From contig CALODV010000013.1 in assembly GCA_942492065.1 (NCBI GenBank), positions 20,989 through 84,988 of the forward strand: 64,000 nt of DNA, written 5' to 3'. Positions within the stretch are counted from its first letter, which is position 1. Each line of letters begins with the position of its first letter. The notes below the pieces were generated by a model. It ran no database searches. It saw nothing but the letters and a program-made list of their open reading frames with translations, and had not been told where the DNA came from. The DNA comes from Candidatus Cloacimonadales bacterium. Lineage in GTDB: Bacteria > Cloacimonadota > Cloacimonadia > Cloacimonadales > JAIOQZ01. Both the position numbers and the translations under genes were made by a program. Of the stretch, positions 1-64,000 are shown piece after piece.

Positions 1-533
1 TTGATAAAGTCATAGAAAATGTTAAAAAGCTTGTTGCAGCAAAGAAAAAGAAAAACTCAATTTTCCCCAAAATACTCTGGCAGTTTATTGTGATGAAGCA
101 TAACGAACACGAAATTGAGCCTATCCGCAAGCTTGCGAAAGAGCTTGGAGTAGATTCACTTTCACTTAAAACAGTGCAGATTTATGAAAAAGATGATATA
201 AAGAATTTCCTGCCTGAAAATCCTAAATACAGACGCTATAAAATATCAGGGGATGATTTTGAATTGAAGTTCGGCATCAAAAACCGCTGCCGAAGAATCT
301 GGGATCAGCCTGTTATAAACTGGAATGGAGAAATGGCAGTATGCTGTTTTGACAAAGATATCGATTTTCCGGTTGGAAATGTCAGAACAAATTCTGTGAA
401 ATCCATCTTTAAGAATAAAAAATTCCAGAAAATGAGAAACACTATTCTGACAGACAGAAAATCCATAAAGATGTGCAGAAACTGCGGTGAAGGTGTTAAA
501 TTAACTTTCTCTGAAAAGTCTGTTAACAAGTAA
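1..533 (+). CDS. Radical SAM/SPASM-domain protein, C-terminal part. The ORF is open from the window edge.
   Basis: The frame stays open from nt 3 to the stop at 531-533. Cys-rich C-terminus (CRRIW…AVCCFD…CRNCGEG) typical of SPASM/twitch auxiliary cluster domains. Confidence 0.5.
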   Translation, partial: DKVIENVKKLVAAKKKKNSIFPKILWQFIVMKHNEHEIEPIRKLAKELGVDSLSLKTVQIYEKDDIKNFLPENPKYRRYKISGDDFELKFGIKNRCRRIWDQPVINWNGEMAVCCFDKDIDFPVGNVRTNSVKSIFKNKKFQKMRNTILTDRKSIKMCRNCGEGVKLTFSEKSVNK

Positions 534-646
534 AAATTTCTCTCAGGAAACGAAGAATTTGACAAAATTTATTTGTTTCATTTGATAGTACATGTAAAAT
601 AACTTATCATAAGTTTATATATTCTGAGATTACGGAAGGAGAATTA

Positions 647-2965
647 ATGTCCACTTATCCTGTTATACCCTTAAGAAATGCAATGATGGTGCCTTATGTG
701 ATAACACCAATTCTGGTTGGAAGACCTGCCTCTCTTGAAGCCCTTGAAACATCATATACTTCTAACAAGGAAATATTGTGTGTTACCCAGAAAGGGAATG
801 CCGAACTTGAAGAGGATCCCCGAGCATCTGATTTGTTCAGAATGGGAACGATCTGCAGAATTATGCAGATTTTCAGAATGCCTGACGGAAATATCCGAGC
901 ATTAATTGAAGGACAGTCAAGAGTGCTTATCGATAAGTTTAAACGAAAAAAAGGTATGCTTCAGGCTGAAGTAACTGAGTTTCCGCTGACTGTGGGAGCT
1001 ATCAGTTCCGAGACAGAAGCACTGTTCAGAACATTTAAAAAGACATTTCTGGACTACATCGAGTTAAACAAATCCATCCCGGAAGAATCCATGATTCCTT
1101 TCCAGGAAATAAGAAAACTGGATGAACTGTTTTACTTTGTTCTTGCAAACACGGATGTAGACATCAAGATAAAGCAGAAAGTCTTTGAAATAGAAGAATT
1201 CTCTCGTGCTCTCTTAAAAATATATAATATACTCAATAAAGAAATCGAGCTGTTAAAGCTTGAAAAGAAAATTGATGTCAAAGTAAAAACTAAGCTCAGT
1301 AAACTGCAGAAAGATTATTATCTTAACGAACAACTTAAGATTATACATAAAGAACTTGGTATTTCAAGTGAAGAATCCGATGATCTTCTGGAGTTTAACG
1401 AGCAGCTAAAAAATACTCCGTTAAATGATGAAGCCCATAAAAAAGCTCAGGAAGAGATCAAGAAAATGTCCAGGATTTCTACACATTCTCAGGAGTATAC
1501 AGTATTATACAATTATCTGAGCTGGCTTTTTGATATCCCATGGAAAGAACCGGAACAGGACGAGTTTGAAATGAAAACTGCCAAAGAGGTCCTGGATGAA
1601 GATCATTACGGATTGGAAAAAGTAAAAGACAGAATCATGGACTATCTGGCTGTTCTTAAAATGTCCAAAAAATCCAAAGGACAAATTCTCTGTTTCGTTG
1701 GGCCTCCGGGAGTTGGTAAAACCTCACTTGGAAAATCCATTGCAAAATCCCTGCATCGTGAATTCGTCAGACTTTCACTTGGTGGAGTAAGAGATGAAGC
1801 CGAGATTCGAGGGCATAGACGTACTTATATAGGAGCACTCCCAGGTATCATTATGCAGAGTATGAAGAAAGCCGGCACAATGAATCCCCTGATTATGATG
1901 GATGAGATTGATAAAATGAGTGTGGATTTCCGTGGTGATCCTTCTGCAGCACTTCTTGAAGTACTAGACGCAGAGCAGAATAACCAGTTCAGAGATCACT
2001 ATCTCGATTTTGGTTATGACCTGAGTAATGTGTTGTTCATTACAACAGCCAATTCCCTGTCTTCAATACCACAACCACTTCTAGACAGGATGGAAATCAT
2101 TCATATACCAGGTTATACATCTCTTGAAAAATTTAATATTGCCGTAGAACACCTTATCCCTAAGCAGATTGAGGAACATAGCATTAACGGCAACTACTCC
2201 ATAAATTTCCAGAAACCTGCAATACATAACATAATCACTTCTTACACAAGAGAAGCAGGAGTGAGAGAACTGGAAAGAAAAATTGCTGCAATTGTCAGGA
2301 AAACCGTAAGAGCTTACGTTGAAAAACCTTTTGAAGGAAAGAAAACTATTTCTACCGGTAACCTGAAAAAATATCTCGGGATTCCCAGATTTCTTGATTC
2401 AGAAGTACATCAGGAAAGTAAATCCGGTATTGTTACCGGACTTGCCTGGACTGCTTTTGGGGGAGAAACCCTTACCATAGAAGTCATTAAGATGAAAGGT
2501 GAAGGCAAAATCAAACTCACGGGTAAACTTGGTGACGTAATGCAGGAATCCGCACAGGCAGCATACAGTTATGCCAGACTTCATGCTGAAGATTACAATC
2601 TGCCTGAGAATTTCTATAAAGAATACGACATTCACCTGCATATCCCTGAGGGAGCAATTCCTAAGGATGGACCTTCCGCCGGCATTACGATTGCTACAGC
2701 ATTAATATCCTGTCTCAGCAACAGAAAAGTTGACCATACCTACGCTATGACAGGAGAGATAACTCTTTCCGGTGATGTTCTGCCAATTGGAGGATTAGAA
2801 GAAAAATTGATAGCAGCCAACCGAGCCGGAATCAAAAATGTTATTATCCCTGAAAAAAATAAACCGATTTTAGGTGAAATAAAACCTGAAGTACTGAAAG
2901 GCATAAATGTGGAATTTGTGAGGAGGATAGATCAGGTTCTTGATCTGGTCTTGTTAAAAGACTAA
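647..2965 (+). CDS. lon: ATP-dependent Lon protease
   Basis: 772 aa with an N-terminal LON substrate domain, Walker [10 protein letters not shown], and proteolytic-domain [10 protein letters not shown] with catalytic Ser. ATG start with GGAAGGA Shine-Dalgarno. Confidence 0.95.
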
Positions 2966-3201
2966 TGAATATTACGATTAGATCGCACAAAAAACTTGCA
3001 GGAGATATCGACAGATATATAGTCAAGGTACCATCCGAGGAACTGGTGTACTTTGGGTACATTATAGAAGCTTTCGAAGGATTCTGTAATTACTCTACAA
3101 TTACCCGGGGCAGTGAAAAACTGATTCAGGTGGATGCGTCTCCGGACTACAATGATATTGTCATGGAAATTATAGACTTCCTGAAAGGCTGGGAGCTGTA
3201 G
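2965..3201 (+). CDS. Small hypothetical protein overlapping the lon stop (TAATG junction)
   Basis: 78-aa ORF starting at ATG inside the lon stop context. No recognisable motif. Confidence 0.35.
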   Translation: MNITIRSHKKLAGDIDRYIVKVPSEELVYFGYIIEAFEGFCNYSTITRGSEKLIQVDASPDYNDIVMEIIDFLKGWEL

Positions 3202-3601
3202 ACATTCTACAAACCGCGTAGAGGCAACCGGACGGTTGTCTTAATAAATGCATGAAAAGTGATTGTCAGTATTCAAGAATTTCCTGCTTGTTATGGACTT
3301 ATGGGATATCACAGGTTACACCCGACAGATCTTATTTCTATTTTAATGGGGTTTGTCTGCAAACGGAACAGCTCCAATAGAGCTTTATACACACACGTCC
3401 ACCTTCGATATCCATCCCTCTTCTTTGAGGGGAATTTGCAATTCCTTTGCTTTGATTTGACTTTAGTACCTCCCTGTGAGAAATCCTCTATCGTAAGTAC
3501 GAAAAATCGACTTAATTCTTTCTTAAGATAATAATTCCGATGTAAGGTTTGAGCCTAACCCACATTTTGAACAGCAATTAGAATTCTTCCAACCAAATTT
3601 C

Positions 3602-3631
3602 AACATATTTATTGACAATCTCCTGAACAAA
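3602..3631 (+). promoter_or_regulatory. Sigma70-like promoter upstream of add (TTGACA, 17-nt spacer, gTAAAAT)
   Basis: Hexamers read directly in the sequence. Predicted leader of about 145 nt before the add ATG. Confidence 0.4.
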
Positions 3632-3783
3632 ACAGTAAAATTGTATGTTAAGCTGACTAAGCAGGATAAACTAATATTTTGCAATCCCAGCGTTATAGTT
3701 ATCTTATTATAATTAACTGAATCCCGGTTCTGACAACCAAAAAATACAACATAAAAAATATATGAATAATTAAGGAGGAAAAT

Positions 3784-4857
3784 ATGAAATTGACACGAGA
3801 ATTCATTCACAAGCTGCCTAAAGTAGATCTCCATGTACACCTTGACGGTTCACTGAGAATCCCGACTATTTTTGAACTGGCAAAAGAGCAGAAAGTCAAG
3901 CTGCCTGCAAATGATGAAAAAAGCTTAAAGAAAATTGTCTGCTGTGATAAAGAATGTAAAAGTCTTAACGAATACCTCAGAGGTTTCGGCGTAACTCTTT
4001 CCGTACTTCAAACTGAAGATGCTCTGGAAAGAACGGCTTACGAACTTGCCGAAGATGCTGCAGCAGAGAATATCAGATATATGGAAGTCAGATATTCACC
4101 TATCCTTCATACAGATAAAGGTCTTAAACTTACTCAGATTTCCGAAGCTGTAATCAGAGGACTGAGAAAAGCTGAGAGAAAATACAATATCAAAACTGGT
4201 GTTATTATCTGCGGAATCAGAAATATGGACCCGAAAATCTCCACAAAACTTGCAGAATTGGCTGTTGCATACAAACACAACGGTGTTCTGGGTTTCGATC
4301 TTGCCGGTGCAGAATACGACAATCCTGCTCTCGACCATAAAGAAGCATTCGATCTTGCGCTTAAGAACAACCTGAATGTTACTATTCATGCAGGAGAAGC
4401 TTACGGACCTGCCAGTATTCATCAGGCTCTGCAATATTGCGGTACACACAGAATCGGTCACGGTACCAGACTAAAAGAAGACGGTGACCTGCTTAACTTT
4501 GTGAATGACCACAGAATCCCTCTGGAAATCTGCGTAAAAAGCAATATGCACACAAAAGCCGTGCCGTCAATCAAAGAGCACCCACTTTCATTCTACCTCG
4601 AATATGGTTTAAGAGTAACCCTTAACACAGATAACAGATTAATTTCAGATACAACCTTGACAGATGAATACATGCTGGCAATCAATGAACTCGGAATTAA
4701 TTATCCGGAACTCAAGCTGCTTATAATAAACGGCTTCAAATCATCATTCTATCCTTACAATGAAAAAGTAAGAATATTGAATGAAGCATTGGCAGAAATG
4801 GCTGTTCTGGAAGAACAAAACATGAAAAAACCAATAATTCTGGAAGAAAAAATCTAA
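3784..4857 (+). CDS. add: Adenosine deaminase
   Basis: 357 aa with the N-terminal metal-binding motif LPKVDLHVHLDGS and a C-terminal TLNTDNRL/…HAGE pattern of the ADA family. AAGGAGG Shine-Dalgarno. Confidence 0.9.
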   Translation: MKLTREFIHKLPKVDLHVHLDGSLRIPTIFELAKEQKVKLPANDEKSLKKIVCCDKECKSLNEYLRGFGVTLSVLQTEDALERTAYELAEDAAAENIRYMEVRYSPILHTDKGLKLTQISEAVIRGLRKAERKYNIKTGVIICGIRNMDPKISTKLAELAVAYKHNGVLGFDLAGAEYDNPALDHKEAFDLALKNNLNVTIHAGEAYGPASIHQALQYCGTHRIGHGTRLKEDGDLLNFVNDHRIPLEICVKSNMHTKAVPSIKEHPLSFYLEYGLRVTLNTDNRLISDTTLTDEYMLAINELGINYPELKLLIINGFKSSFYPYNEKVRILNEALAEMAVLEEQNMKKPIILEEKI

Positions 4858-4867
4858 CGGAGGATTG

Positions 4868-5437
4868 ATGAGCACTGTTGAAAAATTGCTGATAGAAGCA
4901 AAAGCATTACTTAAAGGTCACTTTAAACTTACTTCAGGGAGACATTCCGATACTTACATTGAGAAGATCAAATTGATACACGATCCGGAAAAAGTATCTC
5001 AATTATGTGAACTGCTTGCCGAAAAACTGAAAGATGTTGAGGCAGACGTTATTGTTGGACCTGCAATGGGCGGAATTGTACTCGCTTATGAAGTAGCAAA
5101 GAAACTTGGTAAAAAATTTGTTTTTACTCAGCGTAAAGACGGTGAAATGACAATCCGCAGCGGTTTCCCAATCAGTGCCGGAGATAAGGCAGTTATCATT
5201 GAAGACATCGTTACAACCGGCGGTTCTGTATTTGAAGTACTCGAAGCACTCAAGAAAAGAGAAATAAACGTAACTGCTATAGGGCTGATTGTTGACAGAT
5301 CCGGCGGTAAAACAGATTTCGGACATCCTACCTATGCCCTGCATACTGTAGACATCCAGTCTTACCCACCGGAAGAATGTCCTCAATGCAAAGCCGGAGA
5401 TCCTATCACAACTCCGGGATCAAGCGATAAAAAGTAA
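4868..5437 (+). CDS. pyrE: Orotate phosphoribosyltransferase
   Basis: PRPP-binding motif VIIEDIVTTGGS. ATG at 4868 after GGAGGA. The track start at 4865 is a TTG. Confidence 0.9.
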   Translation: MSTVEKLLIEAKALLKGHFKLTSGRHSDTYIEKIKLIHDPEKVSQLCELLAEKLKDVEADVIVGPAMGGIVLAYEVAKKLGKKFVFTQRKDGEMTIRSGFPISAGDKAVIIEDIVTTGGSVFEVLEALKKREINVTAIGLIVDRSGGKTDFGHPTYALHTVDIQSYPPEECPQCKAGDPITTPGSSDKK

Positions 5438-5460
5438 TTCAATAATATCATATTATATAT

Positions 5461-5494
5461 GGGCTATCTATCTCAGATAGCCCTTTCTTTTTTA
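5461..5494 (+). terminator. Intrinsic terminator after pyrE
   Basis: Hairpin GGGCTATCTATCTCAGATAGCCC followed by a T-run. Confidence 0.6.
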
Positions 5495-5552
5495 TTTACA
5501 ATTTATACACCTGTATTTTGTTTGATTCTAATTAATAATCAGGAGCTTTTCG

Positions 5553-7271
5553 ATGAAGAGAATAGCTATCAGTACAGGTGATCCCTGCGGAGTCGGTCCG
5601 GAAATCACAGCAAAAGCTTTAGAGTTTTACAAACACGCCCCTAACACTGTTTATATCATTTATGGGGCTGCACAGGTATTCAGCAAGTTCAACCATAGAT
5701 TCACCATAATTTCCGATGTGAAGGATGCAGTTAACCAGGAGACAATCTACCTTTTAAATATAATCGCAGAAACAGAATTCACTCCGGGTAAGCCATCAGT
5801 GAAAAGCGGAGAATATTCCCTGAGGATTCTTAATAAAATTATGGCGGACATTGATTCAGGAATGATTGATGCCATTGTAACCTGCCCTGTTTCCAAGCAC
5901 GAAATACAGAAAACCAATCAGGATTTCATCGGACATACGGAGTATCTTGCTCAACATTACGGTGTAGAAGACCCGGTGATGACTTTCTGGGGAGACAAGT
6001 TTATTCTTGTTCTTCTTACAACGCACCTGGAAATAACCAAACTTTATGATCAGCTTACTCCTGATAAAATCCGAAGTAAAATAACGACAGCCTTCTCAAG
6101 TATTAATTCTGTGTATGCTGGCATGAAGTACGCCTTATTGGCAGTCAACCCCCATGCCGGAGAAAATGGAGCATTTGGAGAAATAGACTCTGAAATGAAA
6201 GCAGTAGCTCAAGATTTTGCAAAACTGGGAATCAGTATTGACGGTCCTTTTCCGGCAGATACTTTTTTTGCTTATCATGCAGATGATTACGATGTAGTAA
6301 TCTCCCCCTACCACGATCAGGGTTTGATTCCTTTTAAAATGCTGCATAAGAATTCAGGAGTAAACGTTACTCTCGGACTGCCGTTTTTGAGAACATCAGT
6401 TGACCATGGAACAGCTTTTGATATTGCAGGCAAAAATCAGGCATCTGAGATGAGTCTCATCTCTGCCTTGCACAAAGCAGAAATGCTGTCCGGATGTAAG
6501 ACCGGTAACGCGCCGTCTGCTTATAATGTATTTTCTGATATCTATGATAAATATATGGAACATGTGAACTATGAGAAATGGGTGAAGTTCATACTTGGCA
6601 GGTTCAACAAAATCCTGAAGAGAAGCCCCAGACTGATTCATGAGCTGGCTTGCGGAACTTGTAATGTCTCTTCGATATTCGTAAGCAAAGGTATTGAATG
6701 CCATGCTTCCGATAACTCTCCCGGAATGCTGAGAAATGCCAGGAAAAAGAAAGTCCATCCGGAGCTGTTCCTGCAGGATATGACAGCCCCTCTTCCCCGC
6801 ACTGATTATGATCTGATTCTTCTGCTGTTCGACAGTATTAACTACTTGGAAAATGAATTCGAAGTAATGAAACTTTTCTTTAATGTGTATGAATCGCTGG
6901 AAGATAACGGCTTATTCATATTTGATATTTCTACTGTTTTCAACTGTACTGAGCATTTCGATGGATTTGTAAATGTAGAAGAACATGGTGACGATGTATT
7001 TATCCATATGAGCGATTATTTTAAAGACGAAAGTGTTCAGGAGAACCATCTTAGAATTTTCCGACGTGAGTTTTACGGATATGAACTGCATGAAGAACTT
7101 CATCAGCAGGTGATATTCCCAGTTGAAACAATCAGGAGGCTCCTCAGTGAAGCCGGATTCTATCTCCACGGAATTCATTCTATGTCATCGGCAAGGAACT
7201 TGATTAACAACTTGCCCAAACAACTTGACAGCACTTATTCCAGACTCTTTTTTGTAGTACAGAAGCAATAA
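5553..7271 (+). CDS. pdxA: 4-hydroxythreonine-4-phosphate dehydrogenase (PdxA) fused to a C-terminal class I SAM-dependent methyltransferase domain
   Basis: Single 572-aa ORF. The N-terminal ~330 aa carry PdxA motifs (GDPCGVGPEI, GHTEYLA, VDHGTAFDIAGKN). The C-terminal ~240 aa carry the methyltransferase motif I-like hELACGTCNVS plus an acidic motif II. Confidence 0.85.
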   Translation: MKRIAISTGDPCGVGPEITAKALEFYKHAPNTVYIIYGAAQVFSKFNHRFTIISDVKDAVNQETIYLLNIIAETEFTPGKPSVKSGEYSLRILNKIMADIDSGMIDAIVTCPVSKHEIQKTNQDFIGHTEYLAQHYGVEDPVMTFWGDKFILVLLTTHLEITKLYDQLTPDKIRSKITTAFSSINSVYAGMKYALLAVNPHAGENGAFGEIDSEMKAVAQDFAKLGISIDGPFPADTFFAYHADDYDVVISPYHDQGLIPFKMLHKNSGVNVTLGLPFLRTSVDHGTAFDIAGKNQASEMSLISALHKAEMLSGCKTGNAPSAYNVFSDIYDKYMEHVNYEKWVKFILGRFNKILKRSPRLIHELACGTCNVSSIFVSKGIECHASDNSPGMLRNARKKKVHPELFLQDMTAPLPRTDYDLILLLFDSINYLENEFEVMKLFFNVYESLEDNGLFIFDISTVFNCTEHFDGFVNVEEHGDDVFIHMSDYFKDESVQENHLRIFRREFYGYELHEELHQQVIFPVETIRRLLSEAGFYLHGIHSMSSARNLINNLPKQLDSTYSRLFFVVQKQ

Positions 7272-7391
7272 TAACATCCAGGAATAAGCATTTCAAGATT
7301 ATGATTGTTATATAGACTGTCATTGAATTGCTATAGATAAAATTTGACAAAAAAGATCAAAATCTCATTTTCCAGTGTAATGGAGAAATTT

Positions 7392-8384
7392 ATGAAAATA
7401 GGTATTGTCGGAGCAACAGGGGCAGTAGGCAGAGCTATGATTGATCAGGTCAGTTCAATCAAAGACAGCAGTTTTAGTGAAATTGATCTTCATCTTTTCG
7501 CCTCCCAGAAGTCTGCCGGGCAGATATTGAAATTCAGAGACAGGAAAATTGTCGTGAAAACTCTAACCGAAGAATCAATGCTTGATAAGTTCGATTATCT
7601 TCTCTTCTCAGCCGGTGGATCAATCTCAAAACACTTTGCTCCCATTGCAGCACAAGCAGGAAACACAATAATTGACAACTCGTCTGCATTCAGAGCTGAG
7701 CATAGTATTCCTTTGGTTGTACCTGAAATTAATTATCATGTTTTAGATAATTACAAAGGAGTCATTGCCAATCCTAATTGTTCAACCATTCAAATGGTAA
7801 TGGCATTAGCAGATCTACATCAGATCTATTCAATTATGGAGATAGTTGTCAGCACATACCAAGCTGTTTCAGGTGCAGGAAACAACGGAATCATGAGCTT
7901 AAAAAATGAGGAAAACAATATTAAGTTCCAATCCACCTTTAGCCATACAATACGAAATAACGTAATACCTCAGATTGGAGATATCAACGAAGATGGATAT
8001 TGCAGTGAAGAGCTCAAAATGCTTAATGAAACGAGAAAGATTTTCAATTGTCAGGATATTAATATTTCAGCAACAACAATCAGAGTGCCTGTAATTCATG
8101 GTCATACATTATCAGTTCATGTAAGATTTAAGAAAAAAGTTGATATTTACGACTCAGCATGTATTCTATCTAAAACTAAACATGTGAAGCTACATAATGA
8201 AATTATTACTCCAAAGTACATTGAGAATAACCCTGAACGCGAGTATTCTCACGTTTGCAGACTAAGAAAAGGTCTGGATGATTACTCTCTTAATTTTGTT
8301 AACATCGCACATAATGTTTTTGTTGGCGCAGCTACAAACGCTGTAAGAATAATGATTGAACATGAAAAAATGAATAAAGGATAA
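7392..8384 (+). CDS. asd: Aspartate-semialdehyde dehydrogenase
   Basis: Begins MKIGIVGATGAVG (NAD-binding) and has the active-site NPNCSTI. The likely true start is the ATG at 7392 with GGAG Shine-Dalgarno. The track start at 7344 is a TTG. Confidence 0.9.
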   Translation: MKIGIVGATGAVGRAMIDQVSSIKDSSFSEIDLHLFASQKSAGQILKFRDRKIVVKTLTEESMLDKFDYLLFSAGGSISKHFAPIAAQAGNTIIDNSSAFRAEHSIPLVVPEINYHVLDNYKGVIANPNCSTIQMVMALADLHQIYSIMEIVVSTYQAVSGAGNNGIMSLKNEENNIKFQSTFSHTIRNNVIPQIGDINEDGYCSEELKMLNETRKIFNCQDINISATTIRVPVIHGHTLSVHVRFKKKVDIYDSACILSKTKHVKLHNEIITPKYIENNPEREYSHVCRLRKGLDDYSLNFVNIAHNVFVGAATNAVRIMIEHEKMNKG

Positions 8385-8387
8385 ATT

Positions 8388-8819
8388 ATGCCTATCTGGG
8401 ATAAGTTTGAACAAGCAGAAGAATCAGTATCCAGAGAAATAGTAATATATAAAAAACATAAAGTATTTCTATATAATGTAAGAATCAGCAATGAATCTAA
8501 AGTATTGAAGCAATGTTTGGATTTTGTGCAGAATGATGCTAAAAAAAGTGGAAGATACTTTATTGTCTTTAATGCCAAATTCGTTAAAACAGATACAACA
8601 AATCTAATGGGACTGCATAGCGTAATAAATGAATACAAAAAAATGTTATTCAGTTCAAGACTGGAAAAATTCGCATTGATTATAAAAAGTTTTACATCTC
8701 ACAGAAGAGTGATTACTCTCTTTGATGATATTTTTGATGAGAACAAAGTAAGCAGAAAAAAGTACAACTACTTTTCAATTGCAAAAAAGGATAATTATCT
8801 GGAATGGCTTCTGAAATAA
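8388..8819 (+). CDS. Hypothetical protein, co-operonic with radC
   Basis: 143-aa ORF with ATG plus AAAGGA. Its 3' end overlaps the radC start by 16 nt. Confidence 0.45.
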   Translation: MPIWDKFEQAEESVSREIVIYKKHKVFLYNVRISNESKVLKQCLDFVQNDAKKSGRYFIVFNAKFVKTDTTNLMGLHSVINEYKKMLFSSRLEKFALIIKSFTSHRRVITLFDDIFDENKVSRKKYNYFSIAKKDNYLEWLLK

Positions 8820-9493
8820 ACGGGAATGAAAATTCAAAGCATAAAGCTAGGTTGAGAGAAAGGTATCTTAAAGACGGGTTAGCAGGATTTCATGATTATG
8901 AAGTGCTGGAGATAATACTATCATACTCAATTATCAGAAAGGACACTAAACAGATTGCAAAAGATCTGTTGAAAAAATTTCATAACCTTAATAATGTATT
9001 TCAGGCTCCACCTCAACTGTTAGCAGAAATTGAAGGTGTGGGAGAAAGAACAGCCTCCTTAATCAAGCTTTTCAGAGATGTAAACGTTTTCAGATTACAG
9101 GAACATATAATAGGTAAAGATTTCTTCAAATCCTCTGATGACATTTTCAATTATGTACACTCCTATTACAAGGGACTCAAAAATGAAGAGTTCAAAATAA
9201 TATATCTCAGTGTAAAAAATACAATTCTGTTTGAGGAAACTCTCTTCAAAGGTACTGTAAACGAAGCAAAGATATATCTAAGAGTCATAATTGAGCATAT
9301 TATTCTATGTAATGCTGCTTCTATTGTGATCGTACACAACCATCCTGGGGGTACAACTCAACCCTCCAAAGAGGACATCCTTATAACTGAAAAGATTAAA
9401 ATGGCTATAAATATGATTAATGTCCACCTTCTTGATCATCTCATTATCAGCAACAATGAATACTATTCCTTCGTTGGAGCAGGTCTGATTTAG
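8804..9493 (+). CDS. radC: RadC-family JAB-domain protein
   Basis: N-terminal helix-hairpin-helix-like region and C-terminal JAMM motif HNHPGG…S…D. Confidence 0.85.
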   Translation: MASEINGNENSKHKARLRERYLKDGLAGFHDYEVLEIILSYSIIRKDTKQIAKDLLKKFHNLNNVFQAPPQLLAEIEGVGERTASLIKLFRDVNVFRLQEHIIGKDFFKSSDDIFNYVHSYYKGLKNEEFKIIYLSVKNTILFEETLFKGTVNEAKIYLRVIIEHIILCNAASIVIVHNHPGGTTQPSKEDILITEKIKMAINMINVHLLDHLIISNNEYYSFVGAGLI

Positions 9494-9804
9494 TTGAATC
9501 GATATTTTTTGCTATGTAAACAACCGAAACACTGTAACCAGTGTAGACAGACAGACTACAATGTTAACATGGTATACACCTTTTACAAAATGACTATTTG
9601 GTTTACAATAGAGTTTACAGTTATCGAAATCACCTGAATTACAGTGAATCAGCACCAAAATAACTGCCGAATTCACACTACACCTATCTGGATACTATTT
9701 TAGAGCCTGTAATTACTTGTATTTTAAGGTATTAGAGACTAATTCCCTCTAAATGTCATTATTATCAACTATAGATGTTCCACAAACTGGTCTGAGAATT
9801 GGAG

Positions 9805-9835
9805 AAAAAAAAATGGGACGCCGGGCGGCATCCCA
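9805..9835 (-). terminator. Intrinsic terminator downstream of the minus-strand lipoprotein gene
   Basis: On the minus strand, GGGATGCCGCCCGGCGTCCCA followed by a 9-nt T-run. Confidence 0.55.
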
Positions 9836-9899
9836 AGAAGCAAGGAAAGTATGTAAATAACTAGTTTCAGCAATATAATATGCAAATAGCGTGCCAAAA

Positions 9900-10325
9900 C
9901 TATTTATTTTTTATTAATGTAATATAATCTCCATTAAATCCACCGTTAACTTCTGCTTCAAGTTCGATTTTGGATGGAGAAACATGAGTACCTCTGAATC
10001 TGAATTTATTCTTGGTTCCTGATTCTTTAAATTCACCATCACCTTTAACTGTAATAATAAGAATACCCTTTTCGACTTTCCAATTAGCTCTTGATAGAAC
10101 CAAACCATATCCATCAGCAATATTTTCTCGAATTGGAGTAGAAAGAGAAAGACCACCACCACTGATAAACTCAATCTCAGCGTCTTGAGAGTCAACACCT
10201 GCCAGAATCCCTGATACATCTTCCTGAATAAACCAGATACCTCTGATGTTAGCTTTAAGATTTCCCGTGCAGGATGTTATCATAATTGTTGCCAGTAACA
10301 GAACAATAATACTTGTAATTTTCAT
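9900..10325 (-). CDS. Lipoprotein (signal peptide plus lipobox ITSC)
   Basis: N-terminal MKITSIIVLLLATIMITSC. Confidence 0.6.
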   Translation of the reverse strand: MKITSIIVLLLATIMITSCTGNLKANIRGIWFIQEDVSGILAGVDSQDAEIEFISGGGLSLSTPIRENIADGYGLVLSRANWKVEKGILIITVKGDGEFKESGTKNKFRFRGTHVSPSKIELEAEVNGGFNGDYITLIKNK

Positions 10326-10671
10326 AATATCTCCAGACTATTTTATTTTACTATAACAATAATTATTATTTACTTTTCCGTCAAGCTGAAAACTTATTTA
10401 TAGTTCTCAGTTTTCTCACCATAGATCAAACTTGGGAAACAACAGTCTTAATCCAATATTGTCAACAGATAGTAACTTGTGTGTAAACTTTATGTTACGG
10501 TTCATTTTTCCACGATGAAACAGATATTCTCATAATTTCTTTGTTATGTACAACATAATAGGTTGTTACCTTGCTTCATAATCTAATTTCCACCTCAACC
10601 CTAAAAAAAAGTGGACTTACTGGCTTTCATAATATTATTGTGGTTTCAGATACTTTAAGAGAAAGGTGAAA

Positions 10672-11604
10672 ATGAACAAATTAAAATTCATTACTATTCA
10701 GGGACCTACTGCATCCGGTAAATCATCGTTAGCAATGAAGCTTGCACAGGCGTTGTCAACAGAGATCATATCTGCTGATTCAAGGCAAATATACAGATAT
10801 ATGGATATTGGAACAGCGAAGCCTACTGAAGAAGAAATGAAAATAATTAAGCATCACATGATAGATATAGTTAATCCGGACGAAACTTACAATGCAGGCA
10901 GATACTATCAGGATGCTGAATATATTATTTCAAATCTGAATTCCAGAGGAATAACCCCTATAGTTGTTGGAGGAACCGGTTTCTATATTAAATCACTGAA
11001 AGAAGGTCTTTTTGATTCTCCCAAAATTCCAGAAGAAGTTATAACTCACTATGATGAAATACTAAGTGAAAAAGGAAGCATTTTTTTGTACAATCTTTTG
11101 AAACAGGAAGATCCGGAAGCAGCCGAAAGAATTCATCCTAACGACACATACAGAGTACAACGTGCTTTACATATCTGGAAATCCACCGGAATTACTCAGA
11201 CAGAACACTGGAGGAGACAGAAAGAAGATTCAGGATCAGATTCATTTGATATATTAATAAATATAGATAGAGAGAAACTTTATTCCAGAATCAACACAAG
11301 AATAACACTGATGTTGAATGATGGGTTAATAAAAGAGATAAAAAGTATTAAAAATTCAGGTTACGATTTCAACTGCCCCGGCTTTTCATCCATTGGTTAT
11401 AAGGAGTTCATTCCGTACATTAAGGGAGAATCCGAACTGAAAGAATGCGCTGAGCTTGCAAGTCAGCACACCAGAAACTATGCGAAAAGACAAATGACCT
11501 GGTTTAGAAAACTGGATTTTGATTTGACAATTTTATCTGAAGATTATAATTTTTATTCTATATTGGAACAAGTAAAATCGTTCGTTACGGAAAAGAACAT
11601 TTAG
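10672..11604 (+). CDS. miaA: tRNA dimethylallyltransferase
   Basis: P-loop GPTASGKSS with the typical MiaA length. ATG at 10672 after AGGTGA. The track start at 10666 is a GTG. Confidence 0.9.
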   Translation: MNKLKFITIQGPTASGKSSLAMKLAQALSTEIISADSRQIYRYMDIGTAKPTEEEMKIIKHHMIDIVNPDETYNAGRYYQDAEYIISNLNSRGITPIVVGGTGFYIKSLKEGLFDSPKIPEEVITHYDEILSEKGSIFLYNLLKQEDPEAAERIHPNDTYRVQRALHIWKSTGITQTEHWRRQKEDSGSDSFDILINIDREKLYSRINTRITLMLNDGLIKEIKSIKNSGYDFNCPGFSSIGYKEFIPYIKGESELKECAELASQHTRNYAKRQMTWFRKLDFDLTILSEDYNFYSILEQVKSFVTEKNI

Positions 11605-11613
11605 GAGTACTCA

Positions 11614-12474
11614 ATGATAATTGCAAGTGTGAACAGCTATGAAATAACTGATAAAGAATACAAGGTTGAATTGATACGAATGATGAAAAATATGCTGCTT
11701 GAGCAGCCAAGCCAGGAGTGCAAAAAAAGAGCGTTAGAATGCCTCATAGATGGCGTCCTCCTCCTTTCTGAAGCCAGAAAAGCAGATATAACTGTATCTC
11801 AGGATGAAATTGAAAACGAACTTCTCGACCTCATGTTGACTTTTGATTCGGAAGATGAGTTTCAATATATTCTGGAACAGCAGCAGCTAAACGAGGCGAC
11901 TCTCAGAAAGAGAATCAGAGACAATATTATTATTGAAAAATATATCTATGAGAAATTTAAAGAAAGCAATGAAACCTATACAGACGATATCCTCAGAGAT
12001 TTTTATGAAAAAAACAAAGATAAGTTTGCCACTAGAGAAATGGTAAAAGCTTCTCACATTCTTGTCAGAAACGAATCCGGTGATGCGGAGGAAAAAGCAA
12101 ACAAGATCAGAACACAACTCCATACTAAGGAAGACTTTAACAACTATGCTGTCTCCATCTCAGATTGTCCTTCATGTGATCAGGCAGGGGATCTTGGATA
12201 TTTTGGTAGAGGTAAAATGGTTAAAGAAATTGAAGATGCCGCTTTCAGCATGGCTATTGATGAAATAAGTGAACCTATAAAGACAACCTTCGGATACCAT
12301 ATAATCATGGTTACAGACAGAAAAGACAGTAAAACTGCTGACTTTGAGAATATAAAGGACGCACTCAGAAAAAGACTTCATCAGATTGATTCTGAATTGA
12401 ACCTCCTCAACCATTTGAAACAGCTCAGAGTTGATGCAGAAATCGACATTGAATCTGAAGCAATCTTCAATTAG
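11614..12474 (+). CDS. PpiC/parvulin-type peptidyl-prolyl cis-trans isomerase (SurA/PrsA-like)
   Basis: Parvulin domain signature (ASHILV…[20 protein letters not shown]). Confidence 0.8.
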
Positions 12475-12487
12475 CGATAAAGGAGAA

Positions 12488-13195
12488 ATGATGATAACTC
12501 TGGGAGTAAATATTGACCATATAGCAACTTTAAGACAAGCCAGGCTTGGCATTGAACCTGAGCCTGTACAGGCGGCTCTAATTGCTGAGCAGGCAGGGGC
12601 GGATCAGATAACCGTACATCTTCGGGAAGACAGAAGACATATCCAGCAGCGCGATGTTGAACTCCTGAGACAGGTTGTGCAGACAAAGCTCAACCTTGAA
12701 ATGGCTGCATCTCCTGAAATGATAACTATTGCAAAAGTAATAAAGCCGGATATTGTAACCCTTGTTCCGGAAAGAAGACAAGAACTTACAACTGAAGGCG
12801 GATTGAATATTACAAACCTTCAAACCAAAATCGAAGACTTGAAGTCTGCAGGTATCGAAGTAAGTGTCTTTATTGAAGCTGATCCTGATATGATCAAACT
12901 CGCTGATAAATACCAGTGCGATGCAGTTGAGCTACACACCGGTAAATACGCAAACTTGAAAAAACAGGAAGAAATTGAAGAAGAGCTGAAAAGGATTCAA
13001 AAAGCATGCAAGATGATAAGATCTGCCAGAATGCGTGTTGTTGCCGGGCATGGAATAAACTACAAAAACGTATCTGCACTGAAGGATATTGGAATTATTG
13101 AAGAATTTAACATAGGTCACAGCATTATCAGCCGATCTGTCTTCTTCGGACTGCATGAAGCAGTGGCAACAATGAAAAAGCTGATTAACAAATGA
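12488..13195 (+). CDS. pdxJ: Pyridoxine 5'-phosphate synthase
   Basis: N-terminus LGVNIDHIATLRQAR. ATG at 12488 after AAAGGAG. The track start at 12431 lies upstream in frame. Confidence 0.9.
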   Translation: MMITLGVNIDHIATLRQARLGIEPEPVQAALIAEQAGADQITVHLREDRRHIQQRDVELLRQVVQTKLNLEMAASPEMITIAKVIKPDIVTLVPERRQELTTEGGLNITNLQTKIEDLKSAGIEVSVFIEADPDMIKLADKYQCDAVELHTGKYANLKKQEEIEEELKRIQKACKMIRSARMRVVAGHGINYKNVSALKDIGIIEEFNIGHSIISRSVFFGLHEAVATMKKLINK

Positions 13196-14106
13196 ATAAG
13201 AAGCAAAAAAATTTTATCGAGTATGCAGGATTCAGAGCATTATATTCAGTATTATCCTTCGTACCATATGAAAAAGTCTGCACATTTATAGAGAATATTC
13301 TTGTTTTTGCCGGAACAGTCCTGAGAATCAGGCTTAAAGATACTAAAAAACACATATCTTATGCTTTTCCGGAATATTCCAAAAAAGAGATTAATGAACT
13401 GGTAATCAAAGTCTATAAACATGTAGGCAGAACAGCGGCTGAAACATATTTTTCCAATCCTTATGATTTTTATCAAAACACAGAAGTTGTTGGATTTGAA
13501 AATATGATGGAAGCCTATTCCAAAAACAGAGGAGTCATTCTTCTGGCAGCTCACCTCGGTAATTGGGAACTTGCAGGCCGATATCTGGCATACAAAGGGC
13601 TACCCGTCTGTGCAATAGCCAAAAGGCAGCGTAACAGATTATTTGATGCGTTCATGAATAAAATACGAGTCGGCAGCGGTGTTGAAATAATATTCAACAA
13701 GTTATCAATGAGAAATATAATTTCTGCCATCAAAAGAAAAAAAATTGTTACAATCGTTGCGGATCAGAATGCAGGTAAGGACGGTATATTGATGGATGTG
13801 TTCGGAAAACCGGCATCTGTTCATACCGGGCCAGCCCGTATTGCCATTAAAACGGGTACTCCAATTGTTTACGGGTTCGCTGTTCGAAACGAGAAAAAGC
13901 ACATGAAGCTGATTTTCCTCAAACCTGTTTATACCGATAAAATCCAATACTCAGATGAGGCTGTTTACAGACTTACTGCTGAGATATCTGATACTTATCA
14001 GGAATATATAAAAAAATATCCACAATACTGGCTATGGCTTCATAAAAGATGGAAAGGTGCAGCCAAAGCCAGAGTTATCAAAAAGGAAAAAGATGAGCTA
14101 CTTTAA
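13192..14106 (+). CDS. Lipid A biosynthesis (Kdo2-lipid IVA) lauroyl/myristoyl acyltransferase family protein (LpxL/HtrB-like)
   Basis: ATGA overlap with the pdxJ stop. AAHLGNWE acyltransferase motif region and LpxL-like length. Confidence 0.7.
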   Translation: MNKKQKNFIEYAGFRALYSVLSFVPYEKVCTFIENILVFAGTVLRIRLKDTKKHISYAFPEYSKKEINELVIKVYKHVGRTAAETYFSNPYDFYQNTEVVGFENMMEAYSKNRGVILLAAHLGNWELAGRYLAYKGLPVCAIAKRQRNRLFDAFMNKIRVGSGVEIIFNKLSMRNIISAIKRKKIVTIVADQNAGKDGILMDVFGKPASVHTGPARIAIKTGTPIVYGFAVRNEKKHMKLIFLKPVYTDKIQYSDEAVYRLTAEISDTYQEYIKKYPQYWLWLHKRWKGAAKARVIKKEKDELL

Positions 14107-14689
14107 AAAACTGCAGCAGCACTATGTTCCCCGCTTCAGTAAAGATGAAAATGCAGCTATTCTTGATTGGGAGAATAAATCGGCTCAGTATATGAGATTT
14201 AAAGCTGTTACAGATAACATAGAGCTTCAAAATAAACGATTTCTTGATGTTGGTTCCGGTCTCGGAGACTTCCTCACTCATTGTGAAAACCTAGATATAG
14301 ATATTGATTACACCGGAGTCGATATTCTTGATGAAATGACTGAATCTGCCAGAAAAAAACATCCCGATGCAAAATTTGTTACGGCAGATATATTCAAATC
14401 AGACATATTCGAAGATACAGCTTTTGATGTGGTTTACACATCAGGAATTTTTAATCTAAACTTAAACAATAATCACATTTTTTTCATGCAGGCTATCGAT
14501 AAGTTTATCAGGATTTCCGATGATGTTATTGTTTTTAATCTTTTGCATGAAAGATCAACAGCAAAAGAAAACAAATACTTTTATAATAATCCTGAAAAAA
14601 TTTATAATTTAATGATAGAAAAATTCCGTGAAGTTCAGATTGTTGATAACTATCTTGAGAACGATTTTACCGTGATCTGCAGAAAATAA
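14093..14689 (+). CDS. Class I SAM-dependent methyltransferase
   Basis: Glycine-rich motif I FLDVGSGLGDF. ATG at 14093 with AAAAGGAAAAAG. The track start at 14057 is a GTG lying inside the previous gene. Confidence 0.6.
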   Translation: MSYFKKLQQHYVPRFSKDENAAILDWENKSAQYMRFKAVTDNIELQNKRFLDVGSGLGDFLTHCENLDIDIDYTGVDILDEMTESARKKHPDAKFVTADIFKSDIFEDTAFDVVYTSGIFNLNLNNNHIFFMQAIDKFIRISDDVIVFNLLHERSTAKENKYFYNNPEKIYNLMIEKFREVQIVDNYLENDFTVICRK

Positions 14690-14700
14690 CAGGAGGAAAT

Positions 14701-16356
14701 GTGTTCACAATTAAAATTAAAATTGATGGTGTAAGGAAAAAGACCGTAGTCTACCCTAAACCGATGACTATTGCAGAAATTATTTTGGAAGAAGATTTTG
14801 CTCCATATATGATATACAAGATAGACAATGTATATGTTACATCAGACTATCTTATAGATCACAATACAATAATCGATTGTCTTACGCTCAGCTCTCTGGA
14901 TGGATACAGAATTTATCAAGATACGGCAATCTTCATAATGATGAAAGCCTTCTTCAACCTCTATGGAGTTAAATCAAAGCTGGTTGTGGAGCACTCAATT
15001 TCTGATGGAGTCTTTTGCGAAATTTTCGGGGAACACAAAATAACCGACAAAGATGCTGAGGCTATCCAAAAGGAAATGCACAAAGTTATCAGCACCAAAC
15101 TTCCTATTGAAAAACAGATAATAAGCCTGAGAGCTGCCGAAGATATATTTACAGAGCATGGTAGAACAGATATCCTGAAAAACCTTAAGTACAGGCGTAA
15201 AGACAATATGACAGTATATAAATGCGGTCAATACTTCGATTATTATATCAGACAGCTTGCAGAGAATACATCATTCATAAGTACATTTGGGGTTGAAACT
15301 TATAAAACGGGTCTGATACTGAGGATACCAAGATACGGTTCGACTGAGCTTTCTGAGTTCTGTATTCCGCAGAAACTGTTTGATATTCACCAGGAATATG
15401 ACAAATGGCTTAGAATTTTGAAAATGCATAATGTATTTGAATTGAACGAATATATTACTGACTACAAAATTCCTCAAATTATTCATGTTGAGGAAGCTCT
15501 CCAGGAAAAGAAAATTGCCAGGATTGCAGACTTAATCAAAGAGAAAGAAGCGGTTAAAATTATACTAATTGCGGGACCATCTTCCTCCGGGAAAACAACC
15601 TTTGCCAAAAGACTCGCCATTCAGTTGAGAGTTAATGGATTGGTTCCAAAAATAATTGGTATGGATGACTACTTCCTGGCGCGAACTAAAACTCCTCGAA
15701 CACCGGATGGAGAATATGACTTTGAGTCTATATATGCAATAGACATTGAACTTCTTAACTCACACCTTAATGCACTGCTGGCAGGAGAAGAAGTTGATGT
15801 TCCAAAATATAACTTCAAGTCAGGGGAGCCGGAGTACTCTAATGAAATTCTGAAACTTGAGGAAAATGACGTGCTAATTATGGAAGGTATTCACGGTTTG
15901 AATGATATCCTGACATCCAAAATTCCTGATGCATCTAAATTCAGAGTTTATATCAGTGCTCTCAACCAATTGAATATCGATTATCACAACAGAATCCCTA
16001 CTACAGATAGTAGAAAAATCCGGAGAATAGTAAGGGATGCACGTTACAGAGGATATGATGCAGAAGATACCCTTATGAGATGGGACTCCATTCGTAAAGG
16101 CGAAGAAAAAAATATATTCCCGTTCCAGGAAAATGCTGACATCATGTTTAACAGCAGCTTAACATATGAACTGGCTTTCCTTAAGAATCAGGCAGCCCCA
16201 CTCCTTCAGGCTGTGAGAAAAAAATCACCTGTTTACCCTGAAGCTCAAAGGCTTCTTAGACTGCTCAGATACTTCGAACCGATAACTGATCACTTCTATG
16301 TTCCGACTAATTCTATTGTCAGAGAATTTGCTTTCGGTTCAATATTCAAATACTAA
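14701..16356 (+). CDS. Uridine kinase/phosphoribulokinase-family nucleoside kinase with N-terminal TGS-like and ThrRS-like additional domains
   Basis: P-loop GPSSSGKTTFAKRL in the C-terminal half. GTG start 7 nt after AGGAGG. Confidence 0.7.
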   Translation: MFTIKIKIDGVRKKTVVYPKPMTIAEIILEEDFAPYMIYKIDNVYVTSDYLIDHNTIIDCLTLSSLDGYRIYQDTAIFIMMKAFFNLYGVKSKLVVEHSISDGVFCEIFGEHKITDKDAEAIQKEMHKVISTKLPIEKQIISLRAAEDIFTEHGRTDILKNLKYRRKDNMTVYKCGQYFDYYIRQLAENTSFISTFGVETYKTGLILRIPRYGSTELSEFCIPQKLFDIHQEYDKWLRILKMHNVFELNEYITDYKIPQIIHVEEALQEKKIARIADLIKEKEAVKIILIAGPSSSGKTTFAKRLAIQLRVNGLVPKIIGMDDYFLARTKTPRTPDGEYDFESIYAIDIELLNSHLNALLAGEEVDVPKYNFKSGEPEYSNEILKLEENDVLIMEGIHGLNDILTSKIPDASKFRVYISALNQLNIDYHNRIPTTDSRKIRRIVRDARYRGYDAEDTLMRWDSIRKGEEKNIFPFQENADIMFNSSLTYELAFLKNQAAPLLQAVRKKSPVYPEAQRLLRLLRYFEPITDHFYVPTNSIVREFAFGSIFKY

Positions 16357-16361
16357 ATAAC

Positions 16362-16712
16362 ATGTCACAAATACTGATAAAAGATATAAACACTCCGGCT
16401 GATTTCAGCTGGAGTGCCGTTTTTTGCGACACAACGGAAAAACTTAAAAACTATCTAAAGCAGGACAGTATAATCATTGTTTCCTATGAATCTTATATTG
16501 AAGACAAAACTTTGTACCATGCCATAAAGCTCACATTTCCACACACCGTGATCGGTGTTCTTGATCTGGACAAAGAGAATGCTTTTGTGCAACATTTTAC
16601 AAAAGACAACCTCGATGACTTTATTGCGTCCTGTATCAGAAAAAAGTACAAGATCACTGATAAAAGAAAACTACTGGATTCTTTCCTTGATTTCCTTAAT
16701 AGCCAATCCTGA
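16362..16712 (+). CDS. Hypothetical protein
   Basis: 116-aa ORF with an ATG start immediately after the kinase gene. Confidence 0.4.
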   Translation: MSQILIKDINTPADFSWSAVFCDTTEKLKNYLKQDSIIIVSYESYIEDKTLYHAIKLTFPHTVIGVLDLDKENAFVQHFTKDNLDDFIASCIRKKYKITDKRKLLDSFLDFLNSQS

Positions 16713-17008
16713 CACATCAGTAAATACTGATTGGAAAAACAGGTAGTGCAGGGTTCGGATTTCAATTTCATACCACTCTTCACAATACAAAACTGTAACA
16801 TTTCAGGTTACCTCCGTTACTACTTCATATGATTACACAAAGAGATTAATTACTTTTGCTTTAAACCGATTGCAAGTTGAAGGTGAGTTTATGGTCAGAT
16901 TGTTATATTGTCCTATACATTATATAGCACAAAAAAAACAGGTAATCATTGACAACAAGATAAACAACCTTCATTTGGGTTTGTATTTGAAAATGAGGAA
17001 AAAAATAT

Positions 17009-20000
17009 ATGCTTAAGAAAATATTGACTAAGGTGTTTGGAGACCAGCACGACAGAGCATTGAAGAAGATTCAACCTGTATTGAATCAAGTTCTGTCAGT
17101 GTACAAAACACTTTCATCCAAAACCGATGATGAAATCAGAAATAGAATAAATGAGATAAAAGAAGAGATACAATCCAGTATAAAACCGTACCAGGAAGAG
17201 ATTGAAGAAACTCACAAAGATTATATTCAAGAGCCTGATGAAAATAAGAAAGAACGAATTGGTGATAAACTGGATGATCAGAAAAAGAAACTGAAAGACC
17301 ATATTCAGAAAACACTTGATAACTATCTCCCCGAAGTCTATGCAATTGTAAAAGACACATGCCGCAGACTTGTGGGACACACTTATAGAGTGCGGGATTC
17401 TGAAGATACATGGCACATGGTTCCTTTTGATGTTCAGATTATCGGTGGAATAGCACTTCATCAGGGGTTTATTTCGGAAATGGCAACCGGTGAAGGTAAA
17501 ACTCTTGTTGCTACTTTCCCGCTGTTTCTCAATGCACTTACCGGAAAAGGAGTTCACCTGATCACTGTGAATGACTATCTGGCACAACGTGACTCTGAGT
17601 GGATGAAACCTGTGTTTGAGTTTCATGGAATTAGTGTAGGCTGTATTGTAAACGGTATGCGTCTCGATGTAAAACAGGATGCTTACAACTGTGATATTAC
17701 ATACGGTACAAACAGTGAATTCGGTTTTGATTACCTTAGAGACAATATGGCTCGTTCTAAAGAGGAGCTGGTTCAGCGTGACCTTTTCTTCTGTATCATT
17801 GATGAGGTTGACAGTGTGCTTATTGATGAAGCCAGAACACCGCTCATTATCAGTGGTCCTGTGGCAGAAAGTAAAAATTTCTATCCGGAACTCAAACCTT
17901 ATATTTCCAAACTTGTTAATTCACAGAATATGATGGCTAACAGATTGGTTTCGGATGCTAAGAAGCTTATTGAAAGTGGAGACTGGGATCCTCTGGAAGT
18001 AGGAGAAATACTTCTTAAGGTCAAAAGAGCTGCACCGAAAAACAAACAGCTCATGAAACTGACAAAAGACGGAGATATAAAAAAATCAATTCAAGACGTG
18101 GAAGGTTACTACCTGAGAGACAAAAAAATGCACATCTTGGATGAAGAACTGTTTTACGTAATAGATGAACATGCTCATTCTGCCGATTTATGCGAAAAAG
18201 GACAAAATGAGCTTCATAGATATGACAATAACCTGTTTGTTGTTGAGCAGCTGGATGATATGCTGGATGAAATTGATCAGCAGGAAAATCTACCGGAAGC
18301 AGATAAAGCAGAATTAAAAGAAGAAGCAACCCAGCGATTCCTCGATAAAAGCGAAAAGCTGCACAACATCTCACAGTTACTGAGATCATACTCACTCTTT
18401 GAAAAAGACGTAGATTATGTTGTACAGGACAACAAGGTCATGATCGTTGATGAGTTCACCGGAAGACTTATGCCGGGAAGACGCTTCAGTGAAGGACTCC
18501 ACCAGGCTCTGGAAGCTAAAGAAGGAGTTAAGATTGAAGGTGCAACCCAGACTCTGGCAACTATCACCTATCAGAACCTGTTCCGAATGTACGATAAACT
18601 GGCAGGGATGACCGGTACGGCAATAACCGAAGAAGCTGAGTTTGTAGAAATATATAACTTACCATGTATGCTTATCCCGACAAATCTACCTATTACCAGA
18701 ATAGACTACAATGATGTTATATTGATGACCAAGCTGGAAAAATACAAAGCTATTATATCTGAGATCGAATACTGGCATGAAAGAAAAAAACCGGTGCTCG
18801 TCGGTACGGTATCAGTTGAGGTTTCGGAAACATTAAGCAGATTGTTATCCCGAAAAGGCATTAAGCACAATGTTCTCAATGCTAAGCAGCATGAGAAAGA
18901 AGCAGATGTAGTCAAAAACGCCGGACAACCCGGTTCAGTGACAATCGCAACCAATATGGCTGGTCGGGGAACTGACATTAAATTAGGTGAATCGGTAGTT
19001 ACAAGAACTAAAGAAGATTATCAGAAGGTATCTGAGAAAATAAGTGAAGAGTTTCCGTTTGGGCAACCAATAGACGGTCTGCATGTTATAGGTACGGAAA
19101 GACACGAATCACGCCGTATTGACAGACAGCTCAGAGGTCGTGCAGGTCGACAGGGAGACCCCGGAACATCAAGATTTTATCTTTCTCTGGAGGACGACCT
19201 TATGAGGTTGTTCGGTTCAGAAAAAATAGCACCGATGCTGAAGAAATTCGGTATCCAGGAAGGCGAAAAAATTACTCACAGCTGGATGACCAGTACTGTT
19301 GAAAAAGCTCAGAAGCGAGTGGAGGGACATAACTTCAACATACGTAAACAACTGATTAAATATGATGAAGTAATGAATCAGCAGCGTGAGGTTATATACA
19401 ACTTCAGAAGAAATGTTCTTAAAGGATATGACCTTAAGAATATCATTCTGGAAATGATAAGAGACACAATAGACAATATTGTTATATCACTTACAGCAAA
19501 AACCACGTATGAAGAAGAATGGGATGTAAAGAAACTTCATCAGTGGGTAAATCATAATCTTAATCTTACGATGGACACAATCTCGACAGATGGGTTATCC
19601 CATGAAGGACTGTCTGAAAAAATGCAGGAATTCCTGATAGCGGAATATGATAATCGGGAAGAACAGCTTACAAGTGAAATCATGCGTAAGATTGAACATA
19701 GATCTCTGCTTGATGTAGTCGACAGTGAATGGAGAGACCATCTTCATGAAATGGACCTCCTTAAAGACGGTATTGGAATGCGTGCTTATGCAAACAAAGA
19801 CCCGTTGATTGAGTTCAAGAAAGAGAGTTTTAAGCTTTTTGAAACATTGATTGCAAGAATATATGAAAATGTAACTAAAAAAGTTTTTACAACATATATT
19901 GTATCTTCCAGAGAACAGCTTGAATCTCTGCTCAAAGATGTGTCCACATCTCATGCAAATATTACAGCATACTCAACAAGACCGTTAGATCAACCTGAAC

Positions 20001-20149
20001 AGAAAACTCAGACTAATCAGCAGTCCGGTCCACCTCCAAAAGTTGCACCTCGCAGAGTAGATCAGAAAGTTGGAAGGAATGATCCATGCCCATGCGGTTC
20101 TGGTAAAAAATTCAAGAAATGTTGTGGAGCATTGAGTAATCAAGAATAA
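17009..20149 (+). CDS. secA: Preprotein translocase ATPase SecA
   Basis: 1046 aa with DEAD-like motor motifs and the C-terminal zinc-binding CPCGSGKKFKKCCG. Confidence 0.95.
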   Translation: MLKKILTKVFGDQHDRALKKIQPVLNQVLSVYKTLSSKTDDEIRNRINEIKEEIQSSIKPYQEEIEETHKDYIQEPDENKKERIGDKLDDQKKKLKDHIQKTLDNYLPEVYAIVKDTCRRLVGHTYRVRDSEDTWHMVPFDVQIIGGIALHQGFISEMATGEGKTLVATFPLFLNALTGKGVHLITVNDYLAQRDSEWMKPVFEFHGISVGCIVNGMRLDVKQDAYNCDITYGTNSEFGFDYLRDNMARSKEELVQRDLFFCIIDEVDSVLIDEARTPLIISGPVAESKNFYPELKPYISKLVNSQNMMANRLVSDAKKLIESGDWDPLEVGEILLKVKRAAPKNKQLMKLTKDGDIKKSIQDVEGYYLRDKKMHILDEELFYVIDEHAHSADLCEKGQNELHRYDNNLFVVEQLDDMLDEIDQQENLPEADKAELKEEATQRFLDKSEKLHNISQLLRSYSLFEKDVDYVVQDNKVMIVDEFTGRLMPGRRFSEGLHQALEAKEGVKIEGATQTLATITYQNLFRMYDKLAGMTGTAITEEAEFVEIYNLPCMLIPTNLPITRIDYNDVILMTKLEKYKAIISEIEYWHERKKPVLVGTVSVEVSETLSRLLSRKGIKHNVLNAKQHEKEADVVKNAGQPGSVTIATNMAGRGTDIKLGESVVTRTKEDYQKVSEKISEEFPFGQPIDGLHVIGTERHESRRIDRQLRGRAGRQGDPGTSRFYLSLEDDLMRLFGSEKIAPMLKKFGIQEGEKITHSWMTSTVEKAQKRVEGHNFNIRKQLIKYDEVMNQQREVIYNFRRNVLKGYDLKNIILEMIRDTIDNIVISLTAKTTYEEEWDVKKLHQWVNHNLNLTMDTISTDGLSHEGLSEKMQEFLIAEYDNREEQLTSEIMRKIEHRSLLDVVDSEWRDHLHEMDLLKDGIGMRAYANKDPLIEFKKESFKLFETLIARIYENVTKKVFTTYIVSSREQLESLLKDVSTSHANITAYSTRPLDQPEQKTQTNQQSGPPPKVAPRRVDQKVGRNDPCPCGSGKKFKKCCGALSNQE

Positions 20150-20157
20150 GAGGATTT

Positions 20158-20598
20158 ATGAATCAAATTAAGAAAACTAAATATGATTCAAAAGCTGATA
20201 GATCAAAAAATAATAGAGAAGAAACTTTTGTTGAAAATTTCAAGGAAGAATCCGAACCGGCTTTAAGCAGACTACTGAAGGAAATTTTCAAAGAAGAACA
20301 TAAAAACAGCTATCATAGAATCGCTGCCAGTGACGAAAGAATTTTCCTGTCTCAGGAAGCCTTTGGATATCTGCTTGAACTTGTTCACAAAAAATCAATT
20401 GATGAATTTCTATTTGAGAAAATAGTGAACCTCTCTATGAATATCTATCAAATAATGAATAAAGAAATATCGAAAAGCGTAGTTCAGAAGATAACTAATG
20501 TAATGTTTTTTACAAGTCCTGACTCAGTTACAGTCAAGGATATAATCGATTGGGTAATTGATTCTGAAACTACAGATGATAAGTTAATAATTAATTAG
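20158..20598 (+). CDS. Hypothetical protein
   Basis: 146-aa ORF tightly packed between secA and topA. Confidence 0.45.
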   Translation: MNQIKKTKYDSKADRSKNNREETFVENFKEESEPALSRLLKEIFKEEHKNSYHRIAASDERIFLSQEAFGYLLELVHKKSIDEFLFEKIVNLSMNIYQIMNKEISKSVVQKITNVMFFTSPDSVTVKDIIDWVIDSETTDDKLIIN

Positions 20599-20611
20599 AA
20601 ACAGGTACATT

Positions 20612-22831
20612 ATGGGAAAAAACTTAATAATCGTCGAGTCTCCGGCAAAAGCAAAAACAATCAGTAAATTTTTAAACAATAAATTTATAGTGAAAGCATC
20701 AGCAGGTCATATCAGAGACCTGCCAAAAAAGACAATCGGTGTTGATATTGAAAACGGCTTCAAGGCTAAATACGTAACTGATCGATCGAAATCTAAAATT
20801 ATAAAAGAACTCAGAGAGAAAGCAAAGGATGCAGATGCAATATATCTGGCGTCTGACCATGACCGTGAAGGGGAAGCTATTGCATGGCATATACTGCATG
20901 TACTAAAGGCAGAAGCAAAAGGCAAAGATGTTTATAGAATAGTATTCAATGAAATCACTAAAAAAGCCATCCAGAAAGCAATGGATACTCCAGGTGATAT
21001 CGACATGAATAAAGTTGATGCACAACAGGCAAGAAGGATACTGGACAGGCTTGTGGGTTACTCAATCAGCCCGGTATTATGGAAGGTTATCACATCCAGC
21101 CTCAGTGCAGGAAGGGTACAGTCTGTTGCCTTAAGACTGATTTGCGAGAAAGAAGAGGCTATAAAAGCCTTCGTACCTGTAGAGTTCTGGTCTGTTGAGG
21201 CGGTTTTCTCCAAGGACACACTCAAGCCATTTAAAGCCAGCCTTGCAACATGGAAAGGTAAAGCTATCAGTAAAAATGTGGGATCAGAGAAAGATGCTCT
21301 TGAGATTTTCGATGCAATAAAAGAACAGCAATTCAACCTTGATAACATTGAGAAAAAGCAGAGAAAGATCCATCCCGGACCGGCATACATAACCAGTACT
21401 CTTCAGCAGGATGCATCACGCGTACTGAATTTTCCTCCCAAAAAAACAATGATGCTTGCCCAGCAGCTTTACGAAGGGATTCAGGTTAATAGCGAACACG
21501 TTGGTCTCATATCATACATGAGAACTGACTCAGTCAGAATCTCTAATGAAGCTATAGCCAGCTGTAGAGATCTGATTCAAAATACTTTAGGGTCATCTAA
21601 TCTAAGCAGTAAACCTCGTATTTTCAGCAATAAAAGTAAAGCACAGGATGCTCACGAAGCTATCAGACCTACTGATTGTAAAAGACTCCCTGCGGATGTA
21701 AAAGACTTTCTCGAAAATGATCAATACAGACTATATAACCTGATCTGGCAAAAATTCGTTGCCACACAAATGGCACCAATTGTTGTCGATTCTCTTCAAC
21801 TTTCTATTAACGGTGGTGAAGCAGTATTCAAAACCAGTGGATCAACTATAGCCTCACCTGGTTTCCTCAAGGTTTACCCCCATTACAGTGTATCTATGGG
21901 TGAAGAAATTGATGCTGGCTACAATGAAGGTAATTCATTGAAAACAAATGAAATGGAACCTCTACAGCATTTCACAAAACCTCCGGCACGATTCACTGAA
22001 GCGTCGCTGATTAAAGAGCTTGAATCAAAAGGTATAGGTCGTCCATCAACTTATGCATCAATACTGAATACAATCATCCAGAGAGCATATGTAGAGCTTA
22101 TTGCCAAACGACTGGCCCCAACCAATCTCGGGGATACAGTGAACAAGTTTCTTGTTAACAATTTTGACTCTTTTTTTAACAGTGAATTCACTGCGGAAAT
22201 GGAATCAGGACTGGATGAGATTGAGTATGGTAAGTTCAACTGGCAGGAACTGATTGGAAAATACTATTCTGCGATTAAAGATCTTATCGATAAAGTTGAT
22301 GTTAAAAAAGCAAAAGAAAAACTGATTCAAGAAACTGATATTGAGTGTGATAAGTGTCACTCCAAGATGGTTATTAAATGGGGTCGCAAAGGTGAATTTC
22401 TAGCATGTCCTAATTACCCTGAATGCTCTAACATTAAGAACTTCACCAGAGAGGAAGACGGAACAATTAAGATTAAGGAAGAACCAAAACTGGATGAGAA
22501 TTGTCCAGAATGTGGAAATGCACTCTTGATCAAAAACGGTAGATTCGGTAAATTCATTGCATGCTCTAATTATCCTAAGTGCAAGTTCACCAAACCATTC
22601 ACTACCGGCATCAAGTGCCCAGAATGTAAAGATGGTGATATTCTTGAGAAGAAAAGTAAGAAGCAGAAAGTCTTCTACTCTTGTTCAAAATATCCTGAAT
22701 GTAAATTCTCAACATGGAATAAACCGGTTAACATGTCCTGCCCTGAGTGTAATCACCCATACGTGGAAGAAGTAACCAAGAACGGAAAAACAACAAAGGT
22801 TTGCCCAAACTGTAAACAGGAAATTCATTAA
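20612..22831 (+). CDS. topA: DNA topoisomerase I
   Basis: Toprim N-terminus (LIIVESPAKAKTI…DHDREGE), a catalytic Tyr region, and three or four C-terminal C4 zinc ribbons. Confidence 0.95.
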   Translation: MGKNLIIVESPAKAKTISKFLNNKFIVKASAGHIRDLPKKTIGVDIENGFKAKYVTDRSKSKIIKELREKAKDADAIYLASDHDREGEAIAWHILHVLKAEAKGKDVYRIVFNEITKKAIQKAMDTPGDIDMNKVDAQQARRILDRLVGYSISPVLWKVITSSLSAGRVQSVALRLICEKEEAIKAFVPVEFWSVEAVFSKDTLKPFKASLATWKGKAISKNVGSEKDALEIFDAIKEQQFNLDNIEKKQRKIHPGPAYITSTLQQDASRVLNFPPKKTMMLAQQLYEGIQVNSEHVGLISYMRTDSVRISNEAIASCRDLIQNTLGSSNLSSKPRIFSNKSKAQDAHEAIRPTDCKRLPADVKDFLENDQYRLYNLIWQKFVATQMAPIVVDSLQLSINGGEAVFKTSGSTIASPGFLKVYPHYSVSMGEEIDAGYNEGNSLKTNEMEPLQHFTKPPARFTEASLIKELESKGIGRPSTYASILNTIIQRAYVELIAKRLAPTNLGDTVNKFLVNNFDSFFNSEFTAEMESGLDEIEYGKFNWQELIGKYYSAIKDLIDKVDVKKAKEKLIQETDIECDKCHSKMVIKWGRKGEFLACPNYPECSNIKNFTREEDGTIKIKEEPKLDENCPECGNALLIKNGRFGKFIACSNYPKCKFTKPFTTGIKCPECKDGDILEKKSKKQKVFYSCSKYPECKFSTWNKPVNMSCPECNHPYVEEVTKNGKTTKVCPNCKQEIH

Positions 22832-24096
22832 TGCACTTAGCCAACTCGTTCTTTAATGCCTTACAGAGTATCTGGTCTCATAAAATGCGATCATTTCTTA
22901 CTGTTCTCGGAATACTCATTGGAGTTGCTGCAGTTGTAAGTATGTTTGCCACTGTAAACGGGATTCAGAATAAAATTGCCTCGAACATTGAAAAAATGGG
23001 ACTGAATAATACGATTGTCATTACAAGAAATGAACAGAATCAAAACTTCCATCGCAGAAGACGACATAGATTCATGACAATTAATAGAGAAAATAAGCCT
23101 GTGACAGTCGATGATTATAATTTTCTTAAGAGTAAGGTTGATGCCAAAAATATGTATGCTGTTATTGATTCATGGGAAGTCAGCGTATCTCAAAATATGC
23201 AGAAATGGCATAGAATCAGAGCAACCAGTAATGATTTTTTTATCAATAAGTCATACTCTATTGGTAAAGGAAGATTGTTTAATGGATTTGAAGAAAAGAA
23301 CGGTGAAAATGTTTGTATACTAGGACCAAACTTCTCAACTGCAACAACCAAAGCAGATGAGTTTCTGGGCAAAATGATCAGCATCGGAAGATTCAGGCTC
23401 AGAGTTATAGGCATACTGGCTTCAGAGAACATTAAATTCGATATGTTCAGTAGTAACCCATGGGAAAGACAGTATGATCTGGAAGGTGTCTATATTCCAA
23501 TTGAAACAGGTGCTAAATATATGTCTGCTGATGGTGAAGTCCAGCAAATTAATATACAGGCTTACGATGCTGTGCATTATGAAAAAATGAAGGATACAGT
23601 ATATCAGGCGATGTTGGTAAACCATAATATGGCCCATGATTTTGCTTTTCAGGATATTGGAGAAGAAATACTGAAGAGCATGAAAGAAACAGAAGATATG
23701 ATTAAAAAGTGGCAGATTATTCTAATTTCAATAGCCTCAATTTCATTATTTGTAGGAGGTATTGGACTATTCAGTACTCTTCTGATATCAATCAATGAAA
23801 AAATGCTGGAAATAGGAATCAGAAAAAGCTGTGGAGCAACCGAGAAGGATATTTTTGGCTATTTTGTTGTAGAATCAGTAACCTTGTCAATTCTGGGAGC
23901 AGTGACAGGTATTATGCTTTCTCTTGGTATACTCCTCTTCTTCTCATGGAAAATGAAATTCACATTCCCTGTCCCTTCTGAAGGAGTCATGTTAGGACTG
24001 GGATTTTCGTTAGCTGTAGGAATTCTCTTCGGATTGTATCCTGCCTGGAAAGCTGCTAAGATTGACCCAATAAAAGCAATATTCTATTTTGAGTAA
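22831..24096 (+). CDS. ABC transporter permease of the FtsX/MacB family; no ATPase gene adjacent
   Basis: N-terminal transmembrane helix, a large periplasmic domain, and a C-terminal FtsX four-helix bundle. TAATG overlap with topA. Confidence 0.8.
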   Translation: MHLANSFFNALQSIWSHKMRSFLTVLGILIGVAAVVSMFATVNGIQNKIASNIEKMGLNNTIVITRNEQNQNFHRRRRHRFMTINRENKPVTVDDYNFLKSKVDAKNMYAVIDSWEVSVSQNMQKWHRIRATSNDFFINKSYSIGKGRLFNGFEEKNGENVCILGPNFSTATTKADEFLGKMISIGRFRLRVIGILASENIKFDMFSSNPWERQYDLEGVYIPIETGAKYMSADGEVQQINIQAYDAVHYEKMKDTVYQAMLVNHNMAHDFAFQDIGEEILKSMKETEDMIKKWQIILISIASISLFVGGIGLFSTLLISINEKMLEIGIRKSCGATEKDIFGYFVVESVTLSILGAVTGIMLSLGILLFFSWKMKFTFPVPSEGVMLGLGFSLAVGILFGLYPAWKAAKIDPIKAIFYFE

Positions 24097-24582
24097 ATGA
24101 GAAAAATAGTATCGAAGTATCAGGAAAAAGTCCTCGAAAGTGAAAATGATAACACTGCATATCAGATTATGAGATATGCATGTGCCGGATTTCTTGCGGT
24201 TATCATTGATTTTGTTCTACTGCATGCTTTAACAGAATTTCTGCACATTCATTATTGGTTTTCTTCAGGATTATCTTATATCGCCAGCACGTTAATTAAC
24301 TATTTTGTAACAACCAGATTTGTTTTTGCCAGACAGAACCATACTAAAGAAACAACCATGTTCCAGATTTTTTTTATCATAGGATTAATCGGGCTGGGGC
24401 TTAATCAGGTTCTTATGTATTCCATTACTGAATTCGTGAATCTGGATTACCTGACAAGAATCAGTTCAAGTTATGGACTTCATGTCAGAAAATACATTTG
24501 GGCAAAAGTTATTGCCGGAAGCACAGTTTTTCTCTGGAATTTCGTTGCTAAACGCCATGCCGTCCATAAAAAATTAATTTAA
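24097..24582 (+). CDS. GtrA-family small membrane protein
   Basis: 161 aa with four predicted transmembrane helices and GtrA-like N-terminal RYACAGF. Confidence 0.65.
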   Translation: MRKIVSKYQEKVLESENDNTAYQIMRYACAGFLAVIIDFVLLHALTEFLHIHYWFSSGLSYIASTLINYFVTTRFVFARQNHTKETTMFQIFFIIGLIGLGLNQVLMYSITEFVNLDYLTRISSSYGLHVRKYIWAKVIAGSTVFLWNFVAKRHAVHKKLI

Positions 24583-24863
24583 CATATAAGACTTTCCCTG
24601 CATTTTTCAAAGAAAGCATTTGTAACTAAGCTGCATCAAGTGCAGGAGTTATTATTCAAAATCAGGCAATAATTCCTTATTACTATTTTTGATAGCATTT
24701 AATCCCCTCAAAAAAAATCAGTCTTTCCCCATCAACCTTTGACGTTATGTACTATATAACTTCCTATTAATTAATTTTTTGATTGACTATATTTAAAAAA
24801 AAAAACATATATTGCATAAAGGAAAGAAAAAAATACCAATTCTATAAACAGAAGGAGAAAAGT

Positions 24864-27800
24864 ATGAATAAGAAACTAGTTGTAGTCTTATTTTTTCTGT
24901 TATCCATCATGTTTATGTATGCGCAAACTTCAGGAGGACCTGATGCGTATGGATACTCATGGATAAACAGTAACGACCCAAGCGGTCCTGCATTCAGCTG
25001 GATTACTCCAGATACTGTCAATGCAAACACAATAACTTCATTAACAGATGATTCGATTGACGGACCTTTCTCAATCGGATTCAGTTTCCCTTTTTACGAT
25101 CAATCTTATACGGATTTCTATTTAAGCTCAAACGGATTCATTTCATTTTCTGGTGACACAAACAGTTTAACAAACTATACTATCCCTACTTCAGGTTCTC
25201 CAGATAATATGATTGCCTGGTTCTGGGATGATCTTGACCCTGTAAGTACAACTGTTCCGGCAAATAATGCAGGAATATATTATGAGAATATTACTTACGA
25301 TGGTTCTAATGCATTACTGATTTCTTTCCTGAATTACCACGAGTACTCAGGAGAAGGAACAGGTTATGTTGATGCTCAAGTGATACTCAGACCTAACGGT
25401 CAGATCATTATGCAGTACGATTCTTTCAATGGTGGTATGCTTTTGAATGAAGCGACTATTGGTATTGAAAACTCCGATGGAACTATTGGTCTTGAGTATT
25501 GCTTCAATGATGCATCCAACATTTCTGACCAACTTGCTGTTAAATACTATACAGTAGAAGCTGGTTACCCTGAGTTTGCTCAAAATCCAAATCCTCCGTC
25601 CGGAGCTACAGGTGTACTGATAAACGGAACACTTTCCTGGGGTTTTGGTGCTGATACAGACACTTACGATTTGTGGTTTGGGGAAGCAGGGAACATGACT
25701 CAAGTTGTATCAGGAGCAGTTGCCGGTGCATCAGGTACATATACCTACAGTGGACTGAATACTCTTACAGATTATGAGTGGAGAGTCGATACTCACAACT
25801 CAGCTACAAGACTTTCTACTACAGGTGCAATCTGGACTTTCGAAACACAATGTGGTACAATTACTACATTCCCTTGGAGTGAAGACTTTGAAGGTGGAGT
25901 ACTTCCATCTTGCTGGGTAGAAGATACCAATAACCTTGACCCATGGGCATTTGGAACTGCGACATCATCAACTAATACCGGTCCACAATCAGGTGACCAC
26001 ACTACAGGTGCAGGATACTTCATGTATACTGAAGCTTCCGGAAACCTTAATCAGGTATTTAAAGTATCATCTCCTATATATAACACATCAGCTCTTACCG
26101 CACCAGTAATGGAATTCTGGTATCATATGTATGGGCAAACAATGGGTAGCCTTCAGGTTAATATTTATGAACCTGCAACAGCTACATTGCATTCAGATGT
26201 TATTGCTCCTATCTCAGGAGATCAGGGAGATGTTTGGAACAGCGTATCTATCGATTTATCTTCATACACAGGTGAGTTTCAGGTAGAATTTATAGGAACC
26301 ACTGGAACAGACTACTATAGTGATATATGTATTGATGATATTGGAATATATGATAATACTACAGCTCCTGCCTGCTCTAGCGTTGGAATTCCAACCGACA
26401 TGTCTGTAGATATCCTGGAAACAGGTACATTGATGTGGGGCGGTGCTCAAGGTGCTACAGATTATAAAATCTCACTTGGTACTGACAATCCTCCAACCAA
26501 CATAGTTGACCATTTTGATGTTGGTCCTGCTCTTTCATACGATTATGCAGGTCTTGCATACGGTACAACATATTACTGGATGGTAACACCTTACAATAGT
26601 AATGGAGATGCAACAGGCTGTCCTGTATGGTCATTTACTACCAGAGCAGATCCAATCATTTCAACTTTCCCATATGGTGAAGACTTTGAAACAGGTGCAA
26701 TGCCAATGAACTGGATTGATGATGCCACAAATATGGATCCATGGTCATACGGTACTTCAACGTCATCCGTAAACACAGGTCCTCAAAGTGGAGACCATAC
26801 TTCAGGAGCAGGTTTCTTCATGTATACCGAAGCTTCAGGAAACCTTAATCAGCCGTTCAAAATGAAGACTAACCCCTTCAACGTTTCCGGTCTTACAGCA
26901 CCAACATTTGAATTCTGGTATCACATGTATGGACAATCAATGGGAACTTTACAGGTTAACGTTATAGATAACGTTACAGGCGTAATTACAGCAGATGTAA
27001 TAACTCCTATCAGTGGAGATCAAGGTGATACATGGTACAATGTATCAATTGACCTGACACCATTCAACACAAATCCATTCATGATTGAATTTGTTGGAAC
27101 AACAGGTGATAACTATTATAGTGACATCTGTATTGATGATCTGGCAATCTATGACAATGACGCTCCACCAGTTTGTACAACTCTTCAAAACCCACAAGAT
27201 GCTGACACTGATATCCTCGAAAGAGGCCGAATCAGCTGGATGGGAACTCAAGGAGCTACAGGTTACAAATTATTTATGGGAACAGATAATCCTCCAACAA
27301 ATATGGAAGATGGTCTTGATCTTGGAGCATCATACTACTATTCATTTGAAGGACTTAGCTACAGTACTACATACTACTGGACAATTGTACCTTACAACAC
27401 AATAGGCGATGCAACAGGTTGTCCTGTCTGGTCTTTCACTACAAGAGCAGACCCAACAGTCACAACATTCCCATATGTAATGGCTTTTGAAGATACAACC
27501 CTACTTGCTGACTGGCATAACGAAATCTATCTTGATAATGATGACTGGAATCTTGCTACATCTTCCACATATGGTGCAACATTTGATAACACTTCCGGTA
27601 CAGGAAACTTCATTCATTTCACAGATAGTGGAACCGGTGTTGATTCAGCATGGGCTACATCAACCATTTATGATATCACAGCTTTGACAAATCCCGTAGT
27701 TGAATTTAACTACTGGATTGGACACCCTGACCAATCTGCTCAGGAACAGTCAACATTCTACATAGACATTTACAGTAACGGTTCATGGAACATGGGAGTT

Positions 27801-30425
27801 GCAAGCTACACTTACAGCCCTGCCTGGACTTTGGGATCTATTGATCTTTCAACTTATAGCTCAACAGACCTGCAATTCAGATTCAGAGCTATCGGTTCTT
27901 CAAGCTTCTATAGTGATATATCTGTAGATGATTTCACAATATTCGATAATAACGTAGCACCTTCATGCACACTTCCAAATTCACCAATGGATGCTGAAAA
28001 TCCTGTTATGGAAGGCGGAACAATGAGCTGGCGTGGAGCTCCCGGAGCTACAGGTTACAAAATCTTCTTCGGAACAGACAACCCTCCTACAAACATGGAA
28101 GATGGAACAGATCTTGGCAATGTATTAACATATGATTACAACGGTCTTTCTTTCTCTACTACATACTACTGGACTATCGTACCTTACAACACACTTGGAG
28201 AAGCAACAGGATGTCCTGTCTGGTCATATACAACCAGACCTGACCCAACCGTAGCTAACTTCCCATGGACTGAAGATTTCAGTGTATGGCCTCTTGATCC
28301 AAGGGGATGGTATATGGCAGGAACAAGAACCTGGGCAGAAGATACAGGTTCCGGTAGTGCGTATTGTAACTTCTGGGGATGGCCTGAACCAAATAACGCT
28401 GAACTTTATTCCCCACCAATAGCACTCACAGGAAATGCTGATCTTGTATTCAAATGGTCTCATGCATATAATGCAAGTTATCCTAATGATGCATTTGAAG
28501 TATCTGTTTCCACAGACCAGACAACATGGAATGTTGTATGGTCCAGAGCCGGAGATCAATTCGAATCCGGAGATGGTGCAGGAAATACCAATCCTGGTAC
28601 TTTTATACAGGAAACAGTAAATATTGACCAATACAGTGGTCAGACAATTTACCTTAAGTTTGATGGTATTTCAGGATATGGTCCTAACCTTTATCTTGAT
28701 GATGTTGGTGTTAACATTACAACTCCACCAAATGATGATCTTACAGTAATTACTGTTGTTGGTAACACAACTCCAATGGTTGGATCACCTTCAGATTACA
28801 CAATCTCTGTAAGAAATAACGGTCTTAACACACAATCTACATATGATGTAAAACTGATGCTTGCTCCTGATACTGAACTCGGAACTGTTACAGGTACAAC
28901 AATTGCACACGATCAAATTCTTGATTACGTGATTACCTGGACTCCGCAAGCAGGAATGGAAGGTACACAGAATATCTTCGGTAAAGTTGTTCTTGCTAAC
29001 GATGAAGGTCCTGGCAATGATGCTTCAGCTCCACTTCCAGTAGATGTTCAACCATCACAAACAGGTATTCAGGGATACGTTCGCGACATTAATGGTAACC
29101 CTCTGTTTAATGCTCAAGTACTGATTGAAGAACTCCAGACTGTTCAGTATACTGCTAACAATGGATTCTATCAATTCCTTAATGTTCCTGTAAATACTTA
29201 CTCAGTCACAGCAAGCCTGACTAACTATGATGACAACACTCAAACCGGTGTCGTCGTGACTCAGGACAACCTTACAAACGTTGATTTCACAATGACTCAA
29301 GGTGCTATCCTCATGGGTACAGTTTACGATCATGCAAACGTTGAAGTTGCCGGTGCTCTGGTTGAAATCGAACAGCTTGCTCTTACAACAACAACAGATG
29401 CTCAAGGTAACTACACATTCGTACAGGTTACACCTGGAACATACACAGTTAACGCAACTAAAGACGGTTATATCGATCAATCAGAAGCAAATGTTGTTAT
29501 CGCAGCAGATGCTACAGTTGATCTTGATATCATCCTCAGCGAATACGGTCATTTCACAGTTAACGTAACAACTAACCTCAGTTCTCCTGCAGGTGCGATT
29601 GTGGAACTTACAGATGGAACAGAAACCTATCAGGAAACTGCAGATGATACAGGTGTTGTACTTCTCAACGAAGTTCTTCCGGGTACATACTCACTTACAG
29701 TTTCACTTACAGACTGTAACACTGTAGAACAACAAAATGTTGTTATCGTTAACGGTGACAATACTCCTGTTGATGTTACTCTTAATGAAGTTCTTATTGC
29801 TCCTACAAACGTTCAGTGGCTTAACAATCAACGTCTTCTTGTATGGCAGCATGGAGATAGACTGTATGGTACAAGAGCCGGTGAAGAAACTACACTTGTT
29901 GATGGATCATCCTATACTGATAAAGATGGAAAGCCTCAAACTGAAGAACGTCAGTTCATGTACTTCAGAGTTGAAGTTGATATCATCAACCAGACTACTC
30001 AAGATACATCTTACAGTATTACAGGTTTCACAATTGGTGAACAACTTACTGCAAGAGTAACAGCAGTTTATGAAACAGGTACAGCAGCAGCTCCTGATTA
30101 TGATTTCACATTTGGTGAAGTTGCAGTAGATCCTGAAGATGTTAACCTTATAACAGAACTTAAAGGAAACTATCCTAACCCATTTAACCCAACAACACAT
30201 ATTGACTTCTCACTTAAGAAAGCCGGTAAAGTAGAACTTGTTATCTACAATATCAATGGCCAAAAAGTAAGAACACTTGTTGATGGTGAAATGGAAGCAG
30301 ATAATCACAGTGTTATCTGGAATGGTAAAGATGACAGAGGAAACTCAGTTTCAAGTGGAACATACTTCTACAGACTGCAGACTTCTGAAACCAGCCAAAC
30401 CAGGAAAATGCTGATGCTTAAATAA
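24864..30425 (+). CDS. Giant secreted multidomain protein (~1850 aa). It has a signal peptide, repeated Fn3-like plus MAM-like modules, a CARDB-like domain, three carboxypeptidase-regulatory-like beta-sandwich domains, an Fn3 domain, and a T9SS-type C-terminal sorting domain.
   Basis: Signal peptide MNKKLVVVLFFLLSIMFMYAQ after GAAGGAG (ATG at 24864). MAM-like units repeat three to four times and contain GPQSGDHT…FMYTEAS…FWYHMYGQ…ICIDD. The C-terminal ~80 aa (NYPNPFNPTT…GTYFYRLQT…) match T9SS/Por C-terminal sorting domains. Confidence 0.85.
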   Translation: MNKKLVVVLFFLLSIMFMYAQTSGGPDAYGYSWINSNDPSGPAFSWITPDTVNANTITSLTDDSIDGPFSIGFSFPFYDQSYTDFYLSSNGFISFSGDTNSLTNYTIPTSGSPDNMIAWFWDDLDPVSTTVPANNAGIYYENITYDGSNALLISFLNYHEYSGEGTGYVDAQVILRPNGQIIMQYDSFNGGMLLNEATIGIENSDGTIGLEYCFNDASNISDQLAVKYYTVEAGYPEFAQNPNPPSGATGVLINGTLSWGFGADTDTYDLWFGEAGNMTQVVSGAVAGASGTYTYSGLNTLTDYEWRVDTHNSATRLSTTGAIWTFETQCGTITTFPWSEDFEGGVLPSCWVEDTNNLDPWAFGTATSSTNTGPQSGDHTTGAGYFMYTEASGNLNQVFKVSSPIYNTSALTAPVMEFWYHMYGQTMGSLQVNIYEPATATLHSDVIAPISGDQGDVWNSVSIDLSSYTGEFQVEFIGTTGTDYYSDICIDDIGIYDNTTAPACSSVGIPTDMSVDILETGTLMWGGAQGATDYKISLGTDNPPTNIVDHFDVGPALSYDYAGLAYGTTYYWMVTPYNSNGDATGCPVWSFTTRADPIISTFPYGEDFETGAMPMNWIDDATNMDPWSYGTSTSSVNTGPQSGDHTSGAGFFMYTEASGNLNQPFKMKTNPFNVSGLTAPTFEFWYHMYGQSMGTLQVNVIDNVTGVITADVITPISGDQGDTWYNVSIDLTPFNTNPFMIEFVGTTGDNYYSDICIDDLAIYDNDAPPVCTTLQNPQDADTDILERGRISWMGTQGATGYKLFMGTDNPPTNMEDGLDLGASYYYSFEGLSYSTTYYWTIVPYNTIGDATGCPVWSFTTRADPTVTTFPYVMAFEDTTLLADWHNEIYLDNDDWNLATSSTYGATFDNTSGTGNFIHFTDSGTGVDSAWATSTIYDITALTNPVVEFNYWIGHPDQSAQEQSTFYIDIYSNGSWNMGVASYTYSPAWTLGSIDLSTYSSTDLQFRFRAIGSSSFYSDISVDDFTIFDNNVAPSCTLPNSPMDAENPVMEGGTMSWRGAPGATGYKIFFGTDNPPTNMEDGTDLGNVLTYDYNGLSFSTTYYWTIVPYNTLGEATGCPVWSYTTRPDPTVANFPWTEDFSVWPLDPRGWYMAGTRTWAEDTGSGSAYCNFWGWPEPNNAELYSPPIALTGNADLVFKWSHAYNASYPNDAFEVSVSTDQTTWNVVWSRAGDQFESGDGAGNTNPGTFIQETVNIDQYSGQTIYLKFDGISGYGPNLYLDDVGVNITTPPNDDLTVITVVGNTTPMVGSPSDYTISVRNNGLNTQSTYDVKLMLAPDTELGTVTGTTIAHDQILDYVITWTPQAGMEGTQNIFGKVVLANDEGPGNDASAPLPVDVQPSQTGIQGYVRDINGNPLFNAQVLIEELQTVQYTANNGFYQFLNVPVNTYSVTASLTNYDDNTQTGVVVTQDNLTNVDFTMTQGAILMGTVYDHANVEVAGALVEIEQLALTTTTDAQGNYTFVQVTPGTYTVNATKDGYIDQSEANVVIAADATVDLDIILSEYGHFTVNVTTNLSSPAGAIVELTDGTETYQETADDTGVVLLNEVLPGTYSLTVSLTDCNTVEQQNVVIVNGDNTPVDVTLNEVLIAPTNVQWLNNQRLLVWQHGDRLYGTRAGEETTLVDGSSYTDKDGKPQTEERQFMYFRVEVDIINQTTQDTSYSITGFTIGEQLTARVTAVYETGTAAAPDYDFTFGEVAVDPEDVNLITELKGNYPNPFNPTTHIDFSLKKAGKVELVIYNINGQKVRTLVDGEMEADNHSVIWNGKDDRGNSVSSGTYFYRLQTSETSQTRKMLMLK
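25840..28300 (+). repeat. Intragenic tandem duplication of ~800-bp MAM/Fn3 units (about three copies) inside the giant gene
   Basis: Near-identical DNA stretches recur, for example GATGCAACAGG(C/T)TGTCCTGT(A/C)TGGTC at 26611, 27411 and 28201. Confidence 0.6.
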
Positions 30426-30471
30426 CTTAGATGTTTCAGACCATCAAAATGGTCTAACAACATAAAACTTA

Positions 30472-30503
30472 AACCAGCCTTCTATCAGAGGGCTGGTTTT
30501 TTA
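30472..30503 (+). terminator. Intrinsic terminator after the giant gene
   Basis: Hairpin AACCAGCCttctatcagagGGCTGGTT followed by a T-run. Confidence 0.65.
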
Positions 30504-30621
30504 TTTACCACCTGCAGAATAGCATTTGCAAAATCACATATATTCTTTGATAAACTTGATATTTTTTTGTTGACATATATTTTAAATGTACCATACTTAA
30601 GAAAAATATCGAGGGGGATTT

Positions 30622-31167
30622 ATGATATTAGCATTCTGGGTTGCAGCAATAGCAGGCTCTCTTGCAGTGTTAACTCAAATGATACTTCTTATGTTCGGAA
30701 TTGGAGAATCTGACGGTGATGTAGATGCAGATACAGATTTTGATGGTGACGGTTTTGATTTTCCAATATTTACTGTTAAATCACTAATTGGATTTATTGG
30801 CGGCTTTGGGTGGGGAGGATTGATTGCAGTCGATAAGGAACTTTCCACATCCATGCAACTTTTGTATGCAGTAGTAGCCGGTATTGTTCTGGCACTGCTT
30901 GTTTCAACAATTCTTTACCTGTTATCTAAACTCAAACATACCGGAAATCTAAGGATTTCCAATGCAATCGGAAAAATTGGTGACGTATATTTACATATTC
31001 CGGCGAAAAGAAAAGGAACCGGAATTGTCCACGTTATAGTTCAGGACTCAATGCAGGAACTGAAAGCACTGACAGATGGTGAAGAAATAGCCACAGGTGA
31101 AAAAATTCAGGTAACCGGAGTTCTGGATAACACTTTAATTGTAAAATCTCTGGCAACAGAAGAATAA
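30622..31167 (+). CDS. NfeD-family membrane protein (partner of SPFH/flotillin)
   Basis: N-terminal transmembrane helices and a C-terminal OB-fold region. Sits directly upstream of the flotillin gene. Confidence 0.7.
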   Translation: MILAFWVAAIAGSLAVLTQMILLMFGIGESDGDVDADTDFDGDGFDFPIFTVKSLIGFIGGFGWGGLIAVDKELSTSMQLLYAVVAGIVLALLVSTILYLLSKLKHTGNLRISNAIGKIGDVYLHIPAKRKGTGIVHVIVQDSMQELKALTDGEEIATGEKIQVTGVLDNTLIVKSLATEE

Positions 31168-31186
31168 CAAATTAGAAGGAGTAATT

Positions 31187-32815
31187 ATGGGGGAAAACAT
31201 CCCGATGATGGAAATTGGTCTTTTACTCTTCGGAGTAATACTGATTGTAATCGTTTTTGTCAGTGCACTGACAAGATACAAAAAATGTCCGTCAGACAAG
31301 GTTCTTGTAATTTACGGTAAAGTTAGAAAAGAAGCTTCAGCAAAATGTATACACGGTGGAGCGGCCTTTGTATGGCCGTTGATTCAATCACATCAATATC
31401 TTGATCTTACACCTATGGCAATCGAAGTAAACCTTACAAACGCTTTGAGTAAGCAAAACATTCGTGTAGATGTTCCATCCAGATTTACTATTGGTATTTC
31501 TACAGAACGCGGTATTATGGAAAAGGCAGCTGAAAGACTTCTTGGCTTAAAGCACCACGACATTATTGAGCTTTCTAAGGATATCTTATTCGGACAATTA
31601 AGACTTGTAATTGCTACAATGGATATTGAAGAAATCAATACTGACAGAGATAAGTTCCTGGAGAATGTGAGTAAGAATGTTGAAGCTGAGCTGAATAAAA
31701 TCGGTTTAAAGCTTATCAACGTTAACGTCACGGATATCAGAGATGAGTCCGGCTACATCGAAGCACTTGGTAAAGAAGCTGCTGCGAAAGCTATTAACGA
31801 TGCAAAAGTTTCTGTTGCCCAAAGAGACAGAGACGGTGCTATCGGTGAATCAACAGCAAACAAAGAGAAGAATATTCAGGTTGCAGAAGCAGAAACACTT
31901 GCTGAACAGGGTGTTGCAGAAGCCGAATCTCGCAAACGGATCAAAGTTGCCGCTGCGAACGCTTTAGCTGTTACCGGGGAAGCTGATGCTGATAGGCAAC
32001 AAAAAATCAAGGTTGCAGAAGCAAATGCTGAAGCAGATAAAGGTATGGCTGCTGCGGACAGTCAGAGACGTATCCGCGTTTCAGATCTTAATGCTAAGGC
32101 TGTAGACGGTGAGAACACAGCGAAAATTGCAATCGCCGAATCAGAATCTCTGAAAAACATTAAAGAAACACAAGCTGAGAACAGAGCTATTGCAGCAAGA
32201 AAAATTGCTGTTTCCGAAGCTGAAAAACAAGGCTACGAAGCCAAAAAAATTGCAGAGGAATCCAGAGCTCAAATGGTTAAGGCTCAACAGGAAGCAGATA
32301 TTATTGTTTCAGCTCAGATTGCTAAGCAAAAACTTGAAATTGAAGCAGAAGCTCAAGCTGAAAGGGAAAGAAGAATTGCTCAGGGGCTTGCTGATGCTAA
32401 GTTAAAGAAAATGCAGGCAGAAGCTCAGGGTCTCTATGAAATCCTTAACAAAAAAGCGGAAGGTTTCCAGAATCTTGTTTCATCAGCAGGTAAAAGTCCT
32501 GATATGGCGATCAAACTTCTTCTGGCAGAACAGATGTCTGATCTTCTTAAAATCCAGGCTGGTGCAATTGAAGGACTCAAACTTGATAACGTCACTGTCT
32601 GGAGTAATGGAGGAACAGAAGGAAATAACTCTTCCGTTTCAGGATTTGTTCATGATCTGTTCAAAACTCTGCCTCCGATGAAAGATGTTCTGTCCATGAA
32701 AGGAATCGGAATCCCGGACTTCCTTATCAAGGATCTGAAAGACAATAATGAAACTCAGGACAGCCCTCCCGTTGCTAAAGCTCCGATAGTTGAGGATAAT
32801 CCTGTTGAATCTTAG
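31187..32815 (+). CDS. Flotillin-like SPFH/band-7 protein with a long Ala/Glu-rich coiled-coil
   Basis: An N-terminal transmembrane helix and SPFH domain, then roughly 250 aa of A/E/K heptad repeats. Confidence 0.85.
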   Translation: MGENIPMMEIGLLLFGVILIVIVFVSALTRYKKCPSDKVLVIYGKVRKEASAKCIHGGAAFVWPLIQSHQYLDLTPMAIEVNLTNALSKQNIRVDVPSRFTIGISTERGIMEKAAERLLGLKHHDIIELSKDILFGQLRLVIATMDIEEINTDRDKFLENVSKNVEAELNKIGLKLINVNVTDIRDESGYIEALGKEAAAKAINDAKVSVAQRDRDGAIGESTANKEKNIQVAEAETLAEQGVAEAESRKRIKVAAANALAVTGEADADRQQKIKVAEANAEADKGMAAADSQRRIRVSDLNAKAVDGENTAKIAIAESESLKNIKETQAENRAIAARKIAVSEAEKQGYEAKKIAEESRAQMVKAQQEADIIVSAQIAKQKLEIEAEAQAERERRIAQGLADAKLKKMQAEAQGLYEILNKKAEGFQNLVSSAGKSPDMAIKLLLAEQMSDLLKIQAGAIEGLKLDNVTVWSNGGTEGNNSSVSGFVHDLFKTLPPMKDVLSMKGIGIPDFLIKDLKDNNETQDSPPVAKAPIVEDNPVES

Positions 32816-32846
32816 TAACAAATTACATATCATTTAATAAAATATA

Positions 32847-32876
32847 GGCTGTTGACGAATGTCAGCAGCCTTTTTA
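32847..32876. terminator. Bidirectional terminator between the convergent flotillin and hydF genes
   Basis: Hairpin GGCTGTTGACgaatGTCAGCAGCC flanked by T/A runs on both strands. Confidence 0.5.
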
Positions 32877-32921
32877 TGTTTCATGTAAACCTGCCGTCAC
32901 CGACAGGTTTACAGATTATAT

Positions 32922-34121
32922 CTACTTGTAAAATGGTTTGATTACTCTTTCCAGCACTCCATGGAGCTTGGATATTGCAACCCCGTAGTTGGTTATCGGA
33001 ACTCCTCGTCGATTACACTCACGCATTCGTCGGATCATCTCCATTCTGTTTGTCATACAGGCCCCACAATGAAGCACAAGCTTATACTCCTCCAGATTAT
33101 CCGGGAAATCATGACCTGAGTATACATCAAACTTAATATCCTTACCGGTATACTGTCTCAGCCAACGTGGAATCTTTACTCTGCCAATATCGTCAGCCTG
33201 AACATGATGGGAACAGGACTCAGCTATAACAACCTTGTCTCCGTCCTCAAGCTTATCTATCGCAGATGCTCCATCTACAAGCATACCCAGTTCACCTTTA
33301 TATCTAGCGAACAGTGTTGAGAATGTTGTCAGAGGAATCTCTTCAGGTACATCTCCGTCAACCTTAAGAATCACCTGAGAGTCAGTAATAATTAGATCTG
33401 GTGGATTTTTCAGCTTCATAAGCGAGTCTTCCAGCTCACGTTCTTTAACCATAATACCGATGGCATCATTATCGAGAATTTCTCTCAACACCTGAACCTG
33501 CGGCATAATCAGTCTACCCTTAGGTGCAGCTAAGTCAATTGGTACAACCAGCACAACCTGATCTCCGGGGTTAACCAGATCACCCACAAGAACTCTTTCA
33601 GCAAGAAATTCCGTCGGAACCAGATCAGCCATTTTCTCTTTCATATCTCTGATGTTCTTCCCCGATTTACTCGAAACTGAGATATAAGGCAAACCAATTA
33701 ATCTGCAATAATCCTTGTTGGATTTATCAACTTCTGATATATCATTCTTGTTAAACACAACCATGGTAGTTATACTCAGATTTCGCACTTCCTCAATGAT
33801 TGCTTTGACATCATCTGTTATACCGTGTTCATCTGTTACGATAAGAGCAATATCTGTACGCCAGAGGACTTTACGTGTTGACTTCACTCGCTTCTCCCCC
33901 AACTCACCAAGGTCATCTATTCCGGCTGTATCTATTATAGAAACCGGGCCGATGGGCAACAGCTCATAGTTCTTTTTAACCGGATCTGTAGTTGTTCCGG
34001 GAGTATTGGATACAATCGATATATCCTGACTGGTCATGGCGTTTATCAGGGAGGACTTCCCTGCGTTACGCTTACCGATAATAGCTATATTGCAACGTTC
34101 ACCTTTAGGAATTGCCGGCAT
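32922..34121 (-). CDS. hydF: [FeFe]-hydrogenase maturation GTPase HydF
   Basis: G1 motif GKRNAGKSS and the C-terminal CxHx(n)HCxxC motif (CSHH…HCGAC). ATG at 34121 after AAGGAG. The track start at 34166 is further upstream. Confidence 0.9.
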   Translation of the reverse strand: MPAIPKGERCNIAIIGKRNAGKSSLINAMTSQDISIVSNTPGTTTDPVKKNYELLPIGPVSIIDTAGIDDLGELGEKRVKSTRKVLWRTDIALIVTDEHGITDDVKAIIEEVRNLSITTMVVFNKNDISEVDKSNKDYCRLIGLPYISVSSKSGKNIRDMKEKMADLVPTEFLAERVLVGDLVNPGDQVVLVVPIDLAAPKGRLIMPQVQVLREILDNDAIGIMVKERELEDSLMKLKNPPDLIITDSQVILKVDGDVPEEIPLTTFSTLFARYKGELGMLVDGASAIDKLEDGDKVVIAESCSHHVQADDIGRVKIPRWLRQYTGKDIKFDVYSGHDFPDNLEEYKLVLHCGACMTNRMEMIRRMRECNRRGVPITNYGVAISKLHGVLERVIKPFYK

Positions 34122-35184
34122 CTTTACTCCTTGCCTTAAAGTGAGGAGAATCACCAAGTTCCCCATAGCCTATTGTTTCACCAACAGATTCTATTCTGTT
34201 CTCCAGACATGCTCTGCACATGCTGGCATTTTCATCTACACATGGTTTATCATCATATAAGAGGTATTTTTCTCTGTATTTAGTATCTGTAAGAACAGGC
34301 ATGATAATATTTGCCCCGGCCTTTAATCCGTACTCTCTACCAAGCGGATCAAGTGCCTGCAATGCCGTTGTTGAGGCTATGTTAACATCCTTCAGGAAAA
34401 GACGAGTCAGGGAAATCATTTTGAGTGCTTTTCCCAGCTGAACTTTCTTGTCATAATCGGGCATGGAGTTTGCCATAGGAGTATCCTGATGCACAACATA
34501 AGGTCCCATTCCTATCATATCAATATCGTGCTCCTTGAAGAACATGATATCGTTCACCAGATCCTCGTAAGTCTGGTTCGGTAGCCCGATCATTACACCT
34601 GTTCCAACCTGATAACCTGTTTCACGCAGATATTCCAGGCATCTCAATCTCTCTGTATGATCGTGCGTTGCAGGATGAAGGCTTTTATACAGTTCCTCAT
34701 TGCTGGACTCAATTCTCAGCAGGTATCTTGTCGCACCTGCTTCGAACCATCTTCTGTAGGTTTCTTTTGATTGTTCACCCAGAGAAAGTGTGATTCCCAG
34801 CTCCTGATTAGAAAGCTTTTTGATGTTGATCAGCAGATCCTCTATGTAATCTACAAATTCTTTGTCACAGCGTTCTCCGGATTGTAGTACAACAGAACCG
34901 TATTTCATCTTCCAGGACCATTCTGCTGCTTCCAGAATCTCTTCCTTCTTCATGAAATATCTGTTTACTTTGCTGTTGCTCTTTCTGATCCCGCAATAAA
35001 AACAGTCTTTATCGCAGATGTTACTAAGCTCGATTATTCCTCTGAAATATACTTTATTGCCTACATTCTGCTCTTTTACAGCGTAAGCCTGCTTGTAGAG
35101 CTCTTCTATAAGAGCCTGATCTTCGGATTGAAAAACCTCGATCATTTGTTGTTTGGTAAGATTTTTAAAATCGTAATTCATCAT
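34105..35184 (-). CDS. hydE: [FeFe]-hydrogenase maturase HydE (radical SAM)
   Basis: CDKDCFYCG radical-SAM motif. Biotin-synthase-like length. Sits between aspA and hydF. Confidence 0.9.
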   Translation of the reverse strand: MMNYDFKNLTKQQMIEVFQSEDQALIEELYKQAYAVKEQNVGNKVYFRGIIELSNICDKDCFYCGIRKSNSKVNRYFMKKEEILEAAEWSWKMKYGSVVLQSGERCDKEFVDYIEDLLINIKKLSNQELGITLSLGEQSKETYRRWFEAGATRYLLRIESSNEELYKSLHPATHDHTERLRCLEYLRETGYQVGTGVMIGLPNQTYEDLVNDIMFFKEHDIDMIGMGPYVVHQDTPMANSMPDYDKKVQLGKALKMISLTRLFLKDVNIASTTALQALDPLGREYGLKAGANIIMPVLTDTKYREKYLLYDDKPCVDENASMCRACLENRIESVGETIGYGELGDSPHFKARSKDAGNS

Positions 35185-36619
35185 CCGTATATCCTAATTT
35201 GTACATTTTTGTAGGAGACAGAATCTCCTGGATTTTTTCTTCACTAATTATATTGTTTTCTATGAGATATTCACTTATTGACTGCCCCTTCTTCCCTGCT
35301 TCGATCACGATTTCTTCTACTTTATCGTAACCAAGAACCGGAACCAGCACAGTTGCAATTATTGGAGAATTAAACAGTTTCTGTCTGCATACATCCTTAT
35401 TGGCTGTTATGCCGTCTATACAATGAGTTCTGAACTTAATTGAAGCTGTGTTGAGCAGTTCCAGCGACTGCATGATGTTATGTGTAAGTAATGGCAGAAA
35501 CTGGTTCAGCTCAAGATTCCCCAGAGCTGTAACCTGAGTTATAACTGCATCATTTCCCATTACCTGTAAGGCTGATTGTGCGACAAACTCCGGAATCACA
35601 GGGTTTACTTTGGTTGGCATGATTGTTGATCCCTTCTGAACTTTGGGGAGGTTGATCTCCCCCAGTCCTCCCTGAGGTCCACTGCTCAGCAGTCGAAGAT
35701 CGTTAGCAATCTTGAACAGATTGGCAGCAAAAGCTTTGAGCATGCCTGAAACCTCTGCGAAAGCATCTACATTCTGGGTTGCATCAATCAGGTTTTCACC
35801 TCTGGCAAGATTCAGTCCCGTCAGCCTTCTCAGTACTTCAGTAACCTTGAAGATATACTTGCGTGGAGCACCAAGTCCTGTACCGATAGCGGTTCCTCCA
35901 AGATTAACAACCTTGATACGTTCTCTGGACTTGAATATACGCCATCTGTCACGAGCTATAGCATCGGAATATGCACTGAACTCCATCCCAAGGGTCAACG
36001 GTACAGCATCCTGAAGCTGTGTTCTGCCTGTCTTGACAACATTTTGAAACTCACGCTCCTTTTCCTGTAGTGACTCCTGCAAAAATGTTATGCTCTTTTC
36101 CAGCTCTTTAAGATACAGCAGTATAGCAACCTTGAGAGAAGTGGGATAAACATCATTCGTTGACTGATGCATATTCACATCTTTCAGAGGATGGATATAA
36201 CTGAAATCTCCTACAGCATGTCCGGCTTTCACATTAGCAAGATTCGCTATAACCTCGTTGAAATTCATGTTTGTTGAAGTACCGGCACCACCCTGGAAAG
36301 GTGACACAACAAACTCATCATGATGTTCACCTGCAATAATCTCCTTGCACACAGCTTCGATCAGGTCAGCTTTCTCCTGATCCATATAGCCAAGCAGACT
36401 GTTAGTTCTGGCACATGCCTGTTTCACATAAGCAAAAGCTTTTATGAACATGCCGTGCATCTTCTCAGGGGATTCCCCGAAATTATCCACAGCTCTGCAG
36501 GTTTGTGCCCCGTACATCACATTTGACGGTACTTCGCATTCATCTGTTATATTAGTTCTTATCTCTTTAGAAGTATAAGTCTCTTTCACCGTTTTTAATC
36601 CTCTGGATTCTTTTTTCAA
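35165..36619 (-). CDS. aspA: Aspartate ammonia-lyase (aspartase/fumarase class II family) embedded in the hyd maturase operon
   Basis: Signature GSTIMPTKVNP. N-terminus aligns to AspA (IRxxxDxxGxxEVPxxxxYG). Probably a TTG start. Confidence 0.85.
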   Translation of the reverse strand: MKKESRGLKTVKETYTSKEIRTNITDECEVPSNVMYGAQTCRAVDNFGESPEKMHGMFIKAFAYVKQACARTNSLLGYMDQEKADLIEAVCKEIIAGEHHDEFVVSPFQGGAGTSTNMNFNEVIANLANVKAGHAVGDFSYIHPLKDVNMHQSTNDVYPTSLKVAILLYLKELEKSITFLQESLQEKEREFQNVVKTGRTQLQDAVPLTLGMEFSAYSDAIARDRWRIFKSRERIKVVNLGGTAIGTGLGAPRKYIFKVTEVLRRLTGLNLARGENLIDATQNVDAFAEVSGMLKAFAANLFKIANDLRLLSSGPQGGLGEINLPKVQKGSTIMPTKVNPVIPEFVAQSALQVMGNDAVITQVTALGNLELNQFLPLLTHNIMQSLELLNTASIKFRTHCIDGITANKDVCRQKLFNSPIIATVLVPVLGYDKVEEIVIEAGKKGQSISEYLIENNIISEEKIQEILSPTKMYKLGYTDDELRF

Positions 36620-37973
36620 CTTCAGCTTTCATTTTGCTGTCATCAAGCTTTTCAAGTTCTCTTTCAATAAGTTTGATTCCTGAAGCTCTTGTCTCAGGAG
36701 TAGCATAGTCTTCCACATATTCGAGGAATGTAAGTATAGCATTTGGTGAGCAGTAACGTTTAACAAATCCGGGAATAGCAAATTCCATGAAGTGTTCACC
36801 GGTTCTGCCAAGTCTGTAGCAGCCTGTGCAGAAACTAGGAATAAAATTGTGATCTGCAAGCTCTTTGATAACTTCGTCCAGAGTTCTGGAGTCGGATAGT
36901 GTGAACTGCTCTTTCTTGCTTGTATGATCTTCTGAAGAATAATCACCTATACCAATTGCTGATCCTGCATCGATCTGGGATACGCCGTAATTGATAACTT
37001 CATTACGAATATCAATCGGTTCACGAGCAGTGAGAATCAGTCCGGTGTATGGTACCGCAAGTCGAAGAATAGCAACCAGTTTTTTGAAGTCATCATCAGA
37101 TACAAGGTGAGGAGGTCGTTTTGTGAAATCTGTATTGAAGGCAGGCTCTATCCGTGGGAATGAAATAGTATGAGGTCCAATGTTAAAGCGTTCTTCCAGA
37201 TGCATAGTGTGATAAAGCAATCCCATTACTTCAAAACGCCAGTCATACAAGCCCATGAGAGCTCCGATGCCGAGGTCATCGATTCCTGCTTCCATTGCTC
37301 TGTCCAGACCGTGAAGTCTCCACAGATAGTTACTCTTAGGTCCGCGAGGGTGAACTTGTTTATAGGTTTCTTCGTGGTATGTTTCCTGGAATATCTGGTA
37401 AGTTCCGATTCCTGCTTTCTTTACGATTTTGTAACCTTCTACATCAAGTGGAGCTGCGTTGATATTAACGCGACGGATTTCCCCGTTTCCTTTCTTAGTA
37501 GCATAGACTTTCATTACTGTGTCATGAATAAACTGTGCATCATATTTAGGGTGTTCTCCATATACCATAATCAGGCGTTTGTGACCGTTATCCACGAGTG
37601 ATTCTACTTCCATGCCGAGTTTCTGCATAGTGAGAGTATTTCTCTCCGCTTCGGTATTGGAAGATCGGAATCCGCAGTACACACAATCGTTAATGCAGTC
37701 GTTTCCAACGTAAAGAGGAGCAAAAAGCACGATTCTGTTACCGTATACTCTTTCTTTAAGAGTACGAGCTCCCTGTTTGATTTCTTCAACCAGATCTTCG
37801 TCTGTTGCGTTTATAAGACATGCCATTTCATAAGGATCAAGGCGGTTTTTATCCAGTGATTTCTGAATAATATCCTTAATTTGAGCTCTGTCAGGATTCT
37901 TTGTTTTAGTAAGATCCTCAAAGATTTTGTCATTCGGAATGAATGATTTGAGACCTGTTGTATCTAGTACCAT
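36567..37973 (-). CDS. hydG: [FeFe]-hydrogenase maturase HydG (radical SAM tyrosine lyase)
   Basis: CINDCVYCGF radical-SAM motif and a C-terminal CTGCYRLG…H auxiliary-cluster motif. ATG after AGAGG. Confidence 0.9.
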   Translation of the reverse strand: MVLDTTGLKSFIPNDKIFEDLTKTKNPDRAQIKDIIQKSLDKNRLDPYEMACLINATDEDLVEEIKQGARTLKERVYGNRIVLFAPLYVGNDCINDCVYCGFRSSNTEAERNTLTMQKLGMEVESLVDNGHKRLIMVYGEHPKYDAQFIHDTVMKVYATKKGNGEIRRVNINAAPLDVEGYKIVKKAGIGTYQIFQETYHEETYKQVHPRGPKSNYLWRLHGLDRAMEAGIDDLGIGALMGLYDWRFEVMGLLYHTMHLEERFNIGPHTISFPRIEPAFNTDFTKRPPHLVSDDDFKKLVAILRLAVPYTGLILTAREPIDIRNEVINYGVSQIDAGSAIGIGDYSSEDHTSKKEQFTLSDSRTLDEVIKELADHNFIPSFCTGCYRLGRTGEHFMEFAIPGFVKRYCSPNAILTFLEYVEDYATPETRASGIKLIERELEKLDDSKMKAEVEKRIQRIKNGERDLYF

Positions 37974-37989
37974 AATTACCTCTGTATTT

Positions 37990-38238
37990 TTAATCTGTTT
38001 TTAATGTTGTGGATTTGACTTTTACGGATTTGATCTGACCCAATTTTCCTGTCAGTGCTCCGAGTTCGTCAGTTGTCATTTCTGCAACTAGAAAAATAAT
38101 TGCAATATCACGGTCTTTCACCGGATACCCTACCCGCAGTAATAGTTCATCTGCGTAGTCATGTAAAATTGTATTAACCTGTTTATACGCTTCTTCGCGT
38201 TTATATACTGTTATAGAAACATTATGTATTCTTTTCAT
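37990..38238 (-). CDS. TM1266-like small ACT-fold protein (so-called iron-only hydrogenase system regulator family)
   Basis: 82 aa starting at the ATG at 38238 (MKRIHNVSITVYKREEAY…). Sits immediately upstream of hydG as in many hyd loci. The track start at 38268 is a GTG. Confidence 0.7.
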   Translation of the reverse strand: MKRIHNVSITVYKREEAYKQVNTILHDYADELLLRVGYPVKDRDIAIIFLVAEMTTDELGALTGKLGQIKSVKVKSTTLKTD

Positions 38239-38239
38239 G

Positions 38240-38275
38240 AAAAAAACCTCCGGTCCACACAGGGACACGGAGGTT
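38240..38275 (-). terminator. Strong intrinsic terminator hairpin whose 3' arm contains the GGAGG Shine-Dalgarno of the TM1266-like gene
   Basis: Minus strand reads ACCTCCGTGTCCctgtgtGGACCGGAGGT, then TTTTTTT, then C-ATG. Confidence 0.6.
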
Positions 38276-38355
38276 ATAATAGTATCTATCTCCCTATCCC
38301 TGAATGTTAGACTTACTCCTTCATCTCAGGACAGTTTATAAATTCTTTTTTCTAT

Positions 38356-38383
38356 ATTATACTAAATTATTACAGTCAGACAA
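38356..38383 (-). promoter_or_regulatory. Candidate internal promoter (TTGTCT, 16-nt spacer, TATAAT) for the TM1266-hydG-aspA-hydE-hydF unit
   Basis: Hexamers read on the minus strand about 110 nt upstream of the TM1266 ATG. Confidence 0.35.
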
Positions 38384-38437
38384 CATTTAATTATATAAAT
38401 TTTTAATATTAAATTTTGTCCTTCGCAAAATTTCTAT

Positions 38438-40231
38438 TTAGTGATGATCTTTACCTGTAACTTGCTCAACTACATGACCCTTGAATTTTTCTCTTGAGTA
38501 GTAGTGAGTGTGAAGCAGATGGTGAGCTTTATGTCCACCAGGACCTTCAGGAAGGAAGTTACCTTCGCCATAGAGTCCCATTACAGCTTCGTTATGGTGT
38601 GAGCATCTTGCAGGAAGATTTCTATCATCTTCATACAGTCTTTCACCACGGCGTGCACGGTCAGCCATTGAGTTACCGAATGGTTGTCCACCACCGCCAA
38701 CACATCCACCAGGGCAAGCCATGATTTCAATGAATGTATATTCGCTCTTACCTGTTTCTTTGATTTGCTTTTGAACTTTTTCCATGAGTTTTCTTGCATT
38801 TCCAAGTCCGTGAGCAACAGCAACTTTAACAGTAAGGTCTGGTGTGAGAGCAACTTCAGCTTCTTTGATACCTTTAAGACCACGAACAGGTGTTATTTCT
38901 ACATCACCAAGGTCTTTTTTATTTACAAGCCAGTATACTGAACGCAGTGCAGCTTCCATAACACCACCTGTAGCACCAAAAATAGTTCCGGCACCGGTGT
39001 GATGTGAAAGTTCATAATATGGTTCTTCTTCAGGAAGGTTTTTGAAATCCATACCTGCTTCGTGAATCATTCTGATTAATTCTCTGGTTGTAAGAACGTA
39101 ATCTACGTCTTGATATTTAGAATCAGACATTTCATCTCTTTGAGCTTCGAATTTTTTAGCTGTACAAGGCATGATTGATACAGATACTATATCTTTTGCA
39201 TCAATACTTTTTTGTTCAGCATAGTATGTTTTTGCAAGTGTACCCATCATTTGCTGAGGTGACTTTGCAGTTGATACATGGTGTGCAAGATCAGGGAAGA
39301 ATGTTTCCATGAACTTAACCCAACCAGGTGAACATGATGTTATACATGGTAACGGACCGCCATTAACAACACGATCAACAACTTCTGAACCTTCTTCGAT
39401 GATTGTAAGGTCAGCAGTAAAGTTTGTATCAAATACACCGTCGAAACCAAGTCTCTTAAGTGCTGCATACATTTTACCAATATTTACTTCACCAAATTCC
39501 ATTCCGAATTCTTCACCGAGTGAAGCGCGGATAGATGGAGCTTCCTGTACAACAACGTGTTTTGTAGGATCAAGAAGAGCATCCCATACTTTTGCTGTAT
39601 CGTCTTTTTCATGTAATGCGCCTGTTGGGCAGTATACTGTACACTGACCACAATTAACACATACAGAGTTAGCCATACCAAGACTTAAAGCTGTATCGAT
39701 TTTTGTTTCGAATCCACGGTTTGAGAATGTCAGTGCATTAACTGTCTGACCATCTGAACAAACCTGAACACAGCGTCCACAGTTGATACATTTATTAACG
39801 TCTCTAACTATAGAAACTGAAGAATAATCAACTGGAACTTTTTTAAGCATGCTTGGAACAGCTTCAGGATCGATATCTAATGTATACGCGATTTCCTGTA
39901 ATTCACATTTACCGTTCGCAACACATGTAGGACATGTAACATCGTGATTTGCAAGTATAAGTTCGATGAGAGTTTTTCTTGCTTCACGGAGTTTTTTGCT
40001 GTTTGTGGTTACTTTCATTCCTTCCCAAACTTCTGTTGAACAAGCTCTTTTTGGGACTGGAGAGCCTTCGATATCTACAATACAAACACCACATGCTGAA
40101 GTTGGTTTCCAGTCAGGGTGGTAGCATAATGTAGGAACGTTGTAACCTGCTTTCTTCGCAGCCTGGATTAACGTTGTACCTTGAGGTACTTCTACCTCAA
40201 TTTTGTTAATCGTAAGTTTAACATTACTCAT
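38438..40231 (-). CDS. hydA: [FeFe] hydrogenase catalytic subunit HydA (M3-type: 2Fe-2S, His-ligated 4Fe-4S, two ferredoxin-like 4Fe-4S, H-domain)
   Basis: The N-terminal 2Fe-2S Cys pattern, the His-ligated HDVTCPTCVANGKC, and two CxxCxxCxxxCP motifs precede the H-cluster motifs. L1 reads TSCSPGW, L2 reads MPCTAKKFE, and L3 reads EIMACPGGCVGGGGQP. Confidence 0.92.
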   Translation of the reverse strand: MSNVKLTINKIEVEVPQGTTLIQAAKKAGYNVPTLCYHPDWKPTSACGVCIVDIEGSPVPKRACSTEVWEGMKVTTNSKKLREARKTLIELILANHDVTCPTCVANGKCELQEIAYTLDIDPEAVPSMLKKVPVDYSSVSIVRDVNKCINCGRCVQVCSDGQTVNALTFSNRGFETKIDTALSLGMANSVCVNCGQCTVYCPTGALHEKDDTAKVWDALLDPTKHVVVQEAPSIRASLGEEFGMEFGEVNIGKMYAALKRLGFDGVFDTNFTADLTIIEEGSEVVDRVVNGGPLPCITSCSPGWVKFMETFFPDLAHHVSTAKSPQQMMGTLAKTYYAEQKSIDAKDIVSVSIMPCTAKKFEAQRDEMSDSKYQDVDYVLTTRELIRMIHEAGMDFKNLPEEEPYYELSHHTGAGTIFGATGGVMEAALRSVYWLVNKKDLGDVEITPVRGLKGIKEAEVALTPDLTVKVAVAHGLGNARKLMEKVQKQIKETGKSEYTFIEIMACPGGCVGGGGQPFGNSMADRARRGERLYEDDRNLPARCSHHNEAVMGLYGEGNFLPEGPGGHKAHHLLHTHYYSREKFKGHVVEQVTGKDHH

Positions 40232-40248
40232 TTATAACCTCCGTATTA

Positions 40249-41811
40249 CTATTTTTCAATTCTTGCTAAAAATTCATCCCGGAAGTTCTCAATAGCGCTT
40301 TTTACCGGCATGATTAATGATTGACCTAATGCACAGAAGGAAGACTGCTGCATTATCTCTGAAAGAGTAATCATGTAGTCTAAATCTTCAACTGTAGCTT
40401 CACCTTTCTGAACTTTCTTGATCAGTTTTTCGAGCTGTTTTGTACCAAGAGCACATGGACGGCATTTACCGCATGACTCATGCTCGAAGAAATGAATGAT
40501 AGATGCAAGCATTTCTACCATTGGAACATCTTCATTCATAACAAGAATAGCTCCGGAACCAAGAACAGCCGCGTTGTCACCAAGACTTTCATAGTCCATC
40601 TTAACGTTGACAAGATCTTCGTTAAGGATAACGCCTGCACTACCACCGATAAGAGCGGCTTTAAATTTCTTGCCGTCTTTCATTCCACCGCCGTACTCGT
40701 TGATGATTTTACGTAATGGTGTACCCATTTCTACTTCCGTAAGACCTGGCATTTCGACATCACCGAGTATGGTGTATACTTTTGTACCGGTTGATTTTTC
40801 GGTTCCGAGTTTAGCATACCACTCGCCGCCATTGTTAATGATCGCAGGAACATTAGCTATAGTTTCAACGTTGTTGACAACTGTAGGCTTTTGCCAAGCA
40901 CCTTTAACACCTGGGAAAGGTGGCTTGGAACGTGGGTTTCCACGATTTCCTTCCATAGATTCAATCAATGCAGTTTCTTCACCGCATACATAAGCACCTG
41001 CGCCAATCATCACTTCTATGTCAAGATTAAATCCTGAATCGAAGATATTTTCTCCAAGGAGACCATACTCACGAGCCTGCTCGATCGCTTTATTCAAACG
41101 GTTTATACATAATTTGTATTCACCGCGAATATATATGTAAGCTTTGGTTGCGCCAACAGCATATGATCCGATCATAATACCTTCGAGAAGTTTATGAGGA
41201 TCACCTTCCATAATAAGACGATCTTTGAAAGTTCCAGGTTCACCTTCGTCAGCATTGATAACAAATAATTTTTGTTCAGCTTCGATTGGTGCTGTGAAAC
41301 TCCATTTGAGTCCGGCAGGGAATCCTGCTCCACCACGTCCTCTCAGACCTGATTTCTTAACTTCGTCAATGATAGCCATTGGCTTCATGTTAAGAAGTGC
41401 TTTTTCCCATGCTATGTAACCGCCTGCTCCAAGATATTCTTCAATGTTTTCAGGATCGATAACACCTGAGTTTTTGAGAACGATTCTTGTGTCGTAGTTC
41501 ATGTCAATCTGAACTTTTTCAGGAGCTGTCATAAGCAGTCTTTTTACAGGACGGCCTTTTACAAAGTGCTCGTTAACAAGTTCTGCAGCATCTTCTACTT
41601 TGAGGTTAATATATGTAACGTTGTCAGGATAAACAACACAGTTCACGCCTTTATCAAAGAAATTAAGTGAACCGGTTTCAAGTACTTCTACTTCTTCCTG
41701 AAGACCGTTTTTTTCTATTTCAGCTTTGATTGCAGCTTGAACAGCACTTGTTCCTGCAGCAATACTAGCATCGTCCATACCGAATAAAATGTGAGTGCGT
41801 GTAGTTTTCAT
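40249..41811 (-). CDS. hydB: NuoF-like flavoprotein subunit HydB (FMN/NADH-binding)
   Basis: GRGGAGFPAGLKW FMN site and ESCGKCRPCALG 4Fe-4S motif. The N-terminal ~110 aa have a thioredoxin-like fold without Cys. Confidence 0.9.
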   Translation of the reverse strand: MKTTRTHILFGMDDASIAAGTSAVQAAIKAEIEKNGLQEEVEVLETGSLNFFDKGVNCVVYPDNVTYINLKVEDAAELVNEHFVKGRPVKRLLMTAPEKVQIDMNYDTRIVLKNSGVIDPENIEEYLGAGGYIAWEKALLNMKPMAIIDEVKKSGLRGRGGAGFPAGLKWSFTAPIEAEQKLFVINADEGEPGTFKDRLIMEGDPHKLLEGIMIGSYAVGATKAYIYIRGEYKLCINRLNKAIEQAREYGLLGENIFDSGFNLDIEVMIGAGAYVCGEETALIESMEGNRGNPRSKPPFPGVKGAWQKPTVVNNVETIANVPAIINNGGEWYAKLGTEKSTGTKVYTILGDVEMPGLTEVEMGTPLRKIINEYGGGMKDGKKFKAALIGGSAGVILNEDLVNVKMDYESLGDNAAVLGSGAILVMNEDVPMVEMLASIIHFFEHESCGKCRPCALGTKQLEKLIKKVQKGEATVEDLDYMITLSEIMQQSSFCALGQSLIMPVKSAIENFRDEFLARIEK

Positions 41812-42266
41812 TATTCGCCTCCTCTGATTTCATCGATGATCTTTTTAACTCTGTCAGGAGTAAGGTCACCGTAAACATCTTCGTTCACCATCATTACAGG
41901 AGCGTTACCGCAAACACCGAGGCATGCGCAGAGTTCAAGAGTAAATTCACCGTCTTGAGTTGTTTCGCCTGTTTTTACTCCAAGATAATCTTTGAGTGTT
42001 TTGTGAACAGCGTCTGAACCTTTAAGCCAGCATGGAGGAGATTCACACAAACGGATAATGTTCTTTCCTCTTGGTTTTGTTGAGTACATTGTGTAGAATG
42101 TAAGAACACCGAAAATGTGACTTTCCGGTACATTGAGATAGTTAGATACAGCAGCAACAGCTTCTTCAGAGATATAATGCTGAGGATGCTGATCCTGAAT
42201 ATCATGCAGGATGTAAATCAGATTAGATTTTACAGCTTCGTACTTTTCGAAAATCTTATCGTACAT
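41811..42266 (-). CDS. hydC: NuoE-like [2Fe-2S] subunit HydC
   Basis: Four Cys in CESPPCW…CACLGVCGNAP. TAATG coupling with hydB. Confidence 0.88.
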   Translation of the reverse strand: MYDKIFEKYEAVKSNLIYILHDIQDQHPQHYISEEAVAAVSNYLNVPESHIFGVLTFYTMYSTKPRGKNIIRLCESPPCWLKGSDAVHKTLKDYLGVKTGETTQDGEFTLELCACLGVCGNAPVMMVNEDVYGDLTPDRVKKIIDEIRGGE

Positions 42267-42300
42267 AATTTCTCCTTATATTATTTTTTTGAGTTCTTTC

Positions 42301-42663
42301 TTATTCTGCTGCAGCAACGTATTCTGCTACAACTTCTCCACCGATGATGTGTTTTTCCATTACTTCGGCAACTTTTTCAGGATTCATGTATCCGTATGTA
42401 ACTTGAGGCATGTCTTTTACGTATACATCTACTACAGGTTCCATTGAGGAAATTCCTTTTTCTCCTGTTTGTGTTACAACAACATCAGTAAGCCCTTTTG
42501 CCTGGATTGCTTCCAGGAATGCTTTCATTACCTGACGGGCACCCATTGCGATTCCGGATGTTCCCATGGAAACAACAATCTTTACACGGTGATCAGCATT
42601 TCTTAAAGCCATGTTTTGCTGAGCTTTTTCTCTGATCTTACGTAATTCTTCGAGTTTTTTCAT
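42301..42663 (-). CDS. Small thioredoxin-like (NuoE/HndB-fold) protein lacking all cluster-ligating cysteines
   Basis: 120 aa with the pattern KIVVSMGTSG…VVVTQTGEKGISSMEPVVDVYV…Y…PE, which matches the Trx-like 2Fe-2S ferredoxin fold with Cys replaced. GGAGG Shine-Dalgarno. Confidence 0.55.
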   Translation of the reverse strand: MKKLEELRKIREKAQQNMALRNADHRVKIVVSMGTSGIAMGARQVMKAFLEAIQAKGLTDVVVTQTGEKGISSMEPVVDVYVKDMPQVTYGYMNPEKVAEVMEKHIIGGEVVAEYVAAAE

Positions 42664-42697
42664 CCAATTCCTCCAAATAATTTTGGTTTAGTTTTTT

Positions 42698-43342
42698 TTA
42701 TTTGTATTCTATCAAATTTCTTTTGTTATGGTGGTAGGTTACCACTGCCATGTTGCAGTACAGACAAGTCTGCTCCACAAACACATATTCAGGCACTTTA
42801 ATGCGGACGGTAGTAAAGTTCCACAAAGTAGTAATCTTGTTATCGACAAGCATATCCGCCGCATTCTGTGCTTCTGAAGCAGGGGTTGCAATGATTCCAA
42901 CCTGAATATCAAATTCATCACGGATTTTTTCGAGGTCTTCATTTGAATAGACTTTGAGTCCTTTTACATGTGTTCCGAATTTTGCAGGATCGTTATCTGT
43001 TAGAGCTTTAATACTTAAGCCTGTAACATTCATATCGTGATAACGCAGCAGCGCTCTGGCGAGGTTTCCTGCCCCAACCACGATTGTATTGAGGGAATGA
43101 TCCCAGCCTAAGAATTCTTCGATTAAAATGATTGACTCGTCAACTTTGTGACCGACTCTTGGTTTCCCTGTGAGTCCTGCGATAGTAAGGTCTTTTCTGA
43201 CCTGAGTAGGATATATTTTTAAATTGCGTGCTATTTCTGAAGCCGAAGTAAATTCCACATCGGCTGCTTTGAGTTCTTTTAAAAATTCAAGGTATAACGG
43301 TAAACGACGTATAGTATACAATGAAACAGAATCATTCATCAT
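42698..43342 (-). CDS. rex: Redox-sensing transcriptional repressor Rex
   Basis: N-terminal winged helix (YTIRRLPLYLEFL) and a Rossmann GxGxxG region (VVGAGNLARAL). ATG at 43342 after GGAAGGA. The track start at 43360 is a TTG. Confidence 0.85.
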   Translation of the reverse strand: MMNDSVSLYTIRRLPLYLEFLKELKAADVEFTSASEIARNLKIYPTQVRKDLTIAGLTGKPRVGHKVDESIILIEEFLGWDHSLNTIVVGAGNLARALLRYHDMNVTGLSIKALTDNDPAKFGTHVKGLKVYSNEDLEKIRDEFDIQVGIIATPASEAQNAADMLVDNKITTLWNFTTVRIKVPEYVFVEQTCLYCNMAVVTYHHNKRNLIEYK

Positions 43343-43699
43343 TAATTCAGTTCCTTCCAATTCAATATTTTTATATCAATATTTTTGGGTCGATTTTAAA
43401 GTCAAGCTAAATATTAGTTTTTTTACACCTTTTTTCGGGGTATAAATCAATGGCTATTATAAAGTGTGTTATGGCTGTATTTTGGCTTGAGATAAGGGCT
43501 GAATGTTAGCCAAGGGTAACTTGGGGGAAAGGTATTTCAGAAGGAGGATTTAGCGATTAACAGTTAAGTTTTCACTACTAGGATTCAAAAAGGATTGACA
43601 GACTTATCTTTGATCTTAGCATTGTCCTATAATTCATTATAGGAGTGACCATTATGATTCGTGAGCTTACAGAAAAAATGAAAAAGGAAAGATATATCC

Positions 43700-43947
43700 C
43701 GCCACCGAGTTTGGCGAAAACAGTCACTAAATTGGCGAAAACGCACTTTTCAGCCCAAAATGACCGTTTGAAATGAACATCTGACCTTCACGAGTTTGGC
43801 GAAAATCAAAACCACCCGAAAAAACTTGCACGAGTTTGGCAGTAAATTCAACAAAAAATGCCAATCTTGTGCAAGTCGAACAGTCACAAGATTGGCAAAA
43901 ATTCAGAGTTATGAACCTATAAACGATCACTAATTTGGCGAAAAATC
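43700..43947 (+). repeat. Array of six direct, imperfect ~19-bp repeats (core TTCAC-N-AG/AA-TTTGGC(G/A)AAAA) at the prophage/host junction
   Basis: Copies at about 43703, 43725, 43787, 43828, 43883 and 43926, all in the same orientation. Spacing is irregular (22 to 62 bp). Confidence 0.7.
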
Positions 43948-44694
43948 CCAGTTACCTATCAGCAATTCCTTATAAATTAGATCACCGGTACGCACAATTC
44001 CCTTCTGTCTGGAGAGTGGAATCATAGGAAATTCAGCGAATAACTCCCGGGCTTCCGGGCAGTCATCAAGTGAAAGCAGCCATTTACCTTTGATCGTCCT
44101 CAGACAATCCCGAAACGCCTTATGATCAAACTCTCTGGCATTATCATATCTGGCACCGGTAACATAAGGCGGATCAAAGTAAAAGAAGGCTGAAGGGCTG
44201 TCATAGTACTTAATCAAGTCTTTATAGTCCTTACCCTCGATCTGTACATGGTCAAGCCTTTTAGACAGCGCTCGTATCGCATCCAGCTTGTTTCTCAGAC
44301 TCTTCTGAGCTCCTTCTCTTCTTGCACCAAACGAGTCCCCCTGAGCTCCAAAACTGAAGGTAATCACATAGAAAAAACGAGCAGCCTTTTGCAGCTCAGT
44401 AAGCCCTTCCCATTGCATCATCTTGCCGAACATGATCCTGCCGGCAGGTAGTTTCTCAAGTTCGATTATAAGGGCTTCAGGATGATACTTCACCTGAAGA
44501 AACAGGTTAGTCAACCGCTCATCCAGATCATTATAAACCTCGGTTTTAGCCCATCTGTCTTTATACAGTAAAAGCCAGCCGGCACCACCGAACGGCTCTA
44601 TGTACTTTCCAATGTTATCAGGCACAAATTGTGCAATAGTTTTACGTAGTAGACGCTTGCTTCCCATCCATGGAATAATTGAATTTGTAGGCAT
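43930..44694 (-). CDS. dam: Orphan DNA adenine methyltransferase (Dam, D12 class)
   Basis: Motifs PWMGSKR, EPFGGAGW and catalytic DPPY. ATG at 44694 overlaps the upstream ORF stop (TAATG). The track start at 44730 is a GTG. Confidence 0.85.
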   Translation of the reverse strand: MPTNSIIPWMGSKRLLRKTIAQFVPDNIGKYIEPFGGAGWLLLYKDRWAKTEVYNDLDERLTNLFLQVKYHPEALIIELEKLPAGRIMFGKMMQWEGLTELQKAARFFYVITFSFGAQGDSFGARREGAQKSLRNKLDAIRALSKRLDHVQIEGKDYKDLIKYYDSPSAFFYFDPPYVTGARYDNAREFDHKAFRDCLRTIKGKWLLSLDDCPEARELFAEFPMIPLSRQKGIVRTGDLIYKELLIGNWDFSPN

Positions 44695-44894
44695 TAAATT
44701 GTTGCTCCTGAAGTAGAAAAAGCGTCGCACCCTCGACCAAGAACACTCCTATTCAAGTGCTTGGGCATAAACCCAAAGATGCGACGCAATATATCAGTTT
44801 TAATTGATTTATCGGTCGCTTGAATAGGTCTCAGCTCTTGGTCGAAGCTAATAACAAGGTTTGATTTTGAAATTAAATTGTCAACTGTAATCAT
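44694..44894 (-). CDS. Small hypothetical phage protein between the endolysin and dam
   Basis: 66-aa ORF translationally coupled at both ends. Confidence 0.4.
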   Translation of the reverse strand: MITVDNLISKSNLVISFDQELRPIQATDKSIKTDILRRIFGFMPKHLNRSVLGRGCDAFSTSGATI

Positions 44895-44900
44895 ACTAAA

Positions 44901-45488
44901 TTACACTCTCTTCAACCAGCCACGCACATATTTCCTCTGACTCGGTTTCATACTCGCTATAACTATATAATGATATCCCTGCATAATACGCATCATCTCA
45001 TTCAAATATGCAATATCACCGCATTTAATGCAGGTCTGCACTCGTTTATAAGTCTGCCTGCCGGCAATCCCATCCTTAATAAGATCTTCACCATACTCCC
45101 GACTGCCGTCCTTCATTTTCCTGTTTAAAAGATTAAGGCAGATCTGCAAGAATTCAGCAGCAGTCTCCTGACCGCAATTCACATTAATATCAAACATCCG
45201 ATGTGCCAATTCTTCATCCGTTATATTGTCATAACCCGGTTTCTCCCAGTACTTGAGCCTGAACAGAGCTTTTGCAGCCTGTCGTAAAGCCGGATCGTTG
45301 TTCAATACTTCAACATATTTATTTGGAAAAGTCTCCTTAATTTCATCAACGTATTTCCACCATTCCCAGTCTCCGTTAAACATTCTGGCAATACCAAAAA
45401 CAGTCTCACCGCCTGCATCATCCGGATCACATGAATAACCGGCTTCAATCAAAGCTAATTTAGGGTACATCTTATCAAAATAGTCCAT
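44901..45488 (-). CDS. Endolysin, glycoside hydrolase family 108 lysozyme-like with a peptidoglycan-binding C-terminus
   Basis: N-terminal MDYFDKMYPKLALIEAGYS…DDAGGETVFGI matches the GH108 N-terminus. ATG at 45488 after AAGGAG. Confidence 0.75.
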   Translation of the reverse strand: MDYFDKMYPKLALIEAGYSCDPDDAGGETVFGIARMFNGDWEWWKYVDEIKETFPNKYVEVLNNDPALRQAAKALFRLKYWEKPGYDNITDEELAHRMFDINVNCGQETAAEFLQICLNLLNRKMKDGSREYGEDLIKDGIAGRQTYKRVQTCIKCGDIAYLNEMMRIMQGYHYIVIASMKPSQRKYVRGWLKRV

Positions 45489-45502
45489 TCTAACTCCTTT
45501 GC

Positions 45503-46150
45503 TTATATAAATGTAAAGCCAGATCCACCCACAACCATCCATGCATGGTCGCTGTTGGATACAAGCATTACGCAATCTCCAAGACTATCAAATTCTATCG
45601 TTCCTTCGTTTCCTTCGCCTCCCGGATATATAACACATTTATCTGCACTATTAGCTGTTAGCGTTGCTTTATTACCAGTCTTCAGTTTGGTGTATGTTGC
45701 AATAACGAATTTACCTGCTTTTCCTGCAATTGCCGGTAATACTACAGCAACATCCTTATCATTGGTATCAGTATCAAATTCAAGGACTTGCAGATCAGAA
45801 TCAGTTAGAACAACCGTTGATATCGAATTGATAACCGTCTTGGCTGTCATACCGTCGCATTGCATAAATCTCCCGGGATTAAGCCCAAGCCAGCCGGTAT
45901 GTAGAAATCCACCTGTAGGATTATCTTTACTGACCACTATGCCATTATTACCCTGACTCAGCGAATAACCATCTAATGTATCGGCATCGATACCGGCAGC
46001 AGTTAATTCAGCTATTACCTTATTTACAATCGTCTCTATCAGAACCGTTCTGACTCTATCATCTGAAGAGCTGTCTGCTCCTTTATCTACAATCAGTACA
46101 TCCTTATCATCAGGATTACTATCTAATGGATATGTATTAGGTCGTGGCAT
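45503..46150 (-). CDS. Phage tail fibre or receptor-binding-like protein
   Basis: 215 aa, Gly/Thr/Asn-rich and beta-rich. Lies last in the tail module before lysis. GGAGG Shine-Dalgarno. Confidence 0.4.
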   Translation of the reverse strand: MPRPNTYPLDSNPDDKDVLIVDKGADSSSDDRVRTVLIETIVNKVIAELTAAGIDADTLDGYSLSQGNNGIVVSKDNPTGGFLHTGWLGLNPGRFMQCDGMTAKTVINSISTVVLTDSDLQVLEFDTDTNDKDVAVVLPAIAGKAGKFVIATYTKLKTGNKATLTANSADKCVIYPGGEGNEGTIEFDSLGDCVMLVSNSDHAWMVVGGSGFTFI

Positions 46151-46703
46151 GTGTTTCTCCTCCTGAATTAACGGTTACTGAAGGGTTAGGATTCTCATAT
46201 CCAAGCACATCAGCACCATTCTCATCTATTATATGGTTACCGGTTTCATCTATAACAAAACTGAAGTTATCCGGTAGTGTTAAAATTGTATTTAGCTCAT
46301 AGTAGCCAACTGATTCCAAAGTCATTTTATAAGCATCAATTTGCAGTGAATCTTTATAATGATAAGGCGTAAATTCAGTAACAAAGCACCATACTTTCTG
46401 ATATGAATCTGTCTCAGGTATCACATAAACACAGCTTCCAACAGGGCAATTGTTTTGAAGATCTGTCAGTTGCGTATTGAATACCAGTGAACTGCTGGGG
46501 TCATCCACCACAACCAGTTCAAATTTTGCATAATGCCCTTTTGTAATAAGTGTTCTCCTGCCTGTTAATACCGACTTATGCATTATCTGATCAGGCACCT
46601 GTAAATTGCTTTTAAACTGGCAAATCGCTTCCAGATTATTGAAATCAATGTTGATATCACTATTGTATATTCTTGGTAATTTAGAACCTAATATAACGCC
46701 CAT
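46137..46703 (-). CDS. Phage tail protein (hypothetical)
   Basis: Position between the Dit-like and fibre-like genes. TAATG coupling. Confidence 0.4.
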   Translation of the reverse strand: MGVILGSKLPRIYNSDINIDFNNLEAICQFKSNLQVPDQIMHKSVLTGRRTLITKGHYAKFELVVVDDPSSSLVFNTQLTDLQNNCPVGSCVYVIPETDSYQKVWCFVTEFTPYHYKDSLQIDAYKMTLESVGYYELNTILTLPDNFSFVIDETGNHIIDENGADVLGYENPNPSVTVNSGGETHATT

Positions 46704-47794
46704 TATACCGCCCTCTCATATGTCATAGTACAGTTCCTAACATCAAATTTGAGCGAGTAACAGAAACAGGTATAATCGTATTCAGATAGAAGAGTTGTAA
46801 CCTCTTTTGTATCGGCTAAACCTTGAAAATATGCCAGAAATACCTGTGCAATCTGCTCCTGCAAATCATTTATCCTGTGGATCCTGTAACTGGTCGGTGC
46901 ACTCAAGTAATACAGCTCCAGATTATCAATTATAGAAAGACTCCTGTTTGCCGTATCTGTTGGAGAATCAGTGCGGTAATCAGCTTCAGAAACATCTTCA
47001 TCAATCCATGTAAGATCAAACAGTTTACTCAGCTCAACATTACTTTGAGATACGCTGAAACTGCTGATAGTAGTCTGTTTCTTATCACCAATCTTAAATA
47101 TCAGATCTGCATCAGTAAAATATCGATAATGCACCGGTAGCAGGTAGTATTTGTTGTCATGAAATACAAGCTGAACCTGTAACAATTGCAGCAAACCAAC
47201 CACCACATCATATAGATTGCTAAATGTTCTGTCCTCATTATCTGTACATCCGTAAAATTCAATCTGCTTCAACTGCAAACCAATATTGCGATATCTCATT
47301 ATTGAATTATTGTAATTGTAAGGACTTGCCAGATCTCCAACCGAATCAATTACATCCACATTCAAACACTGCTTCATAACTGATTTAATAAAGTGAATAA
47401 CCGACACATAGCTCTCATCCCAGTATTCATAAGTATATCCAAAAGCCTTATAATCAGCCATTGTATTGTTTATGTCTGTAAACCAGAATCGGCGTACATC
47501 CTGTACACTGTAATCAGATAACTTTGACAGATAGTTAACCGCTTTTATATTATATAAATACTTGTCATAATCATACTCAACACTCTCAATTATCAGACGA
47601 AAAATAGAAGTCCCGTTTAGCTTGATAATCAGGATATCTCCCGGAACAGGTACAACTCCACAGATACTGATACTTGTAGTAGTATTAACCATTGAATAAT
47701 CATAGTTAACTCGTCTCGATAACCCATTAATTTTTATCACAGTATCGGAGATGTCAGCATTGTTCAGATACACCCTAATCATACTGATCTCCAC
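46703..47794 (-). CDS. Phage distal tail or baseplate-like protein (hypothetical)
   Basis: 363 aa immediately downstream of the tape measure gene. Confidence 0.4.
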   Translation of the reverse strand: MEISMIRVYLNNADISDTVIKINGLSRRVNYDYSMVNTTTSISICGVVPVPGDILIIKLNGTSIFRLIIESVEYDYDKYLYNIKAVNYLSKLSDYSVQDVRRFWFTDINNTMADYKAFGYTYEYWDESYVSVIHFIKSVMKQCLNVDVIDSVGDLASPYNYNNSIMRYRNIGLQLKQIEFYGCTDNEDRTFSNLYDVVVGLLQLLQVQLVFHDNKYYLLPVHYRYFTDADLIFKIGDKKQTTISSFSVSQSNVELSKLFDLTWIDEDVSEADYRTDSPTDTANRSLSIIDNLELYYLSAPTSYRIHRINDLQEQIAQVFLAYFQGLADTKEVTTLLSEYDYTCFCYSLKFDVRNCTMTYERAV

Positions 47795-50744
47795 CTCTAT
47801 CCATGCGATTCATGACTTGCCTGTCTTTACGGATTCGCACTTCCGGATCCGAAGTCTCAACCACGATAACCGGCTGCTGCTGACTAACCAGATTCATGTT
47901 AATTACTTCTAATTGCTGCTTTATCTCTGCTAATTCATTACTTCCGGTATTAACCACTCCACCGTTCGCATAAGCCAGTTTCGGTATTGGAATAGAAACA
48001 GCCTGTCTAATATCAAATCCGGTGAATGCCTCTCTTACCTTAGAAAGAGGTGCAAAATTGATAAAGTCCAGTAGTGGTTGAAAAGTCCTTGTCTTTTCTT
48101 CATTCACAATGTATTCACCGTTTGAAATTTTAATAACATTAGCATCATCTCTGCCCCCGCCAACACCACGGAAAAGTCCTCCGTCAGCGAACTCCTGAGC
48201 CTCTATCTGTGCCACATTAGCCAGTCCGGCAGCAATTGCCGCCGCAGCTGCTGCAACACCCAGTCCGGGACCCACTACAGGGATTCCTGCCATAGCTTTA
48301 TAAGCCGCAGTTGCAGCCGCATATGTATCAACTATCGCTTGAGCCTCAGCCGATCTCTTCCAGAATGTAAAACCCTCTTTCCCGAATTGCTTCATGTTTT
48401 CACCCATCTCCATCAAGGTGTTCCATGCAAGCTTGACTTCGGCTATCTTCTTAGCTTTATCAATCTTCGCCAGCTCTTTGTTTTGCTGTTTAATAATCTC
48501 TTTTTCGCTCAACCCATAAGCAAGAAGCATGTCCTTTTTCTCAGTGTAAAATTCGTTTATCTTTACTCTTTCCCTCTCATACATGTCTTCAATGCTTGCA
48601 ATCTTCCTGTCATTGAACTCCTCAAACGCTGCTAACTGCTCAGCCTGATTCTGCTTTTCCTCAGCCTTCCTTTCAGCCTTAATCCTTTTCTCTTCTGCTT
48701 CTTTAACTTTCTGTTGAGAATCCTTTTCATCCTGAATTGCTTTCTCAATTTCATATACTTCTTTAATTGCCTTAATATGCTCTTCCGAATTCTCTTTTGT
48801 CAGTTCTCCAAGGCTCTCATAATGCTTTTTAGCCTTCTCAAGTTCGTTTTCTAATAATTGTAATTTCGAGAGAGTTTTTGTTTTATCAAGCTCTTTCACA
48901 AGCTCGTTAAATTCTTTCTGAGCCTGTATATCTTCTTCTTTAGCTTTTTGCTTTAATAACTCTTCTTTGATATAGTATTCGTTAAGCTTATCAAGATCTT
49001 CCTGAGATAAAAATGTCAGAACCTTGGTCGATCTGTCAGCATTGTATTTTGCAAGAATCTCATCAATAAGCCTTGATACTTCCTTCATCTCTTCTCGAGC
49101 ACTCGAAGCACTGATTTTATCGGTGTACTTTGCATACTCTCTTGTCAGCTCATTCAACTTCTCTTGGTTCACAACCAGATCTTCAATACCCTTATTTGTC
49201 TCATATATGAACTCGATAAACTCACCTTGATTCTCAATCATTCTTTCTGTTTTTTCATTGTATTCTAATAATTCATGAATCACAGTTGTAATCCCAATAC
49301 CCAAAGCAGTTAGCCCAATAATCACCTGTGCAACCGGGTTTGCCAGCATAGCCGCATTAGCCGATATTACAGCCCATTTTAGCTGTATAATCTTTGCAGT
49401 AACCACACCAACAGTAACACCAAGTCCAATGAGTACATCATTGTTCTCAGCTAGAAACTGGATGAATTTAGTCGTATTTTCTGTGATAGTTTTCAATATT
49501 GGCAGAAAATTATCCATTAAGGTGATGTTCAATGCTTCCTGAGCAGATTGAAACTCAAGGATCTTCCCCTGAAGAGTATCCATTTGAGTTTTAGCCATCC
49601 TTTCCGCAGCTCCACCGGCATCATCAAGACTTGTCTTCAGGTCATTAAGGCTATAGGAAGCGTTTACCAGTGTTAAAAAGGAAGCAGCAGATCGCTTATC
49701 AAGATACTCTGTAGCATCTGCCAGATCAAAGTTACTGTCTTTCAGCTCTTGCAGTTTATCTACTACTTGTTCAAATGTCTTAACATTCTCACCCATCAAC
49801 TCAGAAACTCCGGAACTCTCATCTTGTAATTCCATCATGATGTTCTTCAAACCCATTCCGGCAATAGAACCATTAAGACCGGCATCAGCAAGCTTGCCAA
49901 GCATAGCTGTAGTTTCTTCTAATGAGAATCCGGCAGCACTCGCAATCGGAGCTAATGTCTTCATTGATTCCTTGAACTTAAACAAGTCCAGTGCAGATTT
50001 GGAAAAACTCAGAGCCATTACATCCGATACTCTATTCATCTCACTTGCTTCTAAGCGAAACCCTCTCAACGTTGCACCGGCAACCGCAGTTGATCCCTGA
50101 AGATCTTCATTAACAGCAGCTGAAAGCTTCACAATTCCATCAGTAGCATTCAGGATCTCTGTCGTACTGAAGCCAAGCTTAACTAACTCAACCTGTAGAT
50201 TAGCCACTTCAGTAGCAGTGAATTTAGTAGATGCTCCAAGGCTTTTAGAAACATCAGAGAGCTTCTCCATTTCTTGCTCGGTAGCACCGGATAAAGCTAA
50301 GATGTTCTTATTTGCCTGCTCGTAATCCATTGCTGGATTAGCAACCTTTTCAGCCTTATTCTGCACCTGATCAATCAATGTCATAAGACCCTGATAAGCC
50401 ATAGCCAGATGAGCAATGTTCTCCAACGCTGCACCAACATCTACATTGATGCTGCTTTCTTTATTATCCGGGACTTCTTCAATAGCTTTGCCGGCTCCTT
50501 CAGCAGTCTGCTCAGCTTCAGATCCATCTACATTAATACTGGCTTCGGCATCAGGAATACTGTCCATCTTACTGGTAACATCATCAACAGCTTTTTTAGC
50601 AGAGCTTGCATCAAGATTAACAGACATCTCAGCGGGAGTTTCAGCCGCTTTTATCACATCCTGAACACCTTTCTTTACCTCATTGACTTTCTTGTCAGCA
50701 TTACCGCCAAAGATCAGTTTAATGTAATATTCAAGCGTTGCCAT
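47775..50744 (-). CDS. Tail tape measure protein
   Basis: 989 aa. Extensive coiled-coil and low-complexity A/E/K segments. Gly-rich hydrophobic stretches (GLGVTVGVV, GPGLGVAAAAAAIAAGL). AGGAG Shine-Dalgarno. Confidence 0.8.
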   Translation of the reverse strand: MATLEYYIKLIFGGNADKKVNEVKKGVQDVIKAAETPAEMSVNLDASSAKKAVDDVTSKMDSIPDAEASINVDGSEAEQTAEGAGKAIEEVPDNKESSINVDVGAALENIAHLAMAYQGLMTLIDQVQNKAEKVANPAMDYEQANKNILALSGATEQEMEKLSDVSKSLGASTKFTATEVANLQVELVKLGFSTTEILNATDGIVKLSAAVNEDLQGSTAVAGATLRGFRLEASEMNRVSDVMALSFSKSALDLFKFKESMKTLAPIASAAGFSLEETTAMLGKLADAGLNGSIAGMGLKNIMMELQDESSGVSELMGENVKTFEQVVDKLQELKDSNFDLADATEYLDKRSAASFLTLVNASYSLNDLKTSLDDAGGAAERMAKTQMDTLQGKILEFQSAQEALNITLMDNFLPILKTITENTTKFIQFLAENNDVLIGLGVTVGVVTAKIIQLKWAVISANAAMLANPVAQVIIGLTALGIGITTVIHELLEYNEKTERMIENQGEFIEFIYETNKGIEDLVVNQEKLNELTREYAKYTDKISASSAREEMKEVSRLIDEILAKYNADRSTKVLTFLSQEDLDKLNEYYIKEELLKQKAKEEDIQAQKEFNELVKELDKTKTLSKLQLLENELEKAKKHYESLGELTKENSEEHIKAIKEVYEIEKAIQDEKDSQQKVKEAEEKRIKAERKAEEKQNQAEQLAAFEEFNDRKIASIEDMYERERVKINEFYTEKKDMLLAYGLSEKEIIKQQNKELAKIDKAKKIAEVKLAWNTLMEMGENMKQFGKEGFTFWKRSAEAQAIVDTYAAATAAYKAMAGIPVVGPGLGVAAAAAAIAAGLANVAQIEAQEFADGGLFRGVGGGRDDANVIKISNGEYIVNEEKTRTFQPLLDFINFAPLSKVREAFTGFDIRQAVSIPIPKLAYANGGVVNTGSNELAEIKQQLEVINMNLVSQQQPVIVVETSDPEVRIRKDRQVMNRMDRGGDQYD

Positions 50745-50858
50745 TGTGTTTTTCTCCTAAAGCCAAGTACATTCTTAACAGGTTCTTAATGCTCATTTTA
50801 GAACGTAAACTCGTGTAATCTGTTGAAGTGTGAACAGCCATAAATGCAACTAAATCCT

Positions 50859-51203
50859 CTAATGTATCCCTTGTTGAGTCTTCATGCCGGTTGCAGCCGT
50901 CTGAAATACCGAAGTTAGATCGGATATAATCTTGAAGACATCGTTGATAGTAAAAAAATCAGATACAATCTCCTGAAGTTGTTTGAAGCTTAATCCGGAT
51001 TCACTGCTCAATTCATCTTTGCCTTTTACTATTGTGTTTAGTACTGGATAAAGCTTGCCAGAATCCTTGATTGCCTTAATCACTTTTATAGGATTTTTAC
51101 CTTTGAAATCTACTTCAGAAATCAAATCCATTAAATCAATTGCATCCTCAGCCGTAATTTCTTTCTGTGTGTATACATTGCCGTCTATATTGTATGTTTT
51201 CAT
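50859..51203 (-). CDS. Possible tail assembly chaperone
   Basis: Small acidic ORF immediately upstream of the tape measure gene. Confidence 0.35.
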   Translation of the reverse strand: MKTYNIDGNVYTQKEITAEDAIDLMDLISEVDFKGKNPIKVIKAIKDSGKLYPVLNTIVKGKDELSSESGLSFKQLQEIVSDFFTINDVFKIISDLTSVFQTAATGMKTQQGIH

Positions 51204-51274
51204 TCGTGCTCCTTTAAATATTGTGTAGGAAAGAAACCGCCCGAATTAACGAGCGGTAACAGGAGGGTATTATG

Positions 51275-51520
51275 TCAGATCGTTGAATTTGCCTTCCCCG
51301 GTACACCATTTGCACCGGGAACACCGGTTAACTCTGAAAGTTGTTCGTGATCCTCTTTGAATGCTGACAGTAGTATCATTTTAACAATAGCTACCGCCTT
51401 ATCATCCAACTTATTACTTGTTTTCTTGACCATCTCATCAAGAAAATCGCAGAATACATTTATTATGTATTCTAGAGACATAATACTGAGGATATAGTGT
51501 AAAATTCCTGTCCAATTCAT
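51275..51520 (-). CDS. Hypothetical phage protein
   Basis: 81-aa ORF in the tail module. Confidence 0.3.
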   Translation of the reverse strand: MNWTGILHYILSIMSLEYIINVFCDFLDEMVKKTSNKLDDKAVAIVKMILLSAFKEDHEQLSELTGVPGANGVPGKANSTI

Positions 51521-51834
51521 TTCTTTAACTCCTTGATATTGATTGTTATGAAATCTAATTTCATGTTTATCTGTTTGAACTTTTCATCCACCAGCTCTCT
51601 CGTGATGAATGTAGAAAATAGGTTTTCATGATTTACCTGACATGAGCTCTTGTGTTTCTTGATATCGTTTCTCATTTCATTGATAAGTTTTGTATTCTCA
51701 GCAATTTGCGACTGCATTTTGCCAAACACATTAGCATAGGCAATGACTGCGATTATTATTGGTACAAGAGCTGTAATAATTGACGTTAAAACTGATATTT
51801 GCACAACCGACATTATACTGGCTCCCTTTGCCAT
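51517..51834 (-). CDS. Small single-pass membrane protein followed by a coiled-coil; holin-like candidate
   Basis: Transmembrane helix VLTSIITALVPIIIAVIAYANVF, then a charged coiled-coil. Confidence 0.35.
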   Translation of the reverse strand: MAKGASIMSVVQISVLTSIITALVPIIIAVIAYANVFGKMQSQIAENTKLINEMRNDIKKHKSSCQVNHENLFSTFITRELVDEKFKQINMKLDFITINIKELKK

Positions 51835-52022
51835 TCAGGCTTAATTAGCTCATTTAGTATGTCATTAACTTCATACTCCTCAAGTCCTTCAGGAATAGCC
51901 GAAAACTTGAGAACTACATCGTTATTACTTGATTTTCGAATTGTATCAATCGAGGTTTCTGCTGACTTCTCAAGCAGCTCATCTGTTAATATTGTTAATG
52001 GAATTATCACATATTTATACAT
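51813..52022 (-). CDS. Hypothetical phage protein
   Basis: 69-aa acidic ORF overlapping its neighbours. Confidence 0.3.
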   Translation of the reverse strand: MYKYVIIPLTILTDELLEKSAETSIDTIRKSSNNDVVLKFSAIPEGLEEYEVNDILNELIKPEWQREPV

Positions 52023-52788
52023 TCAAATGCTCCGGTGAGTTATAGAGTTGTACCTTATTACCGTTTACACCATAACAGTATTCACCACTGATTTTATTCA
52101 TATCGAAGTAATCAATTAAACCGTGAACATTATGTGGATTAACCGGTTTCTTGTAATTTCCGGTACCATAAAGTAACTGAGCCAGCTCCACCGGATCTGC
52201 ACTGTTTTCGATATTGTAAAAAGCTAGAGAACTCAAACCAGAAGCTGTATGCTGATAAGGTGTTCCTTCATAATAAATCGACACTGCTAATCCGTTTTGG
52301 TATGCATAGGCAACCGGAGCACTGTAGTTATTGGCAGTAATTGTTGCAGCTAAGACACCATCAATATACAGATACAATGTAATGTCTGTTCCCTCAATCT
52401 TCTCATAAGCAAAAACATGAGTCCATTTAAAACGGTAATCTCCCTGTGCAATACAGCTGATGAAGTTATTTGACTTGGATGAACCATCTTCATCGTAGCA
52501 CGTTCCCAGCATGAACCTTCCGGATTCATCTGGAACTGCTGATAATGTCAAAGGTGAAACGTTCCTTGCATAAATAAGTAAGTTCCGACCTCCAATCATA
52601 GTATCCGGATACTGAGTTATTCCATTGTCTCCCAGTAGAACCCATGCAGAAAAAGCATTGTAATCCCACAGAGGTTCACCTATAGAATTAGTGACAGATC
52701 CATAACTGTCCACACCGTCAAACCGCAGGAATTTGGCTAATATCCTGCGTTTAGCTCTGTTCAGTGCTAACTTCAAACCGAGTAACAT
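52015..52788 (-). CDS. Phage structural protein with a lectin/LamG-like beta-sandwich character
   Basis: 257 aa with Gly/Tyr/Asn-rich beta-strand composition. Confidence 0.35.
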   Translation of the reverse strand: MLLGLKLALNRAKRRILAKFLRFDGVDSYGSVTNSIGEPLWDYNAFSAWVLLGDNGITQYPDTMIGGRNLLIYARNVSPLTLSAVPDESGRFMLGTCYDEDGSSKSNNFISCIAQGDYRFKWTHVFAYEKIEGTDITLYLYIDGVLAATITANNYSAPVAYAYQNGLAVSIYYEGTPYQHTASGLSSLAFYNIENSADPVELAQLLYGTGNYKKPVNPHNVHGLIDYFDMNKISGEYCYGVNGNKVQLYNSPEHLNV

Positions 52789-53069
52789 TACACAATGCTC
52801 CAGACGATGTTAAGAACCTGTCCATCAGCACCTTTCACATAGATATTCGCCATCTTGCTTATCCCGTGTTGAAAGTAATCTGCTGGGAATCCGTCACCTG
52901 TTGCCGACTCAGCAATTGTAAACTCGGATAGGGAACTCACGATAACCTCATGAGCTCCCTCTGGTTTGCTTATCTCATGAAAATCTGTACCTGAAAGAGT
53001 TTTGTTTTCAGTTTCAAATCTTGTCGAAGTTGGTATTACTTTGCGATTATCATCTATTGAAAAAGCCAT
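52788..53069 (-). CDS. Hypothetical phage protein
   Basis: 93-aa ORF with an ATG start. Confidence 0.3.
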   Translation of the reverse strand: MAFSIDDNRKVIPTSTRFETENKTLSGTDFHEISKPEGAHEVIVSSLSEFTIAESATGDGFPADYFQHGISKMANIYVKGADGQVLNIVWSIV

Positions 53070-53077
53070 CTTACTGC

Positions 53078-53557
53078 CTATGTGGTTGGGATTGCTGCCA
53101 GTGTTCTGAATTGAGTAACAGTTGGAGTTTCCTTCTCAACATTAATCTGTAGAGTTTGTGCTTCTCCACCCGGGTACTCTTCTTCAAAATTATAAAGAAT
53201 ATCCGGAATCAGATAGTAAAAATCACCAACTGTACTCTCAAGAAGAATATCCACATTAGTTCCGCTGATATTCTGTAAAGCAATGATATTTTCAACACTT
53301 AAATGTAACAATTGACAACTGAATGTGCCTGTTCCGCCAACAGCTTTTTTACCTTCAAGCGATCCCTCAACAAACTTACTTGGTTTGTAAGTTGGCTTAA
53401 CACCTTTTTGAGTCATCCCAACCTGTTGATAAGTAGCTCTTTCGGTTTCATAAGCCGTTTTTGTATTCATATCTCCGATTGCTGCCTGTTCACGCATGAA
53501 AACTTTGAAGTTTCTTGCTACAGCTCCGGAAGTACCGTATTCTAAAACAAATGCCAT
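53078..53557 (-). CDS. Candidate major tail (tube) protein
   Basis: 159 aa. Lies between head genes and tail chaperones. AGGAGG Shine-Dalgarno. Confidence 0.4.
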   Translation of the reverse strand: MAFVLEYGTSGAVARNFKVFMREQAAIGDMNTKTAYETERATYQQVGMTQKGVKPTYKPSKFVEGSLEGKKAVGGTGTFSCQLLHLSVENIIALQNISGTNVDILLESTVGDFYYLIPDILYNFEEEYPGGEAQTLQINVEKETPTVTQFRTLAAIPTT

Positions 53558-53565
53558 CTGTCCTC

Positions 53566-53970
53566 CTATACTTTCCAGACAAGGAATGCTGTGATTGTGT
53601 TAGCTGACAGATCTGTGTTACCTGTGACTTGCAGTCTGAGATATCCTCTGAAGTGATCTCTGGATATACCGAAACGAGTCATACGCTCATGCTTAGCAAT
53701 AGACATCGCTGCACCGGCTGCCTTGATAAATGGTTTAAACTTGGCTTTTGGTAAAGTCCAGTCAGTTCCATTTTCAGAAGCCTGTACTTCTATCTCGAGT
53801 GTGTTTGCATCTGCCAGAGATATTGCATTATCTGCGACAACTACTACCTCAAGACGATTGTTATTATTACCAATTTTAACAGCATCTGAAAGCTTTGGAG
53901 TCGTATTAGCCGGCAGAGTTGTCTTCTTGAAAAAATAGCTGTTTGGAGTTACGTTAAATCCATATGGCAT
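53566..53970 (-). CDS. Phage head-proximal structural protein (hypothetical)
   Basis: 134 aa directly after the capsid gene. AGGAGG Shine-Dalgarno. Confidence 0.4.
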   Translation of the reverse strand: MPYGFNVTPNSYFFKKTTLPANTTPKLSDAVKIGNNNNRLEVVVVADNAISLADANTLEIEVQASENGTDWTLPKAKFKPFIKAAGAAMSIAKHERMTRFGISRDHFRGYLRLQVTGNTDLSANTITAFLVWKV

Positions 53971-53979
53971 AAATACCTC

Positions 53980-54921
53980 CTAATGTGTTCTTTCTTCTGT
54001 TTTCTTGATATTGTTTTCAGTTTCTACAGGAATACCATCCCAGTCTCTGACTGTTCTGATTACTTTTCCGCCGTGATCTTTTACATCAATTGTTGCACCA
54101 TTGAGAGAGGATATCAGTCTTCTAGCTGTTCCGTTTGCATAAATAACTGTATTACCCGGTGTTGCATTGATTGCTTCGAGCATCTTATCAATTTGCTTTG
54201 CAGTTGGAATATAGCCCTCAGCTTCTTTAATTCCAGATAGAACGTAAATATTGCAGCGAGAAAGCACTTTCAAACCGAAGTCATTACCATACTTGTACTG
54301 GAATACAGTAAGCTTCTTCCCGTCCTTATCGACAATCACTGCTTTTCCACCATTGAGAATTGTTGGTTTAAACATCCCTTTTGCAAATTGCTGTTCGTTG
54401 TAAAGTCCTGTGCACTGTGCAGCATCCCAAGTTACAGCAACTAATGAGGTATAATCAGAACCGGTTCCTGTATTGTTAACAGGAATACACATTCCGAAAT
54501 TTTTTGCATAATCTATCAGACCCATGAAGCCATCTTCGTTGTTAGCCAAGCCATAAAGATATTGACGAGCCATACCTTGCCCATAACCTTCAATGATTGC
54601 AGGAGATTTGTCTCGGATATACTTCGGAAGTCCTCCATACTGCTTTATCAGCTTTTCAGGAGGTTCGAAGACATTACCGAATTCCATCAGATCAATTTCA
54701 TCTGAGGATGTATTTGTAGACCCGTTAGGTAAGCCTTCTCCCATAGAAGCAAAACCACCTTGAGCAAGTTCGTCAAACTGAGTGTAAAGGTCTTTAATCC
54801 CGTTAGAGCTTTTATTGAATTCCATCGTTCTTATCAATGCAGACTTCTTTGCCAGATGTGCAGCCACGACTGCATTCTTACCGTTGTAAGTACTGTTAGT
54901 TAGATTAATTATATCAGGCAT
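53980..54921 (-). CDS. Major capsid protein, Mu gpT-like
   Basis: 313 aa following the gpI-like gene with TAATG coupling. Size and position fit Mu T. Confidence 0.6.
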   Translation of the reverse strand: MPDIINLTNSTYNGKNAVVAAHLAKKSALIRTMEFNKSSNGIKDLYTQFDELAQGGFASMGEGLPNGSTNTSSDEIDLMEFGNVFEPPEKLIKQYGGLPKYIRDKSPAIIEGYGQGMARQYLYGLANNEDGFMGLIDYAKNFGMCIPVNNTGTGSDYTSLVAVTWDAAQCTGLYNEQQFAKGMFKPTILNGGKAVIVDKDGKKLTVFQYKYGNDFGLKVLSRCNIYVLSGIKEAEGYIPTAKQIDKMLEAINATPGNTVIYANGTARRLISSLNGATIDVKDHGGKVIRTVRDWDGIPVETENNIKKTEERTH

Positions 54922-55874
54922 TAGTCCTCCACATCAGGCAAGAATGGATCATAGTCTCCACCATGCTTACCTTCTTCGATAACATAATTCTTTCTCAAGT
55001 TTTCTACAGGATGACTGTTAACATAAGCTTCGAGTTGTTCATCAGTTAATGATAGTGCAAATTCCTTCTGAGCAGGATAGATTTTACTCTCAGTAATGTA
55101 CTGTTGCACTTTTGCTGCTACACTATTTGTGATGGTTTTCTGCTTCATGTTGTCTGCGAATTTTCTAAATGCATCAAGATCAACTGATGCAAGAGCAATT
55201 GATGTCTCTCGCTGATCTGCCTCAATCACACCGGAGTTAATATATTTATCAACTTCAGCCTGAATAACAGAATCTTTAAGAGCCTTAACCTCTTTTGACA
55301 AAGCATCGTTCTGGTTGGATAAGGTCTTGTTTTCCCCTTCCAGCTCTTTTATTAACGCTTTGAGTTGTTCTTCATTCATAGAGCTCTCCTCTTTATTTAT
55401 TTGTGAGTTGTTTACAATCGGATCTAATTCTGTGAGAAATGGCTGATTGGTTAATGCCACACTGTGTAGTCTTGTACCCACATTCTTGTAAGTACCTGGA
55501 ATTTTATAGTCAAATTGAAATACAGGAGAAACATAGCGATACTCCTTGTTATCAATTGCCAATTGACCTGATGCTGTCCACTTAACCGTTGCATAGAGCT
55601 TCCCTTCTTCAATTTCAAGAGACTGAATCCAGCCGGCTGCTTTTGTGTTTCCCCAGATACAATTGTGGTCATAATCAAATTGAACATCCCGCTCTTCATT
55701 ACTGAAGTTTGCAACCATCTGCTCCATATCCTGTAAGGTTATTTTGAATGCACCTTGATGATGATGCTCCCATTCACCTTGCACAGCAACACATATCCGT
55801 TTAGTATCTTCTACTCCATCCAAGCTTATTTCAACAGAACAGATTTTAATGTTATCAGGTATTTTTTTCGGCAT
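54921..55874 (-). CDS. Mu gpI-like prohead protease/scaffold
   Basis: Mu-I family pattern (…DYDH…GWIQSLE…YRYVSPVF…HSVALTNQPFL) followed by a coiled-coil scaffold-like C-terminus. ATG at 55874 after AAAGGAG. Confidence 0.7.
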   Translation of the reverse strand: MPKKIPDNIKICSVEISLDGVEDTKRICVAVQGEWEHHHQGAFKITLQDMEQMVANFSNEERDVQFDYDHNCIWGNTKAAGWIQSLEIEEGKLYATVKWTASGQLAIDNKEYRYVSPVFQFDYKIPGTYKNVGTRLHSVALTNQPFLTELDPIVNNSQINKEESSMNEEQLKALIKELEGENKTLSNQNDALSKEVKALKDSVIQAEVDKYINSGVIEADQRETSIALASVDLDAFRKFADNMKQKTITNSVAAKVQQYITESKIYPAQKEFALSLTDEQLEAYVNSHPVENLRKNYVIEEGKHGGDYDPFLPDVED

Positions 55875-55983
55875 ATCAGCTCCTTTAACTTTCGGAGGCA
55901 TTATACCATAGTAATCATATTCCAATTTAAAAAGTGGTGCTCACCACCACAAAAAAAAGCAAATAAGGTATTCGTGTGTACAA

Positions 55984-55997
55984 TTGAACCAGTTCAA
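55984..55997. promoter_or_regulatory. Perfect palindrome TTGAACcaGTTCAA in the divergent head/packaging control region. A GTGGTGctcACCACCAC hairpin lies nearby.
   Basis: Read directly in the sequence. Lies in the 140-bp gap between divergently transcribed modules. Confidence 0.3.
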
Positions 55998-56017
55998 AAA
56001 TACTACAGGAGTCATTG

Positions 56018-56401
56018 ATGTTCGAAGCAATAATGAACGCACTGATAAAAGAACTGGCAGACACAAAGCTGTTTAAACAAGTGGAGCCATACGAAGGTCA
56101 ATTCGAGGATCTCAAACAGTTTACAATCTTAATGCCGGCAGTATTCTCCGAGTTTGTTAACTTTCAGGAGGAACCCGGACTTGTAGTTAATGCAAGGCTG
56201 ATTATAGCAGCACCGACAATCAAAGGACGCAAAAACTTAAGCATGCTCTCACTTATGGACAAGCTCAGAGATCTGCTTAAAAACAGGAACTTAGAAGATG
56301 AATCGGGCTATCTGTGTCGCATCGAGTTTACCGGCTTTGACCGACTCGCTATTTTTCCCGGATTTAACACTTATCAACTCTACGCCAAACTAGTGAGGTA
56401 A
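56018..56401 (+). CDS. Phage head-completion or connector protein (hypothetical; Mu gp36/37-like position)
   Basis: 128-aa ORF with ATG after AGGAG. Confidence 0.35.
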   Translation: MFEAIMNALIKELADTKLFKQVEPYEGQFEDLKQFTILMPAVFSEFVNFQEEPGLVVNARLIIAAPTIKGRKNLSMLSLMDKLRDLLKNRNLEDESGYLCRIEFTGFDRLAIFPGFNTYQLYAKLVR

Positions 56402-56403
56402 TT

Positions 56404-56775
56404 ATGTACGTGAGTGTAGTATCAGTAAAAGAATCAATTGGAGCCAACAGCGAGCTCATTTGCAGCGAAATCACCGACGAACAAATCGAGCAGATAATCA
56501 CAGATCAGTCAGCCTATATCGACAGCTATATCAGCAGCGTTACATCAGTGCCGGTTACAGACAACGAAGTCATCAGACGTATCTGCAAATCATTATCAGT
56601 TTACGAGATACACAAGCAAGTCTCACTGGTAGACATCCCGGATCACATCAATAACGAATACAGACACGTCAACGGACTCCTCAACAAGATCCTCAAGAGA
56701 GAGATTGTTATCGGAACTGAGTCACTCGCAATTGACTTTGTTGCTGAAGAACAGTTCTTCAAAGGATTTTTCTAA
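56404..56775 (+). CDS. Phage hypothetical protein (head-tail joining position)
   Basis: 123-aa ORF with overlapping stop and start signals. Confidence 0.35.
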   Translation: MYVSVVSVKESIGANSELICSEITDEQIEQIITDQSAYIDSYISSVTSVPVTDNEVIRRICKSLSVYEIHKQVSLVDIPDHINNEYRHVNGLLNKILKREIVIGTESLAIDFVAEEQFFKGFF

Positions 56776-57269
56776 TGTCTAAGCAAATCCTTTTAGATCA
56801 TGTTGCTGCACGTGTAATAAACCAGATCAAAAAACGCATGGAAGCGAACCGGTTCGCTAATGGACGCAAGAAAGATGGTGGTCGTAAATCCCTGATTGAG
56901 TCGAGAAAGCTATTTAATTCTATTACCTATCAAATTGAAGGTAACTCTGTCAAAATCGGCTCTAATCAGAAATATGCTAAAATCCAGAACGAGGGTGGAG
57001 TTATCAAGCCGGTTAATGCCAAGTATCTCGCTATCCCAATCCATAAAGCTGCAAAAGCCAAAAGACCTGAAGAGTTCGAGAATACCTTTATTGCAAAAGG
57101 TGTGATATTCCTAAAAAGAAGCAATGGCAAAGATCCGCTTCCTCTTTACGTCCTGAAGAAGCAGGTTACTATTCCTAAAACCAGTTTTTTAAGCATCCAG
57201 CCGGAAGACAGAACACCGATCAAGCATGTCATAGAAACATACTACGAACAACAATTGAGGGCAGAATAA
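56775..57269 (+). CDS. Virion morphogenesis protein, Mu G / P2 S-like family
   Basis: Pattern …KIQNEGGVIKPVNAKYLAIP… typical of the phage virion morphogenesis family. Confidence 0.55.
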   Translation: MSKQILLDHVAARVINQIKKRMEANRFANGRKKDGGRKSLIESRKLFNSITYQIEGNSVKIGSNQKYAKIQNEGGVIKPVNAKYLAIPIHKAAKAKRPEEFENTFIAKGVIFLKRSNGKDPLPLYVLKKQVTIPKTSFLSIQPEDRTPIKHVIETYYEQQLRAE

Positions 57270-57721
57270 TGGCATATAAAAAAGCAACCAAAGCAATAGC
57301 ACGTAACCTGTTTATGGAAGGTAAACCGGTTGAGAAAATTGCCGAGATCATGAACATCCCCCCAAAGACTATTTACAACTGGAAAAATAAAGAGGGTTGG
57401 GATACGGAATTCACAAATGCAAGCTCTATCAGTATTGTAAATGAGTTGTTCATAGGAATCATGGAACAGCTTCAGGAGATGCTTGCGAGCAAAGAATTGT
57501 TCAATTCCAAGAAAGCTGATGCAGTAAACAAAATACTCAACGCTATGAAGCGGATTGCTCCGGAAAAAGCACTGCTATCCAACATGCTCACTATGTTTCA
57601 GGACATTCTGAGCTATGCCAACAACAACATTGAAGACAGGGACTTTGTGGATAAGCTGACTGATTATGCAGAGGAGTTTTCTAATCACCTCAAGGACAAA
57701 TATGGCATCTCAAGAAGCTAA
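57269..57721 (+). CDS. Terminase small subunit candidate (helix-turn-helix)
   Basis: N-terminal helix-turn-helix-like LFMEGKPVEKIAEIMNIPPKTIYNW. Sits directly upstream of the large terminase gene. Confidence 0.5.
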   Translation: MAYKKATKAIARNLFMEGKPVEKIAEIMNIPPKTIYNWKNKEGWDTEFTNASSISIVNELFIGIMEQLQEMLASKELFNSKKADAVNKILNAMKRIAPEKALLSNMLTMFQDILSYANNNIEDRDFVDKLTDYAEEFSNHLKDKYGISRS

Positions 57722-59228
57722 TAACAAACCCTTAACCCTCAAGGAATATAATAAGCTGTTTGAGGACTTAATCGTAAATATAAAGTCTTCCACTCCTGCT
57801 TTTATTAATGACACTCCTGAGAAGCAGAAAAAGCGTATTGAGAGAGCTAAAAGAGATATCTTCTTTGCTGCAAAAACCTACTTTCCTCACCTTTGCGAAT
57901 CCGAGTTCGGAGATATTCATGTCGAAATGCATGCTGAAACTGAAGTCATGGGATCAGTCATTGGTGTGGCTGGTTTTAGAGGCATGGCTAAAACAACATT
58001 GCTCAGTGAGATAAAAACGACTTGGCAGGCAATGTTCAAGAAGATCAAGTACTGCTGTCAGGTTGCAATTGATGAGAAGTCAGCCATAGACAGATCTGCT
58101 GCTATATTCTACGAATTCAAGCACAATAAAAGGATTATTCACGACTTTGGCTACATGCTGAAAAGAGGATCCCAAAACCCGGGTAAATTCGTACTGAAGA
58201 ACGGAGTCAAAATCCATGCACTTGGCTATGGACAAGCTATCAGGGGTAAAAAACACATCGGAGCACGTCCGGACTGGATTGTGATAGATGACCTTGAAGC
58301 TCATGAAACTTATAATCCTGATATAGCAAAGAAAAAGCTGCAATACGTACTGGAAGAAGCCTATGGAGCTCTTGATAGAGGTCGTGGTCGTGTTGTCTGG
58401 CTTGGTAACCTTACTCACCGTAAATCAGCTTTAAATCTGTTCAAGAACAAATCAGATGAAAAACCTTCAAAATATAGAAAACTGCTTATTTACAAGCTGC
58501 TCATAGAGAAAAACGGCAAGCCATGTTCTGCGTGGAAAGAGCGTTTCACCATGGAGGATATCGAACGAATCCGGGAAGTCATGGGAGAACTTGGATTCCA
58601 GCGTCACATGCAGATGAATCCGATAGTCGAAGGGAACCTGATTAAGGAAAAATGGCTCAAATATTGGACTGTGCTTCCCACATTCGACAGACTCGTTACC
58701 TACTGCGATCCATCTTGGAAGGGAACTAAAACAAGCGACTTTAAGGCTATTGTCACAATTGGGTTATTCGAAGGACATTACTATATTGTGGATTTATGGG
58801 TAAGAAAGGCAACAATCTTGGATATGCTGCATCAAATGTATGACATACACAGGAGATTCCCACAGACAACGCTATTCATGGAAGCAAACTTCAACCAAGG
58901 TATGATCTGGGATGAAATTCCAAAGATATCAGATCAATATGGTTATCTGTTACCGGTTAACGAGGTTCTGAATATGGTTAATAAAGAAATACGAATCTCA
59001 AACCTTCAGCCTACATTCCAACGAGGATGGATCTATCTTCCGGATAAAATGACTGATGACAGAGAAGAACTCAGAGATGAGCTGCTTGCCTTCCCTTCAA
59101 CCGGCTTCCATGACGATGCTATAGATGCTCTTGCCGGTGCTATAACAGAGATGCCTTTACCAATTCAATCAAATGGAGACTTCAGGTCTGAAGGCTTGGA
59201 ATCAGAAAATCAATGCTATGTTGCATAA
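57702..59228 (+). CDS. Terminase large subunit (Mu gp28-like)
   Basis: Walker A AGFRGMAKTT, Walker B DWIVIDDLE, and C-terminal nuclease acidic residues (HDDAIDAL). ATG at 57702 after AAGGA. The track start at 57666 is upstream in frame. Confidence 0.8.
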   Translation: MASQEANNKPLTLKEYNKLFEDLIVNIKSSTPAFINDTPEKQKKRIERAKRDIFFAAKTYFPHLCESEFGDIHVEMHAETEVMGSVIGVAGFRGMAKTTLLSEIKTTWQAMFKKIKYCCQVAIDEKSAIDRSAAIFYEFKHNKRIIHDFGYMLKRGSQNPGKFVLKNGVKIHALGYGQAIRGKKHIGARPDWIVIDDLEAHETYNPDIAKKKLQYVLEEAYGALDRGRGRVVWLGNLTHRKSALNLFKNKSDEKPSKYRKLLIYKLLIEKNGKPCSAWKERFTMEDIERIREVMGELGFQRHMQMNPIVEGNLIKEKWLKYWTVLPTFDRLVTYCDPSWKGTKTSDFKAIVTIGLFEGHYYIVDLWVRKATILDMLHQMYDIHRRFPQTTLFMEANFNQGMIWDEIPKISDQYGYLLPVNEVLNMVNKEIRISNLQPTFQRGWIYLPDKMTDDREELRDELLAFPSTGFHDDAIDALAGAITEMPLPIQSNGDFRSEGLESENQCYVA

Positions 59229-59238
59229 GGAGACATAA

Positions 59239-61692
59239 ATGTTTAATAAATTATTCAACTTCAGAGCTAATAAATCAGAACCGATATCGGTGAAACCGGA
59301 CAAGATATCATACACAACTATCAAAGACGGTGAAGATCCTTATCTCGATACACCGATCACACCGGAGATTATTAAAAATGCTGTTCGTATGATGAAAGAA
59401 GGTGAACTGCTTGATATTCTGGCTTTGTACGACCTGATTATCGACAACAACGATAACCTCGCATCCTGTCTCGATATTCGCACTGAAGCATTAAAGTCTG
59501 TCAAATTCACAGTAGACAGTGATCTCCCGGATGCTCAGAAAGAATACTTTGATGATATCCTGAAGAAGTTCGGATCCGATCTTTGCGAGATGACTATAGA
59601 CATGAAAACCATGGGAATTGCCTTCAGACAAATGAAGTTCGAGCAGGATGGAAATCTCTGGCTTCCTTCCGAATTTACGACTTACAAAAACATAGATCTC
59701 AGGCTGGAAAACAAAAAACTTGTATTATATGACTCCTCAGGTAAGAAAAGCCTCGACAACCTGCAATTTGCCGTTTTTACAAAAAATAGATCTATTTTTC
59801 AATCTCTGCTGAAATACTATTCAATCAAGTATTTTGTGCTAACAAAATGGGTACAGATGACAGAACGTTACGGTCAACCTATGCGAGTTGGGAAATATCG
59901 CAATGGAGCTCCTGACAAAGAAAGAAATCAGCTTTGGAATATGCTGACTCAGATGGGATCTAAACTCGCTGCTATGGTTCCGGAAGGCACTGTAATCGAT
60001 TTTCAGGACTATGCAGATAAAAAAGGATCTGCTGACATCTATAAAATAGCAATGGACTACTGCGAAGAAAAAGAGACAAAACGAGTGCTCGGGCAAACCT
60101 TAACAACCACAGCCGAAAAATCCGGAACATACGCACAGGCAAAAGTCCACGACTTAGTCCGTAAAGACATTTTGAAAGGTGATATCCGGGACGCTGAACA
60201 TGTGATATCCAACATCCTGACAAAGCTCAACCGGCTCAATTTTAACGGTGAAGTTATACAAGTTGAAGGGAAAATTGACGAGCCTCTGAACAGAACGCAG
60301 GAGGTTGATATCGATGTCAAACTGAACGGCATCGGAGTTCAGCCGCCAGTCGAGTACTACATAGAAAAATACAATCTCCCGGAGGACACTGTCCTCGAAA
60401 AAAAAAACTCCATAATTCCGAACTCGAGTCCGGAACTCAGGCAGATAACTAACCTTATTGCAAATCGTAACAATCCACAAACTACTGGAGATAAACAACT
60501 TGATCAGGCTGTCAGAAATTACAAAACCCAGGTTCTCAAATCTGACAGCCCCGAAGATCTGAAATTCCCTTTTGAAATAGAAAAAGCCTTCGCAAATGCA
60601 CTTCTCCGGAAGATCAAAACCGGTTATCTTAAAGGCAAAAATAACACCAGAGCCAATGCCGGCAATCACTCAGTCAGCTATGACATTTATGATATCCAAG
60701 CTCTGCACGCCTTCCGGGCAGAAGCCTTCCAAGTCGCAGGAGTCCACAGCCAGAACATTCTGAAGGATCTCAAAGAAAGTGCATCCAAAGCCATCTCAGA
60801 AGGTGCAACATTCCACGACTGGCGTAAAGACGCACAAATAAAAGGTTTTGAGCTTCAAAATCCTTACTATGCACGAACTAACTTTAACACAGCAGTAAAT
60901 AACGCTTATCTTGCCGGGCAGTGGATAAATATTGAGAAACAGCAGGATATCTTCCCATACTTAGAATATAACTCTGCTATGATGGAGACAACTCGTCAAA
61001 GCCATGCAGATCTTCACGGTACAATTTTACCGGTTAACCATCCATTCTGGAACACACATTATCCGATAAACGACTGGAACTGTCACTGTTGGGTATCTCA
61101 ACTCACAAGGAAAGAAGCTGAAGAACATCAGAACTTTGGTAAAGCTGTTCCTGATATCGAGATCCCGGACGATTTTAAGAGAAATTCAGGCAAAGATCTC
61201 TGTTTGTGGGGGAAATGGATCGAGAGACAGAACATTCAGCCTAAAACGTGGCAGGATCACGGTTTGAAGCCAGCAAAAGAGTTATCTCAAAGCAGTAAAA
61301 CCAAAGCTCCCGAACTCCTCAAGCTTCCGGACGAAAAAGCATACAAAGATTATTACAACGAGCATCTCAAAGGCATTCATGAAGATGTAACCGGACATCC
61401 GGTTGAGTTGGGAGACTACTTCATAGATCATATCAGAGATAAGGATACAAAAGCAAGGACTGAAAGATTTGAGAAGTTCAGCAGGTTGTTACCTACAATC
61501 AAAAACGCTGATGAAGTGTGGTTGGGTAGAAATTCAGCAAATAAGGATATCGTTTATTACATCAAATATTTTGATAATGCTAAACCGGGTTTCTCTGTTG
61601 TTCTGGTTGAGAAAGGATCACTCACAACTTTCTATCAGGCAAAAGAAAACTACATTGATAAACAGAGAAAAGGCATCCTGATTCATGAATAA
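59239..61692 (+). CDS. Portal protein (Mu gp29/DUF935-like) fused to a C-terminal MuF-like head morphogenesis domain
   Basis: 817 aa. The C-terminal region has the MuF signature …TRQSHADLHGT…PP.H.NCHCW. The N-terminal ~430 aa have portal-like composition. Confidence 0.75.
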   Translation: MFNKLFNFRANKSEPISVKPDKISYTTIKDGEDPYLDTPITPEIIKNAVRMMKEGELLDILALYDLIIDNNDNLASCLDIRTEALKSVKFTVDSDLPDAQKEYFDDILKKFGSDLCEMTIDMKTMGIAFRQMKFEQDGNLWLPSEFTTYKNIDLRLENKKLVLYDSSGKKSLDNLQFAVFTKNRSIFQSLLKYYSIKYFVLTKWVQMTERYGQPMRVGKYRNGAPDKERNQLWNMLTQMGSKLAAMVPEGTVIDFQDYADKKGSADIYKIAMDYCEEKETKRVLGQTLTTTAEKSGTYAQAKVHDLVRKDILKGDIRDAEHVISNILTKLNRLNFNGEVIQVEGKIDEPLNRTQEVDIDVKLNGIGVQPPVEYYIEKYNLPEDTVLEKKNSIIPNSSPELRQITNLIANRNNPQTTGDKQLDQAVRNYKTQVLKSDSPEDLKFPFEIEKAFANALLRKIKTGYLKGKNNTRANAGNHSVSYDIYDIQALHAFRAEAFQVAGVHSQNILKDLKESASKAISEGATFHDWRKDAQIKGFELQNPYYARTNFNTAVNNAYLAGQWINIEKQQDIFPYLEYNSAMMETTRQSHADLHGTILPVNHPFWNTHYPINDWNCHCWVSQLTRKEAEEHQNFGKAVPDIEIPDDFKRNSGKDLCLWGKWIERQNIQPKTWQDHGLKPAKELSQSSKTKAPELLKLPDEKAYKDYYNEHLKGIHEDVTGHPVELGDYFIDHIRDKDTKARTERFEKFSRLLPTIKNADEVWLGRNSANKDIVYYIKYFDNAKPGFSVVLVEKGSLTTFYQAKENYIDKQRKGILIHE

Positions 61693-61807
61693 AAAAATGA
61701 GTGTTTAGGTCTGACTGCCTCACTTATCCTCGTATAGGTTTCCCATATAGTTAGTGACAGTCAAAAACCTTGCACTCATTTATAAAATATATTGCAGCAG
61801 TTATTTG

Positions 61808-62005
61808 TCAATTTGTTTTGAAGTAAATCTTGCGTACCCAGTCAAAACTCAATGCCCATTCTTCAGCAACCATACTGAAGGCTTCTTCTTTAGTGTATCC
61901 TCTGCCTTTATAATCATCAACAGCTATCCGGATTTTGCTATTGCGAATCTCTCTTCGCTGCTCTTTAGTTTTTCGTAGTCGTTTAATTCTCTTTGGCACT
62001 TTCAT
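61808..62005 (-). CDS. Small basic phage protein (possible regulator)
   Basis: 65 aa with an Arg/Lys-rich N-terminus. GAGAGG Shine-Dalgarno. Confidence 0.35.
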   Translation of the reverse strand: MKVPKRIKRLRKTKEQRREIRNSKIRIAVDDYKGRGYTKEEAFSMVAEEWALSFDWVRKIYFKTN

Positions 62006-62204
62006 ACCTCTCTAATTTATCTGTTATAATCTGTTTATTGTCTTCATCCTGATGTCTGAGCAAATCCTGCTCCAGCTCTGCCAACTCAAGCAGATAGTAC
62101 TTCCTCAAAGCACAAATCCTGTACTTCGCACTATCGCACCAGTTATGCCTGCAAAGCGGCACAGGACAGCCCATTTTTGCTCTATCAGGATTATTGTTTG
62201 CCAT
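61983..62204 (-). CDS. Small C4 zinc-finger protein
   Basis: 73 aa with CPVPLCRHNWC…C. AAGGAAG Shine-Dalgarno. Confidence 0.4.
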   Translation of the reverse strand: MANNNPDRAKMGCPVPLCRHNWCDSAKYRICALRKYYLLELAELEQDLLRHQDEDNKQIITDKLERYESAKEN

Positions 62205-62850
62205 GTTCTTCCTTCAGCTTCCTGTAAGCATAACTAAATTTGACCGGTGCTTGCGGATCCTTCATTTTTGCAAGAAACCATTGTGCCTGCATTTCAACCA
62301 ACTTCTGAGGCATTGGATACTTGTCATACTCCTTCTCATTCATACCGGCTACATAGTCCCGGAATGCTCCATAACTTGGAAACGCATACCATGGCTTTAA
62401 TTCTTCACGTACAGCCTTATTTTCCTTTGCCAGTTCTGCTGTCTTCTTGCGTTGTTCTTCGGCTTTCTCAGCCTTGATCTGCTCCTCCTGACGAAGAGCT
62501 TCAGCCAGATATCCACCGAACTTCTCAGAATTATAAAGCGTAGAAGGTCGCAGGTATTTAGACCATTCTGGAGTATTCAGCCACCGGTCGCACATGATAT
62601 TATTAACCTTCTTGAAATCCTCTACAGTGTAGCCTTCTGCCAATCTTGCCTTGATGTGACTTACTGCTTCCTTGGATTTAGGACTGAATCGGCTCTTACT
62701 TCTCACATTGAGATGCTGAATTACTTCTGCAACAACAGCAGGGAGTTTCAGCAGCAGTTTATAATGAGCTCGGAGAGAGTCTTTAACAGACTTCTCCCCG
62801 TGTATTGCTACCGCCTCATTATGTAGTTGTTTAAGCGTTTTCTGGCTCAT
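62191..62850 (-). CDS. Phage replication-associated protein with a Phg_2220_C (DnaD-like) domain
   Basis: Conserved block …SKEAVSHIKARLAEGYTVEDFKKV…WSKYLRPSTLYN.EKF.GYL.E. ATG at 62850 after GAGGTG. Confidence 0.55.
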   Translation of the reverse strand: MSQKTLKQLHNEAVAIHGEKSVKDSLRAHYKLLLKLPAVVAEVIQHLNVRSKSRFSPKSKEAVSHIKARLAEGYTVEDFKKVNNIMCDRWLNTPEWSKYLRPSTLYNSEKFGGYLAEALRQEEQIKAEKAEEQRKKTAELAKENKAVREELKPWYAFPSYGAFRDYVAGMNEKEYDKYPMPQKLVEMQAQWFLAKMKDPQAPVKFSYAYRKLKEEHGKQ

Positions 62851-63295
62851 CCTGCACCTCAAGATCATTGAAGTCTATTACAATTGCCTTACAGAAGATT
62901 TCACCGTCTTCCATGATGTTAAATTTGTGATGTTTAACCTTGGTTTGAATTTCCCAACTGCAAGAGCTGTCCGGACACCAGAGAGCGTCAATTTTGAGAG
63001 CATTTTTCTTGCGTTCTAAATACTTCTCGAACTCAATGTCGTACTCATCAAGTTCAAATTCGTACCTTTCAAAATCTGGACGCTGAATTAGTCCGGATTT
63101 ATCAAAAGGAATATCTGTTTTTCCATTATCTGCATAAGTTTCATCATGAAAGAGACCATCGTATTCCACAATATCATCAGAATAACCATAGACAACAAGC
63201 CAATTGTTTGCTTTGCAAATCTCTCTTTGTTCACCGGTCAACACAAATGGATATTCATCTACATTAAGCTGCTTTACAAATTCCTCTATTTTCAT
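62831..63295 (-). CDS. Highly acidic hypothetical protein
   Basis: 154 aa, about 25% Asp plus Glu. AGGAGG Shine-Dalgarno. Confidence 0.4.
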   Translation of the reverse strand: MKIEEFVKQLNVDEYPFVLTGEQREICKANNWLVVYGYSDDIVEYDGLFHDETYADNGKTDIPFDKSGLIQRPDFERYEFELDEYDIEFEKYLERKKNALKIDALWCPDSSCSWEIQTKVKHHKFNIMEDGEIFCKAIVIDFNDLEVQDEPENA

Positions 63296-63303
63296 TGTTC
63301 CTC

Positions 63304-63903
63304 CTATATTGCTGAAAAGTTAAGCGTTACAAGCTTGAATTGTTTGTTTGGGGCAGGTCTCTGATAGAAGGCTATGTATTGTTTTGTAGATGTAACCTGA
63401 ATAGCTTCATCAATCAAGTTCATAGCTTTTTCCCATTCCTCATCCTTAATCTTATACTTGCGAAGTCCGAGGATTTTGCTCTTAGCAATCAAGCCTTTTG
63501 TATCGACTTGAAAGGCTTCTTTTATTATCGACTGAAGATTGATGTTCGTGTCTTTGCTCCATCTTGTCAGACAATTATCAATTTTTTGCTTGGCAATCTG
63601 GAGCTCTGCACCAAATTGAATATGTTCACGGTAGCGGATTTCTATCTTGTATTGACCATCAAAGCTCAGGAGTTCGGTGTTGCCCTTCCAAGACTCACCA
63701 TACTGCTCTGCTAATTCGGTCAAATAAGCTTCAATTTCCGCTACCATCTTTTGCTTTTCTTTCTCAATCCGATCGTGCAGCTTAAGTGCTCTTCCCATTG
63801 CACGACTAACTATCCTATCTCGGCTGATGATGTTAGGATCAAGAATCTTTACCGGGTATTCTCTACCATGTTCATCAACCAGTGTTTTCTCTTTTCTAGC
63901 CAT
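63304..63903 (-). CDS. DUF3164-like protein (family common in Mu-like prophage early regions)
   Basis: 199 aa with family resemblance by overall pattern. AAAAGGAGAA Shine-Dalgarno. Confidence 0.45.
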   Translation of the reverse strand: MARKEKTLVDEHGREYPVKILDPNIISRDRIVSRAMGRALKLHDRIEKEKQKMVAEIEAYLTELAEQYGESWKGNTELLSFDGQYKIEIRYREHIQFGAELQIAKQKIDNCLTRWSKDTNINLQSIIKEAFQVDTKGLIAKSKILGLRKYKIKDEEWEKAMNLIDEAIQVTSTKQYIAFYQRPAPNKQFKLVTLNFSAI

Positions 63904-63940
63904 TTGTTCTCCTTTTACTTATAATCTTTGATCTTTTGTC

Positions 63941-64000
63941 TCAAGAATGTAATTTTAGCTTCCTGTTCGTCATAAAACTCAAGTGAACTCTCAAGATATA
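63941..64000 (-). CDS. 3' end of a further minus-strand phage ORF entering from beyond the window
   Basis: Open frame …YILRVHLSFMTNRKLKLHS* ending at a TGA at 63941, followed by the Shine-Dalgarno of the next gene. Confidence 0.25.
   Translation of the reverse strand, partial: YILRVHLSFMTNRKLKLHS

Follow-up and report, generated by a model that had tools for sequence, protein, structure and literature searches.

A Conserved Symmetric Hairpin in a Probable Attenuator Upstream of TM1266-Like Genes and [FeFe]-Hydrogenase Maturase Operons

Organization of the Locus

The 64-kb stretch of DNA analyzed here (the window) carries a [FeFe]-hydrogenase locus in which Pfam places, in order, Rex, a 120-aa protein, HydC, HydB, HydA, a spacer, a TM1266-like protein, HydG, an AspA-like lyase, HydE, and HydF. 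The spacer separates the hydA stop codon (38440-38438, minus strand) from the TM1266-like gene (37990-38238, minus strand), whose 82-aa product matches PF21699 at 93.3 bits (cut-off 27) and TIGR03959 at 88.2 bits (cut-off 60.8). This gene is followed on the same strand by hydG (36567-37973), the aspA-like lyase gene (35165-36619), hydE (34105-35184), and hydF (32922-34166), all assigned with Pfam and NCBIfam; these genes form the downstream cargo of the operon (32922-37973) and are tightly spaced or overlapping. An initial annotation had read the spacer as a promoter, a leader, and a terminator hairpin with an alternative upstream pairing, and all of the sequence features that it named are present on the minus strand where it had placed them. 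The spacer very probably holds a genuine regulatory RNA, an attenuator, in front of the maturase genes. The whole leader (131 nt) folds at -39.4 kcal/mol (z = -4.1), and a separate, weak AT-rich hairpin lies immediately 3' of the hydA stop codon. Searches for the Rex operator (TTGTGAA-N4-TTCACAA, up to three mismatches) returned counts at chance level and no match in the spacer.

A promoter-like element (38356-38383, minus strand) comprises TTGTCT (38383-38378), a 16-nt spacer, and TATAAT (38361-38356), with 10 of 12 consensus matches; the implied transcript would start near 38349 and carry a leader of ~110 nt. This element is present as originally described, but hexamer pairs of its kind are no more frequent than in shuffled sequence (31 found, 33.9 expected), and no relatives apart from the near-identical L001 and L006 share it. 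The promoter is thus a consensus match only, and transcripts from hydA may read through; judged from the sequence, the TM1266-hydG-aspA-hydE-hydF operon probably has a promoter of its own.

A Terminator That Buries the Ribosome-Binding Site

Directly before the TM1266-like gene lies an intrinsic terminator (38240-38275, minus strand) that also sequesters the ribosome-binding site. Its 5' arm, AACCUCCG-[U]-GUCC (38275-38263), and its 3' arm, GGAC-CGGAGGUU (38256-38245), enclose the 6-nt loop CUGUGU (38262-38257), and RNAfold predicts a stem of 12 pairs, 8 of them G-C, with a single bulged U (U38267). The GGAGG (38251-38247) is contained within the 3' arm and is followed by a U7 tract (38246-38240), a single C (38239), and the ATG (38238). 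The hairpin folds at -19.4 kcal/mol (z = -5.4), a value equalled by none of 200 shuffles, and combines the G+C-rich stem-loop and directly adjoining U-tract of an intrinsic terminator. The earlier description of a terminator with GGAGG in its 3' arm and a U-tract before the ATG holds, but the stem has 12 bp and a bulged U rather than 11 bp. An automated terminator scan that lists gapless stems only missed the 38275-38245 hairpin, probably because of the bulged U. Hairpins with a terminal U-run beside the start codon recur in leaders from Cloacimonadota, Neomarinimicrobiota, and Thermotogota.

A Conserved, Two-Fold Symmetric Hairpin

Upstream of the terminator, the leader contains a conserved two-fold symmetric hairpin (38294-38334, minus strand), the proposed sensor and anti-antiterminator, which the initial annotation had not described as such. 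Its 33-nt core (38330-38298) consists of three short helices separated by two 2x2 internal loops; the loops are rich in purines, and an invariant G·U closes each of them. P1 pairs CCU (38330-38328) with GGG (38300-38298) and is extended by CUGU (38334-38331) with AUAG (38297-38294); loop 1 sets GA (38327-38326) opposite CA (38302-38301); P2 pairs GAUG (38325-38322) with CAUU (38306-38303); loop 2 sets AA (38321-38320) opposite AA (38308-38307); and P3 pairs GGA (38319-38317) with UCU (38311-38309) below the apical loop GUAAG (38316-38312). The hairpin alone folds at -13.4 kcal/mol and is matched by our model of the element, R1, at 51.5 bits (E = 3e-11), the sole significant match within the window. 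Both strands read CU-RA-N4-AA-GG, which makes the duplex two-fold symmetric with two invariant G·U pairs; of the 8 non-helical positions, 7.07 on average are identical between the strands, both of which keep an invariant C, U, G, and G. The apical part is free to vary from 3 to 12 nt and, by eye, is longer in Spirochaetota.

The same hairpin recurs 5' of TM1266-like genes, on the same strand, at approximately 100 loci in several phyla (81 distinct sequences). Its carriers belong to Cloacimonadota, Ignavibacteriota, Neomarinimicrobiota/Fidelibacterota, Thermotogota, KSB1, Desulfobacterota, Spirochaetota, and Auribacterota MAGs; cultured ones include Marinitoga, Fervidobacterium, Thermotoga, Melioribacter roseus, and Ignavibacterium. 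Aligned with MAFFT, 55 sequences had 94.4% of their pair cells in standard pairs, compared with 38-63% when the partners were slid, and compensatory changes were found in 6 of the 11 hairpin pairs (33 cells), a value reached by none of 500 shuffles. This result stands with the 81 distinct sequences, slid controls spanning 37-66% over the covariation analyses together, and RNAalifold recovers the same helices unaided. The hairpin thus behaves as a structured cis-regulatory RNA family, its structure being kept by compensatory changes in independent lineages. Covariation across relatives had been suggested as a check at the outset, and it reveals both the structure and the switch layout to be conserved.

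At the gathering threshold, Rfam 15 yielded no match in the whole window or in 16 related loci. A permissive Rfam scan of the spacer returned only sub-threshold PyrR, L10_leader, and NsiR1 alignments, mostly driven by the terminator, and the same scan of eight leaders from other lineages returned nothing relevant, with no PyrR match at E <= 1. In the literature on TM1266, hydrogenase maturation, and riboswitch candidates or structured RNAs, we found no description of the hairpin RNA. With filters off, R1 gave no significant match on Kiritimatiellota, Lentisphaerae, Bacillota, or motif-less loci. Related-looking hairpins are visible by eye in loci of Kiritimatiellota, Lentisphaerae, and Bacillota, and possible tandem copies in Bacillota and Desulfobacterota.

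Two other identities for the element were considered and set aside. A kink-turn, which calls for an asymmetric 3-nt bulge and then tandem sheared G·A pairs, does not fit: each internal loop is a symmetric 2x2 (RA opposite NA) with G·U on its flanks. A DNA site of two direct repeats for a transcription factor does not fit either: the two N4 segments complement each other and show covariation, and the helices close with G·U pairs, because of which the element is not a DNA palindrome.

Antiterminator and Switch Logic

The 3' arm of the conserved hairpin has a second potential partner. The antiterminator 5' strand, CAGGGAUAGGGAG (38302-38290, minus strand), overlaps this arm and can pair at 12 of 13 positions with the 3' strand CUCCGUGUCCCUG (38272-38260, minus strand), which is also the terminator 5' arm. 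The duplex reaches -21.9 kcal/mol, where shuffled targets average -9.4 (z = -5.2; none of 200 as stable), and is present in the centroid structure of the leader fold; once the hairpin 5' arm is removed, the terminator and antiterminator folds are nearly equal in energy (-21.7 and -21.4, respectively). The alternative pairing of an upstream CAGGGA with the terminator 5' arm, proposed initially, is therefore stronger than claimed, and the CAGGGA proves to be part of the 3' arm of the covarying symmetric hairpin.

A layout of three parts (upstream hairpin, antiterminator, and terminator or sequestering hairpin) recurs in distant lineages with different sequences, the last hairpin ending 2-10 nt before the start codon. 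Among 70 distinct leaders, 81% contain a downstream complement of the hairpin 3' arm at z < -2 (median z = -3.65), and in 69% it coincides with the 5' arm of the final hairpin ahead of the start codon. Moreover, the sequences of the 3' arm and of its complement co-vary between lineages. Mutually exclusive structures are thus conserved across relatives, as in an attenuator, and the comparative data support the originally suggested architecture, in which a terminator hiding the ribosome-binding site competes with the upstream CAGGGA pairing.

The direction of the switch can be approached from the position of the shared arm. In seven loci the hairpin 3' arm, AAGGAGG, is the ribosome-binding site itself, 6-10 nt from the start, so that closure of the hairpin there can only repress. 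More generally, as the 3' arm is shared with either the antiterminator or the ribosome-binding site, a stabilized hairpin should turn expression off. Switch pairing was judged by the direct duplex test against shuffled targets, which replaced ON/OFF folding. When the hairpin 5' half was blocked in thermodynamic folds, the antiterminator did not form reliably and the terminator was usually more stable. Indeed, the thermodynamic ground state is hairpin plus terminator even without a factor (E_off equals the minimum free energy in most leaders); an ON default thus rests on assumed kinetic strand invasion.

Linkage to the TM1266-Like Gene

A metagenome scan with the RNA pattern only yielded 35 stretches, of which 34 encode a TM1266-like ORF downstream, in one case truncated where the contig stops; the other is cut by the end of its contig 22 nt past the motif. 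None of the 35 has a TM1266-like ORF anywhere except downstream of the motif. One motif-bearing metagenome stretch, L098, shows no such ORF in the 1.2 kb available downstream, and may carry an insertion. In two loci another gene comes first, hydE in L061 and an ABC transporter gene in L074, with the TM1266-like gene still in the operon. TM1266-like genes also occur with no detectable motif (L052, L054-L060, and L066). Overall, co-encoding of the motif and the TM1266-like gene is near-universal.

The remaining cargo is far from constant. Of the canonical loci, 48 have hyd maturase genes, and at least 31 have no hyd genes within 4 kb downstream but encode a TonB-dependent receptor there, sometimes together with EamA or an M18 peptidase. 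In about 40% of related operons a TonB-dependent receptor and an EamA transporter stand in place of the hyd genes, and other TM1266-like genes adjoin MTA/SAH nucleosidase, amylase, or HD genes. TM1266 is therefore not, as its label of 'iron-only hydrogenase system' protein would have it, always found beside hydE, hydF, and hydG. Likewise, the RNA does head a maturase operon, as the initial annotation held in proposing control of H-cluster maturation, but it is tied to the TM1266-like gene and not to maturation as such. Judged from gene neighborhoods, an RNA-TM1266 pair that stays constant while its cargo varies is the pattern of a cis-element with its own trans-factor.

What is known of the protein is largely structural. 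The TM1266-like alignment profile matches PDB 2NZC (E = 6e-36), and the AlphaFold2 model (pLDDT 95.6) adopts a beta-alpha-beta-beta-alpha-beta fold. Its structural neighbors are 2NZC together with ACT and NikR C-terminal domains, the NikR C-domain giving TM-scores of 0.8-0.85. At E <= 0.001, a structure search returned almost exclusively ACT, NikR-C, or IlvN-type domains; its only RNA-contacting matches, the ribosome-bound RelA ACT domain and a ribosomal protein superposed at 11 A rmsd, were not informative. TM1266-like proteins have been structural-genomics orphans since 2006, and the one structure solved among relatives, 2NZC, is that of an apo 'hypothetical protein'. Although annotated as a regulator, the TM1266-like protein has no DNA-binding domain, and the name 'putative regulator' derives from gene neighborhood alone. 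Its strand-helix topology is the same as that of RRM domains. In the family alignment, R35, G37, P39, and Q68 never vary and R14, D57, and K65 hardly do; as the invariant and near-invariant columns include neither His nor Cys, a NikR-type metal site is unlikely. The protein encoded in the window is not markedly basic (~13 K/R versus 11 D/E by hand count). H26 tracks the canonical RNA, a lead only, as it is confounded by phylogeny and has exceptions in L052, L054, L055, and L058.

Proposed Mechanism and Alternatives

As we picture it, the spacer would encode a transcription attenuator that also controls translation, with the conserved hairpin as its likely sensor. The ~110-nt leader would first fold the hairpin (38334-38294). 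Left unclamped, the hairpin 3' arm and the following AGGGAG would pair with the terminator 5' arm through the 12/13 antiterminator helix, allowing polymerase to read through and leaving the GGAGG free. A trans factor that clamps the hairpin would block the antiterminator, so that the terminator (38275-38245 plus U7) forms and transcription stops 1-2 nt before the ATG; the operon would then be OFF, and any read-through RNA would keep its ribosome-binding site buried. The factor would most likely be what the first gene encodes, namely the TM1266-like protein, a stand-alone ACT/NikR-C-type domain that is probably an oligomer and possibly carries a small ligand. The predicted outcome is negative autoregulation, as exerted by PyrR on the pyr leader. 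We infer the OFF polarity and the kinetic order of folding, as well as the nature of the effector and the involvement of a ligand.

On balance we favor, as the best explanation, such a PyrR-like autoregulatory attenuator with the TM1266-like protein as its binding partner. As to whether the effector of the hairpin is a metabolite or a protein, the evidence leans towards a protein, which we regard as moderately probable. More tentatively, and with slightly less than even confidence, TM1266-like proteins could represent a new class of RNA-binding attenuation proteins, in which an ACT/NikR-C oligomer sits on a symmetric duplex and, probably in response to a small ligand tied to H-cluster assembly, silences maturase or TonB-receptor/EamA operons.

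The main rival to a protein-bound attenuator, rather unlikely in our judgment, is a riboswitch for a small molecule or ion, whose symmetric hairpin would bind one or two copies of the ligand, close P1, and turn the operon off. The ligand would be tied to H-cluster assembly or supply (e.g., an amino-acid substrate, a radical-SAM by-product, an iron species, or an H-cluster precursor), and the TM1266-like gene would simply be the conserved first cargo gene, in which case its linkage to the RNA would be equally expected. The conserved and covarying core, with invariant nucleotides concentrated in the two internal loops, is consistent with this, as is the presence of both classic expression platforms, terminator and ribosome-binding-site sequestration. 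The regulon also mixes biosynthesis (HydG/E/F and the AspA-like lyase) with a TonB-dependent receptor, EamA, and an SsuA-type ABC transporter, a mix of biosynthesis and transport genes typical of cofactor riboswitches, and the possible tandem copies in Bacillota and Desulfobacterota recall tandem riboswitches. However, regulated operons, whatever their cargo, carry a TM1266-like gene of their own, which a metabolite sensor would not need. The element is, moreover, very small, its conserved features being only two equivalent half-sites on a regular duplex, and its apical part varies freely over 3 to 12 nt. Its core differs between phyla (in the Bacillota and Kiritimatiellota/Lentisphaerae loci), which is unusual for an aptamer of a universal metabolite, and no candidate ligand accounts for an OFF response of maturases and transporters alike.

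It is quite improbable that a real attenuator is read by some other trans factor encoded elsewhere, such as a CsrA-type protein, another RNA-binding protein, or an sRNA. A CsrA-type protein would recognize two A(N)GGA/AAGGG elements, the second overlapping the ribosome-binding site in some lineages. The conserved strands do hold GAAGGA and CAAGGGAUG, both similar to the SELEX consensus for CsrA, RUACARGGAUGU, and two sites ~20 nt apart with one at the ribosome-binding site form a typical CsrA layout. The model drawn from covariation nevertheless places the GG dinucleotides in helices, where a CsrA site would present its GGA single-stranded in a hairpin loop: they are invariant and modeled as paired with an invariant CU, and so are themselves unable to covary, while the adjacent pairs do. 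An exclusive tie to TM1266-like operons is also unlike a global regulator, and the 64-kb window holds a single copy.

Finally, a plain intrinsic terminator of the hydCBA operon, overlapping the next ribosome-binding site by accident and following a functionless leader, is very improbable: the hairpin and U7 do make a textbook terminator downstream of hydA, and the promoter is without statistical support, but the terminator lies ~190 nt beyond the hydA stop, with the separate AT-rich hairpin directly after that stop, its 5' arm co-varies with the 3' arm of the conserved hairpin, and the leader (hairpin, antiterminator, and terminal hairpin) is conserved behind a CBS gene in L002 and behind unrelated or opposite-strand neighbors at many loci, so that it is not simply the hydCBA terminator.

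Significance

To our knowledge, how [FeFe]-hydrogenase maturation is regulated has hardly been described. The protein-bound attenuator offers a testable mechanism: it specifies the nucleotides of an RNA target, predicts an OFF polarity, and can draw on a solved protein structure for docking. The RNA family is new to Rfam 15, is strongly supported by covariation, and occurs in many anaerobic phyla, most of them uncultured. Nor is it confined to hydrogenase loci, as operons of a TonB-dependent receptor and EamA begin with the same pair of RNA and protein gene, hinting at an unrecognized nutrient or cofactor link. If TM1266 is indeed the sensor, H-cluster biosynthesis and the uptake of some other substance would share it, and the TonB-receptor and EamA operons of Ignavibacteriota and relatives would be silenced by it. 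If the effector is instead a metabolite, the RNA would constitute a new riboswitch class for anaerobic metal-cofactor metabolism.

Comparison with Known Systems

ACT and NikR-C domains are oligomeric ligand-sensing modules, and the TM1266-like protein shares their beta-alpha-beta-beta-alpha-beta fold. It differs from NikR itself in lacking the ribbon-helix-helix DNA-binding domain and probably also the metal site, given the absence of invariant or near-invariant His and Cys.

The RNA resembles OFF riboswitches (e.g., preQ1-I, SAM, and TPP) in that a small conserved element places the P1 3' strand either in an antiterminator or at the ribosome-binding site, uses transcriptional and translational platforms according to lineage, and governs both biosynthesis and transport. 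Unlike these riboswitches, it conserves a regular duplex that carries two equivalent half-sites and no junction or pseudoknot pocket, it has no Rfam match, and a particular small protein gene is co-encoded near-universally.

PyrR/pyr attenuation (RF00515) shares the order of elements, with an anti-antiterminator hairpin containing a purine-rich internal region followed by the antiterminator and then the terminator. In both systems the regulator would also be encoded by the first gene of the operon that it represses and would use a small-molecule-binding fold on RNA, a role for which the TM1266-like protein is the candidate here. The window leader aligns with RF00515 over its full length but weakly, at 24.5 bits against a gathering threshold of 54 (E = 0.6), and does not reproduce the PyrR binding consensus. 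No PyrR or pyr genes are involved; the genes downstream are TM1266-like and hyd, or those for a TonB receptor and EamA in relatives. The candidate protein is ACT/NikR-C-like and not a phosphoribosyltransferase, and the leader RNA is two-fold symmetric.

A broader parallel is provided by ribosomal-protein leaders and by TRAP, HutP, and LicT. TRAP and HutP bind repeated triplets, and LicT stabilizes an antiterminator (ON); the RNA described here differs in being a single symmetric hairpin with 2x2 purine loops, and the protein fold is unlike those of all these systems. Among ribosomal-protein leaders, L10_leader aligns weakly with the window leader (16.2 bits against a gathering threshold of 44). 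What these systems have in common with the arrangement proposed here is a cis-acting RNA paired with a protein of the same operon, for which the TM1266-like protein is the candidate, and an RNA that varies between phyla while the protein is conserved.

Leader and conserved hairpin

The minus strand of the window carries a Rex-type redox repressor gene (42698-43360), a 120-aa ORF with weak similarity to 2Fe-2S ferredoxins (42301-42663), hydC, hydB and hydA (38438-40231), and then, beyond a 199-nt spacer, a TM1266-like gene (37990-38238) followed by hydG, an aspartate-ammonia-lyase-like (aspA-like) gene, hydE and hydF. The nearest relative is a Cloacimonadales MAG (OY762463.1; 93% identity for the TM1266-like protein and 98% for HydG). 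In a 72%-identity relative, a conserved 99-aa ORF lies between hydG and the aspA-like gene (L002:7817-8116; L003:2245-2544); it has no Pfam or NCBIfam match and no equivalent in the window.

The initial annotation described a promoter, a leader and a terminator sequestering the TM1266 Shine-Dalgarno sequence, and at the sequence level this layout is confirmed: a 12-bp hairpin with one bulged U holds GGAGG in its 3' arm and is followed by U7, C and ATG. The terminator folds at -19.4 kcal/mol (z = -5.4; as stable in 0/200 shuffles), and the entire leader has a z of -4.1. The promoter fared less well; TTGTCT-16-TATAAT is present at 38383-38356, but it is a consensus match only, in a region not enriched for such matches (31 found vs 33.9 expected). 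Matches to the Rex operator consensus in a simple scan were at chance level only, and none fell inside the spacer. Immediately 3' of the hydA stop codon, a weak AT-rich hairpin, AAAUUUUG-CGAAGGA-CAAAAUUU (38405-38430, minus strand; -5.9 kcal/mol, z = -1.9 for the region), is a possible weak end of the hydCBA transcript, distinct from the strong terminator 150 nt downstream.

Comparison of the 200 nt upstream of TM1266-like genes, from five loci found via close protein relatives and a further 80 (one genome per species), revealed an element that the initial annotation did not see. A 33-nt sequence, CCUGAGAUGAAGG-(loop)-CU(A/G)ACAUCAAGGG, is nearly identical upstream of most sampled genes and occupies 38330-38298 (minus strand) in the window. 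Its hosts include Cloacimonadota, Ignavibacteriota, Neomarinimicrobiota/Fidelibacterota and Thermotogota (Marinitoga, Fervidobacterium), as well as KSB1, Desulfobacterota, Spirochaetota and Auribacterota MAGs. When 55 distinct copies were aligned with MAFFT (A2), the alignment supported a hairpin in which two 2x2 internal loops divide three short helices; unguided RNAalifold returned the same helices. Standard pairs fill 94.4% of the A2 cells, vs 38-63% after a shift of the partners by 1-3 columns, and compensatory double changes occur in 6/11 pairs (33 cells), a level reached by 0/500 shuffles. The figures were the same after metagenome copies were added (A3, 81 distinct sequences).

With R1, a covariance model derived from A2, the window copy reaches 51.5 bits (E = 3e-11), and no second significant copy appears in the 64-kb window. 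Across 681 kb of related loci, all 64 matches at E < 0.03 share the strand of the TM1266 gene, as does one of two weaker matches; the other (15 bits, window 615-644) does not. The element matches no Rfam 15 family, either at the gathering threshold (the window and 16 other loci) or in a permissive scan of eight further leaders, and full-text literature searches found no description of such a hairpin, which is apparently an undescribed RNA. The spacer very probably holds a deeply conserved, covarying cis-regulatory RNA of this undescribed kind, controlling the TM1266-hydG-aspA-hydE-hydF operon.

Linkage to the TM1266-like gene and variable cargo

A metagenome collection was also scanned with an RNA-only pattern, no protein being used, and 35 stretches were returned. 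A full TM1266-like ORF lies 55-160 nt downstream of the motif in 33 stretches; in L104 the ORF is cut by the contig end, and in L105 the contig stops 22 nt past the motif. L098 has no TM1266-like ORF in the remaining 1.2 kb and may carry an insertion. In a Thermotogaceae MAG (L061), hydE comes first, with the TM1266-like gene still within the operon. In a Spirochaetaceae MAG (L074:1207-4228), the genes after the motif (23.7 bits) encode an ABC permease, an ATPase and a binding protein of the SsuA family (aliphatic sulfonate type), and downstream of these lie TM1266-like, aspA-like, hydF and hydE genes.

The canonical motif, with CU-RA-N4-AA-GG on both strands, heads hydG/E/F cargo at 48 loci. 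At least 31 others carry a TonB-dependent receptor instead, with no hyd gene within 4 kb (L007:3874-7574; L011, L019, L045, L062, L071, L076 and at least 24 more); they occur in Ignavibacteriota, Melioribacteraceae, a Cytophagia MAG, KSB1 and some Neomarinimicrobiota. With its CarboxypepD_reg, Plug and barrel domains, the receptor comes closest to heme/siderophore/B12 receptors (below cut-off); an EamA-family transporter or M18 aminopeptidase usually comes next. The name 'iron-only hydrogenase system regulator' is therefore too narrow. The cargo varies while the RNA and the TM1266-like gene are constant; the invariant unit is therefore this pair, which, by analogy with pyrR and its leader, would be the signature of a cis-element with its own trans-factor.

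An 88-nt leader piece containing the whole hairpin is duplicated in L013 (1759-1846 and 3851-3938; 85% identity, 2092 nt apart), an arrangement also present in L101. The L013 copies flank an AbiEi/AbiEii toxin-antitoxin pair inserted before TM1266-hydE-hydG-hydF, a pair that may by now have come under control of the upstream copy.

Variant leaders

In Bacillota leaders a terminator seems to be preceded by a tandem pair of hairpins of the same outline, diverged in sequence, CCUGACCG...CGGGAGGG then CCCUGCGGCAAACAGG...CUGCGGUCAAGGGG. In Desulfobacterota loci a second upstream copy is visible by eye; R1 scores neither it nor the tandem hairpins. These observations cover L064, L065, L067, L069, L072 and L075 (about 130-220 nt before the start of the TM1266-like gene), and also L063, L068 and L080. 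Kiritimatiellota (Tichowtungia, Pontiella) and a source-labelled Lentisphaerae bacterium have a TM1266-aspA-hydF-hydG-hydE maturase operon, with only loosely similar UCUG(A/C)G...AAGG hairpins in the leaders (L121:4066-4223, L122:1037-1204, L124:3950-4150).

No motif was detectable at the TM1266-like gene of four Thermosediminibacterales-type loci (L056:3463-4984, L057, L059, L060). In L056 this gene lies between divIVA and a 5'-methylthioadenosine/S-adenosylhomocysteine nucleosidase gene, whose family also clears 5'-deoxyadenosine, a radical-SAM by-product (HydE, HydG). Residue H26 of the window protein is found in all examined groups with canonical half-sites, including the 43-46%-identical direct Shine-Dalgarno class. 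It is Ser or Thr in variant-RNA lineages (Bacillota, Spirochaetota, Desulfobacterota), an association confounded by phylogeny, and His is also present in four other loci without a motif (L052, L054, L055, L058).

Proposed switch

The alternative pairing suggested in the initial annotation, CAGGGA with UCCCUG, proves stronger than described there, joining CAGGGAUAGGGAG (38302-38290), the hairpin 3' arm plus six following nucleotides, to CUCCGUGUCCCUG (38272-38260), the terminator 5' arm, at 12/13 positions. When the hairpin 5' arm is omitted, the terminator and antiterminator folds are isoenergetic (-21.7 vs -21.4). In 81% of 70 distinct leaders (median z = -3.65) the 3' arm has a downstream complement that significantly outscores shuffled targets, and in 69% this complement forms the 5' arm of the final hairpin before the start codon. 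Arm and complement co-change between lineages, as in ACCGGGGGAGGGGA with CCCCCUCUCCCGG and ACCAAGGAAAGAGGCA with UGCCUCUUUCCUUGG.

Three expression platforms were distinguished: a terminator whose U-run adjoins the start codon (the window and Cloacimonadota, Neomarinimicrobiota and Thermotogota leaders), a terminal hairpin without U-run (Ignavibacteriota type), and direct sequestration, in which the 3' arm, AAGGAGG, doubles as the ribosome-binding site 6-10 nt before the start (seven loci). Because closing the hairpin can only repress in the last class, we infer that the stabilised hairpin means OFF in all three. In equilibrium folds the ground state is already hairpin plus terminator; an ON default would need co-transcriptional strand invasion starting at the free GGGAG toehold. 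The recurrence of this hairpin/antiterminator/terminal-hairpin layout across lineages supports the attenuator or riboswitch originally suggested.

Candidate effectors

Each strand of the duplex reads, 5' to 3', C-U-R-A-(4 paired nt)-A-A-G-G. Both strands are (near-)invariant at C, U, G and G, conservation is 93-100% at the R and A positions, and strand-to-strand identity is 7.07 of 8 symmetric positions per sequence. A half-site therefore consists of one C-G pair and one invariant U·G wobble together with a purine loop (R·A / A·N), and a dyad through the 4-bp middle helix relates the two half-sites. The apical part spans 3 to 12 nt and by eye is much longer in Spirochaetota.

On balance, the TM1266-like protein is the leading candidate for the effector, somewhat more probable than not. 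It is a stand-alone beta-alpha-beta-beta-alpha-beta domain (AlphaFold2 pLDDT 95.6) whose model matches PDB 2NZC, the NikR C-terminal domain and ACT domains. The protein lacks a DNA-binding module and is not notably basic; conservation is complete at R35, G37, P39 and Q68 and nearly so at R14, D57 and K65. A homo-oligomer of such a domain would be a natural candidate reader of a two-fold symmetric duplex, and an ACT-type domain could carry a small co-repressor. A metabolite-binding riboswitch with a small-molecule effector is a serious rival, and a regulon of biosynthesis and transport genes fits it well; against it, every operon keeps its own TM1266-like gene and the RNA core drifts between phyla (Bacillota and Kiritimatiellota/Lentisphaerae loci). 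A small molecule is the less likely effector of the two. A DNA palindrome or direct repeat would not give invariant G·U pairs and a covarying middle helix, and the symmetry is for that reason a property of the RNA.

With the TM1266-like protein as candidate reader, its hitherto unexplained 'putative regulator' label becomes a directly testable mechanism, relevant to RNA regulation and hydrogenase maturation, and the regulator is linked to TonB-dependent transport.

Comparison with known systems

With its symmetric 2x2 loops, the element is not a kink-turn. Its AAGGA/AAGGGAUG resembles CsrA sites, but its GG dinucleotides are modelled as paired and it is operon-specific. OFF riboswitches share its expression platforms, although a ligand for the element, if any, is putative. 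As in PyrR attenuation, an anti-antiterminator hairpin is combined with a reader from the operon's first gene (here the candidate TM1266-like protein); yet the element reaches 24.5 bits where the gathering score is 54, has no match in other lineages and lacks pyr genes, and it is not a member of the PyrR family. The element is a new family within a known attenuator class and, together with the TM1266-like protein, probably a new protein-RNA pairing.

Follow-up and report, generated by a model that had tools for sequence, protein, structure and literature searches.

A serine at the cubane-ligand position of the L1 motif in a group A6 [FeFe] hydrogenase of Candidatus Cloacimonadales

The hydrogenase gene cluster and its catalytic subunit

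The window, that is, the whole 64-kb stretch of Candidatus Cloacimonadales DNA that was analysed, carries a hydrogenase gene cluster on the minus strand, in the order Rex, a 120-aa protein, HydC, HydB, HydA, TM1266, HydG, AspA, HydE, and HydF:

42698..43360 (-): rex, first gene of the cluster, encoding a transcriptional repressor that senses redox state (NADH/NAD+) (NF003994, 223 bits; cutoff, 130)
42301..42663 (-): 120-aa protein devoid of Cys, with weak similarity to 2Fe-2S ferredoxin families (weak matches to NF041612 and NF041613)
41811..42266 (-): hydC, 151-aa NuoE-like [2Fe-2S] subunit (TIGR01958, PF01257; Cys 74, 79, 115, and 119)
40249..41811 (-): hydB, 520-aa NuoF-like flavoprotein subunit with non-bifurcating signatures (Losey 2020 criteria)
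38438..40231 (-): hydA, 597-aa M3-type [FeFe] hydrogenase catalytic subunit (NF040763, Pfam, PDB 7q4v_A, AF2)
37990..38268 (-): TM1266-family putative iron-only hydrogenase system regulator (TIGR03959, PF21699)
36567..37973 (-): hydG, H-cluster radical-SAM maturase (TIGR03955, 507.9 bits)
35165..36619 (-): aspartate ammonia-lyase family gene (AspA), between hydG and hydE (NF008909, 605.7 bits; cutoff, 510)
34105..35184 (-): hydE, H-cluster radical-SAM maturase (TIGR03956, 360.3 bits)
32922..34166 (-): hydF, H-cluster maturation GTPase (TIGR03918, 556.7 bits)

Expression of the cluster may follow NADH/NAD+ via Rex, and maturation of the enzyme would be performed by the adjacent HydE, HydF, and HydG. 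A search for the Rex operator TTGTGAANNNNTTCACAA with up to three mismatches gave no more matches than expected by chance, and none upstream of the cluster. The 120-aa protein contains no cysteine and has no Pfam match; its ortholog in a related locus (L002) is 65% identical.

The hydA ORF is intact. Its product contains the Pfam domains Fer2_4, NADH-G_4Fe-4S_3, Fer4, Fe_hyd_lg_C, and Fe_hyd_SSU, which correspond to an N-terminal 2Fe-2S domain, a NuoG-type His-ligated cluster region, two Fer4 motifs, and a large/small-subunit H-domain. HydA scores 799.5 bits against NF040763, the profile for "NADH-dependent [FeFe] hydrogenase, group A6" (cutoff, 765), over profile positions 1-571 of 571; HydA1 of A. 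woodii also passes this profile (873.8 bits). The TIGR02512 score is 513.8 against a cutoff of 405.95, and PF02906 is matched with 318 bits. The top PDB match is 7q4v_A, which is A. woodii HydA1 (E=1.4e-178). An AF2 model of HydA (mean pLDDT, 85.6) has a TM of 0.90 to 8a6t_A and 7q4w_A, and superposition gave 0.90 on the HydA subunits of T. kivui and A. woodii and 0.87 on CpI. The model, into which AF2 places no cofactors, was used for its secondary structure and for the fold comparison.

The active-site features of HydA discussed below are located as follows:

39320..39346 (-): L1 motif, C296-I-T-S-C300-S301-P-G-W (gapless alignment to A. woodii, T. kivui, and CpI)
39332-39334 (-): C300, the proton-relay Cys (alignment)
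39329-39331 (-): S301, codon TCA, at the fourth [4Fe-4S]H ligand position (alignment; Katsyv 2023 on A. woodii Ser301)
39146..39172 (-): L2 motif MPCTAKKFE, from residue 354, with the cubane ligand C356 and K359 (invariant in alignment A1)
38693..38728 (-): L3 motif EIMACPGGCVGG, from residue 502, with C506 and C510 (invariant in alignment A1)

The 27-nt string TGTATAACATCATGTTCACCTGGTTGG occurs once in the window, at 39320-39346 on the minus strand inside the 597-aa ORF (38438-40231), and its translation is C296-I297-T298-S299-C300-S301-P302-G303-W304, which confirms the L1 reading of the first-pass annotation. That annotation had also described L2 and L3 as canonical, which is borne out by MPCTAKKFE, starting at residue 354, and EIMACPGGCVGG, starting at residue 502. 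In the alignment, which has no gaps in this region, C300 corresponds to CpI C299 (proton relay) and S301 corresponds to the cubane-ligand Cys, namely CpI C300 and T. kivui Cys299. The L1 motif reads ITSCSPGW in A. woodii, FTSCCPSW in T. kivui, and FTSCCPGW in CpI. T. kivui Cys299 is the second Cys of the CC pair, as counted from the alignment coordinates, and was reported by Katsyv et al. (2023) to be a ligand of the H-cluster cubane "A1". For CrHydA1, Kertess et al. (2017, PMC5855289) likewise described the second Cys, C115, as the ligand and C114 as the adjacent Cys. The gapless alignment to CpI and T. kivui thus shows that the annotation had correctly assigned the first Cys as the relay and the second position as the cubane ligand. 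The three other cubane-ligand cysteines, C356, C506, and C510, are kept in HydA and conserved across its homologs.

With regard to the group A H-domain signatures, HydA satisfies both MPCxxKxxE (L2) and ExMxCxxGCxxG (L3). Compared with the textbook L1 motif TSCCPxW, the relay Cys300 is present and the ligand position is occupied by Ser301. This serine is compatible with group A membership, because approximately 17-20% of sequences and an active enzyme of solved structure have Ser at this position. The canonical TSCCP enzymes CpI and T. kivui HydA share with the HydA of the window the fold (TM, 0.87-0.90), the L2 and L3 motifs, the relay Cys, and the proton pathway, and differ from it by Cys at the second L1 position. 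CpI, unlike this HydA, is monomeric and ferredoxin-dependent.

Distribution of the serine

The first-pass annotation had proposed that orthologs in related genomes be inspected for TSCSP. Among the 120 nearest homologs (cluster representatives with 61-99% identity), 119 have TSCSPGW, the exception being a single protein with TSCCPGW (P0016). The same motif was found in all 64 recognisable HydA copies from 66 loci of species-representative genomes, with identity down to 44%; these copies span Cloacimonadota, Syntrophorhabdaceae, many Clostridia, Brachyspira, Caldisericota, and Mcinerneyibacteriota. In a wider survey of the best 150 representatives clustered at 50% identity, for which L1 states were read by BLAST-anchored column extraction (two L3 columns of the survey were left out), TSCCP accounted for 96/150 sequences and the Cys-Ser state for 26/150 (17%). 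The latter value agrees with the report of Kertess et al. (2017, PMC5855289) that Ser occupies the cubane-ligand position in approximately 20% of the putative hydrogenases analysed.

In an alignment of 43 sequences, at least 90% have Ser301. The related loci use every one of the six Ser codons for it, TCN in 51 cases and AGY in 14, and this spread over both codon families implies long-standing selection for serine. In a rough neighbour-joining (NJ) tree, used only for the distribution of the Ser and Cys states, 16 of the 17 members of the query's clade have Cys-Ser, Ser also appears in scattered other branches, and the TSCCPGW revertant P0016 is nested in the query's clade. Fitch parsimony on this tree counted at least 20 steps at the second L1 position, other residues included. 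So many changes of state suggest, within the limits of a crude tree, that the Ser state does not form one clean monophyletic group.

The motif has been described before. TSCSPGW was already reported in the trimeric hydrogenases of Melainabacteria in a genome paper of 2013, the only work found to name the motif in a literature search on "TSCSP"; the L1 motif goes unmentioned both in a review (PMC8924675) and in the paper on S. wolfei. The serine L1 is the normal, published form of a large family of fully active NADH-linked [FeFe] hydrogenases. The term "non-canonical" chosen in the first-pass annotation does not hold in the sense of rare or novel, as TSCSPGW is standard in the NF040763 group A6 clade, which includes an active enzyme of solved structure. 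TSCSP is thus the standard motif of a well-characterised active group, a result that the annotation itself had named beforehand as one that would speak against its view. The window adds one Cloacimonadales member to this large known clade with Ser at the cubane-ligand position.

The departure from the textbook motif is the one observation that would speak for a sequencing or assembly error, or for a decaying gene, as the source of the Ser codon. The ORF is intact, however, and a Candidatus Cloacimonadales MAG chromosome (OY762463.1, L001) carries the gene for a 99%-identical HydA, with motif and context signatures unchanged. The clade-wide conservation of Ser, together with synonymous codon variation, refutes error or decay as an origin of Ser301, and the probability left to it is negligible.

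Serine ligation and the neighbouring cysteines

The closest characterised counterpart is HydA1 of the A. woodii HydABC complex (PDB 7Q4V/7Q4W/8A5E), which has in common with the HydA of the window the ITSCSPGW motif, Ser301 at the cubane-ligand position, and the M3 architecture. The two proteins are 49% identical, and their alignment is gapless from residue 244 to 363, L1 included. Katsyv et al. (JACS 2023) reported that Ser301 of A. woodii HydA1 replaces the Cys ligand with FTIR signature and activity unchanged; in FTIR, the complex shows the canonical states Hox, Hred, HoxH, and Hhyd, and its activity is normal. As the resolution of the A. woodii cryo-EM maps is approximately 3-3.5 A, the serine is termed a ligand on the basis of its position rather than a resolved Fe-O bond. 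The suggestion in the first-pass annotation that this lineage uses a Ser as ligand agrees with that report. By analogy with A. woodii, the HydA of the window is, with a probability of approximately 85%, an ordinary and catalytically competent member of group A6, in which TSCSPGW is standard and Ser301 stands at the fourth ligand position. Cys300 would keep its proton-relay role, and Ser301 would occupy the fourth [4Fe-4S]H ligand position in the manner reported for A. woodii; serine ligation with normal activity is here carried over from the literature on the 49%-identical homolog.

As an alternative ligand, the annotation had put forward the upstream Cys296, which precedes C300 by four residues in the window and in its closest relatives. 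This residue occurs in 6/120 homologs (P0001-4, P0006, and P0007) and 6/64 genomic copies (L001-L005 and L016), and is restricted to the closest Cloacimonadales relatives; the other homologs have V, L, I, or M at this position, and the A. woodii enzyme has Met (LPMITSCSPGW). In the AF2 model, Cys296 opens the beta-strand 296-299, and a helix starts from residue 302, so that Cys296, five positions up the strand from S301, would be out of reach of the Fe at residue 301 without refolding. Cys296 is not a plausible ligand, because it is poorly conserved, is replaced by Met in an active enzyme, and lies five residues before S301. On sequence and model grounds, it appears to be a substitution particular to this lineage, placed at a hydrophobic position of the strand and playing no part in ligation, and it is extremely unlikely that Cys296 has taken over as the cubane ligand here.

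A second cysteine to be considered is the neighbouring Cys300, which might become the fourth cubane ligand and leave the enzyme with no relay thiol, resulting in a slow or sensory enzyme like HydS. Such a shift would be in line with the limited resolution of the A. woodii cryo-EM model and with a speculation of Kertess et al. (2017, PMC5855289) that a neighbouring Cys substitutes as ligand in a Cys-to-Ala variant of CrHydA1. Against it stand the canonical FTIR states and normal activity of A. woodii HydABC, which has the same motif, and the conservation of all proton-pathway residues: E280, E283, R287, S320, and C300 correspond without gaps to CpI E279, E282, R286, S319, and C299 and are conserved across homologs. 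In the AF2 model, neighbouring residues in the strand-to-helix turn would also face different directions. HydS departs from the canonical active-site surroundings, as does the HydA of the window. The HydS enzymes of groups C and D, which are putative sensory hydrogenases, are not known to retain the relay Cys and the proton pathway. According to one report (PMC13104023), they carry a C-terminal [4Fe-4S] cluster and a PAS domain. None of these traits is shared by the HydA of the window, in which a Pfam scan detected neither a PAS domain nor an extra C-terminal cluster domain, and hydA is co-operonic with hydB and hydC. The shift of ligation to Cys300 is accordingly very unlikely. With the proton pathway intact and no PAS domain, a sensory reading is unsupported; retention of the relay Cys and pathway, the missing PAS domain, the adjacent HydB/HydC and HydEFG, and the activity of the A. 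woodii enzyme all contradict the proposal in the first-pass annotation of a sensory or low-activity variant. When genomes are annotated, TSCSPGW should not lead to a hydrogenase being called inactive or sensory.

The ordinary group A6 reading leaves a general puzzle that extends beyond this window, as the natural Ser clade tolerates an exchange that is fatal to CrHydA1. In the engineered C115S variant of CrHydA1, the cubane-ligand Cys of L1 is exchanged for Ser, which matches the natural Ser301. Kertess et al. (Chem Sci 2017, PMC5855289; numbering of the expressed protein) found that this variant loses the stable cubane and its activity (<1 U/mg). In contrast, enzymes of the natural Ser clade have full activity, as A. 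woodii shows, and the tolerance of serine is thus context-dependent. No alignment column co-varying cleanly with Ser301 was found in a search for compensation; the best contrasts, at positions 310, 416, and 297, are partial and also confounded by phylogeny. A possible consequence of the exchange is a shift of the cubane potential. One may go further and regard serine ligation of [4Fe-4S]H as a functional adaptation that tunes the cubane potential, with Cys296 adding a redox or O2-protective role. This proposal, under which the contrast between the inactive C115S variant and the active natural clade would point to compensating features that this lineage may help to find, is considered doubtful.

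HydB and the mode of electron transfer

HydA would be partnered by HydB, carrying FMN and one [4Fe-4S] cluster, and by HydC, carrying a [2Fe-2S] cluster. HydB consists of an FMN domain, an SLBB domain, and a NuoF-type [4Fe-4S] site (Cys447, 450, 453, and 493), and its cysteines in full are 58, 235, 276, 447, 450, 453, and 493. Its N-terminal Trx-like domain has no cluster cysteines, and the protein lacks the C-terminal 2x[4Fe-4S] domain; no Fer4 domain was found in it by Pfam, and it stops where the NuoF profile stops. The PDB B subunits of the bifurcating type (A. woodii HydB, NiFe-HydB, and NfnB) extend 70-80 residues beyond the HydB of the window, and they have retained N-terminal [2Fe-2S] cysteines for which the HydB of the window has other residues. 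Two extra C-terminal [4Fe-4S] motifs are found in these subunits and in the bifurcating-type HydB of related loci.

Losey et al. (2020) distinguished the non-bifurcating type by HydB Thr/Ser at T. maritima position 232 and Lys/Ser/Ala at position 234, in place of Ala/Glu and Met in the bifurcating type, and further by Tyr instead of Phe near the FMN site, by the absence of GGPSG, and by fewer HydB Fe-S domains. They placed Candidatus Cloacimonas among the genera with non-bifurcating, ferredoxin-independent NADH-dependent hydrogenases. The HydB of the window agrees with all four sequence criteria: it has GEPG-T-F-K-DR where the bifurcating PDB homologs have GDPG-A-F-M-DR, GAGAYVCGEE with Tyr at the FMN site compared with GAGAFVCGEE in the bifurcating type, and GGSAG where all bifurcating-type homologs have GGPSG. 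A. woodii HydB, with 599 aa, GGPSG, Phe, A-F-M, and C-terminal Fe-S domains, is of the bifurcating type, whereas the 520-aa HydB of the window is of the stripped-down type.

Judging from these sequence features, HydABC is probably non-bifurcating and would form H2 directly at the expense of NADH, with no need of ferredoxin, as does S. wolfei Hyd1ABC. Electrons would pass from NADH to the FMN of HydB, then through the HydB [4Fe-4S] cluster and the accessory clusters of HydA to the H-cluster, where H2 is formed. Direct transfer from NADH to H2 may be feasible under the low H2 pressures of syntrophic life. The syntroph-type enzyme of S. wolfei has the same trimeric HydABC gene set as the window.

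In favour of a complex that instead bifurcates electrons, like the HydABC enzymes of A. woodii and T. maritima, the best structural and sequence matches of HydA are bifurcating HydABC enzymes, and a TSCSP-type HydA adjoins a bifurcating-type HydB in most Clostridia loci, as in A. woodii. In the closest relatives (L002-L005), the cluster additionally contains a NuoF module of the bifurcating type, and a partner of this type could be encoded beyond the 64-kb window. Nevertheless, the sole NuoF-like gene of the window has T-F-K, Y, and GGSAG, and its product is devoid of C-terminal Fer4 domains and N-terminal cluster cysteines, which makes electron bifurcation unlikely here. The L1 serine is uninformative on this question, because the same motif occurs in A. 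woodii HydABC, a bifurcating enzyme. For annotation, it is the HydB signatures that separate bifurcating from NADH-only enzymes, and the L1 motif of HydA does not. Across the 66 loci, the non-bifurcating HydB signatures occur as a set, all or none, and a TSCSP-type HydA adjoins a non-bifurcating HydB in the window and in L001, L011, L014, and L020.

Flavoprotein modules accompanying the TSCSP-type hydA

Regarding the partner subunits of the TSCSP-type HydA ([FeFe] hydrogenase with the L1 motif TSCSPGW), the NuoF-like subunit encoded next to it in the window is stripped down.

40249-41811 (-): hydB, stripped-down NuoF-like subunit
42301-42663 (-): 120-aa ORF, flanked by rex and hydC

The window HydB carries all four published non-bifurcating signatures (Losey 2020), namely T-F-K, Tyr, GGSAG and the absence of the C-terminal 2x[4Fe-4S] region. 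The [2Fe-2S] cysteines are gone from its N-terminal thioredoxin-like domain, and C58 is the sole Cys in residues 1-230. The 120-aa ORF contains zero cysteines despite its weak similarity to 2Fe-2S ferredoxin families; its ortholog in the related locus L002 (3718-4080) is 65% identical.

In L002 (2658-9788), as well as in L003-L005, L006, L007, L016 and L059, a bifurcating-type module and a non-bifurcating HydC-HydB pair are found together, with one TSCSP-type hydA downstream. The bifurcating-type module of the close relatives comprises a NuoE-like protein (163 aa), a HATPase_c protein (190 aa), the 120-aa protein and a 615-aa NuoF, the last of which contains GGPSG and two Fer4 motifs. In contrast to these relatives, the window retains just the non-bifurcating pair and, from the bifurcating-type module, the 120-aa gene. 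In the genomes of L002-L007, L016 and L059, two alternative flavoprotein modules may share one HydA. Three further loci from Syntrophorhabdaceae/Deltaproteobacteria MAGs (L013, L017 and L042) possess two TSCSP-type hydA paralogs, approximately 6 kb or less apart, beside which lie one non-bifurcating-type and one GGPSG-type NuoF-like ORF. The latter extends more than 700 residues beyond the FMN motif and is possibly a fusion.

Exceptional HydA homologs

P0016 (65% identity) is the sole protein among the 120 nearest homologs with TSCCPGW. Its placement within the Ser clade in a crude NJ tree, together with its passing NF040763 (NADH-dependent [FeFe] hydrogenase, group A6), suggests a natural reversion from Ser to Cys, and it would be a helpful comparison partner. 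P0121, a 4122-aa protein from the representative library, shows seven H-domain matches in tandem, each with MFTSCCASW. The alternatives are a giant multi-hydrogenase polypeptide and an artefact of assembly or gene calling.

Maturase cluster and region beyond rex

35165-36619 (-): aspartate ammonia-lyase family gene between hydG and hydE, within the maturase cluster
43706-43944: direct repeat array, six copies of 15-24 nt, minus-strand consensus about TCACNANNTTGGCGAAAA
43930-44730 (-): Dam-family methyltransferase homolog adjoining the hydrogenase cluster
44901-45575 (-): holin-associated muramidase-like gene, also adjoining it

The predicted aspartate ammonia-lyase ORF overlaps both of its neighbors, and a link with H-cluster maturation through nitrogen supply is possible.

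The direct repeats, accompanied by two inverted-repeat pairs, occupy the intergenic region between rex and the Dam-methylase-like gene, and they resemble iterons or an array of binding sites. Though rex heads the cluster, a search for the Rex operator consensus in 42664-43700 and around the cluster gave no match above chance. Three ORFs following the muramidase-like gene, reaching 47794, had no match in the family search. The Dam-like/muramidase-like region (43930-45575, minus strand) may be a remnant of a prophage or mobile element.

Follow-up and report, generated by a model that had tools for sequence, protein, structure and literature searches.

The genes D-hydC-hydB-hydA, with rex upstream, found in the 64-kb stretch of Candidatus Cloacimonadales DNA analysed here (the window), probably encode a NADH-linked, most likely non-bifurcating [FeFe] hydrogenase. 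Two of its modules, the small protein D and the N-terminal domain of HydB, are thioredoxin-like folds devoid of cysteine, which would hold no cofactor and take no part in electron transfer, the HydB domain being probably a structural relic and D an accessory subunit.

Organisation of the hydrogenase operon

The open reading frames, which are those of the preliminary description, lie on the minus strand in the order rex, D, hydC, hydB and hydA. The gene of a Rex-type redox-sensing repressor (42698-43360; Pfam Put_DNA-bind_N and CoA_binding) stands directly upstream of the operon and is followed by D (42301-42663), identified by fold and homology as a HndB/HydD-type small subunit of 120 aa, by the NuoE-like HydC of 151 aa (41811-42266), by HydB (40249-41811) and by HydA, the catalytic [FeFe] hydrogenase subunit of 597 aa (38438-40231). 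HydB is made of a cysteine-free N-terminal domain, residues 1-95 (41527-41811), and of a NuoF-like core (40249-41526) with the FMN/NAD site, an SLBB domain and the B1 [4Fe-4S] site, as recognised by Pfam, NCBIfam and alignment. Downstream of the operon, a H-cluster maturation block of five genes (32922-38268), also on the minus strand, encodes a TM1266-like regulator (37990-38268), HydG (36567-37973), an aspartate ammonia-lyase-like protein (35165-36619), HydE (34105-35184) and HydF (32922-34166). The rex-D-C-B-A order was also found on three other contigs. A search with the Rex operator consensus TTGTGAAN6TTCACAA, which is that of Firmicutes, gave matches at chance level only and none near the operon; Rex regulation is therefore proposed from gene adjacency alone.

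The cysteine-free protein D

D contains no cysteine in its 120 residues, and its thioredoxin-like ferredoxin fold is preceded by a helix at the N-terminus (residues 2-22). Its AlphaFold model has a pLDDT of 84, with Aquifex Fd4 (1m2a) as the top Foldseek match (1e-7). In a PDB sequence search, D matched the N-terminal [2Fe-2S] domains of the solved BfuB/HydB chains and Aquifex Fd4 with E-values of 2e-10 to 2e-9, and the NCBIfam model NF041612 '2Fe-2S ferredoxin' was matched with an E-value of 6.5e-10, under the cutoff of the model. The former ligand positions are now occupied by S32, S36, E68 and S72, the second of them being S36 of GTSG rather than G37. D and the N-terminal module of HydB match each other directly (phmmer E of about 3e-4), and neither of them was detected in a Pfam scan.

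A profile search retrieved 2751 representatives of the D family, which have in common the helix at the N-terminus, the thioredoxin-like fold and LEELRKIRE..GMGTxGIAAGAR..QTGxxGxxxxEP, and some homologs of D carry the JGI name 'NADP-reducing hydrogenase subunit HndB'. With its length of about 120 aa, its N-terminal helix, its thioredoxin-like domain and its homology to HndB-annotated proteins, D is assigned on sequence grounds to the HndB/HydD "fourth subunit" family, S. fructosivorans HndB and A. woodii HydD being compared by description. These two are the fourth subunits of the tetrameric group A3 [FeFe] hydrogenases, Hnd of Solidesulfovibrio fructosivorans and HydABCD of Acetobacterium woodii, and are described as being without redox centre or cofactor (PMC10084766, PMC6288185). 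In the literature consulted, the UniProt accession of HndB is printed as E1HS00, perhaps in error for E1JS00. D resembles them in its size (about 120-125 aa), in its location inside a hydrogenase operon beside NuoE- and NuoF-like genes and in the absence of a redox centre, and its operon context, with NuoE-like, NuoF-like and HydA genes, recurs in other retrieved loci. The enzymes of HndB and HydD bifurcate, and their HydB/HndC is of the A/M type with its full set of clusters, whereas the HydB of the window is of the T/K type and stripped of the extra clusters. Cys-free D proteins are also found beside canonical bifurcating-type B subunits (loci L004 and L005), which rules them out as a marker of non-bifurcating enzymes.

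Among the 120 closest homologs of D, the ligand cysteines are absent in all 120 and cysteine is absent altogether in 118, and one third of its nearest cluster representatives are likewise Cys-free. In the closest homologs, the loops GMGTSGIAMGAR and TQTGEKGxSSMEP do not vary, which, together with 58-74% identity across the phylum, rules out D as a pseudogene or decaying relic. Conservation in D is highest in the former cluster loops (31-43 and 63-78), at 96% compared to 78% overall, E68-K69 has become fixed in the clade of the Cloacimonadota, and a related three-Cys domain holds Zn instead of a [2Fe-2S] cluster (PMC12018979). These features could indicate that the Cys-free loops bind another ligand, for example a cation via S36, E68 and S72, a nucleotide or another small molecule, in which case the modules would be neofunctionalised and not relics. 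Nevertheless, the replacement residues vary widely, both among Cys-free D lineages (S/T/V/P/A; E/S/N/D/G; S/A/D/E/F) and among HydB N-terminal domains (STST, GSPF, GAPF and others), which speaks against the presence of a new, conserved site for a ligand, and relatives that contain the cysteines conserve these loops as well, so that their conservation can reflect the fold or an interface. We consider a new ligand very improbable and favour D as a HndB/HydD-type accessory subunit, in which the former cluster loops would be kept as a protein-protein surface under strong purifying selection.

D might also be a regulatory or assembly factor that binds transiently, for instance in concert with the genes for sensory hydrogenase, kinase and phosphatase found in longer clusters, where it comes after a HATPase_c gene and has HydS-like sensory hydrogenase, DRTGG and PHP genes nearby. 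A regulatory role was suggested for BfuD (PMC11406978), the A. woodii cryo-EM paper covers HydABC and nowhere mentions HydD, and the operon gene named hydD in A. mobile, likened to D by name only, is outside the purified holoenzyme (PMC8880783). However, HydD and HndB are enzyme subunits in the A. woodii and S. fructosivorans literature (PMC6288185, PMC10084766), and D opens a structural operon in the window, from which the sensory genes are absent. A regulatory D is in our opinion unlikely, and the accessory subunit remains the preferred role.

The N-terminal domain of HydB

In the N-terminal domain of HydB, G11, S16, S48 and F52 replace the four cysteines. The domain was recognised by alignment to 7t2r_B, 7q4v_B and 9n5u_B, residues 4-95 aligning with the N-terminal domain of A. 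mobile HydB inside a full-length match (E 8e-161), by NF041612 (E 2.3e-9, under the NCBIfam cutoff) and by its AF2-predicted topology, beta-alpha-beta-beta-beta-alpha. A homolog search with the N-terminal 144 aa alone retrieved only 9 fragments, and a full-length search and the locus survey were used instead. Being without ligand cysteines, D and this domain are fold homologs and not functional ferredoxins. Both had been described beforehand as thioredoxin-like [2Fe-2S]-ferredoxin folds without ligand cysteines, which NF041612, the PDB matches, Foldseek and the AF2 topology bear out; in the HMM and structure check that had been proposed, NF041612 and the predicted folds support the family, whereas Pfam is silent and the NCBIfam scores are under the cutoff.

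The A. mobile domain 'stabilizes the CTD of HydC' (PMC8880783) and, by analogy with the solved relatives, the domain of the window HydB would be a relic packing against HydC and the HydB core. The preliminary description had drawn two possible consequences from the lost sites, a shorter electron path or purely structural relic domains, of which the second is the better. In bifurcating enzymes, the thioredoxin-like sites are off the H2-to-NAD path, so that their loss does not shorten it, and T. sibiricus NfnABC (Bfu), with Zn in its three-Cys domain, still bifurcates (PMC12018979). This last example also rules out the loss of the N-terminal [2Fe-2S] alone as a proof of lost bifurcation.

Cofactor sites of HydB, HydC and HydA

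The core of HydB presents T194 and K196 (GEPGTFKDR), Y274 (GAGAYVCGEE) and GGSAG (389-393). In the criteria of Losey 2020, non-bifurcating enzymes have T/S at position 232 and K/S/A at position 234 of TmHydB, a Y in the FMN site, no GGPSG and fewer beta-subunit Fe-S domains than the bifurcating enzymes, which have A/M, F and GGPSG at the signature positions (PMC7311640). HydB agrees with the non-bifurcating type at every signature position and in its smaller number of Fe-S domains, these criteria being correlative.

The ligands of the B1 [4Fe-4S], C447, C450, C453 and C493, are the sole cluster ligands in HydB. The Cys ligands of B5 are lost, the N-terminal domain being Cys-free, and so is the B2 site, where P430 and R517 take the place of C437 and H524 of T. 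sibiricus and the protein stops before C529 and C534. Its last residue, 520, aligns to about residue 527 of the 597 of A. mobile HydB and to residue 528 of the 599 of the A. woodii protein, and the alignment and Cys inventory revealed neither a C-terminal 2x[4Fe-4S] domain nor a CxxCxxCxxxC motif past B1; the B3/B4 ferredoxin domain is therefore absent. It is on the C-terminal domain that ferredoxin docks in T. kivui HydB, and removal of the N-terminal domain or of the C-terminus of that protein strongly lowers bifurcation, with the dye-linked hydrogenase activity kept (PMC10021017). The contrast with Thermotoga-type HydABC that had been drawn beforehand was right as to the Cys loss; it missed the lack of a C-terminal 2x[4Fe-4S] domain, the lack of B2 ligands and the non-bifurcating FMN/NAD signature, which are more decisive differences from Thermotoga-type HydB than the N-terminal Cys loss.

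HydC, as previously described, keeps its four cysteines, C74, C79, C115 and C119, which correspond to the residues that ligate C1 in NfnC of T. sibiricus (PMC12018979), so its [2Fe-2S] site is intact; it matches Pfam 2Fe-2S_thioredx (3e-53) and, over the cutoff, NCBIfam nuoE_fam. The flavobicluster core (FMN, B1 and C1) is present, with the FMN domain, the B1 cysteines and the four cysteines of HydC, and it is not diagnostic, being common to non-bifurcating relatives too. HydA scored 799.5 bits against the NCBIfam model NF040763 'NADH-dependent [FeFe] hydrogenase, group A6', the cutoff of which is 765, and Pfam and the Cys inventory give an N-terminal [2Fe-2S], a His-ligated [4Fe-4S], 2x[4Fe-4S] and the H-cluster domain. 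From the Cys inventory, some 26 Fe per protomer are predicted, and clusters of a bifurcating-type HydB would add about 10. The group A6 match and the adjacent rex gene count for a NADH-only enzyme.

For the window enzyme, ferredoxin-independent H2 production from NADH is predicted from the sequence. Electrons would pass from NADH to the FMN of HydB, then to B1, to the Fe-S chain of HydA and to the H-cluster to yield H2, in a reaction that should run reversibly, and the [2Fe-2S] of HydC would lie beside the flavin, like N1a in complex I. The ferredoxin independence, the structural role of the two modules and the subunit stoichiometry are what we infer from the observed folds, ligand absence, cofactor inventory, family-wide conservation and gene context.

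Comparison with characterised enzymes

In sequence and in fold, the closest solved relatives of HydB are the bifurcating HydABC/Bfu enzymes of T. maritima, T. kivui, A. woodii, A. mobile and T. sibiricus (NfnABC), with E-values of 1e-161 to 1e-134. The window HydB shares with them the architecture of N-terminal domain and core and the FMN-B1-C1 core, but they have B3/B4 [4Fe-4S], a B2 Zn or Fe-S site, a Cys-ligated metal at B5 and A/M, F and GGPSG, none of which is found in the window HydB. FdsB of the NAD+-dependent formate dehydrogenase (R. capsulatus 6TG9, C. necator 6VW7), like HydB, has a cluster-less domain at its N-terminus and no C-terminal ferredoxin domain, and the NAD(H)-linked enzyme of which it is part is solved and does not bifurcate (PMC7171172). 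It aligns with HydB over residues 5-514 with about 37% identity and a Foldseek TM of 0.77; unlike in the window, its partner is a molybdenum formate dehydrogenase and not a [FeFe] hydrogenase, and there is no HndB-like extra subunit.

The characterised non-bifurcating S. wolfei Hyd1ABC and S. aciditrophicus HydAB, which come from syntrophs and produce H2 from NADH only, present T/K, Y, a non-GGPSG sequence and no extra HydB clusters, as in the window. However, their beta subunits either measure 402-434 aa and start without a thioredoxin-like domain or form a fusion with HydC, and a D subunit is absent; this difference in architecture counts against the NADH-only reading. Ca. Cloacimonas acidaminovorans HydB (520 aa, T/K/Y/GGAAG) has the same length and architecture as the window HydB and was predicted to be non-bifurcating in Table S2 of Losey 2020, where this 520-aa Cloacimonas type appears as just one line.

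Distribution of the two HydB types

A locus survey of 80 species genomes from several phyla, the search being seeded by a 16-sequence alignment, showed that the N-terminal domain is Cys-free in 45 of the 48 T/K-type HydB, while CCCC was present in this domain in all 67 of the A/M-type (bifurcating-type) B subunits. The two types fall cleanly apart in the tree, and the core of the window HydB is closer to T/K types (55-78% identity) than to A/M types (48-53%). The combination of a T/K-type HydB, its N-terminal domain free of clusters, with a Cys-free HndB-like protein occurs in Cloacimonadota, Syntrophorhabdaceae and other Desulfobacterota, Bipolaricaulota, Caldisericota, WOR-3, Thermotogae and Bacillota. 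The preliminary description had named a Cys-less norm in a known subunit type as evidence against its reading, and such a norm exists, for HndB/HydD subunits and for the N-terminal domains of T/K-type HydB, with FdsB as a solved example.

A separate observation, more interesting than the domain finding, is that in sister genomes a bifurcating-type and a non-bifurcating-type diaphorase module stand before one HydA. In most sister species the cluster is NuoE1-HATPase-D-B1 (A/M, F, CCCC, two Fer4 motifs)-NuoE2-B2 (T/K)-HydA, i.e. one HydA, two flavoprotein modules and one D. Our literature search found nothing pertinent on clusters with two NuoEF modules.

The enzyme could accordingly still be bifurcating, if the T/K-type HydB-HydC and D work with a NuoE-B1 module encoded elsewhere, one HydA serving alternative assemblies or one larger complex. 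The window genome may encode such a bifurcating-type module elsewhere, able to work with HydA, which counts against the NADH-only reading, and besides the sister clusters, the order D-C-B(T/K)-A-C-B(A/M) in Syntrophorhabdaceae and other taxa, and one MAG with both a short operon like that of the window (L043) and a separate C-D'-B1 module (L068), speak for a bifurcating system. However, there is no second NuoE or NuoF gene within the 64 kb of the window, the short D-C-B2-A form stands in several genomes, the window HydB itself has no ferredoxin site, and two modules acting on one HydA are a supposition. We regard bifurcation by this route as quite unlikely and retain the NADH-linked, non-bifurcating enzyme.

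It is tentatively suggested, with low probability, that this T/K-type HydB and the Cys-free HndB-like protein form an uncharacterised, phylogenetically widespread class of [FeFe] hydrogenase module, which in many genomes stands beside a bifurcating-type NuoE-B1 before a single HydA. D could then be an adaptor by which HydA switches between, or bridges, NADH-only and NADH+ferredoxin modules, the window being the NADH-only end state. If true, syntrophs would gain a choice of H2 thresholds.

Discussion

Loss of these cysteines is the rule in a NADH-linked hydrogenase type that is widespread, probably does not bifurcate and had already been noted in the literature; the finding is therefore real and largely ordinary, and it brings little novelty at the domain level, since FdsB and HndB/HydD already provide documented cases of thioredoxin-like modules without a cluster. 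Its main value is corrective. The published Cloacimonadota reconstructions model the enzyme as a bifurcating Hnd/group A3 hydrogenase (PMC8542988, PMC12590816), which counts against our reading, whereas the HydB described here is without every bifurcation-specific metal site and has the non-bifurcating signature. Classification as group A3 or as 'tetrameric' is thus in itself no proof of bifurcation. A NADH-only hydrogenase works solely at very low H2 partial pressure. A NADH-only enzyme, which we consider probable here, would bear on the obligate syntrophy of the Cloacimonadota abundant in digesters and on the modelling of their redox balance.

Organization of the hydrogenase operon and its upstream region

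The genes described here are all encoded on the minus strand up to and including rex. The operon starts with D, a protein of 120 aa (42301-42663), followed by the NuoE-like HydC (41811-42266; Pfam 2Fe-2S_thioredx, 3e-53), the NuoF-like HydB of 520 aa (40249-41811) and HydA (38438-40231), which scored 799.5 bits with the NCBIfam model 'NADH-dependent [FeFe] hydrogenase, group A6' (cutoff 765). The closest homologs bear names that assign the organism to Candidatus Cloacimonadota, and a 3.96-Mb metagenomic contig encodes a sequence identical to D. Between hydA and hydG lies a TM1266-like 'iron-only hydrogenase system regulator' (37990-38268), and HydG (36567-37973), HydE (34105-35184) and HydF (32922-34166) follow. 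An aspartase-like gene of the aspartate ammonia-lyase/fumarase family (35165-36619; Lyase_1 and FumaraseC_C) is inserted between hydG and hydE, overlapping both.

The redox-sensing repressor gene rex is located at 42698-43360. No Rex operator of the Firmicutes consensus TTGTGAAN6TTCACAA was found near the operon (42664-43700), and window-wide matches were at chance level; if Rex controls the operon in Cloacimonadota, its site departs from this consensus. Immediately upstream of rex, a prophage-like block (43523-56000) contains genes for a D12-class adenine methyltransferase (43930-44730) and, further along, a GH108 endolysin (44901-45575) and a tape-measure protein (47775-50744). The similarity of a near-identical contig, L001 (96.9% over 4.2 kb), ends at 43523, beyond which it presents DUF3800 and DUF559 genes in place of the block; strains therefore differ on the rex side of the operon. 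Between the methyltransferase gene and rex, in non-coding DNA of this variable region, a 15-nt motif (CGAGTTTGGCGAAAA and variants) occurs six times (43706-43944, irregular spacing of 21-64 nt); the copies may be binding sites of a phage or a mobile element.

Two ferredoxin-like modules without cysteine ligands

D contains no cysteine. It matched the NCBIfam clostridial 2Fe-2S ferredoxin model (E 6.5e-10) and, among solved structures, Aquifex Fd4 and the N-terminal [2Fe-2S] domains of BfuB/HydB chains (E 2e-10 to 2e-9). Its AlphaFold model (pLDDT 84) begins with a helix and continues into a thioredoxin-like fold, with Aquifex Fd4 and BfuB N-terminal domains as top Foldseek matches, and S32, S36, E68 and S72 occupy the ligand positions. 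In the same way, HydB residues 4-95 align with the N-terminal domain of the A. mobile, A. woodii and T. sibiricus B subunits, match the clostridial model (E 2.3e-9), are predicted to share the topology of the D fold and present G11, S16, S48 and F52 as ligand replacements. The two modules match each other in phmmer (E ~3e-4); a Pfam scan alone picked up neither. HydC keeps its four cysteines (C74, C79, C115, C119). The preliminary description, which had read two cysteine-free thioredoxin-like modules and an intact HydC from the sequence, is thus confirmed.

The cysteine-less state is, moreover, the norm for known subunit types. The ligand cysteines are absent from all 120 nearest D homologs, of which 118 contain no cysteine whatever, and the ex-cluster loops, GMGTSGIAMGAR and TQTGEKGxSSMEP, are invariant among them (96% conserved, vs 78% over the whole protein). 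The fourth subunits of both characterised tetrameric enzymes are described as being without cofactors, A. woodii HydD being 'predicted to contain no cofactor' (PMC6288185). Binding of some other ligand by the D or HydB N-terminal loops is disfavoured, because the replacement residues differ widely between lineages.

An exhaustive profile search of the D family yielded 2751 representatives; among the best 150, three cysteines were counted in 96, none in 50 and a partial set in 5. Cysteine-containing HndB-like proteins (P0251-P0398) mostly keep three of the four canonical cysteines, in the pattern G/H/A-M-G-T-C-G ... T-G-C-x-G-x-C, which is also found in the N-terminal domain of T. sibiricus NfnB (9n5u_B). 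As the NfnB structure has Zn, not [2Fe-2S], in this domain (PMC12018979), many 'ferredoxin-domain' HndB proteins may, by analogy, be non-redox as well. In unrelated taxa, cysteine-free D members also adjoin B subunits of the bifurcating type with their full equipment, and a D without cysteines is therefore no marker of lost bifurcation. A rival reading takes D for a regulatory or assembly factor, not a subunit.

HydB carries a signature proposed for non-bifurcating enzymes

HydB ends at residue 520, aligned to ~527 of the 597-599 residues of bifurcating HydB, and thus lacks the C-terminal ferredoxin domain and its two [4Fe-4S] clusters. At the hinge site (B2), P430 and R517 stand at ligand positions and the chain stops before the other two; the sole cluster ligands are C447, C450, C453 and C493, binding the B1 [4Fe-4S]. 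The flavin/NAD site presents T194, K196, Y274 and GGSAG, the exact pattern proposed by Losey et al. 2020 for non-bifurcating NADH-dependent enzymes; in bifurcating enzymes the equivalents are A, M, F and GGPSG.

This type has been flagged before: in Table S2 of Losey 2020, the Ca. Cloacimonas acidaminovorans ortholog (520 aa; T, K, Y, GGAAG) stands alone among the 'tetrameric' enzymes in being predicted not to bifurcate, the remaining predicted non-bifurcating beta subunits having 402-434 aa and hence no N-terminal domain. The 120 nearest HydB homologs (510-529 aa, mostly 519-521) all have Y at the FMN site, GGAAG or GGSAG in place of GGPSG, and at most two cysteines in the first 100 residues; the T/K motif was matched in 114, the search pattern finding no match in the other 6. 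Among 116 HydB-like ORFs classified by signature in 80 species-representative genomes, the four N-terminal-domain cysteines were present in 67/67 bifurcating-signature (A/M) proteins and none in 45/48 of the T/K type. In a distance tree the two types form cleanly separated groups, and the core of the window HydB is 55-78% identical to T/K types of other phyla vs 48-53% to A/M types.

Loss of the N-terminal [2Fe-2S] cluster was set aside as the main argument against bifurcation, since T. sibiricus NfnB bifurcates without it; more weight falls on the signature residues and the lack of the C-terminal domain. In T. kivui, where ferredoxin docks on the HydB C-terminal domain, loss of the N-terminal domain or the C-terminus strongly lowered bifurcation but not dye-linked activity (PMC10021017), and in A. 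mobile the N-terminal domain 'stabilizes the CTD of HydC' (PMC8880783). The interpretation first deduced from the two lost sites, a shorter electron path or relic domains, is supported in part, relic domains being the better alternative; it had overlooked the absent C-terminal domain and B2 ligands and the HydB signature.

Fold, conservation and cofactor inventory are established directly by these data; we infer that the enzyme is ferredoxin-independent, electrons passing reversibly from NADH through FMN, B1 and the HydA Fe-S chain to the H-cluster and H2, with the HydC [2Fe-2S] predicted to adjoin the flavin. Both cysteine-free modules would be non-redox, the HydB N-terminal domain a structural relic packed against HydC and the core, and D an accessory subunit of HndB/HydD type whose conserved loops would act as an interface. 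We consider this proposal, taken as a whole, probable.

Clusters with two diaphorase modules

Most sister Cloacimonadota have a longer cluster, NuoE1-HATPase_c-D-B1-NuoE2-B2-HydA, in which B1 and B2 are the first and second B-subunit genes (L007, L009, L010, L012, L014, L015, L022, L023, L025, L026, L029 and L035, at ~4900-12200 in each). B1 (612-622 aa) has the bifurcating signature, a CCCC N-terminal domain and two Fer4 motifs, and B2 (519-520 aa) is of the T/K type with a cysteine-free N-terminal domain, so that one HydA is preceded by two flavoprotein modules of opposite type. This order suggests that the window module could work with a NuoE-B1 module of the bifurcating type located elsewhere in the genome; against this, no further NuoE or NuoF gene is present in the 64-kb window. 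The NADH-only route is the reading we retain for the window operon.

Two-module clusters also occur among L044-L059 and L071-L075, and Syntrophorhabdaceae, other Desulfobacterota and some Firmicutes MAGs present the order D-C-B(T/K)-A-C-B(A/M). In a further two-B variant on a MAG contig (L006, 4968-12378), NuoE-HATPase-D (cysteine-free)-B-NuoE-B-HydA is followed by a formate-dehydrogenase-like gene; the first B (552 aa, F, GGIPG) has no Fer4 motif, the second (544 aa) is T/K, and neither has the C-terminal ferredoxin domain. We found no description in the literature of two opposite-type flavoprotein modules with one HydA, and these recurrent clusters are the lead most worth following. In practice, our results advise caution against modelling the 'Hnd/A3' hydrogenases of Cloacimonadota as bifurcating.

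Follow-up and report, generated by a model that had tools for sequence, protein, structure and literature searches.

Hankyphage of Bacteroides is a siphovirus by electron microscopy and transposes with 5-bp duplications (PMC6199706); its reference sequence is p00, BK010646, in the candidate family 'Alisviridae' (PMC6199706, PMC10367356, PMC12135933). It has MuA and MuB, and its early genes lie on one strand. A packaging/neck cassette on the opposite strand (terS, terL, gp36-like, portal, MuF, G-like) is read divergently from the gene for the prohead protease; next come the genes for capsid, tape measure and tail, with an N6-adenine methylase at the far end. Elizabethkingia phage TCUEAP3 (OK632026) likewise combines MuA/MuB and DUF3164 genes with a packaging cassette opposed to and diverging from the protease gene, a long tape measure, no annotated sheath, a terminal DNA-modification gene and a small genome (33 kb). 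The Winoviridae (Flavobacterium phage fF4, Winogradskyella phage Peternella) are Mu-like phages with replicative transposition that also have an opposed packaging cassette beside the protease gene; they are myoviruses, with the sheath among their core genes (PMC8776804).

Escherichia phage Mu (NC_000929) is, in contrast, a myovirus that has a sheath and a baseplate and whose genes are collinear. The transposable siphoviruses of Proteobacteria (Pseudomonas D3112/B3/JBD-type and Ralstonia Mu-like phages) combine, like the prophage described here, a Mu-type head and packaging module with a non-contractile tail. In those phages the late genes run in line with the early ones, and in Mu the G/I boundary is an operon boundary, between the Plys and PI transcripts.

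We analysed a 64,000-nucleotide stretch of DNA (the window) from an uncultured member of the phylum Cloacimonadota. Its segment from 43.66 to 64.0 kb covers the late two-thirds of a Mu-like transposable prophage that appears intact and is a further member of the lineage already known from Hankyphage and not a one-off rearrangement. Taken as a whole, the locus is probably an apparently intact, siphovirus-type prophage whose opposed-cassette layout is ancestral to its lineage.

The gene layout given above for Hankyphage and TCUEAP3 has its counterpart here, but identity to Hankyphage is remote only (terL 24%, terS 29%, MuF region 32%). The cassette order also differs: here it opens with the neck genes and closes with the portal gene, which is thereby convergent with the early genes. 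The prophage, unlike Hankyphage, has portal and MuF fused, the protease is Mu I-type rather than ClpP-type, the capsid families differ, no DGR or large tail fibre is seen, and the genome is an estimated 27-28 kb against ~43 kb, in a host from Cloacimonadota rather than Bacteroidota. TCUEAP3 has separate portal and F genes, the cassette order terS-terL-adaptor-portal-F-G, a very large tail fibre, and a terL only 27% identical to that of the prophage. With Mu the prophage shares MuA/MuB-type transposition genes, DUF3164/GemA-type early genes, portal, F, G, gp36, gp37-like and I protease/scaffold genes, and terminal repeats containing CGAAAA, and it splits into two operons at the same G/I boundary. 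Unlike here, H and F are separate genes in Mu and the lysis genes come first, not at the far end; neither capsid gpT nor terL gp28 of Mu has pairwise similarity to the prophage proteins. The Proteobacteria siphoviruses dominate the database matches of terL and protease, at identities below 30%.

Gene content of the prophage

The preliminary description had placed a Mu-type prophage here, and all the genes that it listed were recovered at their positions and on their strands; Pfam and PHROG profile searches of the ORFs returned the Mu I-type, Mu portal, MuF, G-like and gp36-like families (Table 1). Tightly packed genes fill the window from ~43.66 kb to position 64000 and the prophage continues past this edge, with its repressor, its right end and the transposase N-terminus falling outside the window. 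A separate metagenome contig overlaps the last 1.5 kb (proteins 99-100% identical) and carries MuA (Mu-transpos_C E 4e-15, plus rve) and a MuB-like AAA gene, which would lie just outside the window, among the leftward early/middle genes.

Table 1. Features of the prophage, with positions in the window
Feature	Position	Strand	Basis or remark
Prophage end (late-gene, attR-like)	43662..43950	.	Repeats and metagenome contig breaks
Dam, D12-class N6-adenine methyltransferase	43930..44694 (ORF to 44730)	-	Last gene of leftward late operon
66-aa ORF (orf66)	44694..44894	-	No family match
Endolysin, GH108 + PG_binding_3	44901..45491 (ORF to 45575)	-	Likely ATG 45491, 196 aa
Three post-tape-measure genes, 363, 188, 215 aa	45503..47794	-	ORFans
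Tape measure, 989 aa	47775..50744	-	PhageMin_Tail PF10145 E 1e-31
Putative tail assembly chaperone pair	50745..51203	-	Function from position
Terminator-like hairpin within late operon	51236..51257	-	Between orf81 and chaperone gene
Three small ORFs, 81, 105, 69 aa	51275..52022	-	Between putative tube gene and chaperone
257-aa protein, major-tail (tube) position	52015..52788	-	Position only; ORFan
Three head-completion/decoration/connector candidates, 93, 159, 134 aa	52788..53970	-	134-aa adjoins capsid gene
Major capsid, epsilon15 gp7-like family (HK97 fold class)	53980..54921	-	PF20911 'GP7' E 6e-19
Mu gpI-type prohead protease/scaffold	54921..55874 (ORF to 55925)	-	First gene of leftward late operon; Mu-like_Pro PF10123 E 4e-38
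Extended -10 element TGgTATAAT, leftward head/tail/lysis operon	55900..55908	-	Predicted only; 28 nt from dyad edge
Central dyad GTGGTG-CTCAC-CACCAC	55934..55950	.	Midway between divergent -10 elements
Rightward -10-like TACAAT	55979-55984	+	Pattern and symmetry
Neck genes: gp37-like 127-aa (weak), gp36-like head-tail adaptor, G-like tail-completion	56018..57269	+	PHROG/Pfam
Phage_Mu_Gp36	56404-56775	+	Pfam E 1e-12
Phage_tail_S (G-like)	56775-57269	+	E 8e-7; phrog_26
Small terminase terS, DUF1804/Terminase_5	57269-57721	+	Profile match
Large terminase terL	57666-59228	+	phrog_38 E 6e-67
Portal::MuF::PBECR2, one 817-aa ORF	59239-61692	+	Portal_Mu E 2e-55, Phage_Mu_F E 4e-15, PBECR2 E 5e-14
Sigma70-type promoter + extended hairpin at portal/early junction	61695..61811	-	Promoter scan, fold z-scores
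Distal leftward early/middle region	61808..63903	-	orf65, orf73, Phg_2220_C protein, orf154, DUF3164
DUF3164	63304-63903	-	Pfam

ORFs and profiles place the G-like/terS/terL/portal-F block on the plus strand, opposite to the early and the head/tail genes, as first described. The predicted rightward operon runs from the gp37-like, gp36-like and G-like neck genes (phrog_490 E 1e-4, phrog_195 E 8e-12, phrog_26 E 1.5e-12) through terS and terL to the portal fusion, where it converges on the early region. The start of terL is probably the ATG at 57709; the enzyme clusters with those from other transposable phages, although it has no pairwise similarity to Mu gp28. The portal matches a 512-aa portal chain in PDB 9khx (E 2e-18), which from its length we take to be Mu gp29. 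Its C-terminal PBECR2 is a BECR-fold RNase-like domain, and the fusion is conserved clade-wide in Cloacimonadota Mu-like prophages. Among PBECR architectures, portal+MuF+PBECR is described as the simplest, and a PBECR-type domain also forms the end of Mu F (Iyer et al. 2017, PMC5512222); the 817-aa protein has the same domain architecture as these polyvalent proteins, with no essential difference.

The leftward operon would read, in order, the Mu-I protease/scaffold, an epsilon15-type capsid, connectors, the putative tube, a frameshifted chaperone and the tape measure, and then three tail-tip genes followed by endolysin and Dam. The gpI-like assignment of the protease is borne out by its Pfam match and by BLASTP against Mu gpI (E 6e-12). 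A gpT-like capsid was rejected at the sequence level (BLASTP against Mu T gives only E 1.8), the capsid instead matching PF20911. The 134-aa protein beside it weakly matches the BPP-1 cement protein Bbp16, at an E of 0.011 that misses the Pfam cut-off. In orf114 a slippery T TTT TTT lies at ~50958, and three-frame translation shows the -1 frame open to the start of the tape measure; the 114-nt 'gap' before the tape measure is explained by a predicted G/GT-type programmed frameshift in the chaperone gene. Shine-Dalgarno sequences and TAATG coupling occur across the prophage genes, the overlaps noted at the outset being real at 54921 (I/capsid), 52788, 46703, 44692-44696 (orf66/dam), 56775 and 57269. 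The dam gene starts at the ATG of 44694, which shares bases with the stop codon of orf66, and an independent contig calls the same gene as a 254-aa product.

The early-like genes are indeed leftward and convergent on the portal gene. Within the window this region would comprise DUF3164, the Phg_2220_C protein and two small conserved early/middle proteins, orf65 (HTH-like, a conserved family) and orf73 (a CX4CX4CX7C motif, no family match); orf154 matches phrog_25176. At the junction a promoter (TTGACA 61811-61806, N16, TATTTT 61789-61784) precedes an extended hairpin of ~87 nt (61781-61695), which finishes with U7 directly beside the portal stop, with fold z-scores of -5.8 and -4.4, a predicted promoter-driven structured RNA. 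The hairpin, which separates the cassette from the early region, may be a small RNA, a terminator acting in both directions, or both.

A control region shared by the late operons

The two late operons would start divergently from one control region, which lies at ~55.9 kb as proposed and measures 143 bp, not 140, assuming that translation begins at the ATGs of 55874 and 56018, each of which follows an SD sequence. A sigma70-type promoter scan found none there that passed; the -10 elements were located by pattern and symmetry only. The dyad lies exactly midway between two divergent extended -10 elements, 28 nt from each, and occurs once in the window. An equivalent dyad, with 36.5 bp from its centre to the hexamer on both sides, is found in most of 16 relatives. 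The perfect palindrome TTGAACcaGTTCAA of the preliminary description exists (TTGAAC-CA-GTTCAA at 55984-55997, with 6-bp arms and a non-palindromic 2-nt centre, at ~+1 to +14 of the predicted rightward transcript) but is neither rare nor conserved: 27 such 6-2-6 inverted repeats in the window, 9 of them in the prophage, put it within chance, and relatives lack it. Judged by conservation, the control element is the dyad and not this palindrome.

We propose that the dyad is either a shared activator site or a hairpin. In the first case, which we favour, both late promoters would be activator-dependent, of the extended -10 type without a -35 element, and one dimeric factor on the dyad would switch both operons on together. 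Candidates are two small conserved proteins encoded where the early region ends, orf65 and orf73; neither Mor nor C, the late activators of Mu, was detected in the prophage, and orf65 has no significant similarity to either. The second case, a terminator or insulator hairpin between the operons that binds no protein, is possible but rather unlikely. The minus strand of the dyad carries a T-run and scores as a terminator, and in relatives the arms vary freely yet stay complementary, flanked by A- and T-runs. Mirrored changes are, however, also seen in palindromic operators, transcription is not expected to run into a divergent promoter region, and a terminator needs no fixed equal distance to both -10 elements, a spacing that recurs in most relatives.

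Prophage end and intactness

A prophage was first described as starting at 43690; the prophage stands, but its boundary lies somewhat farther left, probably at a terminal TG at 43662-43663. A CGAGTTTGGCGAAAA-like motif is present in six direct copies, at 43706, 43727, 43791, 43831, 43887 and 43930, and in one inverted copy at 43859-43876, with CGAAAA pointing inward in all of them; at 0-1 mismatch the motif has no further match elsewhere in the 64 kb. They are putative MuA-type transposase binding sites, as expected for such a phage end. Host-side Logan metagenome contigs stop at 43650 and a phage-side contig at 43664, beside the repeats. The exact end and any target duplication need the other prophage end, which lies outside the window.

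That the element is a defective prophage or a domesticated remnant, producing no infective particles, is unlikely. The recognised genes are tightly packed without visible frameshifts or stops, SD sites and translational coupling are intact, as are the terminal repeats, and a full set of head, neck, packaging and tail-assembly functions was detected. In addition, two sequencing runs yield identical prophage proteins, and the contigs break near the phage end. On the other side, the tail tip consists of three small genes only, no holin was recognised in the prophage, the right end falls beyond the window, and Hankyphage, the experimentally studied relative, makes defective particles in the laboratory (PMC12135933). 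The tail may be defective or unusual, its tip module being unusually small and its proteins ORFans except for the tape measure.

Tail type

The siphovirus tail of the preliminary description holds for the 989-aa tape measure and the lack of a detectable sheath; the virion is most likely a siphovirus, judging from gene sizes and order and from searches of Pfam and PHROGs, taken to E 5, that matched no sheath, tube-initiator or baseplate family. In relatives the tape measure gives weak TMP matches at 25-37% identity. The other tail proteins are ORFans without detectable homologues: none informative was found for the putative tube protein, whose AlphaFold single-sequence model is unusable (pLDDT 33), and the three post-tape-measure genes have no match in Pfam, PHROG or phage databases. 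The latter are a candidate minimal tail-tip/receptor-binding module, and total 766 aa, far below the size of a myovirus baseplate.

We consider it improbable that the tail is contractile, with a sheath and baseplate too divergent to detect and the 257-aa or the 363-aa protein as sheath. The Winoviridae, with the same opposed cassette, have a sheath where none is detectable here (PMC8776804), and nothing among the homologue-less tail ORFs positively identifies a siphovirus tube. But the 363-aa gene comes after the tape measure and not before the tube gene, little is encoded beyond the tape measure, and tape-measure length and gene order fit siphoviruses such as Hankyphage and TCUEAP3.

Conservation of the opposed layout

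The cassette was described as inverted. Its opposite orientation is real, but it is not a local event: the divergent/convergent layout is common to ~25 Cloacimonadota relatives and recurs in phage isolates (Hankyphage, TCUEAP3, fF4); a single relative, L095, has collinear genes instead. We infer that the layout is the ancestral architecture of a lineage shared with Hankyphage-type Bacteroidota phages, with no recent inversion. Although strands switch at both cassette borders and Mu has all the equivalent genes collinear, a recent local inversion or assembly error in this genome, which may have inactivated the prophage, is effectively refuted by the same gene order and orientation in these independent assemblies at only 31-39% portal identity and in isolated phages, by dedicated conserved elements at both borders (the symmetric promoter pair; the terminator/RNA), by an independently assembled 4-kb Logan contig that spans the portal/orf65 convergent junction with an identical portal gene, and by the lack of long inverted repeats flanking the cassette. 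Several relatives are present twice in one genome, as expected for transposing phages.

Gene content and orientation

The prophage belongs, as a new and divergent member, to the transposable phages whose packaging cassette is opposed. It is set apart by the neck-first, portal-last order of that cassette, the fused portal-F protein, a Mu-I protease paired with an epsilon15-type capsid, and a small genome. With it the Cloacimonadota, an uncultured phylum abundant in anaerobic digesters, gain a well-delimited, apparently intact temperate phage of the Mu type; in the literature that we searched, no Mu-like phage was reported together with this phylum. These results do not overturn current understanding, and their value lies in cataloguing and in two concrete regulatory hypotheses. 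The symmetric late-promoter unit, built around an inverted repeat (the dyad), and the RNA at the junction of the convergent genes are, as far as we checked, undescribed; they provide compact, testable handles on late-gene switching and are the parts that deserve experiment.

Most gene calls of the preliminary description were borne out by profile searches, including the Mu-type I protein, the G-like protein, the terminase, the portal and MuF. The same holds for orientation: in the ORF listing, the packed gene block has three segments, read leftwards at 43.7-55.9 kb, rightwards at 56.0-61.7 kb and once more leftwards from 61.8 kb to the window end. With corrections, the preliminary interpretation is largely right, and the observation itself is confirmed. 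Profile and pairwise searches together recovered the Mu-type morphogenesis set (portal gp29, F, G, gp36 and I), and the portal part of the fusion matches solved portal proteins, one of them a 512-aa chain that we take, from its length, to be Mu's own portal.

Two assignments had to be changed or dropped. The capsid had been read as gpT-like, but it matches Pfam GP7 (PF20911, E 6e-19), a family presumably named after the epsilon15 capsid protein, and BLASTP against Mu T gave an E of 1.8; at the level of sequence the capsid does not belong with gpT. Its database relatives are epsilon15-like and other podovirus-type capsids at ~24% identity, and the gene that follows weakly matches the cement protein Bbp16 of BPP-1. 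Pairwise BLAST showed no similarity of TerL to Mu gp28, yet most of its database matches are to transposable phages, among whose hosts are Ralstonia, Pseudomonas and Bacteroides.

Features of the prophage and of related loci, with their positions and the matches that identify them
Feature	Position (strand)	Match or source
Mu gpI-type protease/scaffold		PF10123, E 4e-38; 28% identical to Mu I, E 6e-12
127-aa protein	first gene of rightward block	weak match to the PHROG containing Mu gp37
gp36-type head-tail adaptor	rightward block	profile search
G-type tail-completion protein	rightward block	profile search
Small terminase		DUF1804/Terminase_5, profile search
Large terminase		phrog_38, E 6e-67
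Portal fusion, single 817-aa protein		Portal_Mu, Phage_Mu_F and PBECR2 domains
Tape measure, 989 aa		profile search
Endolysin		GH108, profile search
Methylase		D12 Dam, profile search
Mu-type early protein		DUF3164, profile search
orf73, small gene closing the early region	61983-62204 (-)
Dyad GTGGTG-CTCAC-CACCAC	55934-55950
Relatives' junction RNA, locus L016	12748-12818 (-)
Relatives' junction RNA, locus L019	3594-3664 (-)
Relatives' junction RNA, locus L026	12537-12607 (-)
Relatives' junction RNA, locus L033	12381-12456 (-)
Relatives' junction RNA, loci L012, L018, L027, L028, L093, L096, L097

In the portal fusion, the Phage_Mu_F domain spans residues 511-619 and PBECR2 residues 711-816, so that a MuF domain is followed by a C-terminal effector domain, as in MuF polymorphic toxins and polyvalent MuF proteins. 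Jamet and colleagues are said to have found in 2017 that MuF toxins are paired with a cognate immunity gene immediately downstream. A search for an immunity-protein gene found zero ORFs between the portal stop at 61692 and the convergent orf65 (another small leftward gene closing the early region) at 61808; the space is occupied by a hairpin RNA with its own promoter. The combination of portal, MuF and PBECR has already been described, and a domain of the PBECR type also closes the F protein of Mu (PMC5512222).

Prophage ends and host locus

The start of the prophage had been put at 43690, which is near the right place, but the end probably lies slightly further left. Metagenome contigs with identical host genes end at 43650, a contig from an independent metagenome assembly with identical Dam and tail genes ends at 43664, and a TG at 43662-43663 agrees with these breaks; we therefore place the prophage end at ~43.66 kb. 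Within the left 250 bp of the element, a CGAGTTTGGCGAAAA-like motif is clustered at 43706-43944 in six direct copies and one inverted copy, and with 0-1 mismatch it is absent elsewhere in the 64-kb window. The CGAAAA core of these copies faces inward, as it does in the MuA sites at the two ends of Mu. They are candidates for the clustered transposase-binding repeats that, with a terminal 5'-TG, mark the genome ends of Mu-like phages.

A 6.6-kb metagenome contig (L001) overlaps the window over its final 1.5 kb, and the shared proteins are 99-100% identical. Beyond the overlap it encodes a GemA-like protein, a MuB-like AAA+ protein (AAA_22/TniB) and a MuA-type transposase (Mu-transpos_C, E 4e-15, plus rve). 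These MuA/MuB-type genes, tied to the prophage through the overlap, are located just outside the window; the element is therefore a transposable phage with its early end just past the window. The total prophage length, extrapolated rather than measured, is estimated at ~27-28 kb. Several complete Cloacimonadales genomes were found with two related prophages each, at distant sites (locus pairs L016/L017, L018/L025 and L021/L023); such double copies fit transposition or repeated lysogeny and are suggestive only.

No empty insertion site was matched when metagenomes were searched with the host flank, and a locus from a related strain (L171) provides none, as it parts from the window at 43526, short of the junction. 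That locus is 95% identical up to this point and then carries a DUF3800 gene in place of the window sequence. The segment 43527-43650, absent from the related strain, holds a strong TTGACA...TATAAT promoter directed at the prophage end. Insertion of the phage into a locus that varies between strains may have separated this promoter from its gene.

The flanking host genes encode Rex, an [FeFe]-hydrogenase and its maturases, SecA, TopA and Lon, and the best named relatives of TopA (~60% identity) are all from Cloacimonadota. Two host genes stand out as unusual. One (5553-7271) encodes a 572-aa protein in which the first ~310 residues are PdxA and a long C-terminal extension is without assignment; the second is an ORF of 1880 aa (24783-30425).

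Opposed cassette in the lineage

The closest match to the portal fusion is only 39% identical. Single-protein portal scans of genomes and viral contigs found no close relative; an alignment-based scan was needed, and returned ~22 loci in Cloacimonadota genomes together with several viral contigs. Among GenBank phages there is no near-identical DNA. Essentially all loci long enough to judge share one layout: capsid and protease read leftwards, then gp37-like, gp36, G, terS, terL and portal::F rightwards, then orf73, Phg_2220_C, DUF3164, MuB and MuA leftwards. A local inversion, as the term inverted cassette had implied, is discarded, since order and orientation are the same in essentially all of these relatives. 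The opposed cassette is not universal in the wider group: one relative with the portal::F fusion (L095, IMGVR_UViG_3300022663_000151) is collinear, reading on a single strand throughout, with the early genes followed by portal-F, terS, terL, G, protease and capsid.

The head and tail module is mosaic. In most relatives the cassette is accompanied by a ClpP-type protease and a Phage_capsid_2 capsid, in the window prophage by a protease of the Mu-I type and a capsid of the GP7 type. One Cloacimonadales genome carries two RVT_1 reverse-transcriptase genes, possibly group II introns, inside or flanking the part of a related prophage that encodes the prohead protease (L006:1904-5615).

Three isolated phages, Hankyphage p00 of Bacteroides, TCUEAP3 of Elizabethkingia and fF4 of Flavobacterium, resemble the window prophage: their packaging/neck cassette is on the opposite strand and diverges from the gene for the protease, and at the far end each has a gene for DNA modification. 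The gene set of their cassette is shared with the window, but its order differs (terS-terL-adaptor-portal-F-G), and tblastn matches to Hankyphage are limited to terL (24%), terS (29%) and the MuF region (32%). Our results show that the opposed cassette known from Hankyphage-type phages reaches beyond Bacteroidota, and that its genes occur in a second order. Electron microscopy shows Hankyphage to be a siphovirus, and its insertion is random, with repeats of 5 bp (PMC6199706). Among the Winoviridae, which are Mu-like myoviruses, the core genes of the family include a sheath (PMC8776804); a family search of all ORFs found no sheath in the window prophage.

Tail type

The siphovirus tail proposed in the preliminary description agrees with the 989-aa tape measure and with searches for sheath, tube-initiator and baseplate families, which matched no ORF even at permissive thresholds, but the putative tube and tip proteins are ORFans. 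Immediately ahead of the tape measure, a 114-aa gene contains a slippery T TTT TTT, from which the -1 frame is open to the tape-measure start; this agrees with the G/GT frameshift that is conserved in the chaperone genes of long-tailed phages. Beyond the tape measure there are just three small genes. For the 257-aa protein in the tube position, 5.8 billion clustered proteins and 1.84 billion representatives returned two weak repeat-type matches only; in tblastn against phages, neither this protein nor the 363-aa one found a match, and an AlphaFold model of the 257-aa protein made without an alignment was unusable (pLDDT 33). From gene order, gene size and the parallel with Hankyphage and TCUEAP3 we infer a probable siphovirus. 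Within the late operon, at 51236-51257 (-), a GC-rich hairpin resembling a terminator separates the small ORFs that follow the putative tube gene from the chaperone gene; it is possibly an attenuator lowering the expression of the tape-measure and tip genes.

Divergent control region

Taking the ATGs at 55874 and 56018, both preceded by a Shine-Dalgarno sequence, as true starts, the divergent region measures 143 bp, close to the 140 bp described earlier, but the palindrome then singled out is not the conserved element. TTGAAC-CA-GTTCAA does exist at 55984-55997; however, inverted repeats of the 6-2-6 form number 27 in the window, and as an operator it was rejected as chance-common and absent from all relatives. 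The same region contains the dyad. A perfect extended -10 (TGgTATAAT) lies 28 nt from it on the minus strand and TACAAT lies 28 nt from it on the plus strand; both predicted late promoters lack a -35 element, and a generic promoter scan missed both.

The dyad could possibly form a hairpin or terminator, and it scores as a terminator on the minus strand. The corresponding region of 16 relatives also has a dyad, though of other sequence (for example GTGGGTAAAATACCCAC, GTATCGTAAATTACGATAC or TAGGGTAATTATTACCCTA), and most of these have TGnTATAAT-like elements equidistant on either side, ~36.5 bp from dyad centre to hexamer. This fixed, mirrored geometry of dyad and -10 elements is the strongest regulatory signal of the locus. 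We read the dyad as the site of a single dimeric activator, centred near -48, that would serve the two late promoters. No second copy of the dyad is present elsewhere in the window, and an inverted-repeat scan of the equivalent control regions in Hankyphage, TCUEAP3 and fF4 found nothing clearly comparable.

The two genes that end the leftward run ahead of the late region, orf73 and orf65, belong to conserved small-protein families and are by position candidates for the late activator. The orf73 family (~70-85 aa), also present in relatives, has a CX4CX4CX7C motif followed by LCALRKY and finds no match in Pfam or PHROG; its size and position recall those of P2 Ogr and other small late activators with a zinc finger. 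The likeness of orf65 to Mor/C is one of position and of an HTH-like pattern (RNxxIR...YLSxxTVRDI) only. Similarity to Mor or C was not significant, at an hhalign probability of <=1% against either Mu protein, and Pfam gave weak DUF434/DUF7769 matches in some members of the family and no Mor.

Candidate RNA at the convergent junction

The hairpin between the portal and orf65 stops is 87 nt long and imperfect, with fold z-scores of -5.8 (plus strand) and -4.4 (minus strand); U7 follows it on the minus strand. A sigma70-type promoter on the minus strand (TTGACA-N16-TATTTT) is directed into it, and a junction promoter whose -35 is TTGACA or differs little from it was found in about a dozen relatives. 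At minimum, the junction element is a bidirectional terminator between convergent units; it may also be a functional small RNA.

Many relatives have a different RNA at the junction, made up of two hairpins with 5-7 nt of complementarity between their loops. This structured candidate of ~70 nt sits just downstream of portal::MuF::PBECR2 on the opposite strand, behind a promoter of the form TTGACA-N17-TAnnnT. Its stems and loop-loop pairs co-vary from phage to phage (for example CUUAAUC/GAUUAAG, CUUGCC/GGCAAG and CGUGCAA/UUGCACG). In 11 sequences segmented by eye, a procedure that leans towards pairing, 91-100% of cells were paired against 48-70% with partners permuted, and 0 of 2000 permutations reached the observed pairing; G-U pairs on the minus strand made up 22 of 200 cells. 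RNAalifold on MAFFT alignments returned no structure because the stems were misaligned. The window and six relatives contained no Rfam family, and the L033 junction had none at E up to 10 either.

The version of the hairpin found in the window is common to two related loci (L005 and L013). An nhmmer profile of the relatives' RNA did not match the window, whose hairpin is at most a remodelled relative of the two-hairpin form.

It is improbable, in our judgement, that the lineage uses two undescribed regulatory devices, with the dyad as a one-site switch for both late operons and the junction RNA as a new class of phage RNA. If it did, the single dyad exactly midway between the -35-less promoters would fire both late operons, and the RNA might act together with the portal/MuF/RNase-like protein, for example as a PBECR2 antidote or a packaging cofactor, and have a role beyond that of a terminator. 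Sequence-profile matches of the relatives' RNA are confined to the portal/early junction. In two loci, the RNA is present there in two or three tandem copies (L018:12723-12877 and L025:12766-12982).
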